Source of the DNA: a virus
Length of the DNA: 64,000 nt
Strand: one strand, 5' to 3'
IMG/VR virus record: IMGVR_UViG_3300021963_009993
Coordinates: 32,001-96,000 of that record
The notes under the pieces are model-generated. The model did not search any database. It was not told the DNA's origin and saw nothing but the letters and a program-made list of their open reading frames with translations. Both the position numbers and the translations under genes were made by a program. Positions 1 to 64,000 of the stretch are shown piece after piece (positions within the stretch are counted from its first letter, which is position 1; every line of letters begins with the position of its first letter).

Positions 1-1
1 C

Positions 2-310
2 TACCTTCCTGAAGAGAAGGAGACTGAACTTCTCCACAATAGGACAAAGCTCGATGTTGGCACCTGCCTCAAGCTGTGCCAAGTTGCCAGCGTGGTACGC
101 AAGAAGGTGAAGGCTGATAACGCCGACTCCTTCAGTCATGCGATTAGCACCCGCATGTTGCAGAACGCTGCGGAGAAGATTGTGCGTGGTGGTTTGACTA
201 CCCTGAATTTCACTCTCTTGAATCACTACTCCAATGCGGGTGGTGACAAGAGTGAGCGGTCTGCCCTCATGCAGTTGTTGATGGGAAAATTTGGCGACCT
301 GAACAAATAA
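2..310 (+). CDS. 3' end of a MoxR/CbbQ/CobS-type AAA+ ATPase (truncated by window edge)
   Basis: Frame open from base 2: YLPEEKETELLHNRTKLD...VRKK...ISTRMLQNAAE. This resembles the lid domain of MoxR-type ATPases (YP..E.E..IL, ISTR.L). It lies directly upstream of a VWA gene. Confidence 0.55.
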   Translation, partial: YLPEEKETELLHNRTKLDVGTCLKLCQVASVVRKKVKADNADSFSHAISTRMLQNAAEKIVRGGLTTLNFTLLNHYSNAGGDKSERSALMQLLMGKFGDLNK

Positions 311-333
311 ACCTGCGTTTTTGGTTTCCTCCT

Positions 334-363
334 CCCCCGGACTATATGTCCGGGGGTTTTTTT
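334..363 (+). terminator. Intrinsic terminator
   Basis: CCCCCGGAC-tatat-GTCCGGGGG, perfect 9-bp stem, then T7. Confidence 0.85.
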
Positions 364-446
364 ATTTTGTTTTTTACATGGGTCAATTTTTGTGGTGCAG
401 GCAAAAAACGAGTATGTAAATTCATCAATAACTTTCAACAACTTTA

Positions 447-496
447 ATCAGGTGTTGGAGTAGGTGTTGGAGTAGGTGTTGGAGTAGCACCTGATT
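447..496. repeat. Three tandem 12-bp units inside a 9-bp inverted repeat
   Basis: AGGTGTTGGAGT at 450, 462, 474; flanked by AATCAGGTG (447-455) and CACCTGATT (488-496). Confidence 0.9.
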
Positions 497-536
497 TCAA
501 CAAAATCCACCCGGCTCAACAACTCAATTAAATCAA

Positions 537-601
537 TATATCACTTGATATCAAAAGATATACTTAAAAAAGTTGTGTGGTTTATTGGGGTGGAATACAC
601 T
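537..601 (+). promoter_or_regulatory. Sigma70-like early promoter with an upstream palindromic site
   Basis: TTGTGT(573-578)-N17-TACACT(596-601). Upstream TATATC-actt-GATATC-aaaa-GATATA (537-562) recurs at 4865-4890. Confidence 0.6.
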
Positions 602-647
602 AGGTGTAGGTAACTAGGACTACTAGGACTACATGGAGGGTTTCAAA

Positions 648-2708
648 ATGGCTTACACCACTTGGGGCGACTACTGGAACAAAAGGGATTCGTTTTCCTA
701 CACCCCTGTGACCAATTGGTCACCATCCCGCAGCGTTAACTCCCTGTACGGGATTGACAATTACGAAGACCGCAAAACCAAGGAAAATGCGACTTCCGAA
801 GCTTTGAGGGAGGCCTTGGAGGTCTTCCAAAAGAATGCCAACATCCTGAGCAACGACAAGGATGGTAATGAGGTCAACATCCTTGTCCGATTCAAGGGTG
901 CCAACAACAAAGAGTTGACGGGCAACGATGTTGTACTCAACCCTGCCCTTCTTTTGAAAGGCAACAAGGTTAAAGAAGGGGATGATTATTGGGATGCAAT
1001 GGATGCCATGAATGGCAGACTGCTCCTGAAACAAGTAATTCGGCGTGAATGCAGCAAGAAGGACTTGGCTGCCTTGGCAAAGGCTCCAGTTCCTTCAAGG
1101 GACTTGTTTGCAACCCTCGCCAGCAGAATGGCTGAGGCTCAGATCAGCGAGGAATGGGTTGGTTTCCGACCCTACATGCAGAAACACGGGGAACTGTGCC
1201 ACTCTAAGGCATCTGACTTCGATGCCAACATGGAGGCAACCAAGAATAACCTTGAGCCTATCACTCAAGCGTTGTGCCACAACGCTCTCAACGAGGACAA
1301 AATCGATTTTGCAGATGCGAACCTCCATGAGGTTCAAGATTGGTTCAACAACAAAATCAACTCTATGAGGAATCTCACCCTCGAAGGGTGCAGAAGGATC
1401 GTTGAAGACTTAGAGGAGATGCTTCGCCTCAAGGAAGAGGAAAGCAAGGGCGAGGGCGAAGGTGAAGGTGAAGAGGGTGAGGGTGAAAAGTCAGAAGAAA
1501 TGGGAGGCTCACCTGAGAAGGATGGCGGTGAAGAAGCATCCTCTTCTCCCGACGACGATGAGGAGAGCAAACTTGAGGGGGGTTCCAAGTCTTCGGGGGA
1601 TGACAAAAAAGAAACCCCTGCCCCTTCGAAAGAAGAAGGCAAGGACAAGGCAACCGAGGACAAAGAATCCAAGGTCAGCGAAGAAAAACCAAAGGCCAAG
1701 GTTCCCTTTGACCGAGAGGTTTTTGATATTGCTGATGACACCATCCCCGAAGCTTCGGGAGCGGATATGGACTACTCCGCTCTTGATCCTGAGAAAATCC
1801 CTGAAGCAAAGGGTTGCTTCTCCAAAATGGAGTTTGACCGAATCATTCCCAGCGTTCTGTTGAAGCAGAACGGCAAGGGCTACAACGCCCGTATGATGGT
1901 TGACCCTTACACCGATGAAGTCAAAATCAACAACCTCTACAAAGAACACATTCAAAAAAGAAGGAATGTCATCGGTGAGGTGACCAATGCATTCCACTTC
2001 CAAAACAATGAAACCAGCTATTTTGACTACGGTCTTCAAAGCGGTGACATTGATGAGCATGCATTCACCAAGTTTGCGATGGATGATTTCGACACCATCT
2101 ACCAACGCAAGGAAGTGTTGGGCAAACCAAGCGTGTTGATTGGTCTGCTCATCGACCAGAGCGGTTCGATGGGAAGTGGCTATGAAAGCAAGATGGCTAA
2201 GGCGATTGATGTTGCCATCGTGATGAGCGAGGCGATCAAGAACCTTAACGGTGTTGAATTGTTGGTTTATGGGCATACTGCTCAAGCAAAAAGGTCTGCT
2301 GAACAGACCAACATGTTGATTTACCAAGACAAGGAGGTGAAGGAGCTTCATCATCTGAAGAATGCTTGCGCCATCTATGAGAACTTGGATGGCTATGCTA
2401 TCCAATACACCTCTGACAAGATGGCGGAGTATGACGAGGACAAAAAGATCCTCTTCGTCATCTCTGATGGTAGCCCTCATGGTCGTGATGGTTATCACGG
2501 GTACTCTGCCCTGAAGCACACCGCCAAGGCAGTCGAAACTGCCCGTAAGAAGGGCATCAAGGTGTTTGGGATTGGCATTGCGAATGCTTATGACCAAGAC
2601 ACCAGCGACATCCTGTTTGGAAAGGGGAACGGGGTTGTGATTGGGGATGTTGAATCCTCGATTGGAATCCTGACCCGCAAGATTAAGAGTTTCATCAACA
2701 ACCTGTAG
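648..2708 (+). CDS. CobT-like VWA (MIDAS) domain protein, partner of the AAA+ ATPase
   Basis: C-terminal vWA motifs LLIDQSGSM and VISDGSP; long acidic Glu/Gly linker at ~1430-1700. GGAGG at 635-639 favours ATG 648 over 633. Confidence 0.8.
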   Translation: MAYTTWGDYWNKRDSFSYTPVTNWSPSRSVNSLYGIDNYEDRKTKENATSEALREALEVFQKNANILSNDKDGNEVNILVRFKGANNKELTGNDVVLNPALLLKGNKVKEGDDYWDAMDAMNGRLLLKQVIRRECSKKDLAALAKAPVPSRDLFATLASRMAEAQISEEWVGFRPYMQKHGELCHSKASDFDANMEATKNNLEPITQALCHNALNEDKIDFADANLHEVQDWFNNKINSMRNLTLEGCRRIVEDLEEMLRLKEEESKGEGEGEGEEGEGEKSEEMGGSPEKDGGEEASSSPDDDEESKLEGGSKSSGDDKKETPAPSKEEGKDKATEDKESKVSEEKPKAKVPFDREVFDIADDTIPEASGADMDYSALDPEKIPEAKGCFSKMEFDRIIPSVLLKQNGKGYNARMMVDPYTDEVKINNLYKEHIQKRRNVIGEVTNAFHFQNNETSYFDYGLQSGDIDEHAFTKFAMDDFDTIYQRKEVLGKPSVLIGLLIDQSGSMGSGYESKMAKAIDVAIVMSEAIKNLNGVELLVYGHTAQAKRSAEQTNMLIYQDKEVKELHHLKNACAIYENLDGYAIQYTSDKMAEYDEDKKILFVISDGSPHGRDGYHGYSALKHTAKAVETARKKGIKVFGIGIANAYDQDTSDILFGKGNGVVIGDVESSIGILTRKIKSFINNL

Positions 2709-2752
2709 ATGATTGGTGGATTGAGTGAAACCAAACAAAGGAGGAAACAGTC

Positions 2753-3199
2753 ATGGCAGCAGAATACACCCCCATCTCCCTGAATGAAATGAAAGAGGTC
2801 TTGGAGCCTCTCGGGTTCACCGTTGTTCAAATGAATGGTGTACGGGAGGTGGTCTTTGGAAAACGAGTTGACCAAGAGGGTGCTGATCCCCTTTCCTTGA
2901 GGGTATTTTCGTCGATTGAGGCGGGTATCTCCCGTGAGTGCGGTGCTGATGCCATTCGGGTTCAGCTAGCCTCAAAACTCAAAAATGGGGCTATTAAAAT
3001 CGTTGGCAAACAAAAGCGGGTGAATCGAACCCAAGGGTGGAAAGATAACCTTTTGGAAAGGGTGAATCATTTAGAGGCAATGATGGGGCCAGTTTGTCCT
3101 TGTGGGGCACATATGGTCGAACGCAAAGGCAAGAATGGTTTCTTTTGGGGATGCTGCCGTTTTCCCGATTGTCGGCAAACGATGAAGATCGTGGAGTGA
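2753..3199 (+). CDS. Hypothetical protein with C-terminal topoisomerase-type C4 zinc ribbon
   Basis: CPCGAHMVERKGKNGFFWGCCRFPDCRQT; RBS AGGAGG upstream. Confidence 0.75.
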   Translation: MAAEYTPISLNEMKEVLEPLGFTVVQMNGVREVVFGKRVDQEGADPLSLRVFSSIEAGISRECGADAIRVQLASKLKNGAIKIVGKQKRVNRTQGWKDNLLERVNHLEAMMGPVCPCGAHMVERKGKNGFFWGCCRFPDCRQTMKIVE

Positions 3200-3273
3200 G
3201 TGAGTGAGTGAGTGAATGTGTGCATAGTCACACCCCCGATTGTCGAGAAACCATGAAGATCGTGGAGTGAGTG
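3164..3273. repeat. 39-bp duplication of the gene 3' end plus (GAGT)5 microsatellite
   Basis: 3164-3202 vs 3235-3273 differ at 3 positions; GAGT x5 at 3194-3213. Confidence 0.85.
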
Positions 3274-3404
3274 TCGATATGTGACCCAGCTATATCATCA
3301 AGAACATATCCACAAGTCGCATATCGACATGTCCATATCGACACATCTGCGACTTGTGTTTTTTTGAGTGAATGTGTGCGTAGGTCACATACTGACCAAT
3401 CATC

Positions 3405-4025
3405 ATGAGGTTTACAACCATGAAACCAGTAATGACTCCGATTATTGTTTCAGTTGATGATTTGATTGATGAGATTAATGTACTCCGCAAGAGGGTTACT
3501 GCTGTATCAACCATAAAGGGAAGTACTGAGTTGGTTTCTTTTACTGCATTCACTCCTGTTGAGTTATTGAGGGATACTGGCAATCCTTATTTGGAACGAA
3601 ACATATGGAAGTTATCAAAGGTTAGTGCAATCGTTGGCAACTTCAGTTACACCAAGATCATCAACAACAGACTTAAACAAGAATGGGCATCATCATCTAG
3701 TCATCATCCAGTTCCTCCTCGTTTCGTTGCCAAGAAAAGGGCGTGGGGTATCAGTCGAGTTGGTCAACCTTTTGTTGAACATCGTGGTGATGAAAACTAT
3801 GCCTTGAGAGTTATTGTCAACAAGGTTCTTTCCAAACCAATCTTTTATGAAATAAAAACGGATGGCAAACATGTTGTATTGCGAGGCAATGTTGGCAAAT
3901 GGGTAAGGAAGAAGAATCCACCCAAGACCCAAAAGCTTTTAAAGAACAAAGTTATTTATCGAGATTATTGGCCTGAGAATATCCGTGAAATCAAAATCAA
4001 TGGCAAACATCTCATCATCCGCTAA
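3405..4025 (+). CDS. Phage hypothetical protein, basic
   Basis: 206-aa ORF; no motif I can assign. Confidence 0.6.
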   Translation: MRFTTMKPVMTPIIVSVDDLIDEINVLRKRVTAVSTIKGSTELVSFTAFTPVELLRDTGNPYLERNIWKLSKVSAIVGNFSYTKIINNRLKQEWASSSSHHPVPPRFVAKKRAWGISRVGQPFVEHRGDENYALRVIVNKVLSKPIFYEIKTDGKHVVLRGNVGKWVRKKNPPKTQKLLKNKVIYRDYWPENIREIKINGKHLIIR

Positions 4026-4172
4026 TCAACAACCAATCATCATCAATAAATTTATCCTGTACATAGTCACACAATTGCCAACGCTGTCATGACAATAAAA
4101 TATTAAATAACTATTGTGAAAATAAAATAAAACATACTACTACTAAATGTGTAGCCATATCTGAAATCAATC

Positions 4173-4337
4173 ATGAAGACCAAAAAAGAAATCGAATCAA
4201 TAATCAAAGAATACGAGATGTACTGTATTAGCCTGAACATAATTGGCTACACAAACATCAGCAACAAATTCAAAACACTTATTGAACTAATCAAAGAAAA
4301 CATGTTGCCTGAAGAACAGGATACTCTCACCAATTGA
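4173..4337 (+). CDS. Small hypothetical protein (54 aa, not in ORF track)
   Basis: ATG 4173, MKTKKEIESIIKEYEMY...TLTN, TGA 4335-4337. Confidence 0.4.
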   Translation: MKTKKEIESIIKEYEMYCISLNIIGYTNISNKFKTLIELIKENMLPEEQDTLTN

Positions 4338-4576
4338 TTCAACAAAACTTTTTTAAGATTTATAAAACATAAACCATATCGTTTAGTGGTAGACTACTTT
4401 TGTAGCTTATTTGAATTTTTATAATTTATAAAACATAAAAAAACAATCAATAATGAAAGACTAGTTTTATAGCTTATTCAAGAAATTTAAAATTTAAAAA
4501 TCATAAAAACTTTTTAAGATTTTTAAAATCAAATACAAATCATATCCTCAAATAATTATTAGTTGTGCGTAATCCT

Positions 4577-4628
4577 CTTAAGAATTTAATTCTTAAGAAG
4601 AATTAAATTCTTAAGTCTTAAGACTTAA
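4577..4628. repeat. Perfect 18-bp inverted repeat overlapping an 18-bp palindrome
   Basis: CTTAAGAATTTAATTCTT-aag-AAGAATTAAATTCTTAAG (4577-4615); TTAAGTCTTAAGACTTAA (4611-4628). Confidence 0.9.
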
Positions 4629-4864
4629 ATTCTTAATTCTTAAAGACATTAGCACACCAAATAATTAAATCCCATAAAGACACCCGAACAGGTAGAAAAA
4701 TTTAAACCCCCCAATGCACACCCAATAATTATTTTCCAAATAGCTACCAAAGTCGGTAGACAATACATCCCCCATTAATAGGCAACCAATTAATTTTGAT
4801 ATCTTTTGATATCAATCAAACCTCTCTGGAAACGCAGAGTGCTGGAAAACAAGGGGTTTTGTGG

Positions 4865-4929
4865 TATATCACTTTATATCAAAAGATATATTTACAAATG
4901 TTGCTGGGTTCTGGAAGGGCGAAAACACT
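4865..4929 (+). promoter_or_regulatory. Early promoter with the same upstream palindromic site as at 537
   Basis: TATATC-actt-TATATC-aaaa-GATATA, 10 nt, then TTGCTG(4901-4906)-N17-AACACT(4924-4929)-AG. Confidence 0.6.
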
Positions 4930-4994
4930 AGTTTCACGCTGGAAACACTTCGTCCCAGCGAAGGGAATCACAACTCCCAGTCGAGGATTTTTCG

Positions 4995-6779
4995 ATGAAG
5001 ACCAACACCAAGACCGCTGCTTCCACCAACGCCAACACCTGCCCCCGTTGTGGCAAGGACATGAGCCTTCGCAATGGCAAATTTGGGCAGTTCATGGGCT
5101 GCACGGGTTTCCCCCGTTGCAACTACACCCAGAAGGTTGGTGCTGCTCCGAAAGCAGCGAAGGCACCAGTTCAAATCAAGCTGCTCAAGGGGAGCCCTGA
5201 GCAAGAAGCGATTTGGCAAGTCATGGGCACCACTACTGACCACATTGTGGTCAACGCTCTTGCGGGGTGTGGCAAAACCACAACCATCATCCAGTCCCTG
5301 TTCCGCATCGACCTTTCTAAGGTTCATGCTGCCTATATGTGTTTCAACGCTTCGATCCGAAAGGAGATGGAAGCACGGTCACCTGAAGGGGTGACTGTCG
5401 TTGGTCTGCACCAGTACGGCAAGCGGGCACTCGCCAATCGTTTTTCCAACCACACCGTGGATGACAACAAATACCACAACCTCTTCCAAGAAATGTTCCC
5501 CTTCACGGGCGTGGAGGGGAGCAAGGAAGAGGCGAAGTATTGGCTGATCGCCAAATTGGTACTTGAACTTGTCAGCAAGTGCCAGAATTTCCTCCTTGCG
5601 GGGGATGCGAAAGACCTCGACTTCTTGGTCGATCACTTCTCCATCGAGTTCGATGGTGAGATCGGTACTGACGGTGAAGTGGTAAAAGCCACCAAAGAGG
5701 ATGTTTATCCTCTCGTTCCCCAGTTGATGGCGAAGGGTCTTAAGAAGACCAATGTCATCTCCTACAACGATATGTTGTGGATGCCCATCGTGTTGGGTTG
5801 CCAGCTGCCCACATTTGACCTCGTCTGTGTAGACGAAGCGCAAGACCTCAACGCTGTTCAACATGCATTGGTCATGGCAGCGATTGCCAAGGGTCAGCGG
5901 ATGATGGTTGTTGGCGACCCCAATCAAGCCATCTATGGCTTTAGGGGCTCCGACACCGAATCGATGGAAACCCTTTCCAACCTTCTGTCCATGACCAAGC
6001 GCAAGGTTTCGGTCATGCCTCTGACCGAATCTCGTCGCTGCTCCCAAGCGGTTGGTCGTGAGGCTCAGAAGTGGGTGCCTGAGTTTCGGGTTCACCCCGA
6101 CAACGCCGAGGGGATGGTTGCCACTTCAACCATCGACAAACTCCTTGATGAGAAGCGCATCACCAAGGGCAACATGGCGGTGTGCCGATTCAATGCGCCC
6201 ATCGTCAAGCTTGCGTACTCTCTCATCGCACAGAAGATTCCTGTGCATTTCATTGGGCGTGAGTTTGGTCGGGGCATCCTGACCCTCGCCAAGAAATTCA
6301 TCAAGGGCAAGACCCTTGAGGGCATGATGGAGAAACTTGTTGCTTGGAAAGAGGGGCAACTCAATCGGCTCGCCACCAAGTCTGCCAAGGGGCAGAACAT
6401 GGACAAGGAAGTCCAAGCGATCTGCGACAAGGCAGCAAGTGTTTCGATATTCATCGAGGAGGCGATGGCTGCAAATTCGGAGGACAAAAGTCTTTCTTTG
6501 TCCCCCGTTGATGTTCTGACCGAGATTGGAAACTTCTTCGGTCTGAACAATGGCAAGAGCGACGAGGAGCATGAGAAGGGAGGGAACGACAAGTTCCGCA
6601 TCTCTTCGGTTCATCAAGCCAAGGGGCTTGAAGCTCAAGAGGTCATTTGGGTTAACCCCGATGCGACCATGAAGGTCAAGAAGGCATGGCAACTCAAGCA
6701 AGAGGACAACCTCAAGTATGTTGCTGCCACCCGTGCCATCCTGAATCTTTGGAAGATTCAGATCAGCACCGACAAGTAA
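4995..6779 (+). CDS. UvrD/Rep-like SF1 helicase with N-terminal topoisomerase C4 zinc ribbon
   Basis: CPRCGKDM...GCTGFPRCNYT; helicase motifs ALAGCGKTT, VDEAQD, VGDPNQAIYGFRG, SVHQAKGLE, YVAATRA. Confidence 0.9.
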   Translation: MKTNTKTAASTNANTCPRCGKDMSLRNGKFGQFMGCTGFPRCNYTQKVGAAPKAAKAPVQIKLLKGSPEQEAIWQVMGTTTDHIVVNALAGCGKTTTIIQSLFRIDLSKVHAAYMCFNASIRKEMEARSPEGVTVVGLHQYGKRALANRFSNHTVDDNKYHNLFQEMFPFTGVEGSKEEAKYWLIAKLVLELVSKCQNFLLAGDAKDLDFLVDHFSIEFDGEIGTDGEVVKATKEDVYPLVPQLMAKGLKKTNVISYNDMLWMPIVLGCQLPTFDLVCVDEAQDLNAVQHALVMAAIAKGQRMMVVGDPNQAIYGFRGSDTESMETLSNLLSMTKRKVSVMPLTESRRCSQAVGREAQKWVPEFRVHPDNAEGMVATSTIDKLLDEKRITKGNMAVCRFNAPIVKLAYSLIAQKIPVHFIGREFGRGILTLAKKFIKGKTLEGMMEKLVAWKEGQLNRLATKSAKGQNMDKEVQAICDKAASVSIFIEEAMAANSEDKSLSLSPVDVLTEIGNFFGLNNGKSDEEHEKGGNDKFRISSVHQAKGLEAQEVIWVNPDATMKVKKAWQLKQEDNLKYVAATRAILNLWKIQISTDK

Positions 6780-6803
6780 GACCTCATAGGTCTTCTTTTC
6801 CCC

Positions 6804-6837
6804 GCCCCCAAGGAAAAAATCCTTGGGGGCTTTTTTT
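6804..6837 (+). terminator. Intrinsic terminator
   Basis: GCCCCCAAGGA-aaaaa-TCCTTGGGGGC then T7. Confidence 0.85.
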
Positions 6838-6860
6838 ATTACCCTATAAACTACCTTCCA

Positions 6861-7033
6861 ACTCCGCAATAAAAATAAAAATTATACTTGTACTTGCAAA
6901 CCCATCAATAAAACATTAACCACCATATGACTCCGCAATAAAAATAAAAATTATACTTGTACTTGCAAACCCATCAATAAAACATTAACCACCATATGAC
7001 TCCGCAATAAAAATAAAAATTATACTTGTACTT
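6861..7033. repeat. 69-bp perfect tandem repeat, 2.5 copies
   Basis: Units start at 6861, 6930, 6999 (ACTCCGCAATAAAAATAAAAATTATACTTGTACTTGCAAACCCATC...). Confidence 0.95.
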
Positions 7034-7183
7034 TGGACTAGTCATTTTTTCCTTAAGTTTCCTTAATGTCAATTTTGCGTTTTAAGCCATTCATTTCATC
7101 AGGCGACTTCTGACTCATCCCCAAGGCAGAAGTGCCCTAAAAACGCAATCTAGGCCTGTTTATTAGGCCTTTGGCAGCTTTTT

Positions 7184-7285
7184 CATCAAACTGGAAACCA
7201 CTTATGCCCACCCTCATCTGGGAGGGGTCGATGCGGAATGCATCAAGCTGGAAACCTATTATGCCCACCCTCATCTGGGAGGGGT
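7184..7285. repeat. Two 45-bp near-identical copies with a 12-bp spacer
   Basis: CATCAA(A/G)CTGGAAACC(ACT/TAT)TATGCCCACCCTCATCTGGGAGGGGT at 7184 and 7241. Confidence 0.9.
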
Positions 7286-7303
7286 TCAACAACGGAGGTT
7301 CAG

Positions 7304-7684
7304 ATGACAGAAGGCATGACGAGCAGCATCTACGAAGTGGTACTGACCAGCATGGCGAAGTACGAGGTGAGGTACGAACACAACTACACGACCTTCAAGA
7401 CCAAGCGATTCCGAGTATTGGTCAGATGGGGTGAGGGGACGATGAATGTCGCCCTCTATCACCGAAATGGATGGACAGCAGTCGATGGCAGCAGAGTAGT
7501 TCCACTCCACAACAAGGAAGGCCAGACCATCGGTGAGATGCTGACTGAGACACTCAAATGGATTCCTTGGGAATACACGATGCCTGCAATTCAAGCGGTG
7601 TATCACCTGCGTTCCGACAGAGATGGTTTCTACGACTACCGCACCCTCAACGGGCTCCTTGGGGACTGCCAGTTGATTGACTAA
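7304..7684 (+). CDS. Hypothetical protein (paralog of next gene)
   Basis: GGAGG RBS before ATG 7304; N-terminus aligns with the next ORF. Confidence 0.6.
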   Translation: MTEGMTSSIYEVVLTSMAKYEVRYEHNYTTFKTKRFRVLVRWGEGTMNVALYHRNGWTAVDGSRVVPLHNKEGQTIGEMLTETLKWIPWEYTMPAIQAVYHLRSDRDGFYDYRTLNGLLGDCQLID

Positions 7685-7724
7685 TCCAGCTTCATCACCA
7701 GTTCAAACACTAGGAGGATTGACT

Positions 7725-8069
7725 ATGGCTACTGTGAGCAACCTGTACGAGGTCACCCTGAAGGAAGTCGCAGAGTTCTACACCTATGCCAACAGCAAGG
7801 GGAACACACAGAAGACCATGCGATTTGGACTATGGGTACACCAGCTTGAGAAGGTCGGCAAATACGAAAGCGGACTAGTAGAGTCGGATTTGTTATGCGA
7901 GGGCAAATCGATTCGCTATCAGTTCACCGATGGAGCGAATGGATGCCATCCCTTCGCTCCCGACCGCATTCACCAGATTGTGATGACCTACCTGAGTAAG
8001 CTCAACTTCGTTGGAGCATTGCCTCCCAAGATCAAGCAGATTCAGATGCTATGCACCCTCGATGACTAA
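7725..8069 (+). CDS. Hypothetical protein (paralog of previous gene)
   Basis: AGGAGG RBS before ATG 7725; followed by a terminator. Confidence 0.65.
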   Translation: MATVSNLYEVTLKEVAEFYTYANSKGNTQKTMRFGLWVHQLEKVGKYESGLVESDLLCEGKSIRYQFTDGANGCHPFAPDRIHQIVMTYLSKLNFVGALPPKIKQIQMLCTLDD

Positions 8070-8074
8070 TCCAC

Positions 8075-8108
8075 AGCACCAGATACCAATCTGGTGCTTT
8101 TCTTTTTT
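8075..8108 (+). terminator. Intrinsic terminator
   Basis: AGCACCAGAT-acca-ATCTGGTGCT then T-rich tract. Confidence 0.8.
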
Positions 8109-8196
8109 CACAAATCAACAACTCATCCATCCACACTCACAAATCAACAACTCATCCATCCACACTTCACAAATCAACAACTCACCCATCCACACT
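8109..8196. repeat. 29-bp C/A-rich tandem repeat x3
   Basis: CACAAATCAACAACTCA(T/C)CCATCCACACT at 8109, 8138, 8168. Confidence 0.9.
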
Positions 8197-8432
8197 CACT
8201 CATCCACATATCCACATACCTACATAATCAATAAAAGCTCTATTGTATATCCACTATTTGTTGATCAATAACTTTCAACAAACAAAAATCAAACAACATT
8301 CAAAAGTATTATTTTTATGATTTATAAAACATAAAGCACCTTGATTATCTTCAGATAAGTTTAAAATTTATACTTGTGCAAAAGCCCATCGTTTTTTGAT
8401 TAAGGAAAAGCAAGGAATAAAAATGCATAAAT

Positions 8433-8867
8433 TTGGAAACCCTATATGCCCTACTTGGGTCTATGGTGCATGATGGTATTAGGTCGATGTTCATGGTGAG
8501 CATCGAATGTGATGGGAGGTGGATGATGATGAATCGGATCGATAACGATGCTGCCCGTGAGGGTGCGTCACTCAATTGGCTTCGCCTCAATGGTCTTGTT
8601 GACGAGTCAATAACTCGTCATCTCAAGGCAAAAGCATTGTCTTCCAAGGACAAGCGCAAACGCCTGACGAGGGTGACCAAACGCTACATGGTCGAAACGA
8701 TTGCCCTCGACCTCGTCACCATCGGGCGGGTGATGGATGAGGTGATGATTGTTTCCGAAAAGCGGTTTGTTCGCCAAGAGTGGCGGGATTCCAAGGTCGA
8801 TTCCCTCATGCGGAAACTTCGCCCTTACCTGAAGCGGGTGATCACCATGAGGGCCAAACTGGCCTAG
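8433..8867 (+). CDS. Hypothetical basic protein (start uncertain)
   Basis: GC-rich ORF ending in TAG and followed by a terminator. Confidence 0.55.
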   Translation: METLYALLGSMVHDGIRSMFMVSIECDGRWMMMNRIDNDAAREGASLNWLRLNGLVDESITRHLKAKALSSKDKRKRLTRVTKRYMVETIALDLVTIGRVMDEVMIVSEKRFVRQEWRDSKVDSLMRKLRPYLKRVITMRAKLA

Positions 8868-8889
8868 CCTCGCAAAACCTAACCCAACG

Positions 8890-8923
8890 CCCCCGGATGG
8901 TTCACTCCATCCGGGGGTTTTTT
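8890..8923 (+). terminator. Intrinsic terminator
   Basis: CCCCCGGATGG-ttcact-CCATCCGGGGG then T6. Confidence 0.85.
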
Positions 8924-9272
8924 ATTTATCTCAATATATCTTTTGATATACACAAAACATTACTGATCTGGAGCTTGGTGGATAGGGTGAGGGGTTCGCA
9001 TAGCGATTGCGTTGTCGATTTTGGGCTTTAAATCGATTTAGATGGGTGAGGTAAGGGGATGGTAGCACCAAAGGCTCCAAATCGATTTAAAGCGATTTTA
9101 AACCCATTTAAAAAATATGGTATGAATATATCCACATATATCTACATCGACAAATTCCTAATAACACATATAGGTTGATATATTTGGATATACAAGTATA
9201 TCGGCAAATTGGAATTGGGCATTTGTACAACGAATAATTAATAGTGGATATGCGGAGTGTTAATTAATAATT

Positions 9273-9376
9273 ATCGCAAATAATTTATGAGTATTAAATA
9301 AAAAAGATTTAAGACTTATAAAATCGCAAATGATTTATGAGTATTAAATAAAAAAGAATTTAAGACTTACAAAATC
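9273..9376. repeat. ~50-bp AT-rich direct repeat x2
   Basis: ATCGCAAAT(A/G)ATTTATGAGTATTAAATAAAAAAGA(A)TTTAAGACTTA at 9273 and 9323. Confidence 0.85.
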
Positions 9377-9494
9377 TTTGATTCAATTTAAAATATAAGA
9401 TGAGTATTCATACTTTTTGATAATTATTATTTGTACAAATGGGTTCAAACCATTTAATAGTTTGCGTATAGTCAATTAATTGTTAGGTGTACAC

Positions 9495-9567
9495 AAAGAC
9501 CCCTGCGGGGTCTTTTCTTAAGAAAAATTAAGGGGGGCTTCGCCCCCTTTCCTTAATTTTTCTTAAG
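9495..9567. repeat. Tandem hairpins / long inverted repeat
   Basis: AAAGACCCC-tgc-GGGGTCTTT (9495-9515); CTTAAGAAAAATTAAGG (9517-9533) pairs with CCTTAATTTTTCTTAAG (9551-9567) around a G-run/TTC/C-run hairpin. Confidence 0.85.
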
Positions 9568-9692
9568 GTTCAATGATTTTTCGCTGTTTTTTCCATATTG
9601 TGTGTTGATTTTCCCTAGGTTTTTCCGATATTATTCAATAGGTGGCAATTCCATTCTTTTTGGAACCCGCCTCTGACGAAAGGATTCTTCCA

Positions 9693-10274
9693 ATGCAGAC
9701 CAACTTCTTCCCCGCCCGTCCCTTCACCGCCACCAGCAACAAGGATTCCGATCTCATCGTGAATCCCCGAAAGGTCTTGTCTGTCGCCCTGCGTCAGACT
9801 GCCAACGGTAGCTACGAGCGAGGTGGCGAGTGGGAAGGCACCGATGAGATCGCTGCCCGTGATGGGCAAGCCGACAACGACCTCCGCTTGTGGGGGGTTC
9901 ACCCCCGATCCCAAGTCCATTCCGTTGGGACAAGTGCCCAAGCTCGCCTCTACGCTGCCCAGATGGTTCGCAAGGAATCCCGCAAGGGCATGCGGAATCG
10001 TCGCCTCCGTGAGGTGCAAATCAACCTCAGCAACGCTGCGGATTGGATCTTTGTCCGCACCGAATTGAACCTTGATATCAAGGTTCTCACCAAGAGAATT
10101 GCGAAATTGCAGAGGAACTACCTCCGCAAAATCGATGTGGCTAACCCGACCACCCAGCACCAAATCGACCAAATTGCCCTCAAGGCAAAGTGGGAAGCAA
10201 GGATTGAAAAGGCCAAGGCGAGGATTGAGAAAATCACCTACGCTCTCAAGCAACTGAAAATCATCGGACTGTAA
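9693..10274 (+). CDS. Hypothetical basic protein with helical C-terminus
   Basis: AAAGGA RBS before ATG 9693; candidate promoter TTGATT-N18-TATTAT at 9605-9634; terminator downstream. Confidence 0.65.
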   Translation: MQTNFFPARPFTATSNKDSDLIVNPRKVLSVALRQTANGSYERGGEWEGTDEIAARDGQADNDLRLWGVHPRSQVHSVGTSAQARLYAAQMVRKESRKGMRNRRLREVQINLSNAADWIFVRTELNLDIKVLTKRIAKLQRNYLRKIDVANPTTQHQIDQIALKAKWEARIEKAKARIEKITYALKQLKIIGL

Positions 10275-10292
10275 AAGTCCTTTGATTCCCTA

Positions 10293-10327
10293 GGGGTGGT
10301 TGAGGAAACTCAACCACCCCTTTTTTT
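10293..10327 (+). terminator. Intrinsic terminator
   Basis: GGGGTGGTTGAG-gaaa-CTCAACCACCCC, 12-bp stem, then T7. Confidence 0.9.
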
Positions 10328-10593
10328 ATTTGATTAGATTAAATGGAGTTGGAATATATTTAATACCTTGTAAGTAGTTTGATAATTATTATTTGTACAC
10401 TTAAAAGATATTTGTTACAAAATTAGTATTTAATTATTGATCTTGCAAAAACTTTATACATTGTGGATAGGGGAGGGGGGTGATTGCCACCATGACTCCC
10501 TTTTATAACGAACCTTATTGAATTTTAAAAAACTTGTTACAAAATATGTAATTATTGATTTTAAACTACCCCCCCCTGAAACTGTAAGTAAAT

Positions 10594-10653
10594 AAAAAAA
10601 GCCGGACTTAAAAAAATCCGGCGGGGTAATTTTTTGTTATGGGAGGGGTTTTT
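10594..10653 (-). terminator. Conserved 3' element copy 1 with intrinsic terminator
   Basis: On -: AAAACCCCTCCCA...AAAAAATTACCCC-GCCGGA-tttttttaag-TCCGGC-T7; shared with 12354-12398 and 13639-13694. Confidence 0.75.
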
Positions 10654-10655
10654 GA

Positions 10656-12332
10656 TTACGATAGGGAGTTTTCAAGTTCTTGTTTATAGTTTATCTTGGC
10701 AGCCGCTTGTTGGAATGTATCATCGCCATATATTTTACCTTTTTGTAGAAGGTATCTAAGCATTTCTGGGTGGTTTTTTTCTACAGCAAAATCTAATGCA
10801 TGATCACTTATGGGTGCATGTTTTACATCTACCAAGTATTTTACCATATCGTAATCTCCATTGTATACTGCATTTTCAACTGCTCCAGAATCTATGGGGG
10901 CTTTTTTTTCATCAATTAAATATTTAACAAGTTCTAAGTTTCTAGAAATTGCTGCAAAATTAACTGCGCCACCTGGTATTTTTATTTTTTTTATTTCGAT
11001 TAAATATTTTACAAGATCTATATCGCCTGATTGTATTGCGTGTACCAGAGTATCATCTCCAATTTTAGCACCTTTATCGATCAAATATTTTATGATTTCT
11101 AGGTTGTTAGTATAAAGTGCTGCATTTTGAACTGCGTTTCCAATCTCGGCACCTTTATCGATCAAATATTTTATGATTTCGGAATTATTATCAACTTGTA
11201 CAGCGTCTTCAACTGCGTTTGGTATTTGTGCTAATTTATCTTTTTGTTGATCGTTTAGTAAATCCCATTCTTTTTTGTTTATATTAAAATCGTTTTGTAA
11301 AGCAATTAATCTATTGTGAATATAGTTATTTTTTAAATCTTTATTGGTAGAAATTTTATCAATTTGGTAATCATTTAGTTGTAATCCGGTTTTGACATAT
11401 TGTTCTAACGAGCTATTAAACTTATTGTGCCAAAGAAAATTAAATTGCTGGTCTGTGAGTTTGTGTCCTCTACCTATATAGTTGGATTTTTCTTGTGGGG
11501 ACAAAGAAGTGAACCAGTTTAAGTCTTGATTGGTAGTTCCGAGTTTTTTATCTTCATCAAGTTCTTCTTGTGTTTTTGGCAAATTCTTGAATATATTTGT
11601 ATTTATTCCTTTAGATTTTAGGTAGTCCATGTAAATTTGTGGATCTTTATCTCTTTGGCTTGGATTATCTGGGTTTTGTATTTTGCCTGTTGTATTAATT
11701 CTATCGGTAAGTTCTAGACCGTTTATTGAAGCATCAACAACTACTATTGATAGATTGTCTTGTCGAGAATCATCATAAACAAAATAGAATGTACTGCCTT
11801 TGGTATCTCTGTAGGATTTCCACATGGTATTTCCGGGTTGGGAAATGCAGAAGGATTGACCTTTGCCGAGAATGATGCATTGGTTTGGGGAGTTAGACTG
11901 GTAGACTTTGATTAGTCCATCTGGGCTTGTGGCTATTGGTTTTTCATTTTGGAAATCGATATCTGATGGTTTGAATTTTTTAGCTTGTTTAGCTTTTTCT
12001 TCTCCTTGGTGTCCGTCAATGATTTGAGTCCAATTGAGGTATTTATCGAAAGGTGCGTCTGGTTTTTTGGTAGTTAGATTTACCTTAATCAGAGGCATTT
12101 TATTATTTTTAGTTAGTTGGATATAATTTTGAATATATTCTTTTGTTTGGTTGATGTTTTTGGATTGGGACAAGTAATAAGCAGCCAAGAGTATTAAAGG
12201 GTCGGATTCTTTTTGGTTTTGTGGGATGACCCTATTAAGTTCGTTGTAATTCTCTTGGTTGCCAGCTAGTTCTAGTGCTAGGGTTTTTTCTTCTTTAGAT
12301 TCTGTGATGATAAACCATTCTTTGAAGTTCAT
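10656..12332 (-). CDS. Tagged putative internal-head protein with C-terminal ankyrin-like repeats
   Basis: Starts MNFKEWFIITE; repeated NLEIIKYLIDKGA / DIDLVKYLIE / NLELVKYLIDE units. Confidence 0.75.
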   Translation of the reverse strand: MNFKEWFIITESKEEKTLALELAGNQENYNELNRVIPQNQKESDPLILLAAYYLSQSKNINQTKEYIQNYIQLTKNNKMPLIKVNLTTKKPDAPFDKYLNWTQIIDGHQGEEKAKQAKKFKPSDIDFQNEKPIATSPDGLIKVYQSNSPNQCIILGKGQSFCISQPGNTMWKSYRDTKGSTFYFVYDDSRQDNLSIVVVDASINGLELTDRINTTGKIQNPDNPSQRDKDPQIYMDYLKSKGINTNIFKNLPKTQEELDEDKKLGTTNQDLNWFTSLSPQEKSNYIGRGHKLTDQQFNFLWHNKFNSSLEQYVKTGLQLNDYQIDKISTNKDLKNNYIHNRLIALQNDFNINKKEWDLLNDQQKDKLAQIPNAVEDAVQVDNNSEIIKYLIDKGAEIGNAVQNAALYTNNLEIIKYLIDKGAKIGDDTLVHAIQSGDIDLVKYLIEIKKIKIPGGAVNFAAISRNLELVKYLIDEKKAPIDSGAVENAVYNGDYDMVKYLVDVKHAPISDHALDFAVEKNHPEMLRYLLQKGKIYGDDTFQQAAAKINYKQELENSLS

Positions 12333-12338
12333 AATGAA

Positions 12339-12346
12339 TATTTATG
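12339..12346 (-). promoter_or_regulatory. T4-late-type promoter CATAAATA, 6 nt before the ATG
   Basis: CATAAATA-ttcatt-ATG on -; identical context at 14394-14401. Confidence 0.55.
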
Positions 12347-12353
12347 TATTATT

Positions 12354-12398
12354 TAAAAAAATCCGGCGGGGTAATTTTTTTATATGGGAGGGGTTTTA
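12354..12398 (-). repeat. Conserved 3' element copy 2 (terminator right arm missing)
   Basis: TAAAAAAATCCGGCGGGGTAATTTTTTT...ATGGGAGGGGTTTTA on +; overlaps the stop codon of 12396..13589. Confidence 0.85.
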
Positions 12399-13589
12399 GT
12401 AATCATCATCAAAAACAAATGGATTTTCTTCTCTTATTTTTGCGAAATGGCTTTCTATATCACCAACATAATTTGATTCTTCTTCTGGTTCTTTTACCTT
12501 GGCTTGTGGAATTAAAGACTTCAATATATTTTTTGCTTCCTCATCGATGGAGTGACCAAGAAGTTCATTCAATTCATCTCGATTTAGGTTTTTAAGTTTT
12601 TCTTTACCTAAAGTCTTAATAAATTTTGAGATGTTTCCTGATCTGTTCCATAGAGAATTAATGATTGATTGGATCATTTTACTGGTGGGATTCATTTCAT
12701 CAGCTATGACTAGAGATATTTCTTCTATATTGTTAATGTTAAAAAGTACATCCCATATATTGCCATCATTTATAACATATGGATTTTTTCTTATAATTGT
12801 TTTTAGGACATCATCTGGATTTTTTGCTGCTTGAAGTATTTTTCCAATATCCACTTCACGCTTTAAAAAGTAATTTACAAGATTTTTATTGGATAAGTTT
12901 TGTAATTGGTATGTGCCCAAACGAGTACTATCTGAGTTTGGTAGTTCGTAAAGAACATTGATAACAGATGGGTTGATGACAAGTGTTTGTTCAGGTTCGT
13001 TAGGATGAATCATTTCAGTATTATAATCTTTAAAGCCATCTATGTTGCAGTTTCTTAAGTATTTTGTCCATAGCCATGTATTTCCTTTGGACATTTCTTG
13101 GGTGATGAGCCAGAGCATGGAATAATCGCTGCGTAATTCCAAATTTTTTCTAGGAGATTTTAATTTTCCAATTACATTTTTTTTGGCATCAGCTACCATA
13201 TCGGCTGGAAATCTGTTTAGGCAATCCAGACCTTTTTGGTCTGAAATATTGGGATCAACTGATATAATGTTGGCATTATCTTTGAATTTAACAACATAAA
13301 TGTAAGGGTTTTCCATAGCAAAGTTTGCACCCGGACCACCTGAAATTTTATTAGCGACATGGCTTAGGGGATAAAAATAAATACCGCCGGGAGTATCATG
13401 GTTGTTTTTAGGATTGATACCTAATTTGGGGATAGTTCTGTATGATACAAACAATTCATGCCTATCTGGCCTAGTATCCCACAGGTATAGCAATGCTTGT
13501 TTTCCAGAAGAAAATGTTTTGCCATCAATGGTAATTTTATTATATTTTGTACTACCTTCATTAAGTAGCCATTGTTTAAATGATTGCAT
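12396..13589 (-). CDS. Tagged protein, probable ADP-ribosyltransferase-like fold
   Basis: Starts MQSFKQWLLNE; LGINPK...TPGGIYFYPL and GFKD...IHPNEPEQTLVINP (ExE-like). Confidence 0.5.
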   Translation of the reverse strand: MQSFKQWLLNEGSTKYNKITIDGKTFSSGKQALLYLWDTRPDRHELFVSYRTIPKLGINPKNNHDTPGGIYFYPLSHVANKISGGPGANFAMENPYIYVVKFKDNANIISVDPNISDQKGLDCLNRFPADMVADAKKNVIGKLKSPRKNLELRSDYSMLWLITQEMSKGNTWLWTKYLRNCNIDGFKDYNTEMIHPNEPEQTLVINPSVINVLYELPNSDSTRLGTYQLQNLSNKNLVNYFLKREVDIGKILQAAKNPDDVLKTIIRKNPYVINDGNIWDVLFNINNIEEISLVIADEMNPTSKMIQSIINSLWNRSGNISKFIKTLGKEKLKNLNRDELNELLGHSIDEEAKNILKSLIPQAKVKEPEEESNYVGDIESHFAKIREENPFVFDDDY

Positions 13590-13638
13590 GGATTTTATAT
13601 ATCATCAATTTTAATCAATTATTTTATAATAAGTAAAT

Positions 13639-13694
13639 AAAAGCTGGATTAAAAAAATCCTGCGGGGTAATTTTTTGGTGTGGGAGGGGTTTTA
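13639..13694 (-). repeat. Conserved 3' element copy 3 with imperfect terminator
   Basis: AAAAGCTGGATTAAAAAAATCCTGCGGGGTAATTTTTTGGTGTGGGAGGGGTTTTA on +; overlaps the stop codon of 13692..14387. Confidence 0.8.
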
Positions 13695-14387
13695 TTTGTA
13701 TATTAATTTCCCAATGGATTCCAAGTGTTTGATGGTTGAAGGTTGTTTTTGGTATACAAGAAATACGGTTGGGTATCTATCTTTATGATCATTTTTGTCC
13801 ATTTGTTGCAAATATGATAATTCTCTAACTTGTCTTTTTATCCATTTTTTATATTCTTCAGTATTTTCTGGTGGAGGTGGTGTGATATAAGGATCTAGTC
13901 TATCATTTTTTATATTATTTGAAATGATTTGATCGTTAATTTCTTGTGTAGTTTTATTAGTTTTGATCCAAGTTTCTATTGGTATGGCGATAACATCATG
14001 TCTATTTTTGAATATTGAGTTCCAAAGTCTATAGGCATTTGAGCTTGTGTCATCTTCATTTATGGAGGCGCATGGCATAACACCTTGTTTATTTTGTGTT
14101 GCTAGTTCTAATGCTATTTCGTATAGTGTGGTTCCTATTTTTTTGTTTCTTAGTTGTGGTTCTAGCCAAGCGTTATTGATGCAGGTTGGATTAATATCGG
14201 TTCTGAATTCAACATTTCCTAGTGGTTTTGGTTTTCCGTTTTCATATAGATCTGGTTGTTTTGTAGAATCGAAGAGGTTTATTGTTGTAATATCTTTTCC
14301 ATCCTCGTTTTTTTCTTTAGTTACGACGAACTGAAAGTTATCGAGTGTATCGTATTGTTGTTTAGACAGCCATTCTTTGAATTTCAT
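13692..14387 (-). CDS. Tagged GNAT-like acetyltransferase
   Basis: Starts MKFKEWLS; NAWLEPQLRNKKIGTTLYEIALE (motif A-like) and TSSNAYRLW. Confidence 0.65.
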   Translation of the reverse strand: MKFKEWLSKQQYDTLDNFQFVVTKEKNEDGKDITTINLFDSTKQPDLYENGKPKPLGNVEFRTDINPTCINNAWLEPQLRNKKIGTTLYEIALELATQNKQGVMPCASINEDDTSSNAYRLWNSIFKNRHDVIAIPIETWIKTNKTTQEINDQIISNNIKNDRLDPYITPPPPENTEEYKKWIKRQVRELSYLQQMDKNDHKDRYPTVFLVYQKQPSTIKHLESIGKLIYK

Positions 14388-14431
14388 AATGAATATTTAT
14401 GTATTATTTAAGAAAATATGGTTGCTAGTTT

Positions 14432-15682
14432 TTATTCCTTTACTTCAATATCTACATCTTGAGGTACTATGGTATTGGCGAAATCTACATAAACTGATTT
14501 TTCGCTTGGGCTCTTTAGTTCTCTTCCGTCTGGGAATGTTACGGCATGGAATGTAGTTGGGAACTGGTAGAATAGATTTCCCAAGACACTTTCTTTGAGT
14601 ACGGATTTTTGGCGAACGCTTAAGGAGCTATTATCGGTAAATTTGATTAACAAATCGGCCCAGATGGAAGGGCCATCGACGGAAACATATTTTGGTATCA
14701 TATCGAAATCTGCGCCGTGTAGAGTTTTCTTTGCTTGGACAATTGGACCCAATTTGGAAACAATTCTGTGCATGAAAGCAATTTTGATTCCATTGAATAT
14801 TCTTTTAATTTCCTTTTTGGTTTCTTGTTCGGATTTTCCAACGATGTATTTGTACCATGTTTGTTTTTTGGCATCATCGGGATTTATTTTGCCATCTGAA
14901 AGAAGTTTATAATTATTGAGCCATAGATTGTATTTTTCTTCCGTGAATTTTTCTTCCAAGGAGGAGAGCATTTCTTCCAATTTTTGTGTAAGTTTTACAA
15001 GTGTATTTGCATCACCTATTCTATTTGCTTCGGCACTTGCTTGAACTTTTATTTCTTCCTTTTCTCTTGCTTTATCTTCTTTCTTTTGTGTTTTAATTTC
15101 TGTGTTAGCTTTATCTATTTTGGGTAATAATATTTTGAAGTCATGTATAGCTTTGTTGATGATATAGGCTGGTTTTCTTTCTTTTCCCATGCCCATAAAT
15201 GATTTCACATTTGTTTTAACGCCATTGATTTCGACTTCTCTTACGAGGTTTCCTGTTTGAATAAGTTTTTTAATATCTTCAAGTTTTTCTGGGTAGATAT
15301 AATCTGTTGCTTTTGTTGTGTTCAATAGATTGACTGCTTTTTCTATTTCATCGAAAAGTTTTTGATTTTCCGTATCCCCTTCTGGTGGTTTTGGCATTAT
15401 ATTTTTCCAAGTGCCGTATGGTAAAAATTTTATATCGTATGGAGAAGTGCTATTGAGGTTTATAAAATCCTGCATTTTCAAATCGCCAAGTTTGTTTCTT
15501 GCTACTCTTATTGCGCTGGCTGCTTTTTGAGCCCATCTTTTAGTTGGATTCATTTTATCGAAGCTTGATTCGATATAATCCAAATCTGCCAACAAGTCAG
15601 TCATATCATTTTTGAGTTGATTGACATCAGATTTTTCGGAATTTTCTTCGTTTACAAGAAGCCAATTTTTAAAATTTAGCAT
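14432..15682 (-). CDS. Tagged protein, paralog of 22492..23952
   Basis: Starts MLNFKNWLLVNE; C-terminal FYQFPTTFHAVTFPDGRELKSPSEKSVYVDFA. Confidence 0.75.
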   Translation of the reverse strand: MLNFKNWLLVNEENSEKSDVNQLKNDMTDLLADLDYIESSFDKMNPTKRWAQKAASAIRVARNKLGDLKMQDFINLNSTSPYDIKFLPYGTWKNIMPKPPEGDTENQKLFDEIEKAVNLLNTTKATDYIYPEKLEDIKKLIQTGNLVREVEINGVKTNVKSFMGMGKERKPAYIINKAIHDFKILLPKIDKANTEIKTQKKEDKAREKEEIKVQASAEANRIGDANTLVKLTQKLEEMLSSLEEKFTEEKYNLWLNNYKLLSDGKINPDDAKKQTWYKYIVGKSEQETKKEIKRIFNGIKIAFMHRIVSKLGPIVQAKKTLHGADFDMIPKYVSVDGPSIWADLLIKFTDNSSLSVRQKSVLKESVLGNLFYQFPTTFHAVTFPDGRELKSPSEKSVYVDFANTIVPQDVDIEVKE

Positions 15683-15750
15683 ATAATATCCTAAAATAAT
15701 TTATTTTTTATATTTATGTTTATGTTTTATATTTATTTTAGCGATATGGA

Positions 15751-17154
15751 TTATTTATATTGGATCATATCATTCAATACTGATGTCAATTCTTGGGTTT
15801 GTTCTGGTGTCAATTGGATGAGTGGTTTATCGTTGATTGTGATGGTATTTCCTTTGAGTTTAACGGTTTCAGATCCGTTGGTTAATTGTTTATTGACATT
15901 GAAGTATTTTGCGGTAACTTCTCTTGCTTTTTTTCTCCAATCAATTCTTGGTGGTGCTGTGCCGAAGATAGGAGTTTCTGTTGATTCAGATTTAATTCCT
16001 GTCAATTGTTGCATTTGTTGAGGATTAAGAGTTAATGTATAGTCGCCTCTTGATCCGTGGAATTTTAATTGTCTTCCTACTAAATCTAAGTTTATTTTGC
16101 CTAGGACATAAGATTTGATTTGTTTTGGTTGCTGGCTAGCGTCACCGACAAGCAAACAGTAATCACCGCCTTTTGTCTGTACGCAGAATTTGTCGCCTGA
16201 ATTGAGCGGGGTTTTGTTGTTTGGTGTTAGTTGTTTACCATTGAGTGTAAATGTGTTTCTTTTTGTTTTGACAACTGCATACCATTGTTTTTCATCGAGG
16301 TATGTGAAGGTGATGGGTGGATCGTTTTTATCGATGATTGCTGATCTTAGTTCTCCGGGCCATTTTAATGTTATTGAATCATGAACAAATCTTGTTGGTG
16401 ATAGTTTGAAAGTTCTTGGTTCGTTTGCAAAATTGATTGGGTTCATAACTAGCGGAGGTGCTTTAATCACCTTATCAGATATATCTCTGCCTGAAATCTT
16501 GGCTTGGTAAAGGCTTTTGACGCTGGTTCCTTTCATGGTATTTTTCCATTCAAGGTTATTGATTGTAGATGGATCAAGATTAATGTTATCACTTTCCGCA
16601 TAACCAAGGAATTTTACACCATCTTCGACTGGGGGGTATTTAAGGATACAAAGCCCGAATCTTGGTCCTGATAGACCCATGTCCATGTAGATGGCACCTT
16701 TTAAATTTTTCTCACACCAGTTTTTATAATTTCCTAAAAAACTGTCGTTCATATTTTTATCGTAATCATTTAGTTTTTCTTGCCAATCCGGTCCGGCTTC
16801 TTTTTTCCAACTCTCTAGAACCTTGAGTTTTTTGAGTTGGCTGCTGACTAGGTAATCTGGGCCGTGCATTTTCATCGCTTCATTTTTTGAGAGGACAAGG
16901 AAGTTTTCTAGTCCTGATATTTTCCATTTTGTAATATATCTGCCATAGTCTTCTGCATGTGAAGTGAATTGCGACTCTAGGTTTACCATAGTGTATAGAC
17001 CGCATCCGAGGGCGCATCCACCGGATTTACCTGCTTCAAATATTTGCGATATGAGAGATGATACGGTTCCTAGGTCTGTAGTTCTGTGGTAAACGACAGC
17101 GGTGTTGTTTTGCAGATATAGTTCTTCAGTAAGTAGCCATTGTGAAAAGTTCAT
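15751..17154 (-). CDS. Tagged protein: ART-like N-terminal domain plus FHA-like domain
   Basis: Starts MNFSQWLLTE; VVYHRT...LGCGLYT...YGRYITKWKI; FHA-like TFTLNGKQLTPNNKTPLNSGDKFCV. Confidence 0.5.
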   Translation of the reverse strand: MNFSQWLLTEELYLQNNTAVVYHRTTDLGTVSSLISQIFEAGKSGGCALGCGLYTMVNLESQFTSHAEDYGRYITKWKISGLENFLVLSKNEAMKMHGPDYLVSSQLKKLKVLESWKKEAGPDWQEKLNDYDKNMNDSFLGNYKNWCEKNLKGAIYMDMGLSGPRFGLCILKYPPVEDGVKFLGYAESDNINLDPSTINNLEWKNTMKGTSVKSLYQAKISGRDISDKVIKAPPLVMNPINFANEPRTFKLSPTRFVHDSITLKWPGELRSAIIDKNDPPITFTYLDEKQWYAVVKTKRNTFTLNGKQLTPNNKTPLNSGDKFCVQTKGGDYCLLVGDASQQPKQIKSYVLGKINLDLVGRQLKFHGSRGDYTLTLNPQQMQQLTGIKSESTETPIFGTAPPRIDWRKKAREVTAKYFNVNKQLTNGSETVKLKGNTITINDKPLIQLTPEQTQELTSVLNDMIQYK

Positions 17155-17160
17155 AATGTA

Positions 17161-17168
17161 TATTTATA
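17161..17168 (-). promoter_or_regulatory. T4 late consensus TATAAATA, 6 nt before the ATG
   Basis: TATAAATA-tacatt-ATG on -. Confidence 0.6.
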
Positions 17169-17189
17169 ATTTAAAAAATAGTTTTTAAT

Positions 17190-17272
17190 TGGTGAGAGAG
17201 GGATTCGAACCCCCGAAGGCATAAGCCGTCAGATTTACAGTCTGATCCAATTGTCCACTCTGGCATCTCACC
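17190..17272 (-). tRNA. tRNA-Tyr(GUA), type II, CCA not encoded
   Basis: Acceptor GGTGAGA/TCTCACC plus discriminator A; anticodon arm TCAGA-CTGTAAA-TCTGA; long variable arm; T-loop GTTCGAATC; followed by ATT rather than CCA. Confidence 0.92.
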
Positions 17273-17297
17273 ATGATTTTAATTGAGTGGAATTAGT

Positions 17298-17693
17298 TTA
17301 AATCTTTCTGGCGATTATACCTTTGGATGTGATTATTTTTTCTGTAGTTTTTTGTGGGTTTGTTATTGGGTATCCCCATTTACCTTTATTTGATATATTG
17401 TATGGGGAATCTTTATCAACGAGGTGTTTGTCTTGATCTTTTTTGAATTCATTTTCATTGTTGTAGAATTTTGGTTTATTGAAAGTGGCGTAGCCAACTA
17501 GTGTTGCTGGGCCTTTTCCGGTTCGTATGATACCAACTTTTTTGTTTACATATGGGTTGAGTGATGGTGTATCTCTGGTTTCGATGGTTTTTTCACCTGC
17601 CATTATTTGTTTGGTGAATGGTTGGTGTTTATCGTTTATATTGATGCCGATTTTGGGTTGGTCGTTTTCTTTTAGCCATAGTTTAAAGTTCAT
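17298..17693 (-). CDS. Tagged ASCH-domain protein
   Basis: Starts MNFKLWLKE; QPFTKQIMAGEKTIETR is the ASCH signature. Confidence 0.8.
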   Translation of the reverse strand: MNFKLWLKENDQPKIGININDKHQPFTKQIMAGEKTIETRDTPSLNPYVNKKVGIIRTGKGPATLVGYATFNKPKFYNNENEFKKDQDKHLVDKDSPYNISNKGKWGYPITNPQKTTEKIITSKGIIARKI

Positions 17694-17713
17694 GATTTAT
17701 TATATATAAAATT

Positions 17714-17881
17714 ATGAAAACATTTATGGAATGGTTGAATGAGTACAATGCGCCTAGGGCTGGGATGAAGTCTCGTTGGTCTGTTAAGTACAAGAAGTCT
17801 ATTAATTGCAGTAATCCCAAGGGATTCAGTCAGAAGAATTATTGCAAGCGCAAGAAGCGTGGTGGTGGTTATCGTTCTTGA
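17714..17881 (+). CDS. Tagged 55-aa basic mini-protein (not in ORF track)
   Basis: MKTFMEWLNEYNAPRAGMKSRWSVKYKKSINCSNPKGFSQKNYCKRKKRGGGYRS. Confidence 0.75.
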   Translation: MKTFMEWLNEYNAPRAGMKSRWSVKYKKSINCSNPKGFSQKNYCKRKKRGGGYRS

Positions 17882-19170
17882 CTTGGTTGTGCTTGATCTT
17901 TTTTAAGTATTTTTATTTGTTTTGGGTCGAACACGGCGATATTACTTGCGCCTCTTTCTTTTGTCATAATTGAGTCGAATCCTTGTTTTTTGATGAAGTC
18001 TATGATTGGTTTTGATTCGACGAATCTCCAGCTTTTGTTTTCAATTCTCCAGAGGATGTGTTCTATTGCATCTTCGATTGTTTGGACTGGTTGGTTTGTT
18101 TTTGGGTTGTTTAATGTTGGCGAGATGTTGAAATTAGCCCCTGTAACTGGGTCTTTGTATTTGTTTTCGATTGCTTTTTTGATTGCTGGGACGAGTATGA
18201 GTCGATGTTTTTCATCTTGTGGTTTGAATGGATTTTTGGCATTGAGGCAAGCTGTGAATACATTTCCTTTTGATGTTTCGCCTGCGAACCCTTCGCCTGT
18301 AGCGAACATGTGTGCGAATTTCGGATCATCTGTGAAGTAGATGGTGCCGTAGTAGTTTGATTTGCCGGGATCGAAGTTATCGAAATCTTTTTGTGTGCCG
18401 TGGTAGACTGGTCCGAATAGTCCATCGCATTGGTTTTCTTCCTGTAGGGTGAGGAATGTTTTGAAAGAGAAATCTAGTGATGGGTTGTATGAATCGCCTG
18501 TGAATCTTTGTTGGAAGGCTTTTAGGTCACCTCTGGTATTTGCGAATGGTGATTGGTAGTATCTGCCTCTGACTTCCTTTTCATCTGTATCGACATTTGA
18601 TTTGACTGAGAATGGTTCGTAGAGGATATCTTTTACTTTTTCTGTCCATTTTCTTTTTGTTGTGTAGTCGAAAATGTTGACATCGATGTCATCGAATATT
18701 TGTTCATTGTCCATGTATTTTGGTTTTTCTTTTATTTTATTGATGCAATCAGCTAGTTGTTTCTTTTTGTCTTGTCCCCAATCTGCCAATTCGACATTGT
18801 TGTTTCTGGTTAGTATGAATCCGAATTTTTTTACACCGTCGCCAACGGTGTCATATTTCTTTGAATCGAGGGTGGAATATTTGGAATAGAAGTCGTATAG
18901 TGGCCATTTTTTGATATTGGGTTGGAATTTTTCAATGAATCTGACTGTTTCTGGGAATATCCAACCTACGCTTTTTAGATCTTTGATTTTGCTTAGTTCG
19001 CTTGGATTTGCTTCGTTGATGTGTTCATCGATAGTTGGCATGAATCTTTCTTTGAAGTCTTTGATAATGAGTATGTTTGTAGCGATGCCGTGGTCACCGC
19101 TACCGACAACATTGACATCGATAAGTTCTTTGGTGTTTGGGTTGTATAGATGTTCGCCTAGTTCGTTCAT
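17869..19170 (-). CDS. Two-part protein; C-terminal ADP-ribosyltransferase-like (ART-PolyVal type) domain after an internal tag
   Basis: PVYHGTQKDFDNFD...GTIYFTDDPKFAHMFA...GFDSI...AVFDPKQIK; internal FSFKTFLTLQEE just before the domain. Confidence 0.65.
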   Translation of the reverse strand: MNELGEHLYNPNTKELIDVNVVGSGDHGIATNILIIKDFKERFMPTIDEHINEANPSELSKIKDLKSVGWIFPETVRFIEKFQPNIKKWPLYDFYSKYSTLDSKKYDTVGDGVKKFGFILTRNNNVELADWGQDKKKQLADCINKIKEKPKYMDNEQIFDDIDVNIFDYTTKRKWTEKVKDILYEPFSVKSNVDTDEKEVRGRYYQSPFANTRGDLKAFQQRFTGDSYNPSLDFSFKTFLTLQEENQCDGLFGPVYHGTQKDFDNFDPGKSNYYGTIYFTDDPKFAHMFATGEGFAGETSKGNVFTACLNAKNPFKPQDEKHRLILVPAIKKAIENKYKDPVTGANFNISPTLNNPKTNQPVQTIEDAIEHILWRIENKSWRFVESKPIIDFIKKQGFDSIMTKERGASNIAVFDPKQIKILKKDQAQPSQER

Positions 19171-19234
19171 GTCAGACCTTTTTGTTGTTCATTGAAATTA
19201 TTTATGTTTTATAAATACAAAAAAGGGTGTAATT

Positions 19235-19966
19235 ATGAATTTTAAATCTTGGTTTTTGAATGAAGAGAGTGGTGGCAAGGAGTATTGGGGTCCATTCAGT
19301 TATGTCACAAGGGAAGGTGATTATCTTAGGGTGACGGCAGATTTGTTGGACAAACCGCTTTACATACCTGTTAATGGCGGTGTCACATATGTTGAAAAGT
19401 ATCCTTTAGATAAGCGTTTGAATCCACCTTGGAACAAGTATTTTCGTTATTCTGTTTCCGGTGATGGCAGGTATGTTGTCAATTATGTCGAGAACAGGGC
19501 TGTTGATTGTGTTTGTTATTCGCCAAAGTATGATGCTATTTATTTGATAAACCGCAAAGCATCTCCTGTTGGTTTGGCTATTCCCGGCGGTTTTTTTGAT
19601 ACGCATGACGGAATTGATTCAAACAATCCAACTGATCCAGAATCTATTGGAAGAAAAGCAGCTGCCAGAGAGTTGCAAGAAGAGACTGGGGCGAAAATAA
19701 ATCCCGGTGAGCTTTCTTATATTGGTCGTTTTAGGACGGGTGATTCTGACAGCAGGGAAAAGAACTTCTATGTGTGGGCTTACTTCTACAGGGTGCCAGA
19801 TGAAAGTATTCGTTCTTTCAAGTTTGGTGATGATGCTGGTCAGGCACCGGGTAGTCCTTCTTTGCAGCGTGATGGTTTGAAGGGTTGGTACAAGTTGGAT
19901 GAGATTCCAAGTCTGGCATTTCCCCATCACATGGACATCATAAAACAAGCTACCCATCTTGTGTAA
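19235..19966 (+). CDS. Tagged Nudix hydrolase
   Basis: Starts MNFKSWFLNEE; LAIPGGFFD...AAARELQEETG; LAFPHH; TATAAATA at 19210-19217. Confidence 0.85.
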   Translation: MNFKSWFLNEESGGKEYWGPFSYVTREGDYLRVTADLLDKPLYIPVNGGVTYVEKYPLDKRLNPPWNKYFRYSVSGDGRYVVNYVENRAVDCVCYSPKYDAIYLINRKASPVGLAIPGGFFDTHDGIDSNNPTDPESIGRKAAARELQEETGAKINPGELSYIGRFRTGDSDSREKNFYVWAYFYRVPDESIRSFKFGDDAGQAPGSPSLQRDGLKGWYKLDEIPSLAFPHHMDIIKQATHLV

Positions 19967-20059
19967 AATCTAATTCTTTTATTGCATTTAATTAGATTTT
20001 TTTCAGAAAATGCTTGTTTTCCCGAATAAAATCTAATTCTTTTATTACATTTAATTAGA
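19964..20059. repeat. Two ~33-bp copies, each bracketed by TCTAATT...AATTAGA
   Basis: 19964-19996 and 20026-20059 differ by one indel and one substitution. Confidence 0.8.
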
Positions 20060-20102
20060 CTTGCGAGGTATAAAATTATATCCTTGTCTATTGGGAAAAA
20101 AG

Positions 20103-20131
20103 TTGTATTGGGAATTTTTTGTATTTACACT
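20103..20131 (+). promoter_or_regulatory. Early-type promoter of the same class as 573 and 4901
   Basis: aaaaaagTTGTAT-N17-TACACT-AG. Confidence 0.6.
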
Positions 20132-20194
20132 AGTGATGTCGATGGGACTTGTGTCCTGTCGAGCCAAGTTAATTTATCAATGGAGTGATTTGTC

Positions 20195-20674
20195 ATGGGT
20201 GTTAAGAATAAGAAGGTGACAATCAGTTTGGGCAAGGTTGTGAGCTTGTTGGAGAGTTTTTTCTATAGGGTTTATTTGAAGCCCGATATGAAGCCCAAGA
20301 AGATGGAGGATTATGCTTTTTCAAGACGGTCATCATATGATGGGTATCGTTACACAACTGTGACTCTTAGTAATGGTGCTTTTTGTTTGAAGACAGACAA
20401 CACCAAAAGGTTTGCTGTGCCAGCGGGTGTGTTCATTCCTTTTGTGATTGACCAGTTGGTAGGAAAGGGAAGAATCAAGAGTGCCAATCATGTTGTCGAT
20501 ATTTTCATGAGGAGTCCTGTTCGTGGAGGGCCGATGGTGGTATCGATGTTAGGCATCTTGAGTGGATTGACATTTCTTGTATCCGATGAGCCTCTTCCAG
20601 AACCCATGAATTGGGATTTTGGGAATATCGATGCGATAGAAGAGTTTTGCCGAAATTCATATGAGATGATGTGA
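20195..20674 (+). CDS. Hypothetical protein, untagged
   Basis: 159-aa ORF with GGAG RBS after the early-type promoter. Confidence 0.6.
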   Translation: MGVKNKKVTISLGKVVSLLESFFYRVYLKPDMKPKKMEDYAFSRRSSYDGYRYTTVTLSNGAFCLKTDNTKRFAVPAGVFIPFVIDQLVGKGRIKSANHVVDIFMRSPVRGGPMVVSMLGILSGLTFLVSDEPLPEPMNWDFGNIDAIEEFCRNSYEMM

Positions 20675-20702
20675 TTTTTATTTAACACAAGGAGGAATTG
20701 TC

Positions 20703-21476
20703 ATGGGTATCAAGACTGAGATTGCGTGGACTGAAAGCACCATCAACTTTTGGTGGGGTTGCTGCAAAGTTTCCGAGGGTTGCAAGCATTGCTATGCCGA
20801 AAAGGACAATGATCGTTATCAATTGGCAGAGTGGGGACCAGACACTTTGCGTACATGGATTAAGACCTGTTATGCGAATGCCAGCAGAGCCAACAAGATT
20901 GGTAGGGAGAGTGGCATCAAGAGAAGGGTCTTTACCTTGTCTATGGGTGATTTCTTTGAAACTCATGCTGTTTTGGATGAGTATCGTGCTAGGGCTTGGA
21001 AGCACATCAAATCTTTGACTCATATCAATTGGCTAGTGTTGACCAAGCGTCCAGAGAACATTGCTTCGATGTTGCCAAAGGATTTCCATAATGGTGACTA
21101 CAAGCATGTTCATTTGGGCACTACTTGTGAGCATGAGAAGTATGTTGATCGTTTGGATTATCTTCGTGATATTCCTGAGTGGGGAGGAATCCGTTGGGTA
21201 AGTTACGAGCCTGCTCTGAGTCCTATTGATCATGTTGTTGATTTGACCAAGATTGATTGGTTGATTTATGGTGGGGAGAGTAGTCGTAGTTATCTTGGGT
21301 TCCGCAAGGACAATGATGAGTGGGCTAGGAGGATCAAGGTTTTGTGTGAGAAGGAGGGTACTGTTTTCTTTTACAAACAAAATAGTGGTTTGAAAAGGAA
21401 GCTACTCAAGAAGTTGGATGGTGTTCAGCATTACAATTTCCCAGACTTTGACAAGAATCATCTGGAAGTTGTTTAG
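20703..21476 (+). CDS. Phage Gp37/Gp68 (DUF5131-type) radical-SAM-like protein
   Basis: TEIAWTESTINFWWGCCKVSEGCKHCYAE; FTLSMGDFF; LTKRPEN; SYEPAL; IYGGES; FFYKQ. Confidence 0.85.
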   Translation: MGIKTEIAWTESTINFWWGCCKVSEGCKHCYAEKDNDRYQLAEWGPDTLRTWIKTCYANASRANKIGRESGIKRRVFTLSMGDFFETHAVLDEYRARAWKHIKSLTHINWLVLTKRPENIASMLPKDFHNGDYKHVHLGTTCEHEKYVDRLDYLRDIPEWGGIRWVSYEPALSPIDHVVDLTKIDWLIYGGESSRSYLGFRKDNDEWARRIKVLCEKEGTVFFYKQNSGLKRKLLKKLDGVQHYNFPDFDKNHLEVV

Positions 21477-21937
21477 TATCCTTCTTCAACTTCTATGATT
21501 TCGGCTGCGTTGGTCAGGTATTCCCATACGCTTTCATTAGGGTGTGGGATGCCTGACCAATAGTTATTTGCTGCTTCGATTACTTCCATGCTATTTTCAT
21601 CATGGCCCGATGACAGAAGACTTTCTATTTCTGAATTCCAATTGACATCATGTCTTTCTACTTTCCCCAACGGTTTTAGTTTGAATATCCAATCTGTAAC
21701 GGCACCTGCCAATTCTAGATCATCTGTGTTATCTGTCATGAATACTGCATCTTTGTGAGATATCATGTTCTTTGGTCTATATTTTTCCAGTATTTTGTAC
21801 CAAGGATTAAATCCCCAATCTTTTTCGTATTGTTCAGTCCTACCTTTCAATATTGTTCCTACTGGTATTTCTTTTGAACTACCATGAAAGAAAATACGGG
21901 ATTCAATGCTTTCCAAGAACTGTTTGAATGTTTTCAT
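21473..21937 (-). CDS. Tagged Arr-like ADP-ribosyltransferase fold
   Basis: Starts MKTFKQFLE; FFHGSS...GTILKG...AVFMTD...IFKLKPLGKVERHD. Confidence 0.55.
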   Translation of the reverse strand: MKTFKQFLESIESRIFFHGSSKEIPVGTILKGRTEQYEKDWGFNPWYKILEKYRPKNMISHKDAVFMTDNTDDLELAGAVTDWIFKLKPLGKVERHDVNWNSEIESLLSSGHDENSMEVIEAANNYWSGIPHPNESVWEYLTNAAEIIEVEEGY

Positions 21938-21940
21938 GTT

Positions 21941-22489
21941 TTAGATTGTTCGTATTCCCTTGTTAGTCAATTCAAATTTCATATTTATTTTGAATGGTTG
22001 TACTTGGTTTTCACCTAATTTGTGTACTTGCATGCCTTTGGTATCGAGCATTTTTTGCAGGTTTCCACCCTTGCTGAATTTGCCTACTGCTGCCATGACA
22101 TCCCTTGTGACCATTTGTTTTGCCTGTTGTTCATTTTCGGCATTTACTATTGCATTTACTTCTACAACCAAAGCGGTTTGACCTTGTTCTTTTGATTCTA
22201 TTATTTCGATGTTGAATTCTGAGTAGTATGCTTTTGATTGTGCGTGGTGTTTGATTGTTTCCTTGAGTGAATTAATAGATCTGATGTTAATTTCATCGGC
22301 TTGGATATTTTGATGAATGGCTGGTTTTTCGTTATAGCTTTGTGATTGCACCATGTATTGTTGTAGGTTGTTGTTTTTTGCTTGTGCAGCACTAGCCATG
22401 CCTAAACCAGCTGCCAGACCCAAGGCACCTGTTTTCAATAGGTTTTCATCATATTGTTCTTGATTTTCTAGCCAGTTTTTGAATTGCAT
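21941..22489 (-). CDS. Tagged hypothetical protein
   Basis: Starts MQFKNWLE; then a hydrophobic GALGLAAGLGMASAAQA segment. Confidence 0.7.
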   Translation of the reverse strand: MQFKNWLENQEQYDENLLKTGALGLAAGLGMASAAQAKNNNLQQYMVQSQSYNEKPAIHQNIQADEINIRSINSLKETIKHHAQSKAYYSEFNIEIIESKEQGQTALVVEVNAIVNAENEQQAKQMVTRDVMAAVGKFSKGGNLQKMLDTKGMQVHKLGENQVQPFKINMKFELTNKGIRTI

Positions 22490-22491
22490 GA

Positions 22492-23952
22492 TTATCCTAA
22501 GTCATTTACTTCTGTTTCTTCATCTTTTTCTATTTCAGGTGGTTTATCGAGTCCAGCGAATGCTAGGTAAACGGACATTGCCGATGGGTGTTTGAGTGAT
22601 TCACCATTTGGCAATATTACATTGTGGAATGTGGTTGGGAATCTATAGAATCGTTTTCCACCACCTGAGCTAAACATGGCACCTCTTCTTGCACCACTTA
22701 TGGCTGCGACCATTTTGTGAACTACGCTGAAGGATGAGCCGTCAGCGAATTGGATTTTCAATCTAGCTTCTAGTGATCCATAATTTGCGCTTGAATAAAT
22801 CAATTTGATATTGGCTTGTTTGCCTGTCGTTGCAGCTTTCTTGGCAACTATTGGTGCCAATTTTCCTGTGATGCGACTGAAGAATATTTGTGATACATTT
22901 CTCCATGATTGTTCTGCCACCTTTTCAAGCTTATCCTCTGGTGGTCTTGTAAATGCATCATCTTTGGTAACAACTAATTGTGCGCCTAGTGGATATCTTG
23001 CTCTCAAATCCCTCTTCATCTTGATGGCAGGTTCTGAATAATCTCTTGGTTTTGGTGAACTGGCGATGAACTTGTCTATTTGTTCATTTGCCACTATCAA
23101 GAAATTTTTCTTGTATTCATCTTTTTGATTTGACAATAGAACATCGATTTCCTTTCCAAGTTCTTCTACAGCCTTAAAAGATATAACGGGAGTTTCTGCT
23201 CTTACTTTTTCTGCTGCGACTTCCTTGGCTTTTACTTTTTCTTTTTGAGCTTCTTCTTTCTTTTCTCTCTTGATATCTGCATCTTTTTTAGCTTTGCTTT
23301 GGATGTTTTCCTTGATGAAATCGGATAGTGTCTTCCATAAATTACCAGCATCTTCCATCCAATCTGCTATGCTTACTACCTTGCCAGATTTGAGTTGAAC
23401 ATTCATGAGTGCTTCTGTATTTGGATAGTTTTCTGCTTTTTCGCCTTCTATTGGCTTCATGAATGGGAAGTCATTTGCGTATTTGGCATACTTCTTCAAA
23501 TTTTTAGCTATTTTTTCAGAATTGGGTGATACTCCTTGAGCCCATAAAAATTGAATAAATGCATCTTTGTATTTGTTCCAATTTTCAAATTTGTCTGTGC
23601 CTAAAGCTTTGTAGAAAGGATTTGGTTTTCCATCTACTTCTGGGTTATTTTGGTTATCAAGTCCACGATATCCTCCACCGGACTGAAGGGGCAATGGAAC
23701 AAGATTGTGTACTGTTACTGCTCTGTATATATTTGTTGCGAAATCGGGATGGACTTTGAATTTTTCTTTTGCAGCATTTAATTCTGAATTAGGGACAACA
23801 TCCTTGTTTTTCAATTCCATCAATTCTTTCATTCCCATATCGATTTCTGCTGAACTTTTTTCATCAAGGTATGCTTTCACTTTGTTTACGGCATTGGCCA
23901 GATCTGATTCTGTTGTTGCCTCTGTGATAATTAGCCAGTCTGAAAAGTTCAT
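22492..23952 (-). CDS. Tagged protein, paralog of 14432..15682
   Basis: Starts MNFSDWLIITE; C-terminal FYRFPTTFHNVILPNGESLKHPSAMSVYLAFA. Confidence 0.75.
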   Translation of the reverse strand: MNFSDWLIITEATTESDLANAVNKVKAYLDEKSSAEIDMGMKELMELKNKDVVPNSELNAAKEKFKVHPDFATNIYRAVTVHNLVPLPLQSGGGYRGLDNQNNPEVDGKPNPFYKALGTDKFENWNKYKDAFIQFLWAQGVSPNSEKIAKNLKKYAKYANDFPFMKPIEGEKAENYPNTEALMNVQLKSGKVVSIADWMEDAGNLWKTLSDFIKENIQSKAKKDADIKREKKEEAQKEKVKAKEVAAEKVRAETPVISFKAVEELGKEIDVLLSNQKDEYKKNFLIVANEQIDKFIASSPKPRDYSEPAIKMKRDLRARYPLGAQLVVTKDDAFTRPPEDKLEKVAEQSWRNVSQIFFSRITGKLAPIVAKKAATTGKQANIKLIYSSANYGSLEARLKIQFADGSSFSVVHKMVAAISGARRGAMFSSGGGKRFYRFPTTFHNVILPNGESLKHPSAMSVYLAFAGLDKPPEIEKDEETEVNDLG

Positions 23953-23990
23953 TTTACACCTTTTTGAATTTCAAAATATATATATTTACT

Positions 23991-24773
23991 ATGAAAAGTT
24001 TTATGAATTGGCTTAGAGAGAGTTATGCTCCTAGAAACCTTAATTGGTTGCTTGTTAGAAATTACTTGAAGAATGCTGAAAAGAATTTTGATGTTTTGGA
24101 CAGTTGGGAGCAGTTCAAGAACTGGGATGAATCCGAGGAGATAGCCAACAATCTTTCTTTGGATTTGGAAGATGAAGACAAACTTTATGACAATGCTGCA
24201 AAAATAAACAAGTACATGATGGATAATCCAGAATTACTGGATAATTTTTTATATCAATATTTGGATAGTGAAGAATCGCCTGCTTATTTGAATATGAATT
24301 ACATTAGAGATTTACCGCCAAACACATGGTTGGTTCATTTTTCAGACAAGGCTGGCAATATTGCCGACGATGGTTTCAAGCATGGTGTCTCAGATGTTAG
24401 GAAAATGCATTACACTAGGGGAGAAACCTACAGCAGTAGGACATCTGATTCTGGTTACAATTTTGCTTTTTTGGCTAATTCAAAAGAGGCAGCTTCAGCA
24501 GCCAAGGATTCCAAGTATGGTTCTGATGCGGTTATGTTCATGAGTGCTGGTGTTTTGACCTATCATGCTGGTGATAACGAGAATCAAGTTGTGTTTGATG
24601 GAACTAATGTAAAGCCAAAAGACATAGTGTATTTGGAAAGAACTGCGTATGACTGGGTTGTCAAGTCAAAGGATTCAAATAAAAGAGATCCATATATAAA
24701 CAACGATTTCGGGGAAGTTGTTAAATGGGTCATGAACAACTGGCAGCAGTATAGAAAAATAATAATGGGATAA
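23991..24773 (+). CDS. Tagged protein, possible ART-like fold
   Basis: Likely start MKSFMNWLRE at 23991; WLVHFS...IADDGF...GYNFAF...GDNENQVVF. Confidence 0.45.
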   Translation: MKSFMNWLRESYAPRNLNWLLVRNYLKNAEKNFDVLDSWEQFKNWDESEEIANNLSLDLEDEDKLYDNAAKINKYMMDNPELLDNFLYQYLDSEESPAYLNMNYIRDLPPNTWLVHFSDKAGNIADDGFKHGVSDVRKMHYTRGETYSSRTSDSGYNFAFLANSKEAASAAKDSKYGSDAVMFMSAGVLTYHAGDNENQVVFDGTNVKPKDIVYLERTAYDWVVKSKDSNKRDPYINNDFGEVVKWVMNNWQQYRKIIMG

Positions 24774-24774
24774 A

Positions 24775-25122
24775 ATGCAATTCAAAAAGTGGCTAATAGA
24801 ATCCAGATTTAATGACATGCATTCGTGGTTGGATGTTAGTGGGGAATTTCATCCGGTTACTGCAACTACCCATTCTGATGACGCAGTAAAGTATTCTGAT
24901 TATACTAATAGTGCTGAAGCCAAAGATGATCTGATGAAAAGGGGTTGGCAAAGGGTTAGTCACTACAATCATATTCTTTATGTTGCGAATCCTATTGTTG
25001 CTCCCAACAGGGTTCAGAAGAGTGAGCTTGTTGATTTGGCTTTGACTAGGGATTTGCGTAAAGTTGTGTATGACAATGATGTGAGTGAAATTGTTTTGTG
25101 GGATGCTTCTGAAAAATTTTAA
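24775..25122 (+). CDS. Tagged hypothetical protein
   Basis: Starts MQFKKWLIE; SWLDVSGEFH...H...LMKRGWQRV. Confidence 0.7.
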   Translation: MQFKKWLIESRFNDMHSWLDVSGEFHPVTATTHSDDAVKYSDYTNSAEAKDDLMKRGWQRVSHYNHILYVANPIVAPNRVQKSELVDLALTRDLRKVVYDNDVSEIVLWDASEKF

Positions 25123-25146
25123 TTGTTAAATTGCATATAATATTTA

Positions 25147-25500
25147 ATGCAGAAGAGTTGTAGGAATTGTAAAGAATATAAGAACATAGAAGACTTTCCT
25201 TATTTCTCAACGAATGAAGCTGGTCGTAAAAACACTTGCAAGGAATGTTCAAAGAAGCTTGGTGTTTTGCGAAGGGAGTTGAAGTCCAAGAATCCACCAC
25301 CGCCTTCTGGCAAATGTCCCATATGTGATATGCATACTGAGAATTGGATATTGGATCATTGTCATTTTTCAAACAATTTTCGTGGTTACATCTGCAACAG
25401 CTGTAACTTGGGTCTTGGCAGATTCAACGATGATGTTGAGATTCTTAGAAAAGCTATTTTGTATTTGGAAAATATCAATCAAGAATCACATCGTAGCTGA
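25147..25500 (+). CDS. Recombination endonuclease VII-like (His-Me) nuclease
   Basis: CPIC...LDHCH...FRGYICNSCNLGLGRFNDD...LRKAILYL; N-terminal CxxC...CxxC. Confidence 0.88.
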   Translation: MQKSCRNCKEYKNIEDFPYFSTNEAGRKNTCKECSKKLGVLRRELKSKNPPPPSGKCPICDMHTENWILDHCHFSNNFRGYICNSCNLGLGRFNDDVEILRKAILYLENINQESHRS

Positions 25501-25618
25501 TGTAATCTGTTGTAGTGGTTTCGGCTTCTGGTTCTTGTTCCATAATTGCCTCCTGAATTTATATATAAGATGAATTTTAAAGATTAATTTAATTAGAGAT
25601 AGGTTTATAATGTTTAAT

Positions 25619-26101
25619 ATGCGTTTCATTGATTTTATGGAAAACAATGTTGAAGACTATTTTGATTCTTCTGCCTTGTCTATGGCCAAAAATCAAGGCA
25701 GCAAGTCGAGAGAGTTATTGATTGACATGTCTATTGATGATTTCTTGAGATTGGCAGAAGAAGGTCGTAGTTTTTCCAAGGAATCAGGTGTTGATTCTTT
25801 GTTGTCTAAGGGCATTAAGTTTGAGAGTATACCTTTTTTGGGTGTTGGTTTTTATTCAGGTGATCCTTTGGCGATGAAGGTCAAGAGTCATGAGGGAAGG
25901 CATAGGGCTAGGGCTTTGAGGAAACTTGGATTCAAGATGATGCCTGTGAAAGTGGTACATGATTCGATACGGTGGGGTGGTCAATTAAATCCCAATAATT
26001 ATGATTATGTTGATAATTTTCCCACTCATTTTGTATCTGAGGATGGTTCTGTTGTTGTGCCATTTGCGATAACAAGAGAGGATTTGAATGATAGATTTTA
26101 A
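25619..26101 (+). CDS. Tagged ParB/Srx-like protein
   Basis: Starts MRFIDFME; IPFL...VKSHEGRHRARAL...MPV. Confidence 0.55.
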   Translation: MRFIDFMENNVEDYFDSSALSMAKNQGSKSRELLIDMSIDDFLRLAEEGRSFSKESGVDSLLSKGIKFESIPFLGVGFYSGDPLAMKVKSHEGRHRARALRKLGFKMMPVKVVHDSIRWGGQLNPNNYDYVDNFPTHFVSEDGSVVVPFAITREDLNDRF

Positions 26102-26729
26102 AACATGGCTTGAGAATGTTTCTACTGATGAAACTAAAGTTTCAGGTTATTCACAGGATGGCACTAGTGTTGTTCCCCAAAGTGAATGGAAGAATCTGAT
26201 AATTGATGCCATTTTTGAATTGCCTGTTGACAGGCGTTTTCAATGGTCTATACCAGTTAAAAAAATAGCTGAGGGCTCTCAGGCCAACATATACAGCACA
26301 ATAGATCCGAGAAAAGTCATAAGGATATCAAGGGAAAACAAAGAAAATGCATGTGAGAAGGCGATAAATGATCCTTTGTTACAAGCAACTGGTGGTGTCA
26401 ACAAGGTTTACGATCATATTGTCTACAACAAATACATTATTACCTTGAAGGAAAAGCTCAGGACAAATTGGTATGATATTTTGCGTAAAAAGTATTCAGG
26501 CAATAGACAAGTATGGCATCTTCTGGACAAGATTTATACATTTTATGCAACAAAAAACCTTGCTGACTTTGATGAAATACTTATTGATATGAGCAAGGTG
26601 CCAGAGATGAAGAATTTGGTGGAAGCAATCAAAGTTGGAAAGACTATTCCTTTATTTACTATGCGGGATTTGCATGATGAGAATTTTGCCTTGGATAAAG
26701 ACGATAATATAGTGATTATTGATTGTTAG
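26088..26729 (+). CDS. Tagged protein-kinase-like protein
   Basis: Starts MIDFKTWLE; IAEGSQANIY, KVIRIS, RDLHDENF, IVIIDC at the extreme C-terminus. Confidence 0.7.
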   Translation: MIDFKTWLENVSTDETKVSGYSQDGTSVVPQSEWKNLIIDAIFELPVDRRFQWSIPVKKIAEGSQANIYSTIDPRKVIRISRENKENACEKAINDPLLQATGGVNKVYDHIVYNKYIITLKEKLRTNWYDILRKKYSGNRQVWHLLDKIYTFYATKNLADFDEILIDMSKVPEMKNLVEAIKVGKTIPLFTMRDLHDENFALDKDDNIVIIDC

Positions 26730-27010
26730 ATGTTTAGGTTATTGGGGGTTGGAGGTACTTCTCTGTCCACCATGTACCACAAAACGCAGTTGTTATCGAT
26801 AAGAATATAGGGTCTTGGTTTCACGATATTGTCTGTATCTGTGAAGAAACCCAAGGGATCTGTTCCAGAGTATTGTTGAACAGTTTGAGTGTTAAAAACT
26901 ATTTGGTTTTTTAGTGGATATCTTCTAACCCAAGATGAATCTGGCAATATAACATCTACTTCAAAACCTACTGGCATTGTTATTGTTGCGAAATTTTCTT
27001 CTTGTGACAT
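26726..27010 (-). CDS. Hypothetical protein
   Basis: 94-aa ORF with AGGAG RBS. Confidence 0.55.
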   Translation of the reverse strand: MSQEENFATITMPVGFEVDVILPDSSWVRRYPLKNQIVFNTQTVQQYSGTDPLGFFTDTDNIVKPRPYILIDNNCVLWYMVDREVPPTPNNLNI

Positions 27011-27020
27011 GGGATCTCCT

Positions 27021-27206
27021 TTACTTTAAGATAGTTAATTTTTTTGAAAGTATTTGCAGGAGTTTGCCCAATCTGATCATCTCTGGTTCATTGATTATGT
27101 TTGGTTCCAATTCATTCAATTTTTCTTTGATTTCCTTGATGTTCTTTTCTATGAATTTTCTTGAATCCATAGATTTAGTTTGAAACCATTGTTTGAAGTC
27201 AAGCAT
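27021..27206 (-). CDS. Tagged small helical protein
   Basis: Starts MLDFKQWFQ; AATAAATA 4 nt before the ATG. Confidence 0.6.
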   Translation of the reverse strand: MLDFKQWFQTKSMDSRKFIEKNIKEIKEKLNELEPNIINEPEMIRLGKLLQILSKKLTILK

Positions 27207-27263
27207 GTTTTATTTATTGAGTCGTTTTTATTTTTTTGGCATCTTGTTAGTAGGAGGTATTTT

Positions 27264-27473
27264 ATGTTTTACATTTATTTTCTTTTGGGTATTTTGTGTA
27301 TTGTTGGGTTAATGCTGCTTGGTTTTGTTGGATTGATTTTAATGGATGAGAGGAAGTTTAAAAGGGAGAGGGAAGATATCGTCAAGGTTCAAGCCATTAT
27401 GAAAAAGTATGAGCATTTTGTTTCTTTGAAGAAAAAGAAGGATGAGGGTAGTAGTGTTAATTGGAGGGGATAG
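27264..27473 (+). CDS. Small membrane protein
   Basis: AGGAGG RBS; N-terminal hydrophobic helix, basic tail. Confidence 0.6.
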   Translation: MFYIYFLLGILCIVGLMLLGFVGLILMDERKFKREREDIVKVQAIMKKYEHFVSLKKKKDEGSSVNWRG

Positions 27474-27474
27474 G

Positions 27475-27502
27475 GGGGAAGCGGAAATCCGCTTCCCCTT
27501 TT
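27475..27502. terminator. Hairpin terminator between convergent genes
   Basis: GGGGAAGCGG-aaat-CCGCTTCCCC then TTTT. Confidence 0.75.
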
Positions 27503-27514
27503 GCTTATTGGAAC

Positions 27515-27970
27515 TCACTCAGACTTAAGTTGTATGCGAATTTTGTTTTTGGTGTCTTTGGGTGTGAGTTTCCAAGTCAGCGTTAAAATTCCATCGGCTA
27601 GTACAGCGTTTACTGGTTCTCCGTTGACACCTTCGGGCAATTGCACACTTCTTTCGAAGGAACTTAGTCTGATTTCCCTAGTTGTGTAGGAAGCAGTTGC
27701 AGACTGGTATTTATGTGCTGTTTTTCCGAAGATGGTTACGATGCGATTATCACCGTATTCAACTTCAAGTTCATCAGTTGTTAATCCGGGTACAGCGAAG
27801 CAGATCTTGTAGGTATCATCTTCAAAATATGTGTTTATTTTTGGATAGCCTAAGTTGCTTTTTGCCACATTGACATTCGCTCTGGTATTGAAGAAATCGT
27901 CGAAGAATTTATTGAATGTTTGTTCCAGAGGAAAGTAGAATTCATCACGCAATGGTATCATTGGTTTCAT
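27515..27970 (-). CDS. Small heat-shock protein (Hsp20/alpha-crystallin)
   Basis: YPKINTY...FAVPGL...REI...FERSVQLPE...AVLADGILTLT. Confidence 0.92.
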   Translation of the reverse strand: MKPMIPLRDEFYFPLEQTFNKFFDDFFNTRANVNVAKSNLGYPKINTYFEDDTYKICFAVPGLTTDELEVEYGDNRIVTIFGKTAHKYQSATASYTTREIRLSSFERSVQLPEGVNGEPVNAVLADGILTLTWKLTPKDTKNKIRIQLKSE

Positions 27971-28323
27971 AAATCACCTATAATTTTCATCAGGTCACAA
28001 TGACTCTGAAGGACGGTCTAAGCCTGTCAATAATATTATATGATTGTACTTTTAATTTTGTTCAATAAAATTTTGATTTTTTGTTATAGTATGTTTTTGT
28101 GGAGAATAGATAGATGAACATGATAAGACGAGTTTGGTCGGAATCTAGCAGTAGTTGTTGGCAAGAGCGTGGTGTGCATCATTCTATTAAATCTTTTTGT
28201 ACATTTAATAAATCTAGAAATTTCACTTCGCTGACACAATTTTACAGCAAGTCTTTTCACAGATTTTGGCTTTCCATGTGTTGGGAAAGCTGGATGGAAA
28301 GCTGTAAGAGGAGTGAATGTTGG

Positions 28324-29340
28324 TCAAGTGATGTTTAGGTTATTCAAGAATATTTCCATGAAATTTTTAATATCTTTCGTATTTTTTTCTTTTACACTTA
28401 CTGGATCATACTTTTCAAAGTTCTTTTGATTAATGTCATTGTTTTTGTAGAAAAATTTTTCCAAGCTATTATCTTTCATGAAGTAATAACATTTATCTTC
28501 GCCGTAATCATAAACATTTATGTAGTAGACTGGTATTCCTTCGGATATGCCAAATACTAATGGATGAAATCTTCCCATCGAAAAGACAAAATCTGATTCA
28601 GCAATTATTCCTTTGACTTTTTTTGGTTCCCAATGATGATTGATAATATCATGATCTTTAAAGAATTCTTTTGCCACACTAACATCAGCATTATCAAATG
28701 GTAATATTTTTAGTTTTGTTTTATTTTCTCTGCAAAATATGAGTATTTTGGTTATCCATTCCTTAATTTTATTTTTATATACTTCATCTTCAAATTTTCC
28801 ATCATGTCTGATTGTAATCAAAGAAAATTTATCATCTTTATTTTCGTATTTTTCTTTATCAAGTAAAAAAGCCAAATCGGGTATTAGATGAGATTTAATA
28901 TTTAATTTATCTAAGTTTGATTTTGAGTGTGAATCTCTTACTGCAATTAAGTCAAATAGATTGAAGAATTCCTTGTTTATTTTTTCAAGATTCTTATTTT
29001 CTGTGAATTCATCGTGTGTTGCAACGCCTATATAATATGTTTTTTTATTTCTAAGTTTTGCATGAAGAAGTTGACTTAACCCGAAACCTAATCCCAGACC
29101 TCCTCCACCAAGTATGTATGCATGGACATCTTCATCGCAAAAAATGGAATTATTTGTTTCCCATATTATTTTGTTTTTTGAATATATTTCATAATTGTTA
29201 AAATATTGATGACAGTTCAAGTAATGTTCTAAGCATATTATTTTTTCATAATTTTGCAAAAGGTCTACCCAGACATTCAATATTGCCTCATCACCACAAT
29301 TACCTTTTCCATAAAAGCCATTTAAAATTATTTTTTTCAT
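28324..29340 (-). CDS. Polysaccharide pyruvyl transferase family protein
   Basis: Likely start MKKIILNGFYGKGNCGDEAIL at 29340; GGGG; AVRD; PDLAF; GRFHPLVFG. Confidence 0.85.
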   Translation of the reverse strand: MKKIILNGFYGKGNCGDEAILNVWVDLLQNYEKIICLEHYLNCHQYFNNYEIYSKNKIIWETNNSIFCDEDVHAYILGGGGLGLGFGLSQLLHAKLRNKKTYYIGVATHDEFTENKNLEKINKEFFNLFDLIAVRDSHSKSNLDKLNIKSHLIPDLAFLLDKEKYENKDDKFSLITIRHDGKFEDEVYKNKIKEWITKILIFCRENKTKLKILPFDNADVSVAKEFFKDHDIINHHWEPKKVKGIIAESDFVFSMGRFHPLVFGISEGIPVYYINVYDYGEDKCYYFMKDNSLEKFFYKNNDINQKNFEKYDPVSVKEKNTKDIKNFMEIFLNNLNIT

Positions 29341-29375
29341 TGCATTTATTAAAGTAATTATCAATAAATAATAAA

Positions 29376-30455
29376 ATGAGAATAAATGTAAACAAACCTT
29401 GGATTCCAAATATAGAAGAATATTTCGATTATTTGGAAATGATATGGAAGAATAATATTCTTACAAATTGTGGTCCTTTACATGAAGAGTTTGAAAAGAA
29501 GATAATTCAATATTTAGATATAAAAAATGGTATATTAATTAACAATTGTACAAATGGATTGTTGATGGCATTAAGCAAATATGAATGTGGTGATGAAATA
29601 ATAACAACCCCATTTTCATTTGCAGCAACAGCTAGTACTATAAGCTGGTCGAAGTTAAAACCAATTTTCTGTGATATAGATGAAAATAATCTTTTTATAA
29701 ATACAAATTCTATAGAGAATATGATTTCCAAAAATACCAAAGCTGTTTTGGCAACACACATATACGGGAATACAGGAGATATAGATCATTTGGAGAATGT
29801 GTGCAAGTATCACAAAATAGATTTACTGTTTGATGCAGCACATGCATTTGGAGTTTTGTACAAGAATAAATCAATAATGAATTATGGTGATGTTTCTATA
29901 TTGAGTTTCCATGCAACCAAAGTTTTTCACAGTATTGAAGGTGGAATTATATCTTGCAAAGAAAATAGTGTTGAAGAAACAATGAGATTGAAAAGAAATT
30001 TTGGATACAAGGATTTTGACATAGTGGAAACTGGGATCAATTCAAAAATGTCTGAATTTCATGCAGCTATGGGTTTATGTTGTTTGAAACATATAGATGA
30101 AATAATAACCAAGCGAAAAACCATATCTGACTATTACGATTTGCATTTTAAAAATAGTTTTGAAAATAATTCATTTAAAAAACCGGAACATAATTTGAAT
30201 TGTACAAAAAACTATTCTTATTATCCATTAATATTTAATGACGAAGAATGTTTGACACGAATATTGAAAGAAATGAATGGAAGAAACATATATCCAAGGA
30301 GATATTTTAATCCTTCTTTGGATGAAATTTTTGGAAATGATATTTGTCCTATTTCCAGATCAACATGCAAAAGAATAGTTTGCTTGCCACTTTACTATGA
30401 TCTTGATTATGAGACATGCGATAATATAATAAATATTATAAATAAAAATCTATAA
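29376..30455 (+). CDS. DegT/DnrJ/EryC1/StrS-family NDP-sugar aminotransferase
   Basis: NCTNGL, TTPFSFAAT, DAAHAFG, SFHATKVF, NSKMSEFHAAMG. Confidence 0.93.
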   Translation: MRINVNKPWIPNIEEYFDYLEMIWKNNILTNCGPLHEEFEKKIIQYLDIKNGILINNCTNGLLMALSKYECGDEIITTPFSFAATASTISWSKLKPIFCDIDENNLFINTNSIENMISKNTKAVLATHIYGNTGDIDHLENVCKYHKIDLLFDAAHAFGVLYKNKSIMNYGDVSILSFHATKVFHSIEGGIISCKENSVEETMRLKRNFGYKDFDIVETGINSKMSEFHAAMGLCCLKHIDEIITKRKTISDYYDLHFKNSFENNSFKKPEHNLNCTKNYSYYPLIFNDEECLTRILKEMNGRNIYPRRYFNPSLDEIFGNDICPISRSTCKRIVCLPLYYDLDYETCDNIINIINKNL

Positions 30456-31073
30456 TTTTCTTATTCCTTTTCTGTATCCATCAATTATTACTTGGCAATA
30501 TCCATCGAAAATTTCAATAAAATAATCTATGGATATCTTAGGTCTTAAAGTTGGTTTGAAATGCATATTCCAAAGATAATCATCAAAAATCATAATTCCA
30601 TTTTTTTTAAGAAGCTGCCATGACATTACTGCATCCATAAGTACATATGGTGCCACATGATTGCCATCTACATAAATCATATCATATTTTTTATTTTCAC
30701 AAATTAATTGAGGTAAAATAACATTTGAAAGTCCTTGTTTTACTATTACTTTATTTGATTTACCTGTTTGTTCGATATTGTGCAAAAATGTATTTTTTAT
30801 TTTTTTTGTTCCGAATTTCCATTCTACATTTTCTTTATCATATGATTCTAAACTATCTTCTTTCTGAGAGTAATCAAGCCAAGGATCAACACATGTTATA
30901 GTAGACTTTTCATTTAGTAGTAAATTTTCAATAAACCAAATCGTACTTTTACCTTCAAAACATCCTATTTCAAGTATATGAAATTCTTCTTTTTCATTTA
31001 TATTTGAATATTTCATTATTTCTAAAGCACTATCATGACTCCCAAACCAATCTGCTGTAAAAGTATAGGTCAT
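30450..31073 (-). CDS. Class I SAM-dependent methyltransferase
   Basis: LEIGCFEGKST, YVDGNH, IFDDYLW. Confidence 0.88.
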   Translation of the reverse strand: MTYTFTADWFGSHDSALEIMKYSNINEKEEFHILEIGCFEGKSTIWFIENLLLNEKSTITCVDPWLDYSQKEDSLESYDKENVEWKFGTKKIKNTFLHNIEQTGKSNKVIVKQGLSNVILPQLICENKKYDMIYVDGNHVAPYVLMDAVMSWQLLKKNGIMIFDDYLWNMHFKPTLRPKISIDYFIEIFDGYCQVIIDGYRKGIRKL

Positions 31074-31081
31074 TTCTACCT

Positions 31082-32257
31082 CTATTTAAGGAAATCTTCT
31101 TCATACCATGAGTTATTAAGTATAGTTACTTTTTCTTGAAAATTTTTGTTCTCAATAGCCAATTTTATTTTTTCTAAATTTCTTCCTAGCTTATAATCTC
31201 CTTTTCCAATTCCAACAGATGCTTTAATTCTTGAAAAAGGTATTTTCTCATACCAATGATATGTCTCTGATACCAAATTGCATTTGTTGCAATAATATCT
31301 GATAATTCCATGTTGTTTGTCTAATTTTGGATTATTAATCTTACTTATGTAATCGTCGTATTTTGTTACAGATAATTGTTGGTATTGACCTTCTTTTATT
31401 TTATCGACAACATAATTTGTATGTTGCAGATCATTGAAGCCACCTTGATTATGACAACAATTTAGATGCTTTTGGTTGACATTATAATCGATAGGTATGT
31501 TTGAGGTTCCAAAATAATTACCTTTTTGATGCATGGTACGAAACATAACATTTTCTATTTTTGGAACATTGAATGGTTTGTTTTTTAACTTATAAAAATT
31601 CTCTAATCTTCTTTCCAAATCCAAATCAGCATAATGTTTAGTGTTTGTTGCTAGTTCATCGATACCATTAATTTCTATAAGCAAGTTTTTTGAAATGCAC
31701 CAATGTCCCCATATCCCTTCGGGAGGATTTTTAATACTTGTTTTTTCTTTTAATTCAGGCATCATACCTGTTTGAAGCATTTTTTGTGCTTGATCAAACT
31801 GTATTATTTTTTCATAGTTATTAATATTGTATGTAATTAAATCTTCTTCTTTAGGTATGCAAAGCTGCCATTTCAAACCAATATAATCATATTGGTGGAA
31901 TGAATTTAATACATCTAGAATATTTCTATTTACAAATCTCCAGTCTTGAAAAGTGATTATTGTTTCTGAGCTTGCCATCAAAATTCCATGATTTAATATT
32001 GCATAATCGAATGATTTTGGAACTTTTGTATTTGGCACATATGGAAAATGAATTATATTATATTTTTGTTTTTTGGCATATTCTGATAACCATTTTCTTT
32101 TAGAGTAATGTGGGTCTGGTATTATTACTTCAAAAGAATGACTGGTTATAAATGACAAATTATTTAATTGACTTTTCATAAGCCAGTCGTCTTCCATGCA
32201 ATAAAATGGTGCCATAATAAAACTGTATTTTGGCTTTGAAACTTCATGGCAAATCAT
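31082..32257 (-). CDS. GT-A (family 2-like) glycosyltransferase
   Basis: FEVIIPD, LNHGILMASSETIITFQD, INGIDE, ADLDLERRL. Confidence 0.6.
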   Translation of the reverse strand: MICHEVSKPKYSFIMAPFYCMEDDWLMKSQLNNLSFITSHSFEVIIPDPHYSKRKWLSEYAKKQKYNIIHFPYVPNTKVPKSFDYAILNHGILMASSETIITFQDWRFVNRNILDVLNSFHQYDYIGLKWQLCIPKEEDLITYNINNYEKIIQFDQAQKMLQTGMMPELKEKTSIKNPPEGIWGHWCISKNLLIEINGIDELATNTKHYADLDLERRLENFYKLKNKPFNVPKIENVMFRTMHQKGNYFGTSNIPIDYNVNQKHLNCCHNQGGFNDLQHTNYVVDKIKEGQYQQLSVTKYDDYISKINNPKLDKQHGIIRYYCNKCNLVSETYHWYEKIPFSRIKASVGIGKGDYKLGRNLEKIKLAIENKNFQEKVTILNNSWYEEDFLK

Positions 32258-32834
32258 AATTTTTTATTCTCCTACATGGGCAACCTACATATATTCCACT
32301 CTCAGTAATGTTTTTAACAGCACATGAATTCATACCAAGAAAAACATCATTTTCTGTTTCTACTTTTTCTTTAATTGCAGAGTTGTTACCAATGTAGTTA
32401 TTGTTTCCTATTTTGCAATTGCCAGAGACAATAGAACCGGGCATCATACTCAAAAAATTACCACAAACAGAATCGTGTCCTATTTGAGAAACCCTACTTA
32501 AGAGCGAATGTTCACCAATAGAAACATTATTTGTTATGATGCAGTATGGGCCTATGTAGCTACCTTTTCCTATTGTGGAACCCTTGGAAATAATTGCAGT
32601 TGGATGAATATAAGTAAAGAATTCAAAATGTTGAATTTTATTAGCTATTTTTTCTCTAAGCTTTGAATCGCCTAGTCCTATTAAAATTTGATATTCTTTT
32701 GGACTAATGTCTTTTAAAGTCAAATTATCTTTTGTTTTATATTCTTCATCAACGATGAAAACACAATCTATTTGCATTACACTTGCTATTTCTTTTGCAT
32801 GGCCTCCACTACCAAATATTGCATACTTTTTCAT
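32244..32834 (-). CDS. NeuD/PglD-type sugar acetyltransferase (hexapeptide repeats)
   Basis: IFGSGGHAKE, IGLGDSKLR, IHPTA, hexapeptide repeats, YVGCP. Confidence 0.9.
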   Translation of the reverse strand: MKKYAIFGSGGHAKEIASVMQIDCVFIVDEEYKTKDNLTLKDISPKEYQILIGLGDSKLREKIANKIQHFEFFTYIHPTAIISKGSTIGKGSYIGPYCIITNNVSIGEHSLLSRVSQIGHDSVCGNFLSMMPGSIVSGNCKIGNNNYIGNNSAIKEKVETENDVFLGMNSCAVKNITESGIYVGCPCRRIKNYDLP

Positions 32835-33439
32835 AATTTTAAATCATACCCCAAAAGTTTAAAATCCAAGTAATAAATGTCTGCTACTTTTTGCTTCAAC
32901 TTTCTGTCGTAATAAGCCTCATAGAAATCATGAGTTGATTTGTTTTTGAATTCATTTGTATTTTTTATGTTAAATTTTTCTTCAATCATATCAAAACAAT
33001 CTTTAATATTTTCAAATTTAAATATATTCACATTAGAAAGAATGAAATTTGATTGAGGAATAAAATGGCTTTTTATGGAATGCTTCTCGCCCATTATTTT
33101 ATCAAAATTTTTATATAAGAAATCAATGTATTCATCAAATTTTAATTGACTGCAATCTACGATTCTTATATCATTTGATTCTTTTTTGAAGAAGTATTCA
33201 GATACCAATCTATCATATGGATTTCTAACTATTGCAAATTTATAAAACAACTCATATCGTTTTTCATTTTTCAATTTTACCATGTGGGCAGTAGCATGAT
33301 CCCATTCGATGTTGCCATCATTTTCATACAAAGCATCAGTCTTTTTGTACTTTTTAACATTAAACATATGGTTAATAGTAGTACCAGCTGTTTTTGGTAT
33401 GTGTATGAATATACAACTATTATCAAAAAAAACAGGCAT
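32831..33439 (-). CDS. Sulfotransferase family 2 protein
   Basis: FIHIPKTAGTT (5'-PSB), VRNPYDRLVSEY (3'-PB), HFIPQ. Confidence 0.88.
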   Translation of the reverse strand: MPVFFDNSCIFIHIPKTAGTTINHMFNVKKYKKTDALYENDGNIEWDHATAHMVKLKNEKRYELFYKFAIVRNPYDRLVSEYFFKKESNDIRIVDCSQLKFDEYIDFLYKNFDKIMGEKHSIKSHFIPQSNFILSNVNIFKFENIKDCFDMIEEKFNIKNTNEFKNKSTHDFYEAYYDRKLKQKVADIYYLDFKLLGYDLKL

Positions 33440-33440
33440 T

Positions 33441-34580
33441 TCAAACCTTTTCTGTGGTATTTAAAAGATTTTCAATATCTGTTTCCATAATTTTTACAGC
33501 AGAATCATTATCTCCATAACTTATGATTATCTTGTCTTTATTTTCATCATAGATCATTCCACAAGGAAAATTGCAAAGTATTTCACCATGTTTTCTGTAG
33601 TGTGGTTCTGTTGCTGCTTCAGCTGGCAAATATGTTCTTGTTGGAAATCTTAAAACCTTAAACGGTGGTTTTCCTTCAAAAACATAACATCCATTATCAT
33701 AGAAAAAAGTATTTTCTATTATTTGAGCCGTATGAAATGTATTTAAGAAATTTCCATCCTTCATTCTTATGGGGTTTGTATTGCCTCTGAAGAACTCTTT
33801 CATAAACCAATTGCTTTGCCAAGGTGCTTTGGATACCAATTCTATTGCTTCATCTTCAAAATCATTCATTTTCCATATTTTTTGTGAATTTATTTCACTT
33901 ATAAAATGCACCTTGTCTTCATACAAAAAAGGAACCCAGTTTTTTTGTCTTGAACCAATATTTTCTGGGGATATTCTAAATTGATCACCAAGAAAAAATT
34001 CCTCTTTATCAGCATCCATTATTATTCTGCCAGCAATATATTCTTTAGTATGATTTCCAAAATGATGCGAGTAAATCAAAAGTAGCTTATTTTCTACTGT
34101 CCAAATTAATCTTGGATCTGTGGTATCTCTCATTTCAAAATCAAAAAAAGATGTGTCTATCGGTTTATATTTTTCATTTAAAAAACAACCTTGGAATGTT
34201 TGTTCTGTGTTTCTATAAACACATATTATTTTATCTGATTTCTTGGATTTTACTATTGCACCGTTGAAACAACCTTCTTGTTTTAAATCGAGTCTATAAA
34301 AATTAGCTCCAACTGTTGTGATAAGATTCTTGGCAGGTCTAAGATTTAATTTTAATTCAAGATTGCTTGGAGTATTAATATAGAATTTTTGGAAATTAAT
34401 ATTTTTGTTAGTAGTTCTTTTTTTATCTATTCTTACAATTTTATCTTCATTTTCAGGAATAAAAGTTTCTTGATTTGGTTTTACAACAACATTTCTCTGA
34501 TTTCTTATATAAATCTGCATGTTTTTATTGTTGTTTGTGTCTTGTAGGTTTACAAAACCACCAGTTCTTCTTCTATACAT
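33441..34580 (-). CDS. Beta-propeller glycosidase/phosphorylase-like protein (GH130/DUF377-like)
   Basis: DPRL, QKNWVPF, RGNT, FPCGM, ISYGDND. Confidence 0.6.
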   Translation of the reverse strand: MYRRRTGGFVNLQDTNNNKNMQIYIRNQRNVVVKPNQETFIPENEDKIVRIDKKRTTNKNINFQKFYINTPSNLELKLNLRPAKNLITTVGANFYRLDLKQEGCFNGAIVKSKKSDKIICVYRNTEQTFQGCFLNEKYKPIDTSFFDFEMRDTTDPRLIWTVENKLLLIYSHHFGNHTKEYIAGRIIMDADKEEFFLGDQFRISPENIGSRQKNWVPFLYEDKVHFISEINSQKIWKMNDFEDEAIELVSKAPWQSNWFMKEFFRGNTNPIRMKDGNFLNTFHTAQIIENTFFYDNGCYVFEGKPPFKVLRFPTRTYLPAEAATEPHYRKHGEILCNFPCGMIYDENKDKIIISYGDNDSAVKIMETDIENLLNTTEKV

Positions 34581-34697
34581 ATTACATCTCTTATTTTTAA
34601 TTGTGTTGTGATATTCATTATATAATATAAAATAGTTTTTATATATAATTTTAAATCAGGAAAAAGAGAGAATGTTGAATTTTTTAAAAGGAATACT

Positions 34698-34919
34698 ATG
34701 ATTCAGCTAAATCCTCCTATTCCATTAGAGACACCGAAGGGAAGTGGTTTTGCTCACTTCTTGATTGATTATTCCCAAGAACATCATCTGGCATGGGTAG
34801 TTTTTATCAATGAAACTGGGGAGTGTTGGACATTCCAAAACCCAGAAATAAGAATGAGTCCTAACAGAACATTGAATCGTTATTCTGTTTCACCATTCAA
34901 AAATTTAGATGCCAAATAA
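34698..34919 (+). CDS. Small phage hypothetical protein
   Basis: MIQLNPPIPLETPKG...IDYSQEH...WVVF...TGECWT. Confidence 0.7.
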   Translation: MIQLNPPIPLETPKGSGFAHFLIDYSQEHHLAWVVFINETGECWTFQNPEIRMSPNRTLNRYSVSPFKNLDAK

Positions 34920-35144
34920 TTTGTCTATATTCCATTTCATACTTTTTCCAAATCCATCATGAAGTGAAAATACAACTTGTTTATTTGTAATGGTATTTTT
35001 TATGATTAATTCTTTGTCAGTTGTCTTCATTCCATACTCGAACTGTTTGATACCATTTTCTTTTAAATATTTTTCAATATTCTCTTCTAAATTTGACATA
35101 AGTACATTTTCTTGAAAGTCTAACCAATCAACAAATTTTTTCAT
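34905..35144 (-). CDS. Tagged small protein
   Basis: Starts MKKFVDWLDFQE. Confidence 0.65.
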   Translation of the reverse strand: MKKFVDWLDFQENVLMSNLEENIEKYLKENGIKQFEYGMKTTDKELIIKNTITNKQVVFSLHDGFGKSMKWNIDKLFGI

Positions 35145-35401
35145 TTTTTTTCCTCATGGTTAACAGTAAGTGCTGTGATTAAGCCAGCAACAAGAAACCC
35201 ACTCATCATTGATGTTTTGCATGCTGTGTTGACAATTTCTTGTGGGCAGAAACAAATAGCCAAAGAACAGCTTAAGACAGAAAGAACTCTTTTATATTTC
35301 TTGTGTTTTCTGGTCAGGCATCCTACTAGGACACCCAATCCCATGCCTAAAGCATAACAGCAAAACAATACAATTATTACAACTATGGCAAGACTTTCCA
35401 C
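35141..35401 (-). CDS. Small membrane protein
   Basis: Two to three hydrophobic segments. Confidence 0.5.
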   Translation of the reverse strand: MESLAIVVIIVLFCCYALGMGLGVLVGCLTRKHKKYKRVLSVLSCSLAICFCPQEIVNTACKTSMMSGFLVAGLITALTVNHEEKK

Positions 35402-35403
35402 GC

Positions 35404-35697
35404 TTAAACCTTTTCAAAAATATAAGTTGTTCCTTGATCGTTTATTGAAATCCATAATATTTCTTTATTGTTTTCATTCATAGATTTGCCAGCAGACATT
35501 TCAGAAATGCCAGCAAATTGATGTTTGAAATTTTCAGGAACAATTTTCAATGCGTATTTCAAATCCAACAGATCACTATTTTCCTTAAGGTCTGGTATGT
35601 TTTCTGTGTCGTAGGTTCCAACAAATTCATAACCACTTGTATTTTCTATACCTTGGGCTGTGTTTCTGAAGCTCATCCATTCATTAAATTTTTGCAT
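35404..35697 (-). CDS. Tagged small protein
   Basis: Likely start MQKFNEWMSF at 35697 after GAGGTG RBS. Confidence 0.6.
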   Translation of the reverse strand: MQKFNEWMSFRNTAQGIENTSGYEFVGTYDTENIPDLKENSDLLDLKYALKIVPENFKHQFAGISEMSAGKSMNENNKEILWISINDQGTTYIFEKV

Positions 35698-35758
35698 ATA
35701 CACCTCAAAAATATATATTTTAACTAACTTAAAAATACTAAACCCAAAGGAGAATATT

Positions 35759-36004
35759 ATGGCAGAAGGTTTGAAGGGCAATGTCATCAAGGCTAAAAGA
35801 ATTGCTGACATGCAGAAAGTTTTAAATAAGCTGGCACATCCAAAGGCTGCTGCAAGCTACAATCATGTAAGAGTACAGGTTGATGGAAACAAGGAAATCC
35901 ATCTTCTTTTTACTGACGCAGAAGTAAAAAGGGCTATGGAAAGGGCACAAAAGAATCCAGAAGATTGTCCTAAAGTTTCAATCTTCCGTGATATTTTCGA
36001 TTGA
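35759..36004 (+). CDS. Hypothetical protein
   Basis: AAGGAG RBS before ATG 35759. Confidence 0.6.
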   Translation: MAEGLKGNVIKAKRIADMQKVLNKLAHPKAAASYNHVRVQVDGNKEIHLLFTDAEVKRAMERAQKNPEDCPKVSIFRDIFD

Positions 36005-36151
36005 TTGTTTGTAGGGACAGTTTCTACATCCGTTCTCACAGCAAAAACCTCTTTCCAACAAGAACTTTGCTGTGAGAACAAATTTTCCATTTTCCATAAT
36101 ATAATCAATTCCTTCTATAAGTTTGTTATTCATAGTTGTATATAAATTACA

Positions 36152-36700
36152 ATGATCTCATTTTCACAGTTTTTGAAAGAATACGGTTTCACAGACATGG
36201 TTCAATTCATGTCGCAAGAAGATGTTTCTTTACCTGAAATATTTGATGAATTGAAATTATCCAAGAGTGATCTGCCTAAAGTCGTTCAGACTGGTGCTGA
36301 TTATGCAGCTGCTTTTGATAAGTTTGTTGGCATCAAAAAGACAATATTTCTTCTTGCACCAACTTTAAAAACTAAGATTAGTTTGTTGAATGATCTTTAT
36401 CTTCTGTCAAGACATCCTAAGAAAATAAAGAATTACAAAGCGGTTTTGGAAGATATTATTGAACTTAGCAAGTTATTGGCGATGAATCCATTGGCAGCAA
36501 CAAGCATTGCAGCTTCCGCAGCTATGATGATAGGTACAAAAAATCCAGAGGCATATGCTGTGGCAACAAAACTATTGAGTTCAGCTTATTTCTATGCTGA
36601 AACAATATTAAAAGCCTTGCAAAATAGCAAATCAGAAAAGATTGCCGAATTAGCAATGAAGGCAAAGATATTATTGCCAAAATCAGAAATCAAGCATTAA
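36152..36700 (+). CDS. Tagged helical hypothetical protein
   Basis: Starts MISFSQFLKE. Confidence 0.7.
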   Translation: MISFSQFLKEYGFTDMVQFMSQEDVSLPEIFDELKLSKSDLPKVVQTGADYAAAFDKFVGIKKTIFLLAPTLKTKISLLNDLYLLSRHPKKIKNYKAVLEDIIELSKLLAMNPLAATSIAASAAMMIGTKNPEAYAVATKLLSSAYFYAETILKALQNSKSEKIAELAMKAKILLPKSEIKH

Positions 36701-37302
36701 TTTTTAGGAAACATTTCTGGGATTTTTTGTTTAATCAAATTCTCGTTTTTTGTGTACCAGTCAATAAATTCCTTTTCCGCTCTTTCTGGGCCAGCTTCAC
36801 CTAATTTTGCATTTGGATCTTTTAATTGTTGAAATTCTTTTTCATGAGTTGCTTCATGAACTATTGTGCTGGCTATTTGAACTATAGTCCATGTCTTATC
36901 ACCAAGCTCTCTGACAAATCTTGGAACATTAACCTGAATGGTTACTGAAGGTATTAGTTCAGCTAGATTGATGTTGGGGAATTTGTCCTTGATTACAGCG
37001 TTTGGCAATGTGTCAATTGAGTGCTGGTCAAATTTAGCTTGATTGAAAATTAACTTGGCTTTCGGGCCAACTACTTTTCTGTTTTGTGAAGAAGAATATA
37101 AACCATATGCTACAGGACCACCTGACAGAGGGACGATAGTGTTGATGTCTCTAAGTAAATCCTTGCCAGTCATCTTGTCATAAAGTTGCACAAGTTTAAC
37201 TGCAAGTCCCACTTTACTGTATGCTGGTGTAACTTTGCTGAAATCAACTTCTTCTGTTCCAACTGTGTTTACTTCACTCAACCATTTTTTAAAAGTTTTC
37301 AT
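36697..37302 (-). CDS. Tagged HExxH zinc-metallopeptidase-like protein
   Basis: Likely start MKTFKKWLSE at 37302; ASTIVHEATHE...EAGPERAE. Confidence 0.65.
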   Translation of the reverse strand: MKTFKKWLSEVNTVGTEEVDFSKVTPAYSKVGLAVKLVQLYDKMTGKDLLRDINTIVPLSGGPVAYGLYSSSQNRKVVGPKAKLIFNQAKFDQHSIDTLPNAVIKDKFPNINLAELIPSVTIQVNVPRFVRELGDKTWTIVQIASTIVHEATHEKEFQQLKDPNAKLGEAGPERAEKEFIDWYTKNENLIKQKIPEMFPKN

Positions 37303-37357
37303 TTTGCAATTTCCAAAAGTTTGACATTTATATATATTGTTGAAAAAGGAGAATGTT

Positions 37358-37591
37358 ATGCTCTGGGACAAAATAGAAGCTGCAAAAACAATAATTTCAA
37401 ATTCTTCAATGAGTGAATATGAGCAAGAGATGCTTCTGACTATAGTTGCTGATTTCACGGAATTGGTTAAGTTACAAATGAAAACAGCCAATGAAGCAAA
37501 GATAACAGAAGGCATGAGTGCAAGTTTAAAATCTTGCATTTTTGAAGGTTCCGCTTTGATAGCAAGCAAGAATGTGTATACAACAGAATAA
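37358..37591 (+). CDS. Hypothetical protein
   Basis: AAGGAG RBS before ATG 37358. Confidence 0.55.
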   Translation: MLWDKIEAAKTIISNSSMSEYEQEMLLTIVADFTELVKLQMKTANEAKITEGMSASLKSCIFEGSALIASKNVYTTE

Positions 37592-37677
37592 TTTTTTTAA
37601 AAATTTTTAAAGAATATAATATAATAATGTTTTCACAATTCAATTCATTTTATAAATGAAAAAGAAGGACAATAGAA

Positions 37678-38055
37678 ATGCCAGAATTACACAAGCATCT
37701 TGTTATCAATGCAACGGTCAAAAATCCAATCAAGGATGAGAAAATTTGTGAACAATGGTTTAGAACTCTAGTTGATATGATTGATATGAAGGTCTTGATT
37801 GAGCCAAAAGCCACCTATTGCAACACATTTGGAAATGAAGGTATTACAGGCACAGTTGTAATTGAAACATCTCATGCCAGCATTCATATTTGGTCTAGCG
37901 TCGAAGTCCCATACATCAGAATGGATGTGTATTCTTGCAAGGATTTTGAAGCAGAAAAAGTCATTGCTTTTGTCGATGAGACTATGGGAATAATTGATTG
38001 TGACCACATCTTGATTGACAGGAATGATACAAAACTCAAATTAATTAATGGCTAA
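37678..38055 (+). CDS. speD: S-adenosylmethionine decarboxylase proenzyme (class 1B family)
   Basis: HKHLVI, GITGTVVIETSHASIHIW (autocleavage at T-S-H), DVYSC. Confidence 0.88.
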   Translation: MPELHKHLVINATVKNPIKDEKICEQWFRTLVDMIDMKVLIEPKATYCNTFGNEGITGTVVIETSHASIHIWSSVEVPYIRMDVYSCKDFEAEKVIAFVDETMGIIDCDHILIDRNDTKLKLING

Positions 38056-38332
38056 AGTCAGAAGTAAATCAGCATTCAAGAAATTCGCTGGCAAATGTGC
38101 ATTCTGTGATGAACAAGATTATTCTTGTTTGGATGCACATAGAATATATGAAGGTTATAAAGGTGGCGAATACGATAGCATAAACATCGTAGTTTGTTGT
38201 GCTAATTGCCACAGAAAAATACATGCTGGTAATTTACTACTGGTCAAGAAACACATAAGTTACGGCGAAAATCTTTATGTCTTGGAATACATCGAAAATG
38301 ATGAAACCAAGTATCTTCCATTAAACTACTAG
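38048..38332 (+). CDS. Small HNH endonuclease
   Basis: CAFC...LDAHRI...GG.Y...N...CCANCHRKIH. Confidence 0.8.
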   Translation: MAKVRSKSAFKKFAGKCAFCDEQDYSCLDAHRIYEGYKGGEYDSINIVVCCANCHRKIHAGNLLLVKKHISYGENLYVLEYIENDETKYLPLNY

Positions 38333-38547
38333 AATTCTGGATCGATAAGCTCCAATGCTTCCCTAATCTTTTCTTTTGCTTGTTCAATTTTTTTTGAGCA
38401 TATTTTCTTTTCTTCAAATTCTTTTTGCATAATTTCTATGTGTTTTAAAACCACAGTTAAAACATCAAAAGTCGATGTTTCTTCACATATTTTGTGGACG
38501 ATTGTATTCCATTCTCTCATCAATGATCTGTAGTTAATTCTTCTCAT
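38329..38547 (-). CDS. Hypothetical helical protein
   Basis: 72-aa ORF packed between neighbours. Confidence 0.5.
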   Translation of the reverse strand: MRRINYRSLMREWNTIVHKICEETSTFDVLTVVLKHIEIMQKEFEEKKICSKKIEQAKEKIREALELIDPEF

Positions 38548-38645
38548 AGTTTTTATTACCTATGCGTAAATACTCATACATGTGTGTGACTATGCACACA
38601 TTCACTTACCAACATCTTAACAGAAAAGTCTGTAAAGGGGAAATA

Positions 38646-39209
38646 ATGGAAGATGATTTGCTAATTGGTTATTACGAATCACAAGAAGGTTCAAGGCCGA
38701 TGAATTTGATAACTGAAAATGTGCAACTTTCTGAGAATTTGCAATATCATTTAGAAAATAATATATCATTATCTAACTCAGTATTTAGACTAGGTTCTGA
38801 AGCTTGGATGGATTTGGTTAATGAAATGAGAGATTTGTGGGAACAGGGATTGTTGCATGTCAATGAGAACGATGAATTCATTCTTATGACAGAAGCTGGC
38901 AGAACTGGTATTTATCAAGGCAAATCAGTTGCCTTGGATTCTCCCAAGAGGGCTAGTGGTGGCAACAAGAAGTTTACTGTTTATGTTAATAGTGGTCGCA
39001 AGAACAAAGAAGGCAGAGTGATAGCCAAGAAGATTGGTTTTGGTGATCCAAATCTGACTGTAAAGAACAAAGACCCAAAAAGAGCCAAGAGTTTTAGAGC
39101 AAGACACAAATGTCATTTAAAGAATGACAAGACAACTCCCGGTTACTGGGCTTGCAGAACAGGTCGTTATGCCAAGCAATTAGGACTTTCATCTTCTGCG
39201 AGTTGGTGA
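38646..39209 (+). CDS. Phage protein with basic C-terminal domain
   Basis: KKFTVYV...KKIGFGDPN...KSFRARHKC...GYWAC; I recognise this motif from T4-like phage hypotheticals. Confidence 0.7.
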   Translation: MEDDLLIGYYESQEGSRPMNLITENVQLSENLQYHLENNISLSNSVFRLGSEAWMDLVNEMRDLWEQGLLHVNENDEFILMTEAGRTGIYQGKSVALDSPKRASGGNKKFTVYVNSGRKNKEGRVIAKKIGFGDPNLTVKNKDPKRAKSFRARHKCHLKNDKTTPGYWACRTGRYAKQLGLSSSASW

Positions 39210-39934
39210 TGAAAAGTTTTTATCAATATCTTTTAGAAGTATCTGCAACTGATACTGTTGGCTTTTTATGTGATAAATTTTTGAAAAACATAAGAAGAAC
39301 CTATGATGATGAGCAAAGGTATTTGCCTATGTTTGCTCTTGCAGATTACATGGAAGAAAACCTTTTAAATGAATATAAGGCAAACCAAATTAGAGAAATG
39401 GCAAGTAGCAAGGATCTTTATAATCTTAAAAATGCCTGTAATAAATATTTGCAAGATGGTTTTTTCACAACTAATACAGCATACGATCCAAACATTTCAT
39501 CTTATCGTCCACAACTTTTAGTTCTTTCAAACAATTATCCTTTGCATAGAGTAACGGATAACATCGATGAGCGTGGGATTGTGGTTTCAATCGCTTCTTT
39601 AACGAATATAAGACAAGCAATAATAAGTGAAGCAGTCAAAAGACAGATGGGTATCAATCAGTATATTAGAACCATTTATGACACAGATCAACCAATAAAT
39701 AATTTGGTTGATCTTAATAATACTGATTTGGAATTCTATTACAGGGATTTCTACAGACCAAGGACTTTGACAAACTTAGTCAACAAGGATGGTGAAATGG
39801 CTGCTGGTAGTAGTGAGATAAATGAACGAATTACAGATAGGTTTATGGAAGAGGAATTGCCAGATATTGTTGGCGAAGAAGTGGCTAAGATGAACTATCT
39901 TATACTTAAAGATTTGGAGTATTATAATGCTTGA
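39209..39934 (+). CDS. Tagged hypothetical protein
   Basis: Starts MKSFYQYLLE; TGATG overlap with the previous stop. Confidence 0.7.
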   Translation: MKSFYQYLLEVSATDTVGFLCDKFLKNIRRTYDDEQRYLPMFALADYMEENLLNEYKANQIREMASSKDLYNLKNACNKYLQDGFFTTNTAYDPNISSYRPQLLVLSNNYPLHRVTDNIDERGIVVSIASLTNIRQAIISEAVKRQMGINQYIRTIYDTDQPINNLVDLNNTDLEFYYRDFYRPRTLTNLVNKDGEMAAGSSEINERITDRFMEEELPDIVGEEVAKMNYLILKDLEYYNA

Positions 39935-40064
39935 TAATTTACTTTTCTTTCTTGGTGGTTTGGTTGTCGGATGGAACATTCTTCCCCAACCATTATGGGC
40001 TAAGGCACTTTACGACTTTGTTGTCAGCAAGATTAAGAGTTGGGCAGCACCGAAAAGTGAGTGA
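39927..40064 (+). CDS. 45-aa membrane protein (not in ORF track)
   Basis: MLDNLLFFLGGLVVGWNILPQPLWAKALYDFVVSKIKSWAAPKSE. Confidence 0.6.
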   Translation: MLDNLLFFLGGLVVGWNILPQPLWAKALYDFVVSKIKSWAAPKSE

Positions 40065-40332
40065 TAAACCGTATAAAGAAACCAGAGATGGTGAGCTTTA
40101 TATCAGGGAATTTTCCCCTGATGTTGAAACTGATGAATTGAAATGGCATCGTGATTATGAAGACCGAATAGTTGAAGTGTTGAATGAGAATGATTGGAAA
40201 TATCAAGAAGATAACAAGCTGCCAGTCCCATTGATAGGGAGTTTTTTCATACCGATGGGAGTCTGGCACAGGGTAATTAAAGGGACTACTAAATTATTGG
40301 TAAGCATAAAAAAACAACCCCCCGTCATATGA
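40057..40332 (+). CDS. Small cupin-like phage protein
   Basis: GTG start at 40057; LKWHRD.EDR...FIPMGVWHRVIKG. Confidence 0.65.
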   Translation: MSDKPYKETRDGELYIREFSPDVETDELKWHRDYEDRIVEVLNENDWKYQEDNKLPVPLIGSFFIPMGVWHRVIKGTTKLLVSIKKQPPVI

Positions 40333-40346
40333 CAGGGGGTTGTTTT
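40311..40346. terminator. Bidirectional terminator between convergent genes
   Basis: AAAACAACCCCC...GTCATATGAC...GGGGGTTGTTTT. Confidence 0.7.
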
Positions 40347-40365
40347 CACAACGCTTCTTTTATAA

Positions 40366-40905
40366 TCATCGTTTTACATTAATATTATAGTCTTCCAATC
40401 TCAAAGCTTCAAGTTCAGTACCATAATAAGGTGAATATTCATATATTTTTCCAGATTTGGTTTTTACTCTCATCAATCCACCGACAACTCTGGCACTTTC
40501 AACAATAATCTTTTCTTTGGAATTGTTTGTTACAAGTTGTTTTTTCTCGTTGATTGAACCTGAACCTAAATAAACTCTGCCTTCATTCGACATACCGCAA
40601 CCACCCATTATTTTACCCAATCCAAGATCGTCATGGGAATCAACCTTGGGAACAAGCATATCCATGCTGATTTCTTCTTCTCCATGCATATCATGCTCTT
40701 CTTCATCATTATACATCAACGCATCTCTTACACTTGAAATAGCTTCTTTTGCAACACTAACTTTGTGTTCAATCCAGCTTTCAATTTCATCATGATCATG
40801 AACTAAAGGAAGTATTTCTTCCAAAGCATGCTTGATTGCGTGTAAATTTCTGGCAACCATGTAGCTGCCACCTTTGTATTTGCACTCGTTCTTTTTATTA
40901 TTCAT
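40366..40905 (-). CDS. Phage hypothetical protein
   Basis: YM...NL..I...L...EIESWIEHKVSVAKEAISSVRD; CATAAATA at 40923-40930 plus AGGTGA RBS. Confidence 0.7.
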   Translation of the reverse strand: MNNKKNECKYKGGSYMVARNLHAIKHALEEILPLVHDHDEIESWIEHKVSVAKEAISSVRDALMYNDEEEHDMHGEEEISMDMLVPKVDSHDDLGLGKIMGGCGMSNEGRVYLGSGSINEKKQLVTNNSKEKIIVESARVVGGLMRVKTKSGKIYEYSPYYGTELEALRLEDYNINVKR

Positions 40906-40945
40906 AAATCACCTTTAATGTATATTTATGAATTATAAATATTTT

Positions 40946-41293
40946 TTAGTGAGGCAAAATCAAATCTCTTGGATTTGCGCTAAGTCTCTCAACCATGAAA
41001 TCAACCAAAAGATCTAACACGAACTTCCTGAAGGCATCGGTGAAAATCGTTTCTTGAACTCTTTGATCAACATTGTATTTCCTGAATAAATCTTCAAAAA
41101 AAGATTCCATCTTGGCCTCAAGATTGAGCCTATCCATATATTCTTCAACAACATTTTGCAAAATCTGACTGTCCAAAACAGTAGATCTGAACAAATCCCT
41201 GAATTCCTGACTGCCAACATATTCAGCAAAGGTATTTTGGATTTGTTCCCTTGCGTCAATTTTATTACCAAACAGTCTGCTTAAAAGACCCAT
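40946..41293 (-). CDS. Hypothetical helical protein
   Basis: 115-aa ORF with GGGGG RBS. Confidence 0.6.
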   Translation of the reverse strand: MGLLSRLFGNKIDAREQIQNTFAEYVGSQEFRDLFRSTVLDSQILQNVVEEYMDRLNLEAKMESFFEDLFRKYNVDQRVQETIFTDAFRKFVLDLLVDFMVERLSANPRDLILPH

Positions 41294-41304
41294 ATTATTC
41301 CCCC

Positions 41305-41943
41305 TTAAATGTTTATTTCTTTGCCATTGAGCATAAGTTTTTGCTCAACTTTTAAATTAGTAATGAATTCTGGGACTCCAATATGATTGCAAATATTATG
41401 CTTTTTTGCGTCTTTTGCAGTCAGATAAACATCACTATGTTTTTTATCATGCATCATTTTCAGGAAATAATCATCACTTTTACCAATATGCAGAGCAGCT
41501 TCCTTGAATATCAAATCATTCAATCTATCTGTCTCACCAGCATCTGCCTTGATTTCTTCGACTTTTCCAAATGAAAAACTGCTTACTTCATGAATCATAA
41601 GTGTTGCATGTTCACTCATGAACCTAAGACCCGGACTACCAAACATGAATAACATGGCACCACAACTCATTGCTTTTCCATTGCAAATGGTTGCTACTGG
41701 CACAGGTGAAGACTTGATGATTGAAATGATTTCCAACAGGGAATAAACTTGACCACCGTATGATTCGATTACCAAAGGTATAAATTTTGGATTTGCGTTC
41801 AATGACTCGTTGAAATCTTCAATGAAGTTTTCTGTCATTTCTTCGTCGAAAGCTTTTGTTAATCTGATTGCTTTTGGAGAATCGATTTCAATGCTGTCTT
41901 TTTTACAACGAATCTTTGGGTCAAGTCTGGTGTAAATCTTCAC
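41305..41943 (-). CDS. clpP: ClpP-like serine protease
   Basis: IESYGGQV, GKAMSCGA (Ser), LMIHE (His), DVYLTAKDA (Asp). Confidence 0.85.
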   Translation of the reverse strand: MKIYTRLDPKIRCKKDSIEIDSPKAIRLTKAFDEEMTENFIEDFNESLNANPKFIPLVIESYGGQVYSLLEIISIIKSSPVPVATICNGKAMSCGAMLFMFGSPGLRFMSEHATLMIHEVSSFSFGKVEEIKADAGETDRLNDLIFKEAALHIGKSDDYFLKMMHDKKHSDVYLTAKDAKKHNICNHIGVPEFITNLKVEQKLMLNGKEINI

Positions 41944-41988
41944 AGAAAATCTCCATGTGTATGCTACATGGTAAATTTTAGCTTAAAT

Positions 41989-43440
41989 TTACATGGGATT
42001 CAACAACGGAGAATCAAAAACCTGCAAAGTTCTATGTCTAAAAAGATTTCTTCTTGCATCTTCCATTTCATCAGTTCTCAAGGTTCTTCCATAGTGAGCA
42101 ATAAGCTTTGGATTTACTTTTCTCACTCCATCTTCCTCTATGTACTTTTTCAAAACATCAGAGTACTTTTCTGGAAGAAGATTGTCATATAAACCTTCTT
42201 CACCCATTAATCTCAAGAACATTTTTATTTGATTGGATGACAAATGATTTGGCTTGGTGAAATAATCATAGATTAAATCTGGATTCATCGGTACTGTCGT
42301 AGCAAATCTTGCTAATCTAACAAGATTGGCAATATTCTCAGCATCTAGTTTACTCCAACCTTTTGATACCAAAGTATTTAGAACATTTTCTGGATGGTTG
42401 TTCTGTAGCAAATAAGCTGTAGATATTATCTTGTTGCTTGGCATACTCATATCTGGATTGTGTATATTGAGATTGCCAAAAATCTTTTTAATTAGATCAC
42501 ATTTCATCAAATTTTGTATGTAGTAATATGTTGGAGTATCTTGGTTGTCAATTGCCATCATGTATAATCTTTTGATTATTTTATCATCAAGATTATCTGG
42601 TGTATCATTTTGAATGGGCTTAACAAGATTTTCTGGAATAGATTTGTCATGGGCGTATCTCGCAGACAGAGAGCATATTCTGAACCCGAGATATGGATAT
42701 CTTTTAAATGTTTTATCTTCGGACATTATGAGATGTATTTTGCCATTTTTTAGGTCAAATACTCCACCTTGTGGATCTAATAGTTCTGAATTTTCTCCAT
42801 CTTCATTTTTCAGTTTTAGATAAAGAGAATTGATTGTCAAATCTCTTGTTGTTGAATCTTCTTCCAATGTTGTTGCAAAGTTTCTTTTCTTTGGCGACAC
42901 CATTCTTTCTTTACTGTTAAATGAAAATGGTGCAATATGGGCTTTCTGCCCATTTATCTCTACTGTTACTTCAACCTCATGTCCATCTTCATCCCATCTG
43001 CTGGCATAAAAACTTCTCTTTCTGCTTCCATATGATGGTAATCTTTTGTATTTCTGTAAAATTTGCAAGTCATGTGTTGGTGGTTGAACTTCTTCCAAGT
43101 CAGCCACAGGAAGTTCCAAAATCTTTCTGATTTCATCTGGACTTGCTTCAGTTGTCAAATCGTATGAAGTAAATGTCTTGTTTTTAAGATGATCTCTAAG
43201 GGCTCCACCAGTAAGGTAAAGGTTTTTCCTTTTCATGGTTGGTTCAACAATTCCTTTTCCTTTTTGAATTGTTGAGTAACCAAGCTTGACTTCATTAGAT
43301 GAATTGAATGCATCTATGATGTGTTTGAGTATTGGATTTGATTGGTAGTTAACAACAAATGGCTTGAATTCACCACGATTATCCGCATCTTTCAATCGGA
43401 CTTTGGAAACAATAGAATCATTTTTAACTTCATCTTCCAT
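41989..43440 (-). CDS. tRNA nucleotidyltransferase/poly(A) polymerase family protein with altered catalytic motifs
   Basis: LYLTGGALRDHL...TSYDLTT..SPDEI; EEDSTTRDLTINSL; DPQGGVFDLKNG. Confidence 0.8.
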   Translation of the reverse strand: MEDEVKNDSIVSKVRLKDADNRGEFKPFVVNYQSNPILKHIIDAFNSSNEVKLGYSTIQKGKGIVEPTMKRKNLYLTGGALRDHLKNKTFTSYDLTTEASPDEIRKILELPVADLEEVQPPTHDLQILQKYKRLPSYGSRKRSFYASRWDEDGHEVEVTVEINGQKAHIAPFSFNSKERMVSPKKRNFATTLEEDSTTRDLTINSLYLKLKNEDGENSELLDPQGGVFDLKNGKIHLIMSEDKTFKRYPYLGFRICSLSARYAHDKSIPENLVKPIQNDTPDNLDDKIIKRLYMMAIDNQDTPTYYYIQNLMKCDLIKKIFGNLNIHNPDMSMPSNKIISTAYLLQNNHPENVLNTLVSKGWSKLDAENIANLVRLARFATTVPMNPDLIYDYFTKPNHLSSNQIKMFLRLMGEEGLYDNLLPEKYSDVLKKYIEEDGVRKVNPKLIAHYGRTLRTDEMEDARRNLFRHRTLQVFDSPLLNPM

Positions 43441-43451
43441 ACCAGCACCTT

Positions 43452-44030
43452 TTAATTCTTGTTTTGCATATTATTAAATAAGTAACCAAACCATGCTCCA
43501 ACACCACCTAATAAAACTCCTATGGCTATTTTAACTGCAAAATCCCAAATGTTTTGAAACTTCTTGTCAGTACCTTCTTTAAAATTATGCAGATTTTCTA
43601 GTCTGAATTTTATCTGGCGGACATCTTCATCTAAGCTTTCCAAATCACTTTTTACATCTTTGTTTTCATTTTCCTTGAGCTTAAGATATTCAGAGGTTTT
43701 TTCAAGGTTTCCCACTTTTTCCTTGAAGTATTTATGCTCGGATTCCATCAATATAAGTTTTTGCTTATTTGAATCAATATTTAATATTATACTTCCAATA
43801 TCTTTTGCTTCCACATTCGTTACTCTTTGAAGCAACATATTATACAGATCAAGAAGCTTTTCAAACTTGGTAAATAGAGTCTCTTGATGGTCTGTCAAAA
43901 TTGCTATTTTTTGTTCAAACTGACCTATAACACGAACCAAATCTCTGACAGATTCGGATGTTTTGTGGTAAAGAGATGCGATATTGTGCGTTGTTGTCTC
44001 TTCTTTATTGTCTTTTTTAGGTGGCACCAT
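43452..44030 (-). CDS. Coiled-coil protein with C-terminal transmembrane helix
   Basis: Heptad-rich body; IAIGVLLGGVGAWFGYLF; AATAAATA 5 nt before the ATG. Confidence 0.7.
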   Translation of the reverse strand: MVPPKKDNKEETTTHNIASLYHKTSESVRDLVRVIGQFEQKIAILTDHQETLFTKFEKLLDLYNMLLQRVTNVEAKDIGSIILNIDSNKQKLILMESEHKYFKEKVGNLEKTSEYLKLKENENKDVKSDLESLDEDVRQIKFRLENLHNFKEGTDKKFQNIWDFAVKIAIGVLLGGVGAWFGYLFNNMQNKN

Positions 44031-44087
44031 GAAATTATTTATTCATAAAACAGTAAATACTAACAAGGAAACAACTAAATTATTTAT

Positions 44088-44519
44088 ATGAATGACATAG
44101 AGAAAATACCTGCGGTTCCTCCCATGAATATTAATGTTGCTTCTGCGAAAAGCGAAGCATCATCAACAGTAACAGATGAGGATTTACAAAATATATTTCT
44201 TGAAATACTCGGTGATTTAAGAAACGACAGAAGAGAAGTAGATGGTTTATTGAGTAACTTTACCGAAATGGTAATGAATGAAGGGGATAGTTCATCAGCT
44301 TCAAAAGAAGCAGTTGTAAATCTTGTGAAAGTAAAAACAGACATAGCTGACAAGAAGACAAAAGTTGCTGATTTGATGCTTGCCTTGAGAATGAAGGAAA
44401 AATCCATATCGAAGATTCAGGCTAATCAAACCAACCACATACATATTACAGATAAAAGAGCTATCCTTGATGCCATAAATAAAACAACAAAGAAGGTGCC
44501 AAATGAGCAAGTGGAATAA
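44088..44519 (+). CDS. Hypothetical protein, loosely like a T4 gp16-type small terminase
   Basis: Helical core (EAVVNLVK...KVADLML) then NQTNHIHITD.RAIL tail; the similarity is impressionistic. Confidence 0.3.
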   Translation: MNDIEKIPAVPPMNINVASAKSEASSTVTDEDLQNIFLEILGDLRNDRREVDGLLSNFTEMVMNEGDSSSASKEAVVNLVKVKTDIADKKTKVADLMLALRMKEKSISKIQANQTNHIHITDKRAILDAINKTTKKVPNEQVE

Positions 44520-45837
44520 TTTAAATGACTGGTTGATAAATGAGGAAGATGTATTGGCATCAGCTTTAGACCCACTAGCTGGTGGCCCACCATCTGGCGC
44601 ACAACCTCCGGGGTTGCCGGGTGCTGGTGCAATAAGTCCTCCACCCGGAGCAGATGCAACAGTAAATCCTAATCCACTTGAAGCTCCAGTTCCACAAGAT
44701 GGCTCTGGACAACAAGTTGCAGCTGGTGAAATACAAGTCTCTCCACCTGATTCTCCAGATATGCCTGAAGAACAAAAGTCTCAGACATTTGATGATTGGA
44801 GAGCTAAGTTTTTCAAGGAATCAATAAAGTCTGATGTTAATCAGCTAATCGAGATGATTAGCAAGATAAGAAATAATGATTTGGATACTTATCCAAGAAA
44901 ATTTGTCGAAGATAATCTTCAGATCTTATTCTTAAGGCAGAATGCCAACATCGACAAGGCATCACAAGAAATCAGAAAGTCAATCAAAGACCAACTTGAT
45001 CAAAACAATCCATCAACAAGCTTGGTTCAATATATGGTCAATAGCTTACAGAACACTCCTGACTTGTCGAATGTTTTCATAAAGCTTATAGGTCTTTATG
45101 GAAGCAAAGGCGATGCACATAGAAAGTATGTTGCTTCATTGCTTGGTGCAGTACAAGTTGGTAGTGGTGGTCAGAACGAAGATCTGATTTTCAATCAAAG
45201 AGAATACTCAATAAAAATATCAACAAGAATAAACTCAAAGTTTGGAATGGTTGACTTGGGTAGATGGTCAATGAGCATCGATGACCCAGAGAAGTTTCTT
45301 TCCGATCCAGAAATAGAAAGACTTGAAGATGGAAGTCCTGAAGAAAAGGATGTTCTAAGAAAAAGAGTTATGCTTGAGAGCATGGCCGATATTTTCCGCA
45401 TGAGGGCTTTTTTCATCAATGTCATCGGAAATGATGGAACTGTATATTTTGTCGGCTTGGATTTAAGTAACGGGTTAAAAGAAGGATATTCAAATGGCAA
45501 ATTAATTGTAAAGACTATGGTGAATGATAATTCTGAAGCCCTTTACAATGATCAAGGTGAGTTGACTGAACTTGTAGATATTAAAGTCATGTACCAGAAG
45601 GAAACTGGCAAATTAGATGAGAATGGAAATCCACAATACAAGGAAATAGAGTTTATTGCAAAAAAAGAAGGAATGTTATTTTTGACAGCCAACCTAGAAA
45701 CACTCAAAGAAGCTGCTTCTGCTTTCCAAGGTTTAGTTGTCAAGGAAATACCCTACAACGGAAATCCAAGTGACATACCATCTTTGATGAGATGTGTGCC
45801 AAGTATGCCTGAAACATTATTAAGAAACTGTCTTTAA
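44503..45837 (+). CDS. Hypothetical protein with divergent tag and Pro/Gly-rich linker
   Basis: MSKWNNLNDWLINEE; GGPPSGAQPPGLPGAGAISPPPG. Confidence 0.7.
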   Translation: MSKWNNLNDWLINEEDVLASALDPLAGGPPSGAQPPGLPGAGAISPPPGADATVNPNPLEAPVPQDGSGQQVAAGEIQVSPPDSPDMPEEQKSQTFDDWRAKFFKESIKSDVNQLIEMISKIRNNDLDTYPRKFVEDNLQILFLRQNANIDKASQEIRKSIKDQLDQNNPSTSLVQYMVNSLQNTPDLSNVFIKLIGLYGSKGDAHRKYVASLLGAVQVGSGGQNEDLIFNQREYSIKISTRINSKFGMVDLGRWSMSIDDPEKFLSDPEIERLEDGSPEEKDVLRKRVMLESMADIFRMRAFFINVIGNDGTVYFVGLDLSNGLKEGYSNGKLIVKTMVNDNSEALYNDQGELTELVDIKVMYQKETGKLDENGNPQYKEIEFIAKKEGMLFLTANLETLKEAASAFQGLVVKEIPYNGNPSDIPSLMRCVPSMPETLLRNCL

Positions 45838-45848
45838 GGATTAAAAAT

Positions 45849-46388
45849 ATGAGAACATTTCTTGAATTTTTCCATAATCATAATACAGAAGACACCTGCG
45901 AGAAACTAGTACTTTTAAAGAAGGTTTTAGAAAAAGGTGGTCTTCAGGTACATGATGGAACACATGATCATCTCAATCCTTTTTTGTTTGTGAAAGCATG
46001 GCCAAAACCAAATAGCTTTGAAGGAATAAGATTTTATATGAATGGAGACATACTTTCATTCAGAGTTCAAAAGTATCAAGAAACACAACCATATGGCCAA
46101 GCTTACCATATGGATGTTCAAAAGATGTTTGAAGATAATATTCTGAATAAGAAGGATGAAAAGGAAGCTTTGGCAGAGACATTCAAAGCAATAGACCAAA
46201 AAGTCAGAAAATTCTTCAGAGACAGCAAGAAAGCTGAAGATGAAATAGTTAAAACACAAATAACAAGTATGGATATTGAAGACAAGACAGATGATGGAAG
46301 GCTTAATAGAAAACCAGATGATGCACCTTTGATTGTGAATCCTTATGGTGGCGATTATTCAAATAAAGTTTATAGCAAAGGAAATTAA
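45849..46388 (+). CDS. Hypothetical protein with tag-like N-terminus
   Basis: Starts MRTFLEFFH. Confidence 0.65.
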   Translation: MRTFLEFFHNHNTEDTCEKLVLLKKVLEKGGLQVHDGTHDHLNPFLFVKAWPKPNSFEGIRFYMNGDILSFRVQKYQETQPYGQAYHMDVQKMFEDNILNKKDEKEALAETFKAIDQKVRKFFRDSKKAEDEIVKTQITSMDIEDKTDDGRLNRKPDDAPLIVNPYGGDYSNKVYSKGN

Positions 46389-46405
46389 TAAATTTTAATT
46401 AAAAT

Positions 46406-46921
46406 ATGCCAAGTGAAATAGACAATCTTTTTGTAGCAGCGCAAAATCTTGCCAACAAGACGGGAGTAAACAGGTATCAACCGGCATATCAAACACTAAG
46501 AAAAGGCACAATAATTCAATTTATTTATGACCTTGCGAAGCCCGGCCATGACAAGACACCTTTGGTTATAATAACTGGGATAAATGACAAGTATATTTGG
46601 GGTCTTAATTTACATTATCTATTGTTTCCAGAGATCAAGAGACTACTTCAAAGAAGAGGCTATAATGCCTGTAATAATCCAAATTTCTCATACGATAATA
46701 TCAAATCCGACGACTATATAGTATCAGCGTTCAGACAGTACAAAAAATTTGCAATTAGAAGAATGAATATTTTGAATTGTGACTATCTTCTGAATGTAAT
46801 GGCATCTGTCCGTGCTGTCGATCCACAAGAAATAGAAGCATTGCGCTCAAATATAAGAGAGCAACTTAACAGGACAATAAACCCAACATTTAAAAACATA
46901 AAACAGACAGAGATTAGATAA
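46406..46921 (+). CDS. T4 gp2-like DNA end protector
   Basis: G.I.QFIYD...HDKTPLV...WGLNLHYL. Confidence 0.6.
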   Translation: MPSEIDNLFVAAQNLANKTGVNRYQPAYQTLRKGTIIQFIYDLAKPGHDKTPLVIITGINDKYIWGLNLHYLLFPEIKRLLQRRGYNACNNPNFSYDNIKSDDYIVSAFRQYKKFAIRRMNILNCDYLLNVMASVRAVDPQEIEALRSNIREQLNRTINPTFKNIKQTEIR

Positions 46922-49900
46922 TGGCAAAAGACTCACTAGGAAGAGATGTTGACCTTGGCGACATGAGCATAAAAGATGTCAAATCCATGCTTCAAAGTCT
47001 TATGTCAGGTGCAGTTGGCCCTAAAACTGATGTTGGAAATAAAAAAGATCCTACCACAGAAAAAATAGCCGAAGTAGCAAGTTTGCTTGAATCCCTTAAC
47101 AAGACAATAGGAAAAGATTTAAAAGAAGCAGTTGCTTACATGGAAATGGCTGTTGCAGCCAAAGACGGTAAAAGCAGTTCCTCAGATGCAAAAGCTTTTA
47201 CAAACGATGTAACTCAAAGCATGACTTCTCTTGCCGACAACATAAAAGATTTACACAAACATGCGACAACAAAAGGTAGCCTTTATGTTCATGACCAAGG
47301 AGCGCATGACTTATTAACTAAGATATACGACCAATTATCTTCAGGTGGAAGTGCCATTCCATCTTCTATACCATCAGCACCTAGTCCTAGTAGCCCTAGC
47401 GGTGGCAACATTGCTCCAAGAAGGAGAAGAGCCATAAGTTATGATGATGATTATGGTTATGATTTTGATGATCCATCCAAAAGACTTTTCAAACAAATAG
47501 AAAAAGCGACTGCTGCAACAGAAAGAACAATTTTTGCAATTAGTGAAAAGGGTGAAAGTCTTCAGGAAACATTATTCGGTGGTCTTGTTGACAACCAGTT
47601 GAAGTTTATAAAAGATTCAAGACAAGCAGCGTATGCTGTAGCTGGGATAACAGGTGAAGCAAAAGGTTTGCAAAAACAATTTACTGAAGTTGAAAGAAGC
47701 GCATATCTTACAGGTTTTGGCAGAGAAGAACTTCAAAAACAATATCTTACAAATTTGAAAACTGGAATTCGTGATTTAAAAACAGCTCAAAAAATATCTG
47801 TTGCATCCTTGAACACAGAAAATCAGTTAGGATTGGCTGCTGGTTCTTTGAATGAAAACTTCCGTGATTTAAATTTACAAGCAAAGTTTACTGATGCACA
47901 AATTGCCGATGCTGGCAGAGGGATGCGTGAGGTAGCAAGAAACACAGGACTAACCGGCGAAGCATTGACCAAGGCAATAGGTAGCAGCAAACAATTTACA
48001 GAACAAATGAGAAATGCTGCGACATTGACTGCATCCGCAAATAAAAACATTCTTGAAATTGTCGCAAACGCTCAAAAACTTGGTGTTGATAAAGCAGCTA
48101 GTGCCATATTAAGCAAAGCGACAAGTAGTGCCGATTTGATATTAAATGCCTCTGACCAAACATCTAACTTGCTGTATCGTGCTGCATCAGCTGTTGGAAG
48201 AGTTGGCGATTTACAAAAAGGTATTTTGACAAGAAGTAAAGCTGGATTAAAAGATCTTGGAAAAGGTTTTGAAAGTATATTAAAGCAATTTGGTGTGCAA
48301 AGTCTTGAAGCCATAGACAATCTTACAGATGAAGACAAGTTTAGAATTAATGTTCAATTAAAAGCAGCTTATGGTGTTGAGCTTGGAGAATTGAGAAACT
48401 TAACCGAAGTATTAAACGAGTCAGGCAAGGGATTATCAGACAGACTTGCTGATATTAATAAAAAAATGCAAGGCAATCTTACATTGGAAGAAAAGAATGC
48501 CTTGATGGAAGAAATTAGGCAAAAGAAGACTAGTGCAGCTTTGAGTGCCTTGACAGCTTTAGATGAAGCAGCCAAGGGTGCAAAAGACATGAACCAAGCT
48601 TTAGCCAAATTTGGTTCAAGAAAATCAGAATTTGAAGGTGATATAAAAGCTCTTGGTGGAAGCTTTGGTAGCGCAACAGAAGCAGCAAGAGTTGCATTGA
48701 ATGAATCAATAAAAAATATTAATGCCGGATTACAGCAAAGTGGAAAAGAAGGAATAAAGGTAGACAGTTCCGAAATTGAAAAGGCCTTGAGAGATCCAAC
48801 GGCATTAAGAGAATTGACAGCGAAGATTACCAAGGGTGAACAAGAACTAGCAACAGCACAAAAAGCTCAACTAGATCCAATGACTGCTGTTCAACAATCC
48901 TTCGCTGAATACAATGATTTGTTCAAAGATTATAGTACTGGTGCGATAAACTCGTTGACTAATCTTGTTGGAAAAACAGGATTTATGGTTGCTGGCATAG
49001 GGACAATTGGAATTCAACTTGCTTCTTTGACAGCCAACTTAACAAATAAAAGTGGTTTGATTGGGGGATTGGCAGAGCAGATAGGCAGTCTTGCTGCTCA
49101 AGGTAAAGAAGGTGGCCTTGGTGGGATAGCTGCTAGCTTAGGCGACTACATATTTAATTTCAGCAAGATTAAACAAAGTTTATCTCCAATATTTGGTGAA
49201 AGTGCAGCATTAACAGAAGCAGCAGCAGAAGAAGCTGGTGGTCTTCCAACTCCTGTTCCTACACCAACTCCCACTCCAACTCCAGTACCGACACCACCAC
49301 CAGCACCGTTGCCAACTGGCCTTGATGCAATTTGTCAGCAAATGTTGACAGTTTTAAAAGACCAACTTGATTTGATGAAAAAAGACAATATTCAATCAAG
49401 AATTAAATTTACAAAGAAATACTTTACAGATTACTTGAAGCCGATGGCCAAGCATATCGAAGAGCTTAAGACAGCTTTGGTTGCTGGGCCTATTCCATCA
49501 CCTTCCACAACTAGTCCATCGGGAAGTCCACCTGTAACTACACCAGGTGGTGATGACAGTATTATTGATGGTTTAAATAGCGGTGCATTTTTTGACAAGG
49601 CACAAAAATTCTTACAAGAACAAGGGCCAAAACTAGCTGTAATGGCTGTGGCTTTGGTTGCATTGGCTACTGGCATAATAGCTATTGCCAATAAGATATT
49701 AAAATTTAGTGGATTGAATATTCAAGAGGCTGTTGAAACAGCAGCTGCAATAGGCACGATTCTTGGTTCAACAGCAATATTAATAAAAGCAACAATAGAA
49801 GGTTACAAAAAACTTGACGAGTATGAAGGCGAAATAAATGCATTAAAGCCAGAGAAATCTTTAAAAGTTGGACTTAAAATTGGTGCTTTAGCATTGGCAT

Positions 49901-52900
49901 TGTTTGGGTTAGCTACTGGTGTTGTTTATGCTGTCAACAAAATAGCTGAATTCGCTGGAATTAACATAGCAACAGTAGCAGAAACAGCAGGTACTATTGC
50001 AGGCGTTCTTGGCTCTGTTGGTTTAATTGCTGAAGCTGTCAAGAAAGCAATACCATATCTTGAAGAAAATGCAGAATTTTTTGATAGTCTTTATGAAAAA
50101 ATTCCAGCGATAGCAAGAGGCGCAATAGTTGTTGGCTTACTAGCACCAGCTATGGTTTTACTTGGAGTTGCTGTTTTAGCTCTTACTGTTGGTTTGGCAA
50201 AATTAAGTGGATTTGATGCACAAAGTGCATTAAAGTCAGGGTTGCTTGTTGCAGCAATAATAGGATCTGCTGGAATAATAGCTGCTTCTGTTGCTGGGGC
50301 TATATTCGGTTTGGAAGCATTGGGAACTTTAGCAACTGGATTGAATCCAGCAACTTTAGCACTTATTGAAGCTGGAGCGTGGACTCTACTACTAGCAGGA
50401 CCAGCATTAACACTACTTGGAATCGGAGTCCTAGCATTAACTAGTGGAATAGCAAGTCTAACAGGCTTTGATGCTGGCACAGCTTTAAAAGCAGGTCTGA
50501 CGGTTGCAGCAATTATATTTAGTGCTGGTCTAATAGCTGTTTCAACATTAGCAGCACTAGAAGGTCTTTTCCAACTTGGATTGTTGGCACCAGCTTTGTA
50601 TCTTGCTTTGCCACTTATTTATTTTGGAGCAGAAACATTACTGTTATTTGCACCAGCAATGACATTGCTAGGTCTTGGTGTCTTAGCTTTGACAGCTGGT
50701 GTTGCTTCATTGACAGGAATAAGTGCTTCTGATGCTCTTAAATCTGCTGGATTAGTAGCAGCAATCATTTTTGGTGCTGGTTTAATAGCCGTTGCAACTA
50801 TTGCTGGAATAGCTGGACTATATGGTCTTGGAGAACTGGCAAAAAAATTAAACCCTGCTGCCATAGGTTCTATATTCCTTGGAGCGGGACTTTTGTTTTT
50901 ACTTGCTCCAGCGATGACTGCGCTTGGTTCAGCTTTATTGCTGTTGACAAATAGTGTTGCTGGTGCATTTAACATAGATGCTGGTAAAGCTGAAGAAATA
51001 TCAAATACAATAGCAGCGATAATATACGGAGCAGGTAAAATAGCCTTGGCTACCGTAGCAGGCATAGCCGGACTTGCTGCTTTGGGTTATTTGGGAACAC
51101 AGGCAGTTGCCTACATTCCTTTGATTTTGATTGGTGGAGTTGCACTTGCTATTTTAGCACCTGCAATAGCAGCTTTGGGTGCTGGATTGCTTTCTTTTAT
51201 AGATGGTGTTGCTTCTAATTTTGATATTGATGCAAAAAAAGCTGAAGAAGTTGGGGATCTTGTATCAACGATAATTTATGCGTGTGGAAAAATAGCAGTT
51301 GCTACTGCATTTGGCATAGCCGGATTAGCATTATTCCCAGCAGTATTACCCCTCGTTCCTTTGGCATGGCTTGGTGGCAAGATTCTTAAATGGCTTGCCC
51401 CCGGTTTAGTAGAACTTGGTGCTGGTCTTCTGAATGTTATTGATGCAAAAGCAGCATTGGCTGATATTGATTCTGGAACGGTAAAAGAAACAGCAGATTT
51501 TTTTGAAGCGTTGCTTGTGGGACTAGGCAGAATAGCAGACGCAACATTATCTGGACTTAATTCTTTGGCTAATTTTGGAGTAGCCTTAGTAGGATTATTT
51601 TTTTACTGGCCTTTCATTAGAAAAGGTCAAGAAGCATTTAGAACAGTAGTACCCGATTTGCTTCTTTTAGGAACTATAATAACATGGCAAATTGGGACAC
51701 TTGCTGATGCTTTTGGATTAGATGCGGAAATAGTTGCAGAAGCTGGTGAAATATTTACAGCACTTGCAGACACAATATCAATAGTTGTTGAAAAATCGAT
51801 GCAAGCTCTTAACTCCCTTGCCGTATTGGGTGCCTTTTCAGTACTTGCATTTTTTATAAGCCCTTTGATATATGCTGGCAAATTAGCGTTTTATGGTTTG
51901 GTTGGTGAATTAGTTGGATTGGCAGCAGCACTTGCTGTTGCACACAAGATGTTTATAGCTGTTGGTTTCGACGCTGAAGTTGGCGAAGAAATCAGCATGA
52001 TATTGAATCAGATGCAAACAATATTCCATGACATTTCAAGCGTTCTTAATGATTTTGTTGGAACAGTCATTCCATTGTTTAGCTCATGGTCAATATTCGG
52101 AAGTGTTTCTTATCAAATACAAAAATACATACCAGAAATACGAACAGCATTTTTCAACATAGTATCTTTCTTGTCTAGTGGGATTATAGCTCCACTATTT
52201 ATGCTCCCACCACCGGCAGCCTTAGAGCATGCAAAGAAAATTCTTGAACCACTACCAACAATATTCAGCAGCATAGCAGCAGCCATAAATTCAGTTGCGA
52301 ATGAACTTGTTCCATTGTTTAAAGATGGTTGGATATTTAGTTCTGCTGCTTCCAAGATAAAACCACTAATTCCAGAAATGCGTGAGGGCATAGCAACTGT
52401 AACGAGTTTTGTTGGAGAAGGAATTATAGATCCTGTTTTGAGCAACATAGGAAATCCAAGAGATGCCAAAATAGCTGCCGAGGCATTGAAAGCAACCAGC
52501 GAAATAATTCAAGTTCTGCCTAGCGTAATAAACGGCGTTGCTACTGACTTGGCAAGATTAACCAAGACTGGTTTCTTTGGTGGTGCAAGCAAATTTACCA
52601 AAGCTCTCGATGTTGCCAGAGGAGATTTCAAAGAATCATTTACAGAAATAGCAAAATTCATTGATGAAGGAATCATCAATCCAATATTTGCAAATATAGG
52701 AAATCCAAGGGATGTGAAAATTGCAGCAGAAGCCTTAAAAGGAATTTCAGAAATGATTCCTTTGATTCCTCCTGTTGTTGATAGTATTGAAAAAGAACTT
52801 GGGCCTTTTGTAAACAAGCCAAGTGGCAGAAAAAAAATTGCCAAAGCTCTTAGAGTTGCTACTGGTGGATTCAAAGAGAACTTTGAAGCCTTGACCATGT

Positions 52901-54399
52901 TTATCGATCAAGGAATCATAACTCCAATATTCCAAAATATTGGCAATCCAAGAGATGTAAAGATTGCAGCAGAGGCACTCAAGGGAATATCTGAAATAGT
53001 TCCTTTAATTCCCGTGGTAATCAAAGATTTAACAACAAATCTTGCTCCATTGGTAAAAGGAAATGGAAGAAGTGCGTGGAGAAAAGCACCTTTAGACAAA
53101 CTGTTGCAAATCACACCATTTTTCCAAGAAAGCTTTATCAAACTTGCCCAATTCCTTGATGAAGGCATAATAACTCCTATATTTGAATACATTGGCAATC
53201 CAAGAGATGTAAAGATTGCAGCAGAAGCATTGGCTGGAATAAGCCAAATAGTAACAACATTACCGGGAATAATTCAAACATTAGTCTATAGCTTGCCTTG
53301 GATGTACAATGAAGTAAAGAAAATGACAGGTATTACTGACGAGGGTGCAACTCCCGGCGAAGCAGCAATGACATTTGCCAACATTTACAAATTCTTAAAT
53401 GCTGGATTGATTGATCCCATATTCTCTGAATTCAAAGATGTTGATAGGCTTCTGCAAGCAGTAGAAATAATGAAATTGATTGGCAAGGTTGTGCTTGTAA
53501 CCAAAGAAAGCATATTAACTATGGGTAAAGTCTTAAATGACTTCTATGGTGGTTTCTTTGGATTTTTCAAGAGCCCGGTTGCCAAAGCTGGCGATAAAGT
53601 AAAAGACTTCGCAAAGTTTTTCAAAGGAATAGCCAAGGCTCTTAATGAAGGCATAGTTGGGCCTGTCGTGAACAACTTGCCAGAATCATCTCTAATACAG
53701 GATGCTATTTACAAGATTCAATATACAACAGAACTATCTGATATGTTGCCATCGAACATACAGCGCATAGCAGCCAATTTGAATTCAATATCTCAATCTG
53801 GTATTGGTTTCGATCCATCAACTAGCGGCGATTACTTAAATGGATTTTTCTTAGACCTTGGTGCTTTTGTTGATGTGGCATTTGGTTCTGGTAATTTAAC
53901 AGCAACTAGCGAGGCACTTGAAATAGCCGTTAGTGAAGTTTCCAGCATTGAATCAAGTTTCGCAAGTTTAGCTGGTTCCTTGGAATCTATACAAGCCTCC
54001 ATGATACGAATTGCAGCTGTTGGAGATAGTTTTGGTGGATTAAATTTATCTTCCGCTGCAAATAATATAGCATCTGGAATAAGTACTATATCTTCTGCTA
54101 CTACTGGATTGGTTTCAAGTACATTCCCGAATGGGCCTACAAATCAAATTCGTGCTGAGTATGTTTCAACTGGGCCGGGATCTGCTGCTGGAGTTGGCGA
54201 GCTTAGTGGAATCAATGCGATATTGAGTGAAGAAGTTTCATTGACCAGACAAATGGTTCAAATCATGGGTGAGATTCGTGACTCATTAGCTGATGAAGGT
54301 GCTGATACAAGTGGGAATTCACCAAGTGGTAGAAAAATAACAGTACCTGGATTTGCAACTGGCAATTTCAATCAAAGCAGCATAAGAGAAGCGGAATAA
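46921..54399 (+). CDS. Tail tape measure protein (2492 aa)
   Basis: Very long, Ala/Gly/Leu-rich helical protein with hydrophobic middle and ~81-aa C-terminal repeats; directly upstream of baseplate genes. Confidence 0.85.
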   Translation: MAKDSLGRDVDLGDMSIKDVKSMLQSLMSGAVGPKTDVGNKKDPTTEKIAEVASLLESLNKTIGKDLKEAVAYMEMAVAAKDGKSSSSDAKAFTNDVTQSMTSLADNIKDLHKHATTKGSLYVHDQGAHDLLTKIYDQLSSGGSAIPSSIPSAPSPSSPSGGNIAPRRRRAISYDDDYGYDFDDPSKRLFKQIEKATAATERTIFAISEKGESLQETLFGGLVDNQLKFIKDSRQAAYAVAGITGEAKGLQKQFTEVERSAYLTGFGREELQKQYLTNLKTGIRDLKTAQKISVASLNTENQLGLAAGSLNENFRDLNLQAKFTDAQIADAGRGMREVARNTGLTGEALTKAIGSSKQFTEQMRNAATLTASANKNILEIVANAQKLGVDKAASAILSKATSSADLILNASDQTSNLLYRAASAVGRVGDLQKGILTRSKAGLKDLGKGFESILKQFGVQSLEAIDNLTDEDKFRINVQLKAAYGVELGELRNLTEVLNESGKGLSDRLADINKKMQGNLTLEEKNALMEEIRQKKTSAALSALTALDEAAKGAKDMNQALAKFGSRKSEFEGDIKALGGSFGSATEAARVALNESIKNINAGLQQSGKEGIKVDSSEIEKALRDPTALRELTAKITKGEQELATAQKAQLDPMTAVQQSFAEYNDLFKDYSTGAINSLTNLVGKTGFMVAGIGTIGIQLASLTANLTNKSGLIGGLAEQIGSLAAQGKEGGLGGIAASLGDYIFNFSKIKQSLSPIFGESAALTEAAAEEAGGLPTPVPTPTPTPTPVPTPPPAPLPTGLDAICQQMLTVLKDQLDLMKKDNIQSRIKFTKKYFTDYLKPMAKHIEELKTALVAGPIPSPSTTSPSGSPPVTTPGGDDSIIDGLNSGAFFDKAQKFLQEQGPKLAVMAVALVALATGIIAIANKILKFSGLNIQEAVETAAAIGTILGSTAILIKATIEGYKKLDEYEGEINALKPEKSLKVGLKIGALALALFGLATGVVYAVNKIAEFAGINIATVAETAGTIAGVLGSVGLIAEAVKKAIPYLEENAEFFDSLYEKIPAIARGAIVVGLLAPAMVLLGVAVLALTVGLAKLSGFDAQSALKSGLLVAAIIGSAGIIAASVAGAIFGLEALGTLATGLNPATLALIEAGAWTLLLAGPALTLLGIGVLALTSGIASLTGFDAGTALKAGLTVAAIIFSAGLIAVSTLAALEGLFQLGLLAPALYLALPLIYFGAETLLLFAPAMTLLGLGVLALTAGVASLTGISASDALKSAGLVAAIIFGAGLIAVATIAGIAGLYGLGELAKKLNPAAIGSIFLGAGLLFLLAPAMTALGSALLLLTNSVAGAFNIDAGKAEEISNTIAAIIYGAGKIALATVAGIAGLAALGYLGTQAVAYIPLILIGGVALAILAPAIAALGAGLLSFIDGVASNFDIDAKKAEEVGDLVSTIIYACGKIAVATAFGIAGLALFPAVLPLVPLAWLGGKILKWLAPGLVELGAGLLNVIDAKAALADIDSGTVKETADFFEALLVGLGRIADATLSGLNSLANFGVALVGLFFYWPFIRKGQEAFRTVVPDLLLLGTIITWQIGTLADAFGLDAEIVAEAGEIFTALADTISIVVEKSMQALNSLAVLGAFSVLAFFISPLIYAGKLAFYGLVGELVGLAAALAVAHKMFIAVGFDAEVGEEISMILNQMQTIFHDISSVLNDFVGTVIPLFSSWSIFGSVSYQIQKYIPEIRTAFFNIVSFLSSGIIAPLFMLPPPAALEHAKKILEPLPTIFSSIAAAINSVANELVPLFKDGWIFSSAASKIKPLIPEMREGIATVTSFVGEGIIDPVLSNIGNPRDAKIAAEALKATSEIIQVLPSVINGVATDLARLTKTGFFGGASKFTKALDVARGDFKESFTEIAKFIDEGIINPIFANIGNPRDVKIAAEALKGISEMIPLIPPVVDSIEKELGPFVNKPSGRKKIAKALRVATGGFKENFEALTMFIDQGIITPIFQNIGNPRDVKIAAEALKGISEIVPLIPVVIKDLTTNLAPLVKGNGRSAWRKAPLDKLLQITPFFQESFIKLAQFLDEGIITPIFEYIGNPRDVKIAAEALAGISQIVTTLPGIIQTLVYSLPWMYNEVKKMTGITDEGATPGEAAMTFANIYKFLNAGLIDPIFSEFKDVDRLLQAVEIMKLIGKVVLVTKESILTMGKVLNDFYGGFFGFFKSPVAKAGDKVKDFAKFFKGIAKALNEGIVGPVVNNLPESSLIQDAIYKIQYTTELSDMLPSNIQRIAANLNSISQSGIGFDPSTSGDYLNGFFLDLGAFVDVAFGSGNLTATSEALEIAVSEVSSIESSFASLAGSLESIQASMIRIAAVGDSFGGLNLSSAANNIASGISTISSATTGLVSSTFPNGPTNQIRAEYVSTGPGSAAGVGELSGINAILSEEVSLTRQMVQIMGEIRDSLADEGADTSGNSPSGRKITVPGFATGNFNQSSIREAE

Positions 54400-54436
54400 A
54401 CAATAAATAACTAACTAAGTTAGTTTGGAGATTTAA

Positions 54437-54967
54437 ATGCCAATAGCAACAAACCAAAGCGGTAATCTACTACCAATCAAAGATTGTTATATTGAAGCAG
54501 CTGGTGTCCGAATAACTTTGGACAATTTGCCAGATATATCAGATACACATAGTGCTGATTATCAGTCTGAAGCTGGTATTGGTCGTTCTTTGCCCAGCAA
54601 AACATTTACAGCTGGTGGTGATAGAAGCATAGGCTGGAATATGAAGTTCATTGCGGATTCGGAGGCAAAACTTCAACAGAATTTATTACAGCTTCGATTT
54701 TTACAAAGCTTGACATATCCAAGAACATCAACCAGTAGTTTGCCATTTATACCACCAGCAATAGCCAAGATTAAATGCGGAAGTCTTTTGGGAAATGATC
54801 CATTATGTGTTGTGTTGACAAACTATAGTGTTAAGTTTCCAACTGATGTTCCTTGGTCTGAGACATCATATGTTCCTTATAAATTTGAAGTTGATCTTAG
54901 TTTTGTGGTTGTTTATGACAGCGGAAATCTTCCGGGGGCAGAGAGAATTATTACTTTGGGGAATTAA
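54437..54967 (+). CDS. Tail tube initiator/baseplate tube protein (gp48/gp54, P2 gpU-like)
   Basis: GIGRSLP...F.AGGDRSIGWNMKF...L.FLQSLTYP...PP...IKCG; position after the TMP. Confidence 0.7.
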   Translation: MPIATNQSGNLLPIKDCYIEAAGVRITLDNLPDISDTHSADYQSEAGIGRSLPSKTFTAGGDRSIGWNMKFIADSEAKLQQNLLQLRFLQSLTYPRTSTSSLPFIPPAIAKIKCGSLLGNDPLCVVLTNYSVKFPTDVPWSETSYVPYKFEVDLSFVVVYDSGNLPGAERIITLGN

Positions 54968-54968
54968 C

Positions 54969-55295
54969 ATGGCGAATTATATTGAATACGCAGCGCAGCT
55001 AACACCTCAAATCTTCGTTACACCGACGAGTAGATACAATAACTCGAAAGTACTTTACTATGGAGATGATAAGAAAATAACTTTTACAACATACAAAAAA
55101 AGAGAAATAGTACAAAGTGAAGATGACAAATTTTTAGTAATACCAGAAACCTACGCTTACAGACCCGACCTAGTATCTTATAAAATATATGCTACACCAG
55201 ATTACTGGTGGAAGATCATGGAATATAACAGTATTTCTGATATAGCTGACTTTGTTGGTGGTAGAACTATTAGAATTCCAAGCAACTATGTTTAA
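54969..55295 (+). CDS. LysM-like baseplate protein (gp53/P2 gpX-like)
   Basis: Likely start MANYIEY at 54969; RPDLVSYKIYATPDYWWKIMEYN...G.TIRIP. Confidence 0.8.
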   Translation: MANYIEYAAQLTPQIFVTPTSRYNNSKVLYYGDDKKITFTTYKKREIVQSEDDKFLVIPETYAYRPDLVSYKIYATPDYWWKIMEYNSISDIADFVGGRTIRIPSNYV

Positions 55296-55303
55296 GGTGT
55301 TTT

Positions 55304-56806
55304 ATGGCAAGGCAATGTAATTTACCATATGAAGCTTCAAAATATGCATGTGCCCAAATAGCAAGGCCTTTACCCGGAGCATCCTCAACAGGATTTGTAA
55401 ACATAGTTTTAAACGCAAACGGCAAAAGCATATCCGTAGGAAACAAATCATCTCCCTCACAAAACAACGCAACATACATAAATTCTATGACATTGTCTAT
55501 TGGATCTAGTCCACAACTGGACATAGAAATAGTTGACTACAGCGGACAAGATTTCAATTACTTTATACAAAACTTGTCAAATGACTCATGTGATCTTAAT
55601 TCAAACTATGGTGCGATGCTTCTTGAATTTGGATGGATAATAACAGACTGCAACGGTCAAGTTTCAAAATATGGTTCTGCTGAAGAAACGAGAAGAAGAG
55701 CGGTATTGTCAGCTGATACACAAGCCCAACCTAACGGTTTTCTTTGTTTTGTAATATCGCAATTTAGTTCGCAAAATTCCAATGGAATTTGGAAGTACAA
55801 ACTAAGCGGTGCTGGCCCAAATGAGACATTTTCTGATGTGCGACAGGCTACGCCAATAGGATCAGATGCACAAAAGGTAAATCTTGCTACATCAAGAAAA
55901 ATGTTGTTTGACAGATCTTGCAAGTCAAGACCATTAAAAACAAGAGTGCCAATGTTGAGGCAAACATCAACAAGAAACTTGGCACCAGCTGGTTTTCCAG
56001 CTTCAGATGGTGGTGAAAATGGTCCTAAGAGTGTTTGGAGTCCCGACCGTCAAGATCCAATATCTGCTTTAAGAAAGTGGATGAATTCAATGTCAACGGA
56101 CAGAAAGCTTGGCACTTTCTTTGTCACATCAAGCACTTTGGTTGATCCAAATATATTGGTAATTGAATCATTGCAAGACGAATGTAATTTAGGTACTGGT
56201 GCTAATTGTGCTACAAGCAGACAGGTAGACAAAGTTTACATTGTAAATGGTGGAGATTGTTCTCCAGTTTTAAGTTTCGATCCTGAAGTCAAGTTTGTGT
56301 CAGCGCAAAGTCAGGGTGGAGGTCAAGCTGCTATGGGTGTTCAAAGAGCAGTTCAGCCAACAAGACTTTGTGGTAAAACAAAAGACAGAAGCAATCTTCT
56401 TGGCTTGCAAACTGCAATACAAGTTCCAACTGCAAACTACAATTTCAGAACACCAGATGAAGCTGCTGCAAAAGAAGCAAGAAACATACAGGCAAATGCA
56501 GCAGCGACAAAATTGTTTGAGTACAGTAGCACAATAGAGGCTGATTTGACAATTCAAGGCGATCCTTATTATGCATCAATATTCAACAACATAGGCTCAA
56601 CAATTGGCATAATATATTTAAACCCATTCAATGTTTCACAAAATGCCACAGGTTGTGACTGGCTGGCAACACCTAGTGTCAACCAAACATTTTCGAGAAC
56701 AGATTACAATGTTGTTGGTGTGAGCCACAATATAGATAATTCTGGAAAATATACAACTACATTAAAACTGAAATCCGGTGCAGCTGGTGCTGAGGAAGTG
56801 TATTAA
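55304..56806 (+). CDS. Baseplate hub (gp27/P2 gpD-like)
   Basis: Position between LysM and spike; ADLTIQGDP...YNVVGVSHNID.SG.YTTTLKL. Confidence 0.65.
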   Translation: MARQCNLPYEASKYACAQIARPLPGASSTGFVNIVLNANGKSISVGNKSSPSQNNATYINSMTLSIGSSPQLDIEIVDYSGQDFNYFIQNLSNDSCDLNSNYGAMLLEFGWIITDCNGQVSKYGSAEETRRRAVLSADTQAQPNGFLCFVISQFSSQNSNGIWKYKLSGAGPNETFSDVRQATPIGSDAQKVNLATSRKMLFDRSCKSRPLKTRVPMLRQTSTRNLAPAGFPASDGGENGPKSVWSPDRQDPISALRKWMNSMSTDRKLGTFFVTSSTLVDPNILVIESLQDECNLGTGANCATSRQVDKVYIVNGGDCSPVLSFDPEVKFVSAQSQGGGQAAMGVQRAVQPTRLCGKTKDRSNLLGLQTAIQVPTANYNFRTPDEAAAKEARNIQANAAATKLFEYSSTIEADLTIQGDPYYASIFNNIGSTIGIIYLNPFNVSQNATGCDWLATPSVNQTFSRTDYNVVGVSHNIDNSGKYTTTLKLKSGAAGAEEVY

Positions 56807-59008
56807 ATGGGAAAGTTATCTAGTTTACTGAATAGAATAAAAAAATTAGAAGCCGCTCTTACAGGTGGAGGTGATACACCAAAAGATCCCGGCCCATCTA
56901 AGGTCAAGAAGAAAAGACAAAAACAATCTGCTTATGGTTTATACATCGGTCTTTGCGTTGATACCTTGGATATTTACAAGCAAAATCGTGTAAGAATATT
57001 TTCACCATTATTCAATGATCCAGAAGAAGATGTTAATTCTTTGCCCTTTGCTTTTCCAATATCTTCCTTTGGTGGGTTTGATGATTGTGGTGTTAGCTGG
57101 GTTCCTCCAGCTGGCAGTACAGTAATATTTGGATTTGAAGCTGGAAACAGAGGTGTTCCCTTCTATCTTGGAACAACATGGTCAACTAGTCGTGCTTTGC
57201 CCAATCAATCTAATCCAGACCAACCAGCATTTAGTGTTCCAGTTCAAGAATATGAGGAACTTTATAGAGGCAGAAGAAATGGTTATTTATGTGGCCCAAA
57301 TGAAACACAAGTTTTGCCACCTTGGAACACAGAAAGCTACAATGGATTCGATATCATTAGTCCAACTGATCTAGAAACATTTCCAGATCCTCAAAAAAGA
57401 GTAACATATCCAAATATTTATGGATTTAAAACTCCAGAAAAGCATATGTTTAAGATGGTTGATGGAGATGGAAGATGCAACAGGAAGTGGAAAAGAATTG
57501 AAATTATGTCAGGAAATGGCAATTGGTTATGTTTTAAGGATGACCATTTACATTATGGTGGTCAATGGGCTCATCCAAGTTGTGATTTAGGTGCTAATGG
57601 CAAAAACCCCAGAGATGGCGACACTAGTTGTATAGTTGGGGTTTCAAATCCACAACCGGGTAGTGCTGAAGATGTAAGTCTTTTTGATACTGATAGAGCG
57701 GAACTTGCAAACCTTATTGACGAATTAGGATTCGACCCATATCAATATGATGATTATGCTGGCACCTTGCCAAACCCTGCATTACTAAATGATATAGATC
57801 CAAATCTAGGACAAAAACTTGAGGCAAATCCCGGTTCTACCTTGTGTGGCGCAAATTTCAAAACAATAGGTGGAAATCCAAGTAATCAATCAACACCAGA
57901 GAAAGATTTGCAAAAAGGCACTAATCCTTTTTTTAAACAAGCAAGTGAATGTCGTCCTTATGGTGGCCCAAAAACTCCACAAAACAACAAATGTGATCTG
58001 CCACAATCTGGTATTCAACTATTGTCTATATCTGGTCACACATTTGTAATGGATGATTCTGTAAAAGATCCTAGGGGAGGAATGGAATGGCAAAGAAGCA
58101 TGGAAGCTTTTGACTTTGGTTGTTCTGATCAATTCATGGGAAGAACATATTGGAAATCAACAACCGGACATTTTATTGAACTTAATGACATTGAAGTATC
58201 AACTAATGTCAGGGGAAGAAACAATGGAATCAAACTTCAATCAGCTTTAGGAAATAGCATTTCTTTATGTGATGAAATGGCTGGTCCTGATTGTCCTTCT
58301 GCTGCGACTGAAAATCAAGGAATTAAAATACAAAGTACAAGCTTGCATGAAATAACACTTTCAGATGCACAAAACAAGCAACAGCAACAGAATTGCAGAA
58401 GAGGAAACAATAATCCAGAGAACAAGGCAACAAATGCTTATATTAGAATCAAGAGTGGATATGGATTGAGATTTGAAATGCGTGATTCATATTCACAAGA
58501 AAAAACAGATACACAGCAAATAATATTAACATCTCCACAAATCGATAACACACAAAGAGGGCCACACGCTTTTGTTATGCAAGAGAGTCCGACTGGTCCT
58601 GGTACTGTATTTCTAAGAACAGGTGGAAACTACATTGTATCAACCTATGACAACTATGTTGATATAGTTGGTGATAGTGAAAATCCAAGCAACAAATACA
58701 GTTTTACATCAAATGCTAGATATGAGGTAGCAGAAGATTTATATTACAATCAATGCAATCAATTTATTTGTAGGAGTGATAAACAAACATTTATATTGGC
58801 TGGAAAAGATTATGAGCAAAAACCAAATGCTGATGGAACTCCGAGAGAAAAGGTTCCCGGTGTGTTTCCTGTGGTTGTATATGCGAATGGAAGATTAATA
58901 ATAAGTGACAGGGTATATGCTAGTGCATCTCCAAAAGCTTGTACTGCATCTATTTACAATATGACACCATATGTTTTAGAGACAGTTTCGGCATGTAAGG
59001 GTCGCTAA
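56807..59008 (+). CDS. Baseplate central spike (gp5/VgrG-like OB fold)
   Basis: GLYIGLCVD..D....RVRI...P; GVSWVPPAGSTVIFGFEAGN..VPFYLG; repeated SGH.F..DD beta elements. Confidence 0.85.
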   Translation: MGKLSSLLNRIKKLEAALTGGGDTPKDPGPSKVKKKRQKQSAYGLYIGLCVDTLDIYKQNRVRIFSPLFNDPEEDVNSLPFAFPISSFGGFDDCGVSWVPPAGSTVIFGFEAGNRGVPFYLGTTWSTSRALPNQSNPDQPAFSVPVQEYEELYRGRRNGYLCGPNETQVLPPWNTESYNGFDIISPTDLETFPDPQKRVTYPNIYGFKTPEKHMFKMVDGDGRCNRKWKRIEIMSGNGNWLCFKDDHLHYGGQWAHPSCDLGANGKNPRDGDTSCIVGVSNPQPGSAEDVSLFDTDRAELANLIDELGFDPYQYDDYAGTLPNPALLNDIDPNLGQKLEANPGSTLCGANFKTIGGNPSNQSTPEKDLQKGTNPFFKQASECRPYGGPKTPQNNKCDLPQSGIQLLSISGHTFVMDDSVKDPRGGMEWQRSMEAFDFGCSDQFMGRTYWKSTTGHFIELNDIEVSTNVRGRNNGIKLQSALGNSISLCDEMAGPDCPSAATENQGIKIQSTSLHEITLSDAQNKQQQQNCRRGNNNPENKATNAYIRIKSGYGLRFEMRDSYSQEKTDTQQIILTSPQIDNTQRGPHAFVMQESPTGPGTVFLRTGGNYIVSTYDNYVDIVGDSENPSNKYSFTSNARYEVAEDLYYNQCNQFICRSDKQTFILAGKDYEQKPNADGTPREKVPGVFPVVVYANGRLIISDRVYASASPKACTASIYNMTPYVLETVSACKGR

Positions 59009-59062
59009 AATAAAATAATTCTTTAATAGATATTCTATTAAGATGTACTAATTTGGTGTTTA

Positions 59063-59473
59063 ATGGAAATTCTTGCAGCTTCATTTCCAATTGAAAAAAA
59101 TCCTCTTGGTTTAATCAGAACTATAACAGGAACTGATGCCATCAAGGGTGATTTACTTCAGCTTTTATTAACGAATCCAAATGAAAGAGTTATGTTGCCT
59201 ACATTTGGCACACCGTTGAGAAACCTTTTGTTTGAACAAAATGATGCTGTTTTGGCTGGTAGGGCTAGGGAAACAATAGCAAATGCAATAAGGGATTGGG
59301 AACCAAGGATTGTGGTGAAGAACATATTTGTTAATAACACAGGTTTTCCAGAACAGAGAGATGATCCAAAAAATTATGAAAATATACTTTCTATCACTAT
59401 TGAATTTTCTCTGCCTGATCAAATTGAAAGTGTTGACAGGCTTGTAATACAATTACCATTAGGAAACGCATAA
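59063..59473 (+). CDS. Baseplate wedge protein gp25-like (sheath initiator)
   Basis: IK.DL.QLLLTNPNERVMLPTFGT.L..LLFE...I..WEPRI. Confidence 0.92.
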   Translation: MEILAASFPIEKNPLGLIRTITGTDAIKGDLLQLLLTNPNERVMLPTFGTPLRNLLFEQNDAVLAGRARETIANAIRDWEPRIVVKNIFVNNTGFPEQRDDPKNYENILSITIEFSLPDQIESVDRLVIQLPLGNA

Positions 59474-59474
59474 A

Positions 59475-61028
59475 ATGGCAGAAACATGTCCTTTCGAAAT
59501 AACACCGCTTAAAGAAGCGTCACAGGTTCAAAGACCAAGTCCTGTTAATTTAAACTATACAAATCAAGACTTCTGGTCTATGAAAGCCAGACTTGTTGAT
59601 TTCATAAAACAAAATTTCACGGGTGAATTCAACGATTTTGTTGAATCAAGCCTTGCCATCATGTTAATAGAGAACTGGGCTTTTATAGCCGATACTCTAT
59701 CCTTCAAAATTGACCAAATTGCAAATGAAATTTTCATAGACACAGTCACAGAAATAGACAATGCTTTCAGACTTGCAAAACTTGTGGGATTTCAACCCAC
59801 ACCACCAATACCTTCCAGAAGTCTTTGGACGGCAAGAATAAATTCTGCACAGACTATAGACTTGGTAATACCAACACCTTTCGATGTTGAAGTGACAAAT
59901 AATGATCAAGTAATAAACATAGAACTATTCCCGGCTGATAATTTCAACAGACCAATATATGATCAGCCAATAGTAATATCTGCCGGTAATGTAGTTAATT
60001 CCAACATAGTTGGATTGCAAGGACAGACATATACCGAGACATTTTTGGGAAATGGTACGATAGATCAATCTTTTCTTTTAACTTTTTCTCCTGTTCTTTT
60101 GGATTCTATCAGATTAACTGTTGATAACCAAAAGTGGGAAAGGGTTGAATTCTTCACAGATAGCCAACCAAGAAAAGAATATCGTGTCGAATATAATGCA
60201 AATTATAGTGCATTTATAATCTTTGGTAACAACAGGGCTGGTTTGTTACCTCCTACTGGTTCTGTAATCAATGTAGTTTACAGGGTTGGTGGCGGTCCCA
60301 GCGGAAACATAGTCACAAATTTCGCAAATACTAGCACCTTGGTGCCCGTTGAAGGACAGGCATTTAGTGTGCCTGTAAGTTTTACAAACTATACAAAAGG
60401 TGAATTTGGATATAGTGGAGATACTGTAGAAGATATTAGAAGAAAACTACCTGTTTATGTCAATTCACAAAACAGAGCAGTAACTGGTTCTGATTATGAA
60501 AATATAGCTAATTTATTCACTACTCCTTACAACGGTGCTATGGGCAAGGCAGCAATAACATTGAGACATAGTGGTTGTGCTGCCAACATAATTGAAGCTT
60601 ATATCCTTGCGAAGGATGGGATATCTGGTCTAACACCTGCATCATCACAATTTAAGGCAGAATTCATGGATTACATGGATTCTAAAAAAATGATAACAGA
60701 CTATCTGGTAATTAAAGATGGTGTGATTATACAAACAGTTGTTCATCTTGATGTTGTCATGGATAAATATTATCGAACTTTTGAAGATGATATTAAATCG
60801 AAAATAGAGAGAAATCTCGCTATTTTCTTTAATTTAAATAATTGGGATTATGGTCAAGGCCTTCGTGATAGCGATATTGTAAAGGCTTTGTCTAATATTC
60901 AAGGGCCATACAGATATGACATTACATTTACTACAAATGATCCGGGCAATAGTGGAAGAGTTGTTCATGCTAAATATTTTGAGATCATAAGACCAGAAAA
61001 CACAATAATTCAATTCCATTATGAGTAA
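59475..61028 (+). CDS. Baseplate wedge protein gp6/P2 gpJ-like
   Basis: YT.QDF.S...L; IVFGNNRAG.LP; YRVGGG.SGN; SQNRAVT.SDY. Confidence 0.9.
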   Translation: MAETCPFEITPLKEASQVQRPSPVNLNYTNQDFWSMKARLVDFIKQNFTGEFNDFVESSLAIMLIENWAFIADTLSFKIDQIANEIFIDTVTEIDNAFRLAKLVGFQPTPPIPSRSLWTARINSAQTIDLVIPTPFDVEVTNNDQVINIELFPADNFNRPIYDQPIVISAGNVVNSNIVGLQGQTYTETFLGNGTIDQSFLLTFSPVLLDSIRLTVDNQKWERVEFFTDSQPRKEYRVEYNANYSAFIIFGNNRAGLLPPTGSVINVVYRVGGGPSGNIVTNFANTSTLVPVEGQAFSVPVSFTNYTKGEFGYSGDTVEDIRRKLPVYVNSQNRAVTGSDYENIANLFTTPYNGAMGKAAITLRHSGCAANIIEAYILAKDGISGLTPASSQFKAEFMDYMDSKKMITDYLVIKDGVIIQTVVHLDVVMDKYYRTFEDDIKSKIERNLAIFFNLNNWDYGQGLRDSDIVKALSNIQGPYRYDITFTTNDPGNSGRVVHAKYFEIIRPENTIIQFHYE

Positions 61029-61042
61029 AAGAAAGAAAGATA

Positions 61043-64000
61043 ATGGCAATTAAAAATTATTACGATAATCCAAAAGTTACTGATGACATAGTTTTCAATC
61101 TGTTCACTCCAGATGCTGAAAACTGTTTTAATGCCAATCCAGTACAATTTGACAATATAAAAATATTTTTTATATCTAGAAATCTTAGTGGCAGTAAAAC
61201 AAATGAAAACCAAATAGACATTTATGACATAAAACTTCAGGAAGAATATTATAGACTCCAGCAACTTGCATGTAGTGTTCCAACGAATATCAATATTGCT
61301 AATGCACAAAAGGCAAAAGATGATTGGATGAATAGCACATTCAGAACTGACATGTATTACAGCGAGGCAACAGCTGTATTCAACATGGGTAGCTACGGAA
61401 GTCCTCTTTGGAGAAATGACTTGCCGTTTGTTCCAAATCCAATCGTAGTTCCAATCTCAGATCCAAATATTGATTTAGCTTTTGGATTGTTTCAATTCGT
61501 ATGGAAACCCAATGGGACTATTAGAGAAGGTGATTATTACATTTGCTATAGCTATACCCCAAGTTATGCAAAGGCATCTTTGACAAAATATTTGAGTTTT
61601 TATGTTCAAAGTAATATTGCAAATGATGTTGCAAATCCAGCACATATAACCAAGCCAGAAAAGTACCAAAAACTACTGCAATCGTATTTGCCAGAAATGT
61701 ATTCCACATCTTATACTACAGAAGATATATCTTATAATGTTTTAACAAAATTTAACAATTCTGTTGCTGGTGGTTTTACGACTATAGAAAATTATGCCAA
61801 CCAAATAATAGACATAGTTGATGCTAATGCTACACAAGAACCTTTGCTTAACTATGTGGCCAATCTTTTTGCACAAAAACTAAGATCAACTGATGTTACT
61901 TTGTGGAGAAAGCAAATCAAAAAAGCAGTTCCAAACATGAAAATGAAAGGAACTTTAAAAGGATTGGAAGAAGCTTTGATGGATGCTGGAATTAGATTGA
62001 TAAGATTCGACCAGCTTTGGCAGACAAGATCACAATACTTCTATACTGAAACATTTGTCTTCATAGATTCTTTGAATTTCCTTTTGACTAAAGTTTCTTT
62101 ACCAATAAACATATTATTTACAATACAAAAAAGATCTGCAACAGGTACTTATGAGGATCAGCCTTTAACAAATATAAACATCATCACGATTGATGCCGAA
62201 AGCATGCTTACATGGGTGGGACCAGCCTTGGTTCCCGGCGATGTAATAAAAATAAGTTATCAATTCAAAGAATATGAAAGTGATACTGCTGAAATACTTG
62301 ATTTGCACATACAAAGAGAATTGCCATTAGCTGATTTAAGAGATGATAGGTATTTTGAATATCCACCAAAAGATTGGAATACAAAGCTTATATCAAAAAA
62401 TGATGTGCTGTTTGATGCCATTATAGGTGTGCAGAATCCATATGTTCCATTTGTTAATTTTGGAATGATTAGAACACAGTTCCCATATTCAGAAAACATC
62501 TATAACATGGATGAATACAATGGTTCATTAAGAATGAGTCAATCTCCTAGTGATATTGACAAAAATTTCTTGGAGCCTTGCAGTAGTGGAATAAGTGCAT
62601 ATTACAGTCTCGATGTTGAAATCAACCAGCTTTCAAGATTCATACTTCAGGAATGTCAGGAAATAATAGCAGAATATACTCCATTCCATTCAATACTGCA
62701 CACATTCAATTTCAGCGGTTCATTTACGGAATTTGTGGTTTCTCCGGTTGAAACAATTGAATATTTCATCAGTTATTATCAAGAAGATTTCATGATTGCT
62801 GGCATGGCACAAATAGTATTCAATAGATTGATGCTCGGTGGCTTGCAACAAAATGCTGTTCGCAGAAATGAACTTGCAACATTAGATTCAAGCGTGACGA
62901 GTTCTTCAACAGCTTACAATGATGTCATTAGACTATTTGCTCCTTTGATTAACTTTAGTGGATTGAGCATCAATCCAAATCCAAACAAAACACTATTGGA
63001 AATATTACAGCCATCAGCATACTATGGGAATTATTATGTGTCTAATGTTTCTGGTAGTTATTTATCCATAGCACCATATGGAATAAATCCTGTATTTGAG
63101 CCTTTGCTGCAATCAGAATTTAATTTCAGAATATCAAACATACTTTTAGAAGCGACTAATTTCACAGTTGTAGATTATTATAAATATTATTTAACAGATT
63201 TAGATCCATCAATTACAGCCCAGTTTGAAATTTTAAACATAAGGACTGTTTGGGATGTAAACAATGGTTATTCACCAGTTGCTTGGAAAATAAGACTTGG
63301 ATCAAATGATTATTATATAACAAATATAAATAATGGGATAATAGAAATAGCTAATGATGGAACATTGACTCCAAACGAAATCAAGAACATAAGTTATCAA
63401 ATATTATTCCCAGATGACACAATAGCATTAAGTTCTGTGACTGGTGATTATTTCACGAAAAAATATGGACTTGTTATTATACCTTCATCATTACAAGTTG
63501 ATACTGTAAGGAATATTCTTGTTGGTGATGTTTACTTCTACCAAAATGGACAGCAATACAAATTTTATGAATTTGATGCTTATAATGATCAAGCATTTTT
63601 AATTGAAGGATGGACGCTGGGATCTTTGTCAGTCGAAGGCAAGGTATTAAACAGAGTTGTAAACAATGGTGTTGGCAGTTTGGTTTACGGTGGAATGAAA
63701 TTGTTGCGAAATTCAGCTATTCCTGTTTTCGATGATCCAGCTACAGCATTAGTTGATAATCAGAACTTCAAGGAAAACTATTTAATAACCATAAATGAAC
63801 AAACATATGCAATTATCGACCCACCATCTGGAGTCGATCCAAATTATGTTTATTTGTCTGGTAAATTTGTTGACTTCACAACTGTTGGAACAGCTGTTGA
63901 CTTTACAATTGATAGATATTTCAAAAATGATATAGTTGTTTTCAACACAGAACTGCGTGATGTAAACAGGGCTGGATCTGATATTTTTAAAACTTTAATA
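61043..64000 (+). CDS. Baseplate wedge protein gp7/P2 gpI-like (open at window end, so not in ORF track)
   Basis: ATG 61043, MAIKNYYDNPK; in frame at ~61.8 kb LNYVANLF...WRKQIKKAVP.MKMKGTLKGLEEAL; still open at 64000. I spot-checked the frame rather than translating it fully. Confidence 0.8.
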   Translation, partial: MAIKNYYDNPKVTDDIVFNLFTPDAENCFNANPVQFDNIKIFFISRNLSGSKTNENQIDIYDIKLQEEYYRLQQLACSVPTNINIANAQKAKDDWMNSTFRTDMYYSEATAVFNMGSYGSPLWRNDLPFVPNPIVVPISDPNIDLAFGLFQFVWKPNGTIREGDYYICYSYTPSYAKASLTKYLSFYVQSNIANDVANPAHITKPEKYQKLLQSYLPEMYSTSYTTEDISYNVLTKFNNSVAGGFTTIENYANQIIDIVDANATQEPLLNYVANLFAQKLRSTDVTLWRKQIKKAVPNMKMKGTLKGLEEALMDAGIRLIRFDQLWQTRSQYFYTETFVFIDSLNFLLTKVSLPINILFTIQKRSATGTYEDQPLTNINIITIDAESMLTWVGPALVPGDVIKISYQFKEYESDTAEILDLHIQRELPLADLRDDRYFEYPPKDWNTKLISKNDVLFDAIIGVQNPYVPFVNFGMIRTQFPYSENIYNMDEYNGSLRMSQSPSDIDKNFLEPCSSGISAYYSLDVEINQLSRFILQECQEIIAEYTPFHSILHTFNFSGSFTEFVVSPVETIEYFISYYQEDFMIAGMAQIVFNRLMLGGLQQNAVRRNELATLDSSVTSSSTAYNDVIRLFAPLINFSGLSINPNPNKTLLEILQPSAYYGNYYVSNVSGSYLSIAPYGINPVFEPLLQSEFNFRISNILLEATNFTVVDYYKYYLTDLDPSITAQFEILNIRTVWDVNNGYSPVAWKIRLGSNDYYITNINNGIIEIANDGTLTPNEIKNISYQILFPDDTIALSSVTGDYFTKKYGLVIIPSSLQVDTVRNILVGDVYFYQNGQQYKFYEFDAYNDQAFLIEGWTLGSLSVEGKVLNRVVNNGVGSLVYGGMKLLRNSAIPVFDDPATALVDNQNFKENYLITINEQTYAIIDPPSGVDPNYVYLSGKFVDFTTVGTAVDFTIDRYFKNDIVVFNTELRDVNRAGSDIFKTLI

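Follow-up and report, generated by a model that had tools for sequence, protein, structure and literature searches.

Results

A shared N-terminal peptide on unrelated proteins

The window analysed here is a 64,000-nucleotide stretch of viral DNA (positions 32,001 to 96,000 of IMG/VR record IMGVR_UViG_3300021963_009993) within a 181-kb contig, itself about 38% of the roughly half-megabase genome of an uncultured T4-like phage. Between 10.6 and 46.4 kb of the window lie 22 ORFs that open with a similar short peptide, here called the tag, together with two repeated DNA elements.

10656..12332, minus strand: tagged ORF, 558 aa, MNFKEWFIITE; ankyrin repeats; paralogue at G000 2161-4350
12396..13589, minus: tagged ORF, 397 aa, MQSFKQWLLNE; no family found by search
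13692..14387, minus: tagged ORF, 231 aa, MKFKEWLS; GNAT-like, a lead only
14432..15682, minus: tagged ORF, 416 aa, MLNFKNWLLVNE; C-terminal 119 aa related to ORF 22492-23952
15751..17154, minus: tagged ORF, 467 aa, MNFSQWLLTE; TATAAATA ends 6 nt 5' of the ATG
17298..17693, minus: tagged ORF, 131 aa, MNFKLWLKE
17714..17881, plus: tagged short ORF, 55 aa, MKTFMEWLNE; divergent from 17693 over a 20-nt TATATATA spacer; may be a remnant
19235..19966, plus: tagged ORF, 243 aa, MNFKSWFLNE; Nudix domain at 87-191
21473..21937, minus: tagged ORF, 154 aa, MKTFKQFLE; predicted ADP-ribosyltransferase-type fold; homologues with other leaders or none
21941..22489, minus: tagged ORF, 182 aa, MQFKNWLE
22492..23952, minus: tagged ORF, 486 aa, MNFSDWLIITE; related to the C-terminal 119 aa of ORF 14432..15682
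23991..24773, plus: tagged ORF, 260 aa, MKSFMNWLRE
24775..25122, plus: tagged ORF, 115 aa, MQFKKWLIE
25619..26101, plus: tagged ORF, 160 aa, MRFIDFME; start is the second ATG
26088..26729, plus: tagged ORF, 213 aa, MIDFKTWLE; protein-kinase-like, a lead only
27021..27206, minus: tagged ORF, 61 aa, MLDFKQWFQ
34905..35144, minus: tagged ORF, 79 aa, MKKFVDWLDFQE
35404..35697, minus: tagged ORF, 97 aa, MQKFNEWM; internal ATG with its own Shine-Dalgarno site
36152..36700, plus: tagged ORF, 182 aa, MISFSQFLKE
36697..37302, minus: tagged ORF, 201 aa, MKTFKKWLSE; internal ATG; LR756511 orthologue alignment begins at the same start
39209..39934, plus: tagged ORF, 241 aa, MKSFYQYLLE
45849..46388, plus: tagged ORF, 179 aa, MRTFLEFF; LR756511 orthologue begins MLEFKEFIDKKE
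12315..12362, minus: promoter-like element together with the six opening codons, matching 14370-14417 at 46/48 nt; the sole clear DNA-level cassette copy
10589..10652, minus: 3' intergenic element that follows each of three consecutive tagged genes; the other copies are at 12334-12397 and 13630-13693

All 22 N-termini quoted in the original prediction are present where it had placed them, and its count of sixteen tagged ORFs on both strands between 10.6 and 27.2 kb holds. Every one of the 22 fits the consensus M-x(1-3)-F-x-x-[W/F/Y]-[L/M/F/I], with Glu usually next; the fuller pattern is Met, one to three residues, Phe, two residues, Trp/Phe/Tyr, Leu/Met/Phe, zero to three residues and Glu. 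The tag sits at the first ATG of the ORF in 19 cases and at an internal ATG in the other three (25619, 35697 on the minus strand and 37302 on the minus strand), each with its own Shine-Dalgarno site or TATA-like element.

Recurrence of the tag by chance is excluded. A strict core (F..W[LFMI] no more than four residues from Met) was observed in 22 ORFs against an expectation of 0.09, taken from its internal frequency of 5 in 52,302 positions, and a loose core in 34 against 1.6. Scores from a reduced-alphabet profile were bimodal across the whole contig, with 35 of about 235 ORFs (roughly one gene in seven, or 15%) at 9.8 or above and the next ORF at 5.9; only two of 798 internal Met positions scored 8 or more, and both are true starts that were re-called. 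The tag is confined to N-termini and spreads genome-wide on the contig, beyond 10.6-46.4 kb. The proteins that carry it range from 55 to 729 aa, have a median pI of 6.6 (that is, they are not basic) and, once 14 residues are trimmed, retain just two paralogue pairs among the 35.

The motif might equally have marked replication or metabolic genes, an outcome named beforehand as fatal to a packaging role, and all recognisable replication, metabolic and structural genes proved to be untagged. In the profile scan of the 181-kb contig, the tag was missing from the annotated helicase, VWA protein, Hsp20, SpeD, ClpP and CCA-type nucleotidyltransferase ORFs, and from the annotated portal, protease, capsid, tail and fibre ORFs. 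It is missing too from the ORFs without annotation at 28.3-34.6 kb, which had been called a glycan cluster.

DNA-level features of the tagged genes

A TATA-like element lies upstream of 20/35 tagged and 25/182 untagged ORFs (P 1.6e-7). In 13 tagged genes this element ends 2-6 nt before the ATG and a Shine-Dalgarno site is absent, while 17/35 have ordinary Shine-Dalgarno sites. The elements may be late promoters; a single-sequence search found no gp55 homologue. Upstream of the tagged genes, median identity is no higher than background, and the first 12 codons share a median of 15/36 bases. At the conserved residues synonymous choice varies freely (Leu uses six codons, Phe both) while Trp is fixed, a pattern which indicates that the tag is under selection at the protein level.

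Prohead protease, head module and candidate cleavage site

Among the genes of the contig is one for an S77 prohead protease of T4 type (PF03420, 100.8 bits; phrog_207, E 1e-42), which lies in a head module that follows the T4 order: portal, a 597-aa protein, S77 protease, a 301-aa protein and capsid protein. The 597-aa ORF is loosely tagged and occupies the gp67/gp68 position, and position suggests that the scaffolding core is encoded in this module. A hydrophobic-x-Glu motif falls within the first 13 residues of 29/35 tagged vs 41/182 untagged ORFs, with variable spacing; six of the 35 tags have none there. The capsid protein start, MNANARFLNE, and the protease N-terminus, LNLNE, share their ending with many tags.

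Likeness to the T4 capsid-targeting sequence

The leader given for T4 internal proteins in the original prediction, MKTYQEFIAE, is right for IPII and IPIII according to the T4 record, and IPI starts MKTFKEF. When a profile built from the contig tags alone was run on 1326 T4 start sites, IPI ranked 2nd, IPIII 7th and IPII 20th (P ~3e-6). The invariant F, W/F/Y, L and E of the tag map onto residues 4, 7, 8 and 10 of the T4 capsid-targeting sequence (CTS), the first two aligning with Y4 and F7 of IPIII. Mutagenesis of the IPIII CTS has assigned targeting to residues 4 and 7 and processing to residues 8 and 10 (PMC9026906). Rank 1 in the T4 scan went to gp61.1, and UvsW.1 also has an internal-protein-like N-terminus, so the motif by itself is no proof of packaging. 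We know of no report that either protein is packaged.

Modularity of the tag and its relatives

The family of the 21473-21937 protein has 102 homologues, in which the body is conserved from YHGS onward and is preceded by an FxxWL leader, by an M[KR]x.[ED][ILF] leader or by none, supporting the view that the tag is a separable module. Homologues in other jumbo phages bear the leader type proper to each phage, or lack one. At 41 IMG/VR loci neighbouring genes share the local leader type, with 54 type B and 10 type A leaders among 540 ORFs, whereas the 181-kb contig has 36 type A (FxxWL) and no type B (Fisher P 1e-18, the loci not all being independent). Type-B phages also encode S77 proteases, and one complete 374-kb genome carries 15 type-B tags. 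The closest relative has homologues for 5/35 tagged vs 59/182 untagged ORFs (P 0.04), tagged genes being the less conserved; where orthologues of tagged genes exist there, they retain a tag. The tag is likewise retained at the protein level in a relative of 42% GC. The unusual scale proposed for the system is borne out on the 181-kb contig, but its relatives have fewer tags (3-4% of ORFs).

Candidate cargo proteins

The majority of the tagged ORFs are orphans in which no enzyme domain could be recognised. Among the activities that had been proposed, ankyrin and Nudix pass Pfam; the ADP-ribosyltransferase (ART) fold, GNAT and kinase identities are weakly upheld; and neither Pfam nor PHROGs supports an ASCH, ParB-like or metallopeptidase domain in any tagged ORF. 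One tagged protein (21473..21937) is predicted to adopt an ART-type fold, its model lying closer to BC2332 and Arr than to Alt, while GNAT (13692..14387) and kinase (26088..26729) are leads from the ESM Atlas only. The sole Pfam-clear ART-PolyVal protein of the island, at 17869-19170, is untagged. AlphaFold models of the ART-fold and Nudix (19235..19966) proteins place the tag as a lone, low-confidence helix (residues 3-12; pLDDT 61 and 52, respectively) ahead of a well-folded body (pLDDT at least 95; 95 for Nudix). The tag is retained in 17 homologues of the Nudix family, at 50-72% identity.

Discussion

We think it fairly probable that the tag is a divergent T4-type capsid-targeting and cleavage leader carried by a very large and fast-changing set of cargo proteins. 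Since the shared start peptide matches the tag by which T4 loads its head and injects proteins, the DNA of this phage is probably accompanied into the host by dozens of unrelated proteins; we infer core binding, cleavage, packaging, injection and effector roles for the tagged proteins. Under such a scheme the tagged genes would be expressed at head building, many from their own T4-late-type TATAAATA-like element, and the tag, as a short amphipathic helix with two aromatics on one face, would bind the prohead scaffolding core and so enclose its protein. The S77 prohead protease would then cut after the final Glu of the tag, freeing the mature protein within the head, and at the next infection the proteins would exit alongside the DNA and act immediately on the host. 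Candidate injected activities are those of the ART-fold, Nudix, acetyltransferase-like, kinase-like and ankyrin proteins, together with many orphans. Against this, a tagged share of 15% of ORFs, with products as long as 729 aa in some cases, would mean a variety of cargo well beyond that of every T4-like head characterised so far. We also counted on the negative side the non-basic character of the tagged proteins, the 6/35 that have no hydrophobic-x-Glu, the failure to find gp55 and the untagged state of the Pfam-clear ART-PolyVal protein.

The tag could instead be a docking peptide for a shared partner other than the prohead core, such as a chaperone, an adaptor of the phage ClpP, the actin-like filament of the phage or an enzyme that modifies many substrates through recognition of a common leader, in which case the tagged proteins would act inside the cell that produces them. 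The similar N-termini of T4 gp61.1 and UvsW.1 fit this account, and ClpP is encoded on the contig. We nevertheless consider docking unlikely: the conserved tag positions fall on the residues to which targeting and processing have been mapped in the T4 CTS, the T4 internal proteins rank near the top of the profile cross-test, the Glu motif that ends the tags recurs in the capsid protein N-terminus, and no enzyme was observed to accompany the tags. A further possibility accepts that the tag sends proteins to the prohead and holds that the majority merely fill the core or scaffold or act as decoys and, like T4 gp22, gp67 and gp68, are broken down and expelled when the head matures, instead of being injected as an enzyme payload. 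T4 core proteins that enter by a propeptide are indeed mostly degraded (PMC9026906), most tagged ORFs are orphans and the loosely tagged 597-aa ORF stands where gp67/gp68 would. This too seems improbable to us, because a number of the bodies (ART fold, Nudix, kinase-like and GNAT-like) are domains of enzyme type that fold well, are conserved across phages and belong to classes predicted or known to be injected. Finally, the shared start might be a nucleic-acid feature, either a 5' coding element for translation of leaderless late mRNAs or a recombination cassette. The 13 genes with a TATA-like element close to the ATG and no Shine-Dalgarno site, the pair sharing 46/48 nt and the 3' element common to three genes all point that way, yet ordinary Shine-Dalgarno sites in 17/35 genes, free synonymous variation around a fixed Trp, persistence of the tag as protein in the 42% GC relative and DNA-level identity in only one pair make a nucleic-acid origin very unlikely.

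If the tag works as a T4-type leader, the proteins that uncultured giant phages inject before gene expression could be listed from sequence by a simple rule, and it is among such proteins that first-strike anti-defence and host-takeover factors are expected. It would further show that a phage can devote a large share of its genome to injected cargo, and it would make new tags available for phage-head protein-loading vectors. As most tagged proteins belong to no known family, they form a ready candidate list for function screens. We tentatively propose the broader possibility that huge T4-like phages run an addressable delivery system at an undescribed scale, in which a 10-residue label in each genome sends dozens of unrelated proteins (here perhaps about 100) to the head, lineage-specific forms of the label co-evolve with the head-assembly machinery, and cargo genes are re-labelled on moving between lineages. 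Were this true, one could read from the sequence of any uncultured T4-like jumbo phage which proteins it injects. A label that diverges between lineages while cargo is exchanged would give a handle on the co-evolution of head assembly and cargo.

Several known systems resemble parts of this arrangement. Polyvalent proteins, in the summary of Iyer et al. (2017) given in PMC9503650, are predicted to be virion-embedded and injected early, and the domain repertoire outlined there overlaps that of the contig (ART-PolyVal found, Kinase-PolyVal a lead, Nudix present). As summarised there, each is one giant multidomain polypeptide, whereas the contig places its domains on separate, individually tagged ORFs (55-729 aa); among the tagged set we found no very large many-effector polypeptide, only an overlap in domain types. 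The inner-body and ejection proteins of phiKZ, 201phi2-1 and SPN3US also number dozens, are cut after Glu by a gp21-related protease and are ejected into the host, but their propeptides are long and dissimilar, with no short shared address tag, and the lineage is different (Chimalliviridae and relatives). Mobile regulatory cassettes of the PeSL type were reportedly described by Arbiol and co-workers in 2010 in the hyperplastic regions of T4-type phages. The contig may resemble these in having small accessory genes in a low-GC island flanked by repeated promoter and stem-loop-like intergenic elements, but only two or three copies are seen, and its promoter is late-like where PeSL is early.

A wide distribution has been predicted for ARTs packaged in phage heads (PMC9503650). 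In T4 the ADP-ribosyltransferase Alt is packaged in the head and injected; one tagged ORF here resembles it in its predicted ART-type fold and presumed delivery with the DNA, but the Alt leader, MELITELFDE, is of another type, Alt is not the closest fold (BC2332 and Arr are closer) and the island's Pfam-clear ART-PolyVal protein carries no tag. T4 Ip1-3 all block GmrSD restriction enzymes. The internal proteins of T-even phages, which share only their leader, are injected anti-restriction factors (PMC12373910, PMC3012670). The contig tags differ from the T4 CTS in their preference for Trp at position 7 and in the variable Met-to-Phe spacing and pre-Glu linker. The cargo differs as well, reaching 729 aa, including enzyme folds and not being basic as T4 IPII and IPIII are, and so does the number, with 35 tagged ORFs on 181 kb against three internal proteins in T4 and at least ten Ip families across the T-evens. 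In both cases, however, aromatics at positions 4 and 7, an aliphatic residue at 8 and Glu at about 10 recur, the IPI start MKTFKEF is nearly identical to several contig tags, and an N-terminal leader of 9-12 residues is the sole common part of unrelated, fast-evolving proteins.

The tag and its density

The tag, an N-terminal leader of the form M-x(1-3)-F-x-x-[W/F/Y]-[L/M/F/I] that is usually followed by Glu (FxxWL), is real, strictly N-terminal and carried by about 15% of all ORFs on the contig. This conclusion follows from three statistics. The strict core F..W[LFMI], at most four residues from Met, occurs in 22 ORFs where 0.09 would be expected; a reduced-alphabet profile gives 35 ORFs of the 181-kb contig scores of at least 9.8 and all remaining ORFs scores of at most 5.9; and internal Met positions reach 8 in only 2 of 798 cases, both of them re-called starts. 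The original prediction listed the N-termini of 22 tagged ORFs, and all 22 are present in the sequence, with sixteen at 10.6-27.2 kb, as it had stated; this stretch is a low-GC island. Three of these starts are internal ATGs with a ribosome-binding or TATA-like element of their own, and for one of them the orthologue in the closest relative, LR756511.1, aligns from the same start. The tagged share here (35 of about 235 ORFs, 15%) compares with 3-4% in LR756511 (33-47 of 1075 ORFs), 2.8% in a 374-kb phage with a second type of leader, and less than 2% in T4. Tag density on this fragment is thus unusual even among relatives, although it may fall when the missing 60% of the genome is included.

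The phage and its head module

The window (G000:C1:32001-96000) belongs to an IMG/VR contig of 181,260 bp and 36% GC that is 38% complete by CheckV, so that the phage genome would be roughly half a megabase. The phage has a T4 gp23-type major capsid protein, 77% identical to that of LR756511.1, a 595-kb uncultured phage; in the same comparison, cultured jumbo or T4-like phages (for example XacN1, Flavobacterium immuto and the cyanomyoviruses) stand at 30-35% identity. The head module follows T4 order, with portal, an unknown 597-aa protein, an S77 (T4-type) prohead protease (PF03420, 100.8 bits; phrog_207, E 1e-42), a 301-aa protein and the capsid protein. The 597-aa protein begins MKKKFIDFNTFKALE, one of the looser tag variants that were left out of the tag count. 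The protease ORF, outside the window, is open for 49 codons 5′ of its first ATG (G000 129409-129556), and its start is likely the GTG at 129421, which has a TAGGAG ribosome site, adds an N-terminus containing LNLNE and gives a gene at G000 129421-130092.

GC content is 42-49% in the helicase/VWA region (window 1-10000) and 28-37% across window 10000-46000, which holds the tag island and the cluster at 28.3-34.6 kb that was named a glycan cluster in the original prediction. This low GC suggests an accessory, fast-turnover region. No GenBank phage matched the tag island at the nucleotide level. Two adjoining ORFs encode a ClpP-family protease (window 41305-41838, (-)) and a CCA-adding/poly(A)-polymerase-type nucleotidyltransferase (41989-43440, (-)), the former being a second protease in addition to the S77 enzyme of the head.

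The leader follows the phage lineage

Our main new evidence is that the tag is a separable module which follows the phage and not the cargo. The 154-aa protein 21473-21937 (tagged ORFs are named by window coordinates) found no match in cultured phages and has 102 metagenome homologues, whose conserved body starts at YHGS. Ahead of this body stands an FxxWL leader, a second type of leader, M-[K/R]-x-x-[E/D]-[I/L/F] (for example MRATEF, MRLYEL or MKISEI), or nothing (MRFFHGS). At 41 IMG/VR loci with such a homologue, unrelated neighbouring ORFs carry the local leader type: 54 of 540 neighbours have the second type (about 2.6 by chance) and 10 the first. The single FxxWL locus has 2 first-type leaders among 25 neighbours and no second-type ones, and this contig has 36 and 0, respectively. 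The split is significant (Fisher P about 1e-18, with several loci being near-duplicates). S77 proteases are likewise encoded in two large genomes with the second type of leader. In the complete 374-kb genome, 15 of 531 ORFs have second-type tags and FxxWL tags are essentially absent. At one locus from a different phage lineage (L035, IMGVR_UViG_3300025781_000038, 31 kb), 10 of 23 ORFs carry the second type (MRLxDL, MRAxEF, MKIDEI), an array as dense as that in this window.

Within the FxxWL lineage, the Nudix protein 19235-19966 keeps its tag in 17 of 17 homologues (50-72% identity), with a linker of variable length ahead of the conserved YWGP. AlphaFold models of 21473-21937 and 19235-19966, built on homologue alignments, have bodies with pLDDT of at least 95 and first ten residues at 61 and 52, with a lone helix at residues 3-12. 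Tagged ORFs have a homologue in LR756511 less often than untagged ones (5/35 vs 59/182, P 0.04), as is also the behaviour of T-even ip loci, and the orthologues that exist there keep the tag. For the protein 15751-17154, no close relatives were found in IMG/VR.

Expression signals and gene organisation

Of the tagged ORFs, 20/35 have a TATAAATA/TATATATA-like element in the 45 nt preceding their start, vs 25/182 of the untagged ones (P 1.6e-7). In 13 tagged ORFs, 2-6 nt separate the end of a TATA-like element from the ATG, and there is no Shine-Dalgarno sequence (e.g. window 17155-17170 and 12333-12356). ATAAATA, a match to the core of T4 late promoters, shows a nine-fold genome-wide enrichment, in sense orientation, in the 45 nt before starts, where 29 of its 104 occurrences fall vs 3.1 expected, and it also precedes the gene for a 2068-aa fibre. 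These signals suggest late, partly leaderless expression of the tagged genes. PHROGs gave no informative late or structural assignment for untagged genes with the ATAAATA element, and a single-sequence query with T4 gp55, which is not a decisive search, found no late sigma factor in the contig or LR756511.

Divergent tagged pairs have starts 17-38 nt apart (window 17693/17714 and 23952/23991; G000 140401/140419), and the spacer contains a single palindromic TATATATA-like element but lacks a Shine-Dalgarno sequence, which suggests bidirectional promoters giving leaderless mRNAs. An element of 45-64 nt lies 3′ of three consecutive minus-strand tagged genes (window 10589-10652, 12334-12397 and 13630-13693); its copies are 75-84% identical, and it has a core rich in G/C and, on the coding strand, a run of T. 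Together with the only clear DNA-level copy, a promoter-plus-tag repeat (12315-12362 vs 14370-14417, 46/48 nt), this looks like a cassette-style gene organisation.

Identity of the tagged proteins

Pfam bears out two of the proposed cargo types, with ankyrin repeats in 10656-12332 and a Nudix domain in 19235-19966. Past these two, PHROGs and Pfam returned almost nothing on tagged ORFs, with no family for most of them, and the ASCH, ParB-like and metallopeptidase labels of the original prediction were not confirmed on any tagged ORF; the ParB C-terminal domain matched only an untagged ORF outside the window. ESM Atlas neighbours provide leads only, to a GNAT (13692-14387) and a phage kinase (26088-26729). 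The model of 21473-21937 matches BC2332 (E 1e-5) and, more weakly, rifampin ADP-ribosyltransferase and cholera/pertussis-type A subunits, and these matches to a predicted structure indicate an ADP-ribosyltransferase (ART)-type fold. Another protein with an ART domain is untagged:

Window 17869-19170 (-): ART-PolyVal protein, 433 aa (PF18760, E 9e-17), untagged, inside the tag island

This ART-PolyVal protein has a conserved N-terminal domain common to six metagenomic homologues. Its N-terminus, MNELGEHLYN, was considered as an Alt-like leader and ruled out, being part of that domain, and there is no in-frame tag upstream of the ORF.

A probable capsid-targeting leader and its alternatives

We consider that the tag is probably a divergent capsid-targeting and processing leader, carried by a large and rapidly changing set of proteins that are packaged in the head. 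The T4 leader given in the original prediction, MKTYQEFIAE, is correct for the internal proteins IPII and IPIII in the T4 record, where IPI begins MKTFKEF. The T-even internal proteins are described as having only the leader in common and as being injected to inhibit GmrSD restriction enzymes (PMC12373910; PMC3012670). With a profile trained solely on the tags of this phage, IPI, IPIII and IPII rank 2nd, 7th and 20th among all 1326 T4 ATGs with at least 50 codons downstream (P about 3e-6 for all three in the top 20), with the caveat that rank 1 is gp61.1 and that the start of UvsW.1 is also IP-like. We know of no report that gp61.1 or UvsW.1 is packaged. Both are small proteins; in NC_000866, 61.1 (18966-19130) begins MKTFKEFIKE and UvsW.1 (114210-114440) begins MLLEFKQFLYE, and neither is listed among the internal proteins.

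A strictly N-terminal module could also be a docking tag for another partner, which we regard as unlikely. In the IPIII leader, mutagenesis assigned targeting to residues 4 and 7 and processing to residues 8 and 10 (PMC9026906, citing Mullaney and Black 1996), and these correspond to the four conserved residues of the tag (Phe, Trp/Phe/Tyr, Leu and Glu). A hydrophobic-x-Glu site occurs within 13 residues, at variable spacing, in 29/35 tags and is rarer in untagged ORFs (41/182; odds ratio 16.6, P 2e-11). The capsid protein begins MNANARFLNE (MSANAKFLNE in LR756511), the protease has LNLNE near its probable N-terminus, and tags with WLNE, WLLNE or WFLNE show the same kind of ending. These endings fit a common Glu-specific site but do not prove that the tags are cut. 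That the proteins enter the head as core material and are not injected is an equally doubtful reading.

It is very improbable that the shared start is an mRNA or cassette feature, the promoter-plus-tag repeat notwithstanding. At conserved tag positions all six Leu codons and both Phe codons are used, a median of 15 of the first 36 coding bases are identical, and the DNA upstream is no more alike than background; codon variation and low identity rule out a DNA cassette as the general explanation. After removal of 14 residues, BLAST found no related pairs in the set of 35 tagged ORFs except two, namely two ankyrin proteins and the ORFs at 14432 and 22492, with a common C-terminal piece. The tagged bodies are unrelated, and selection acts on the protein.

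Our search of the open-access literature found no description of such a large tagged cargo set with lineage-specific leaders. A capsid-targeting and processing leader is a kind of system already known from T4, and the cargo here is similar in repertoire to polyvalent proteins and to the ARTs for which Iyer et al. predict packaging in the head (PMC9503650). What is new relative to these systems is the scale, a cargo of enzyme type in so huge an uncultured phage, and the presence of lineage-specific leader types on shared cargo.
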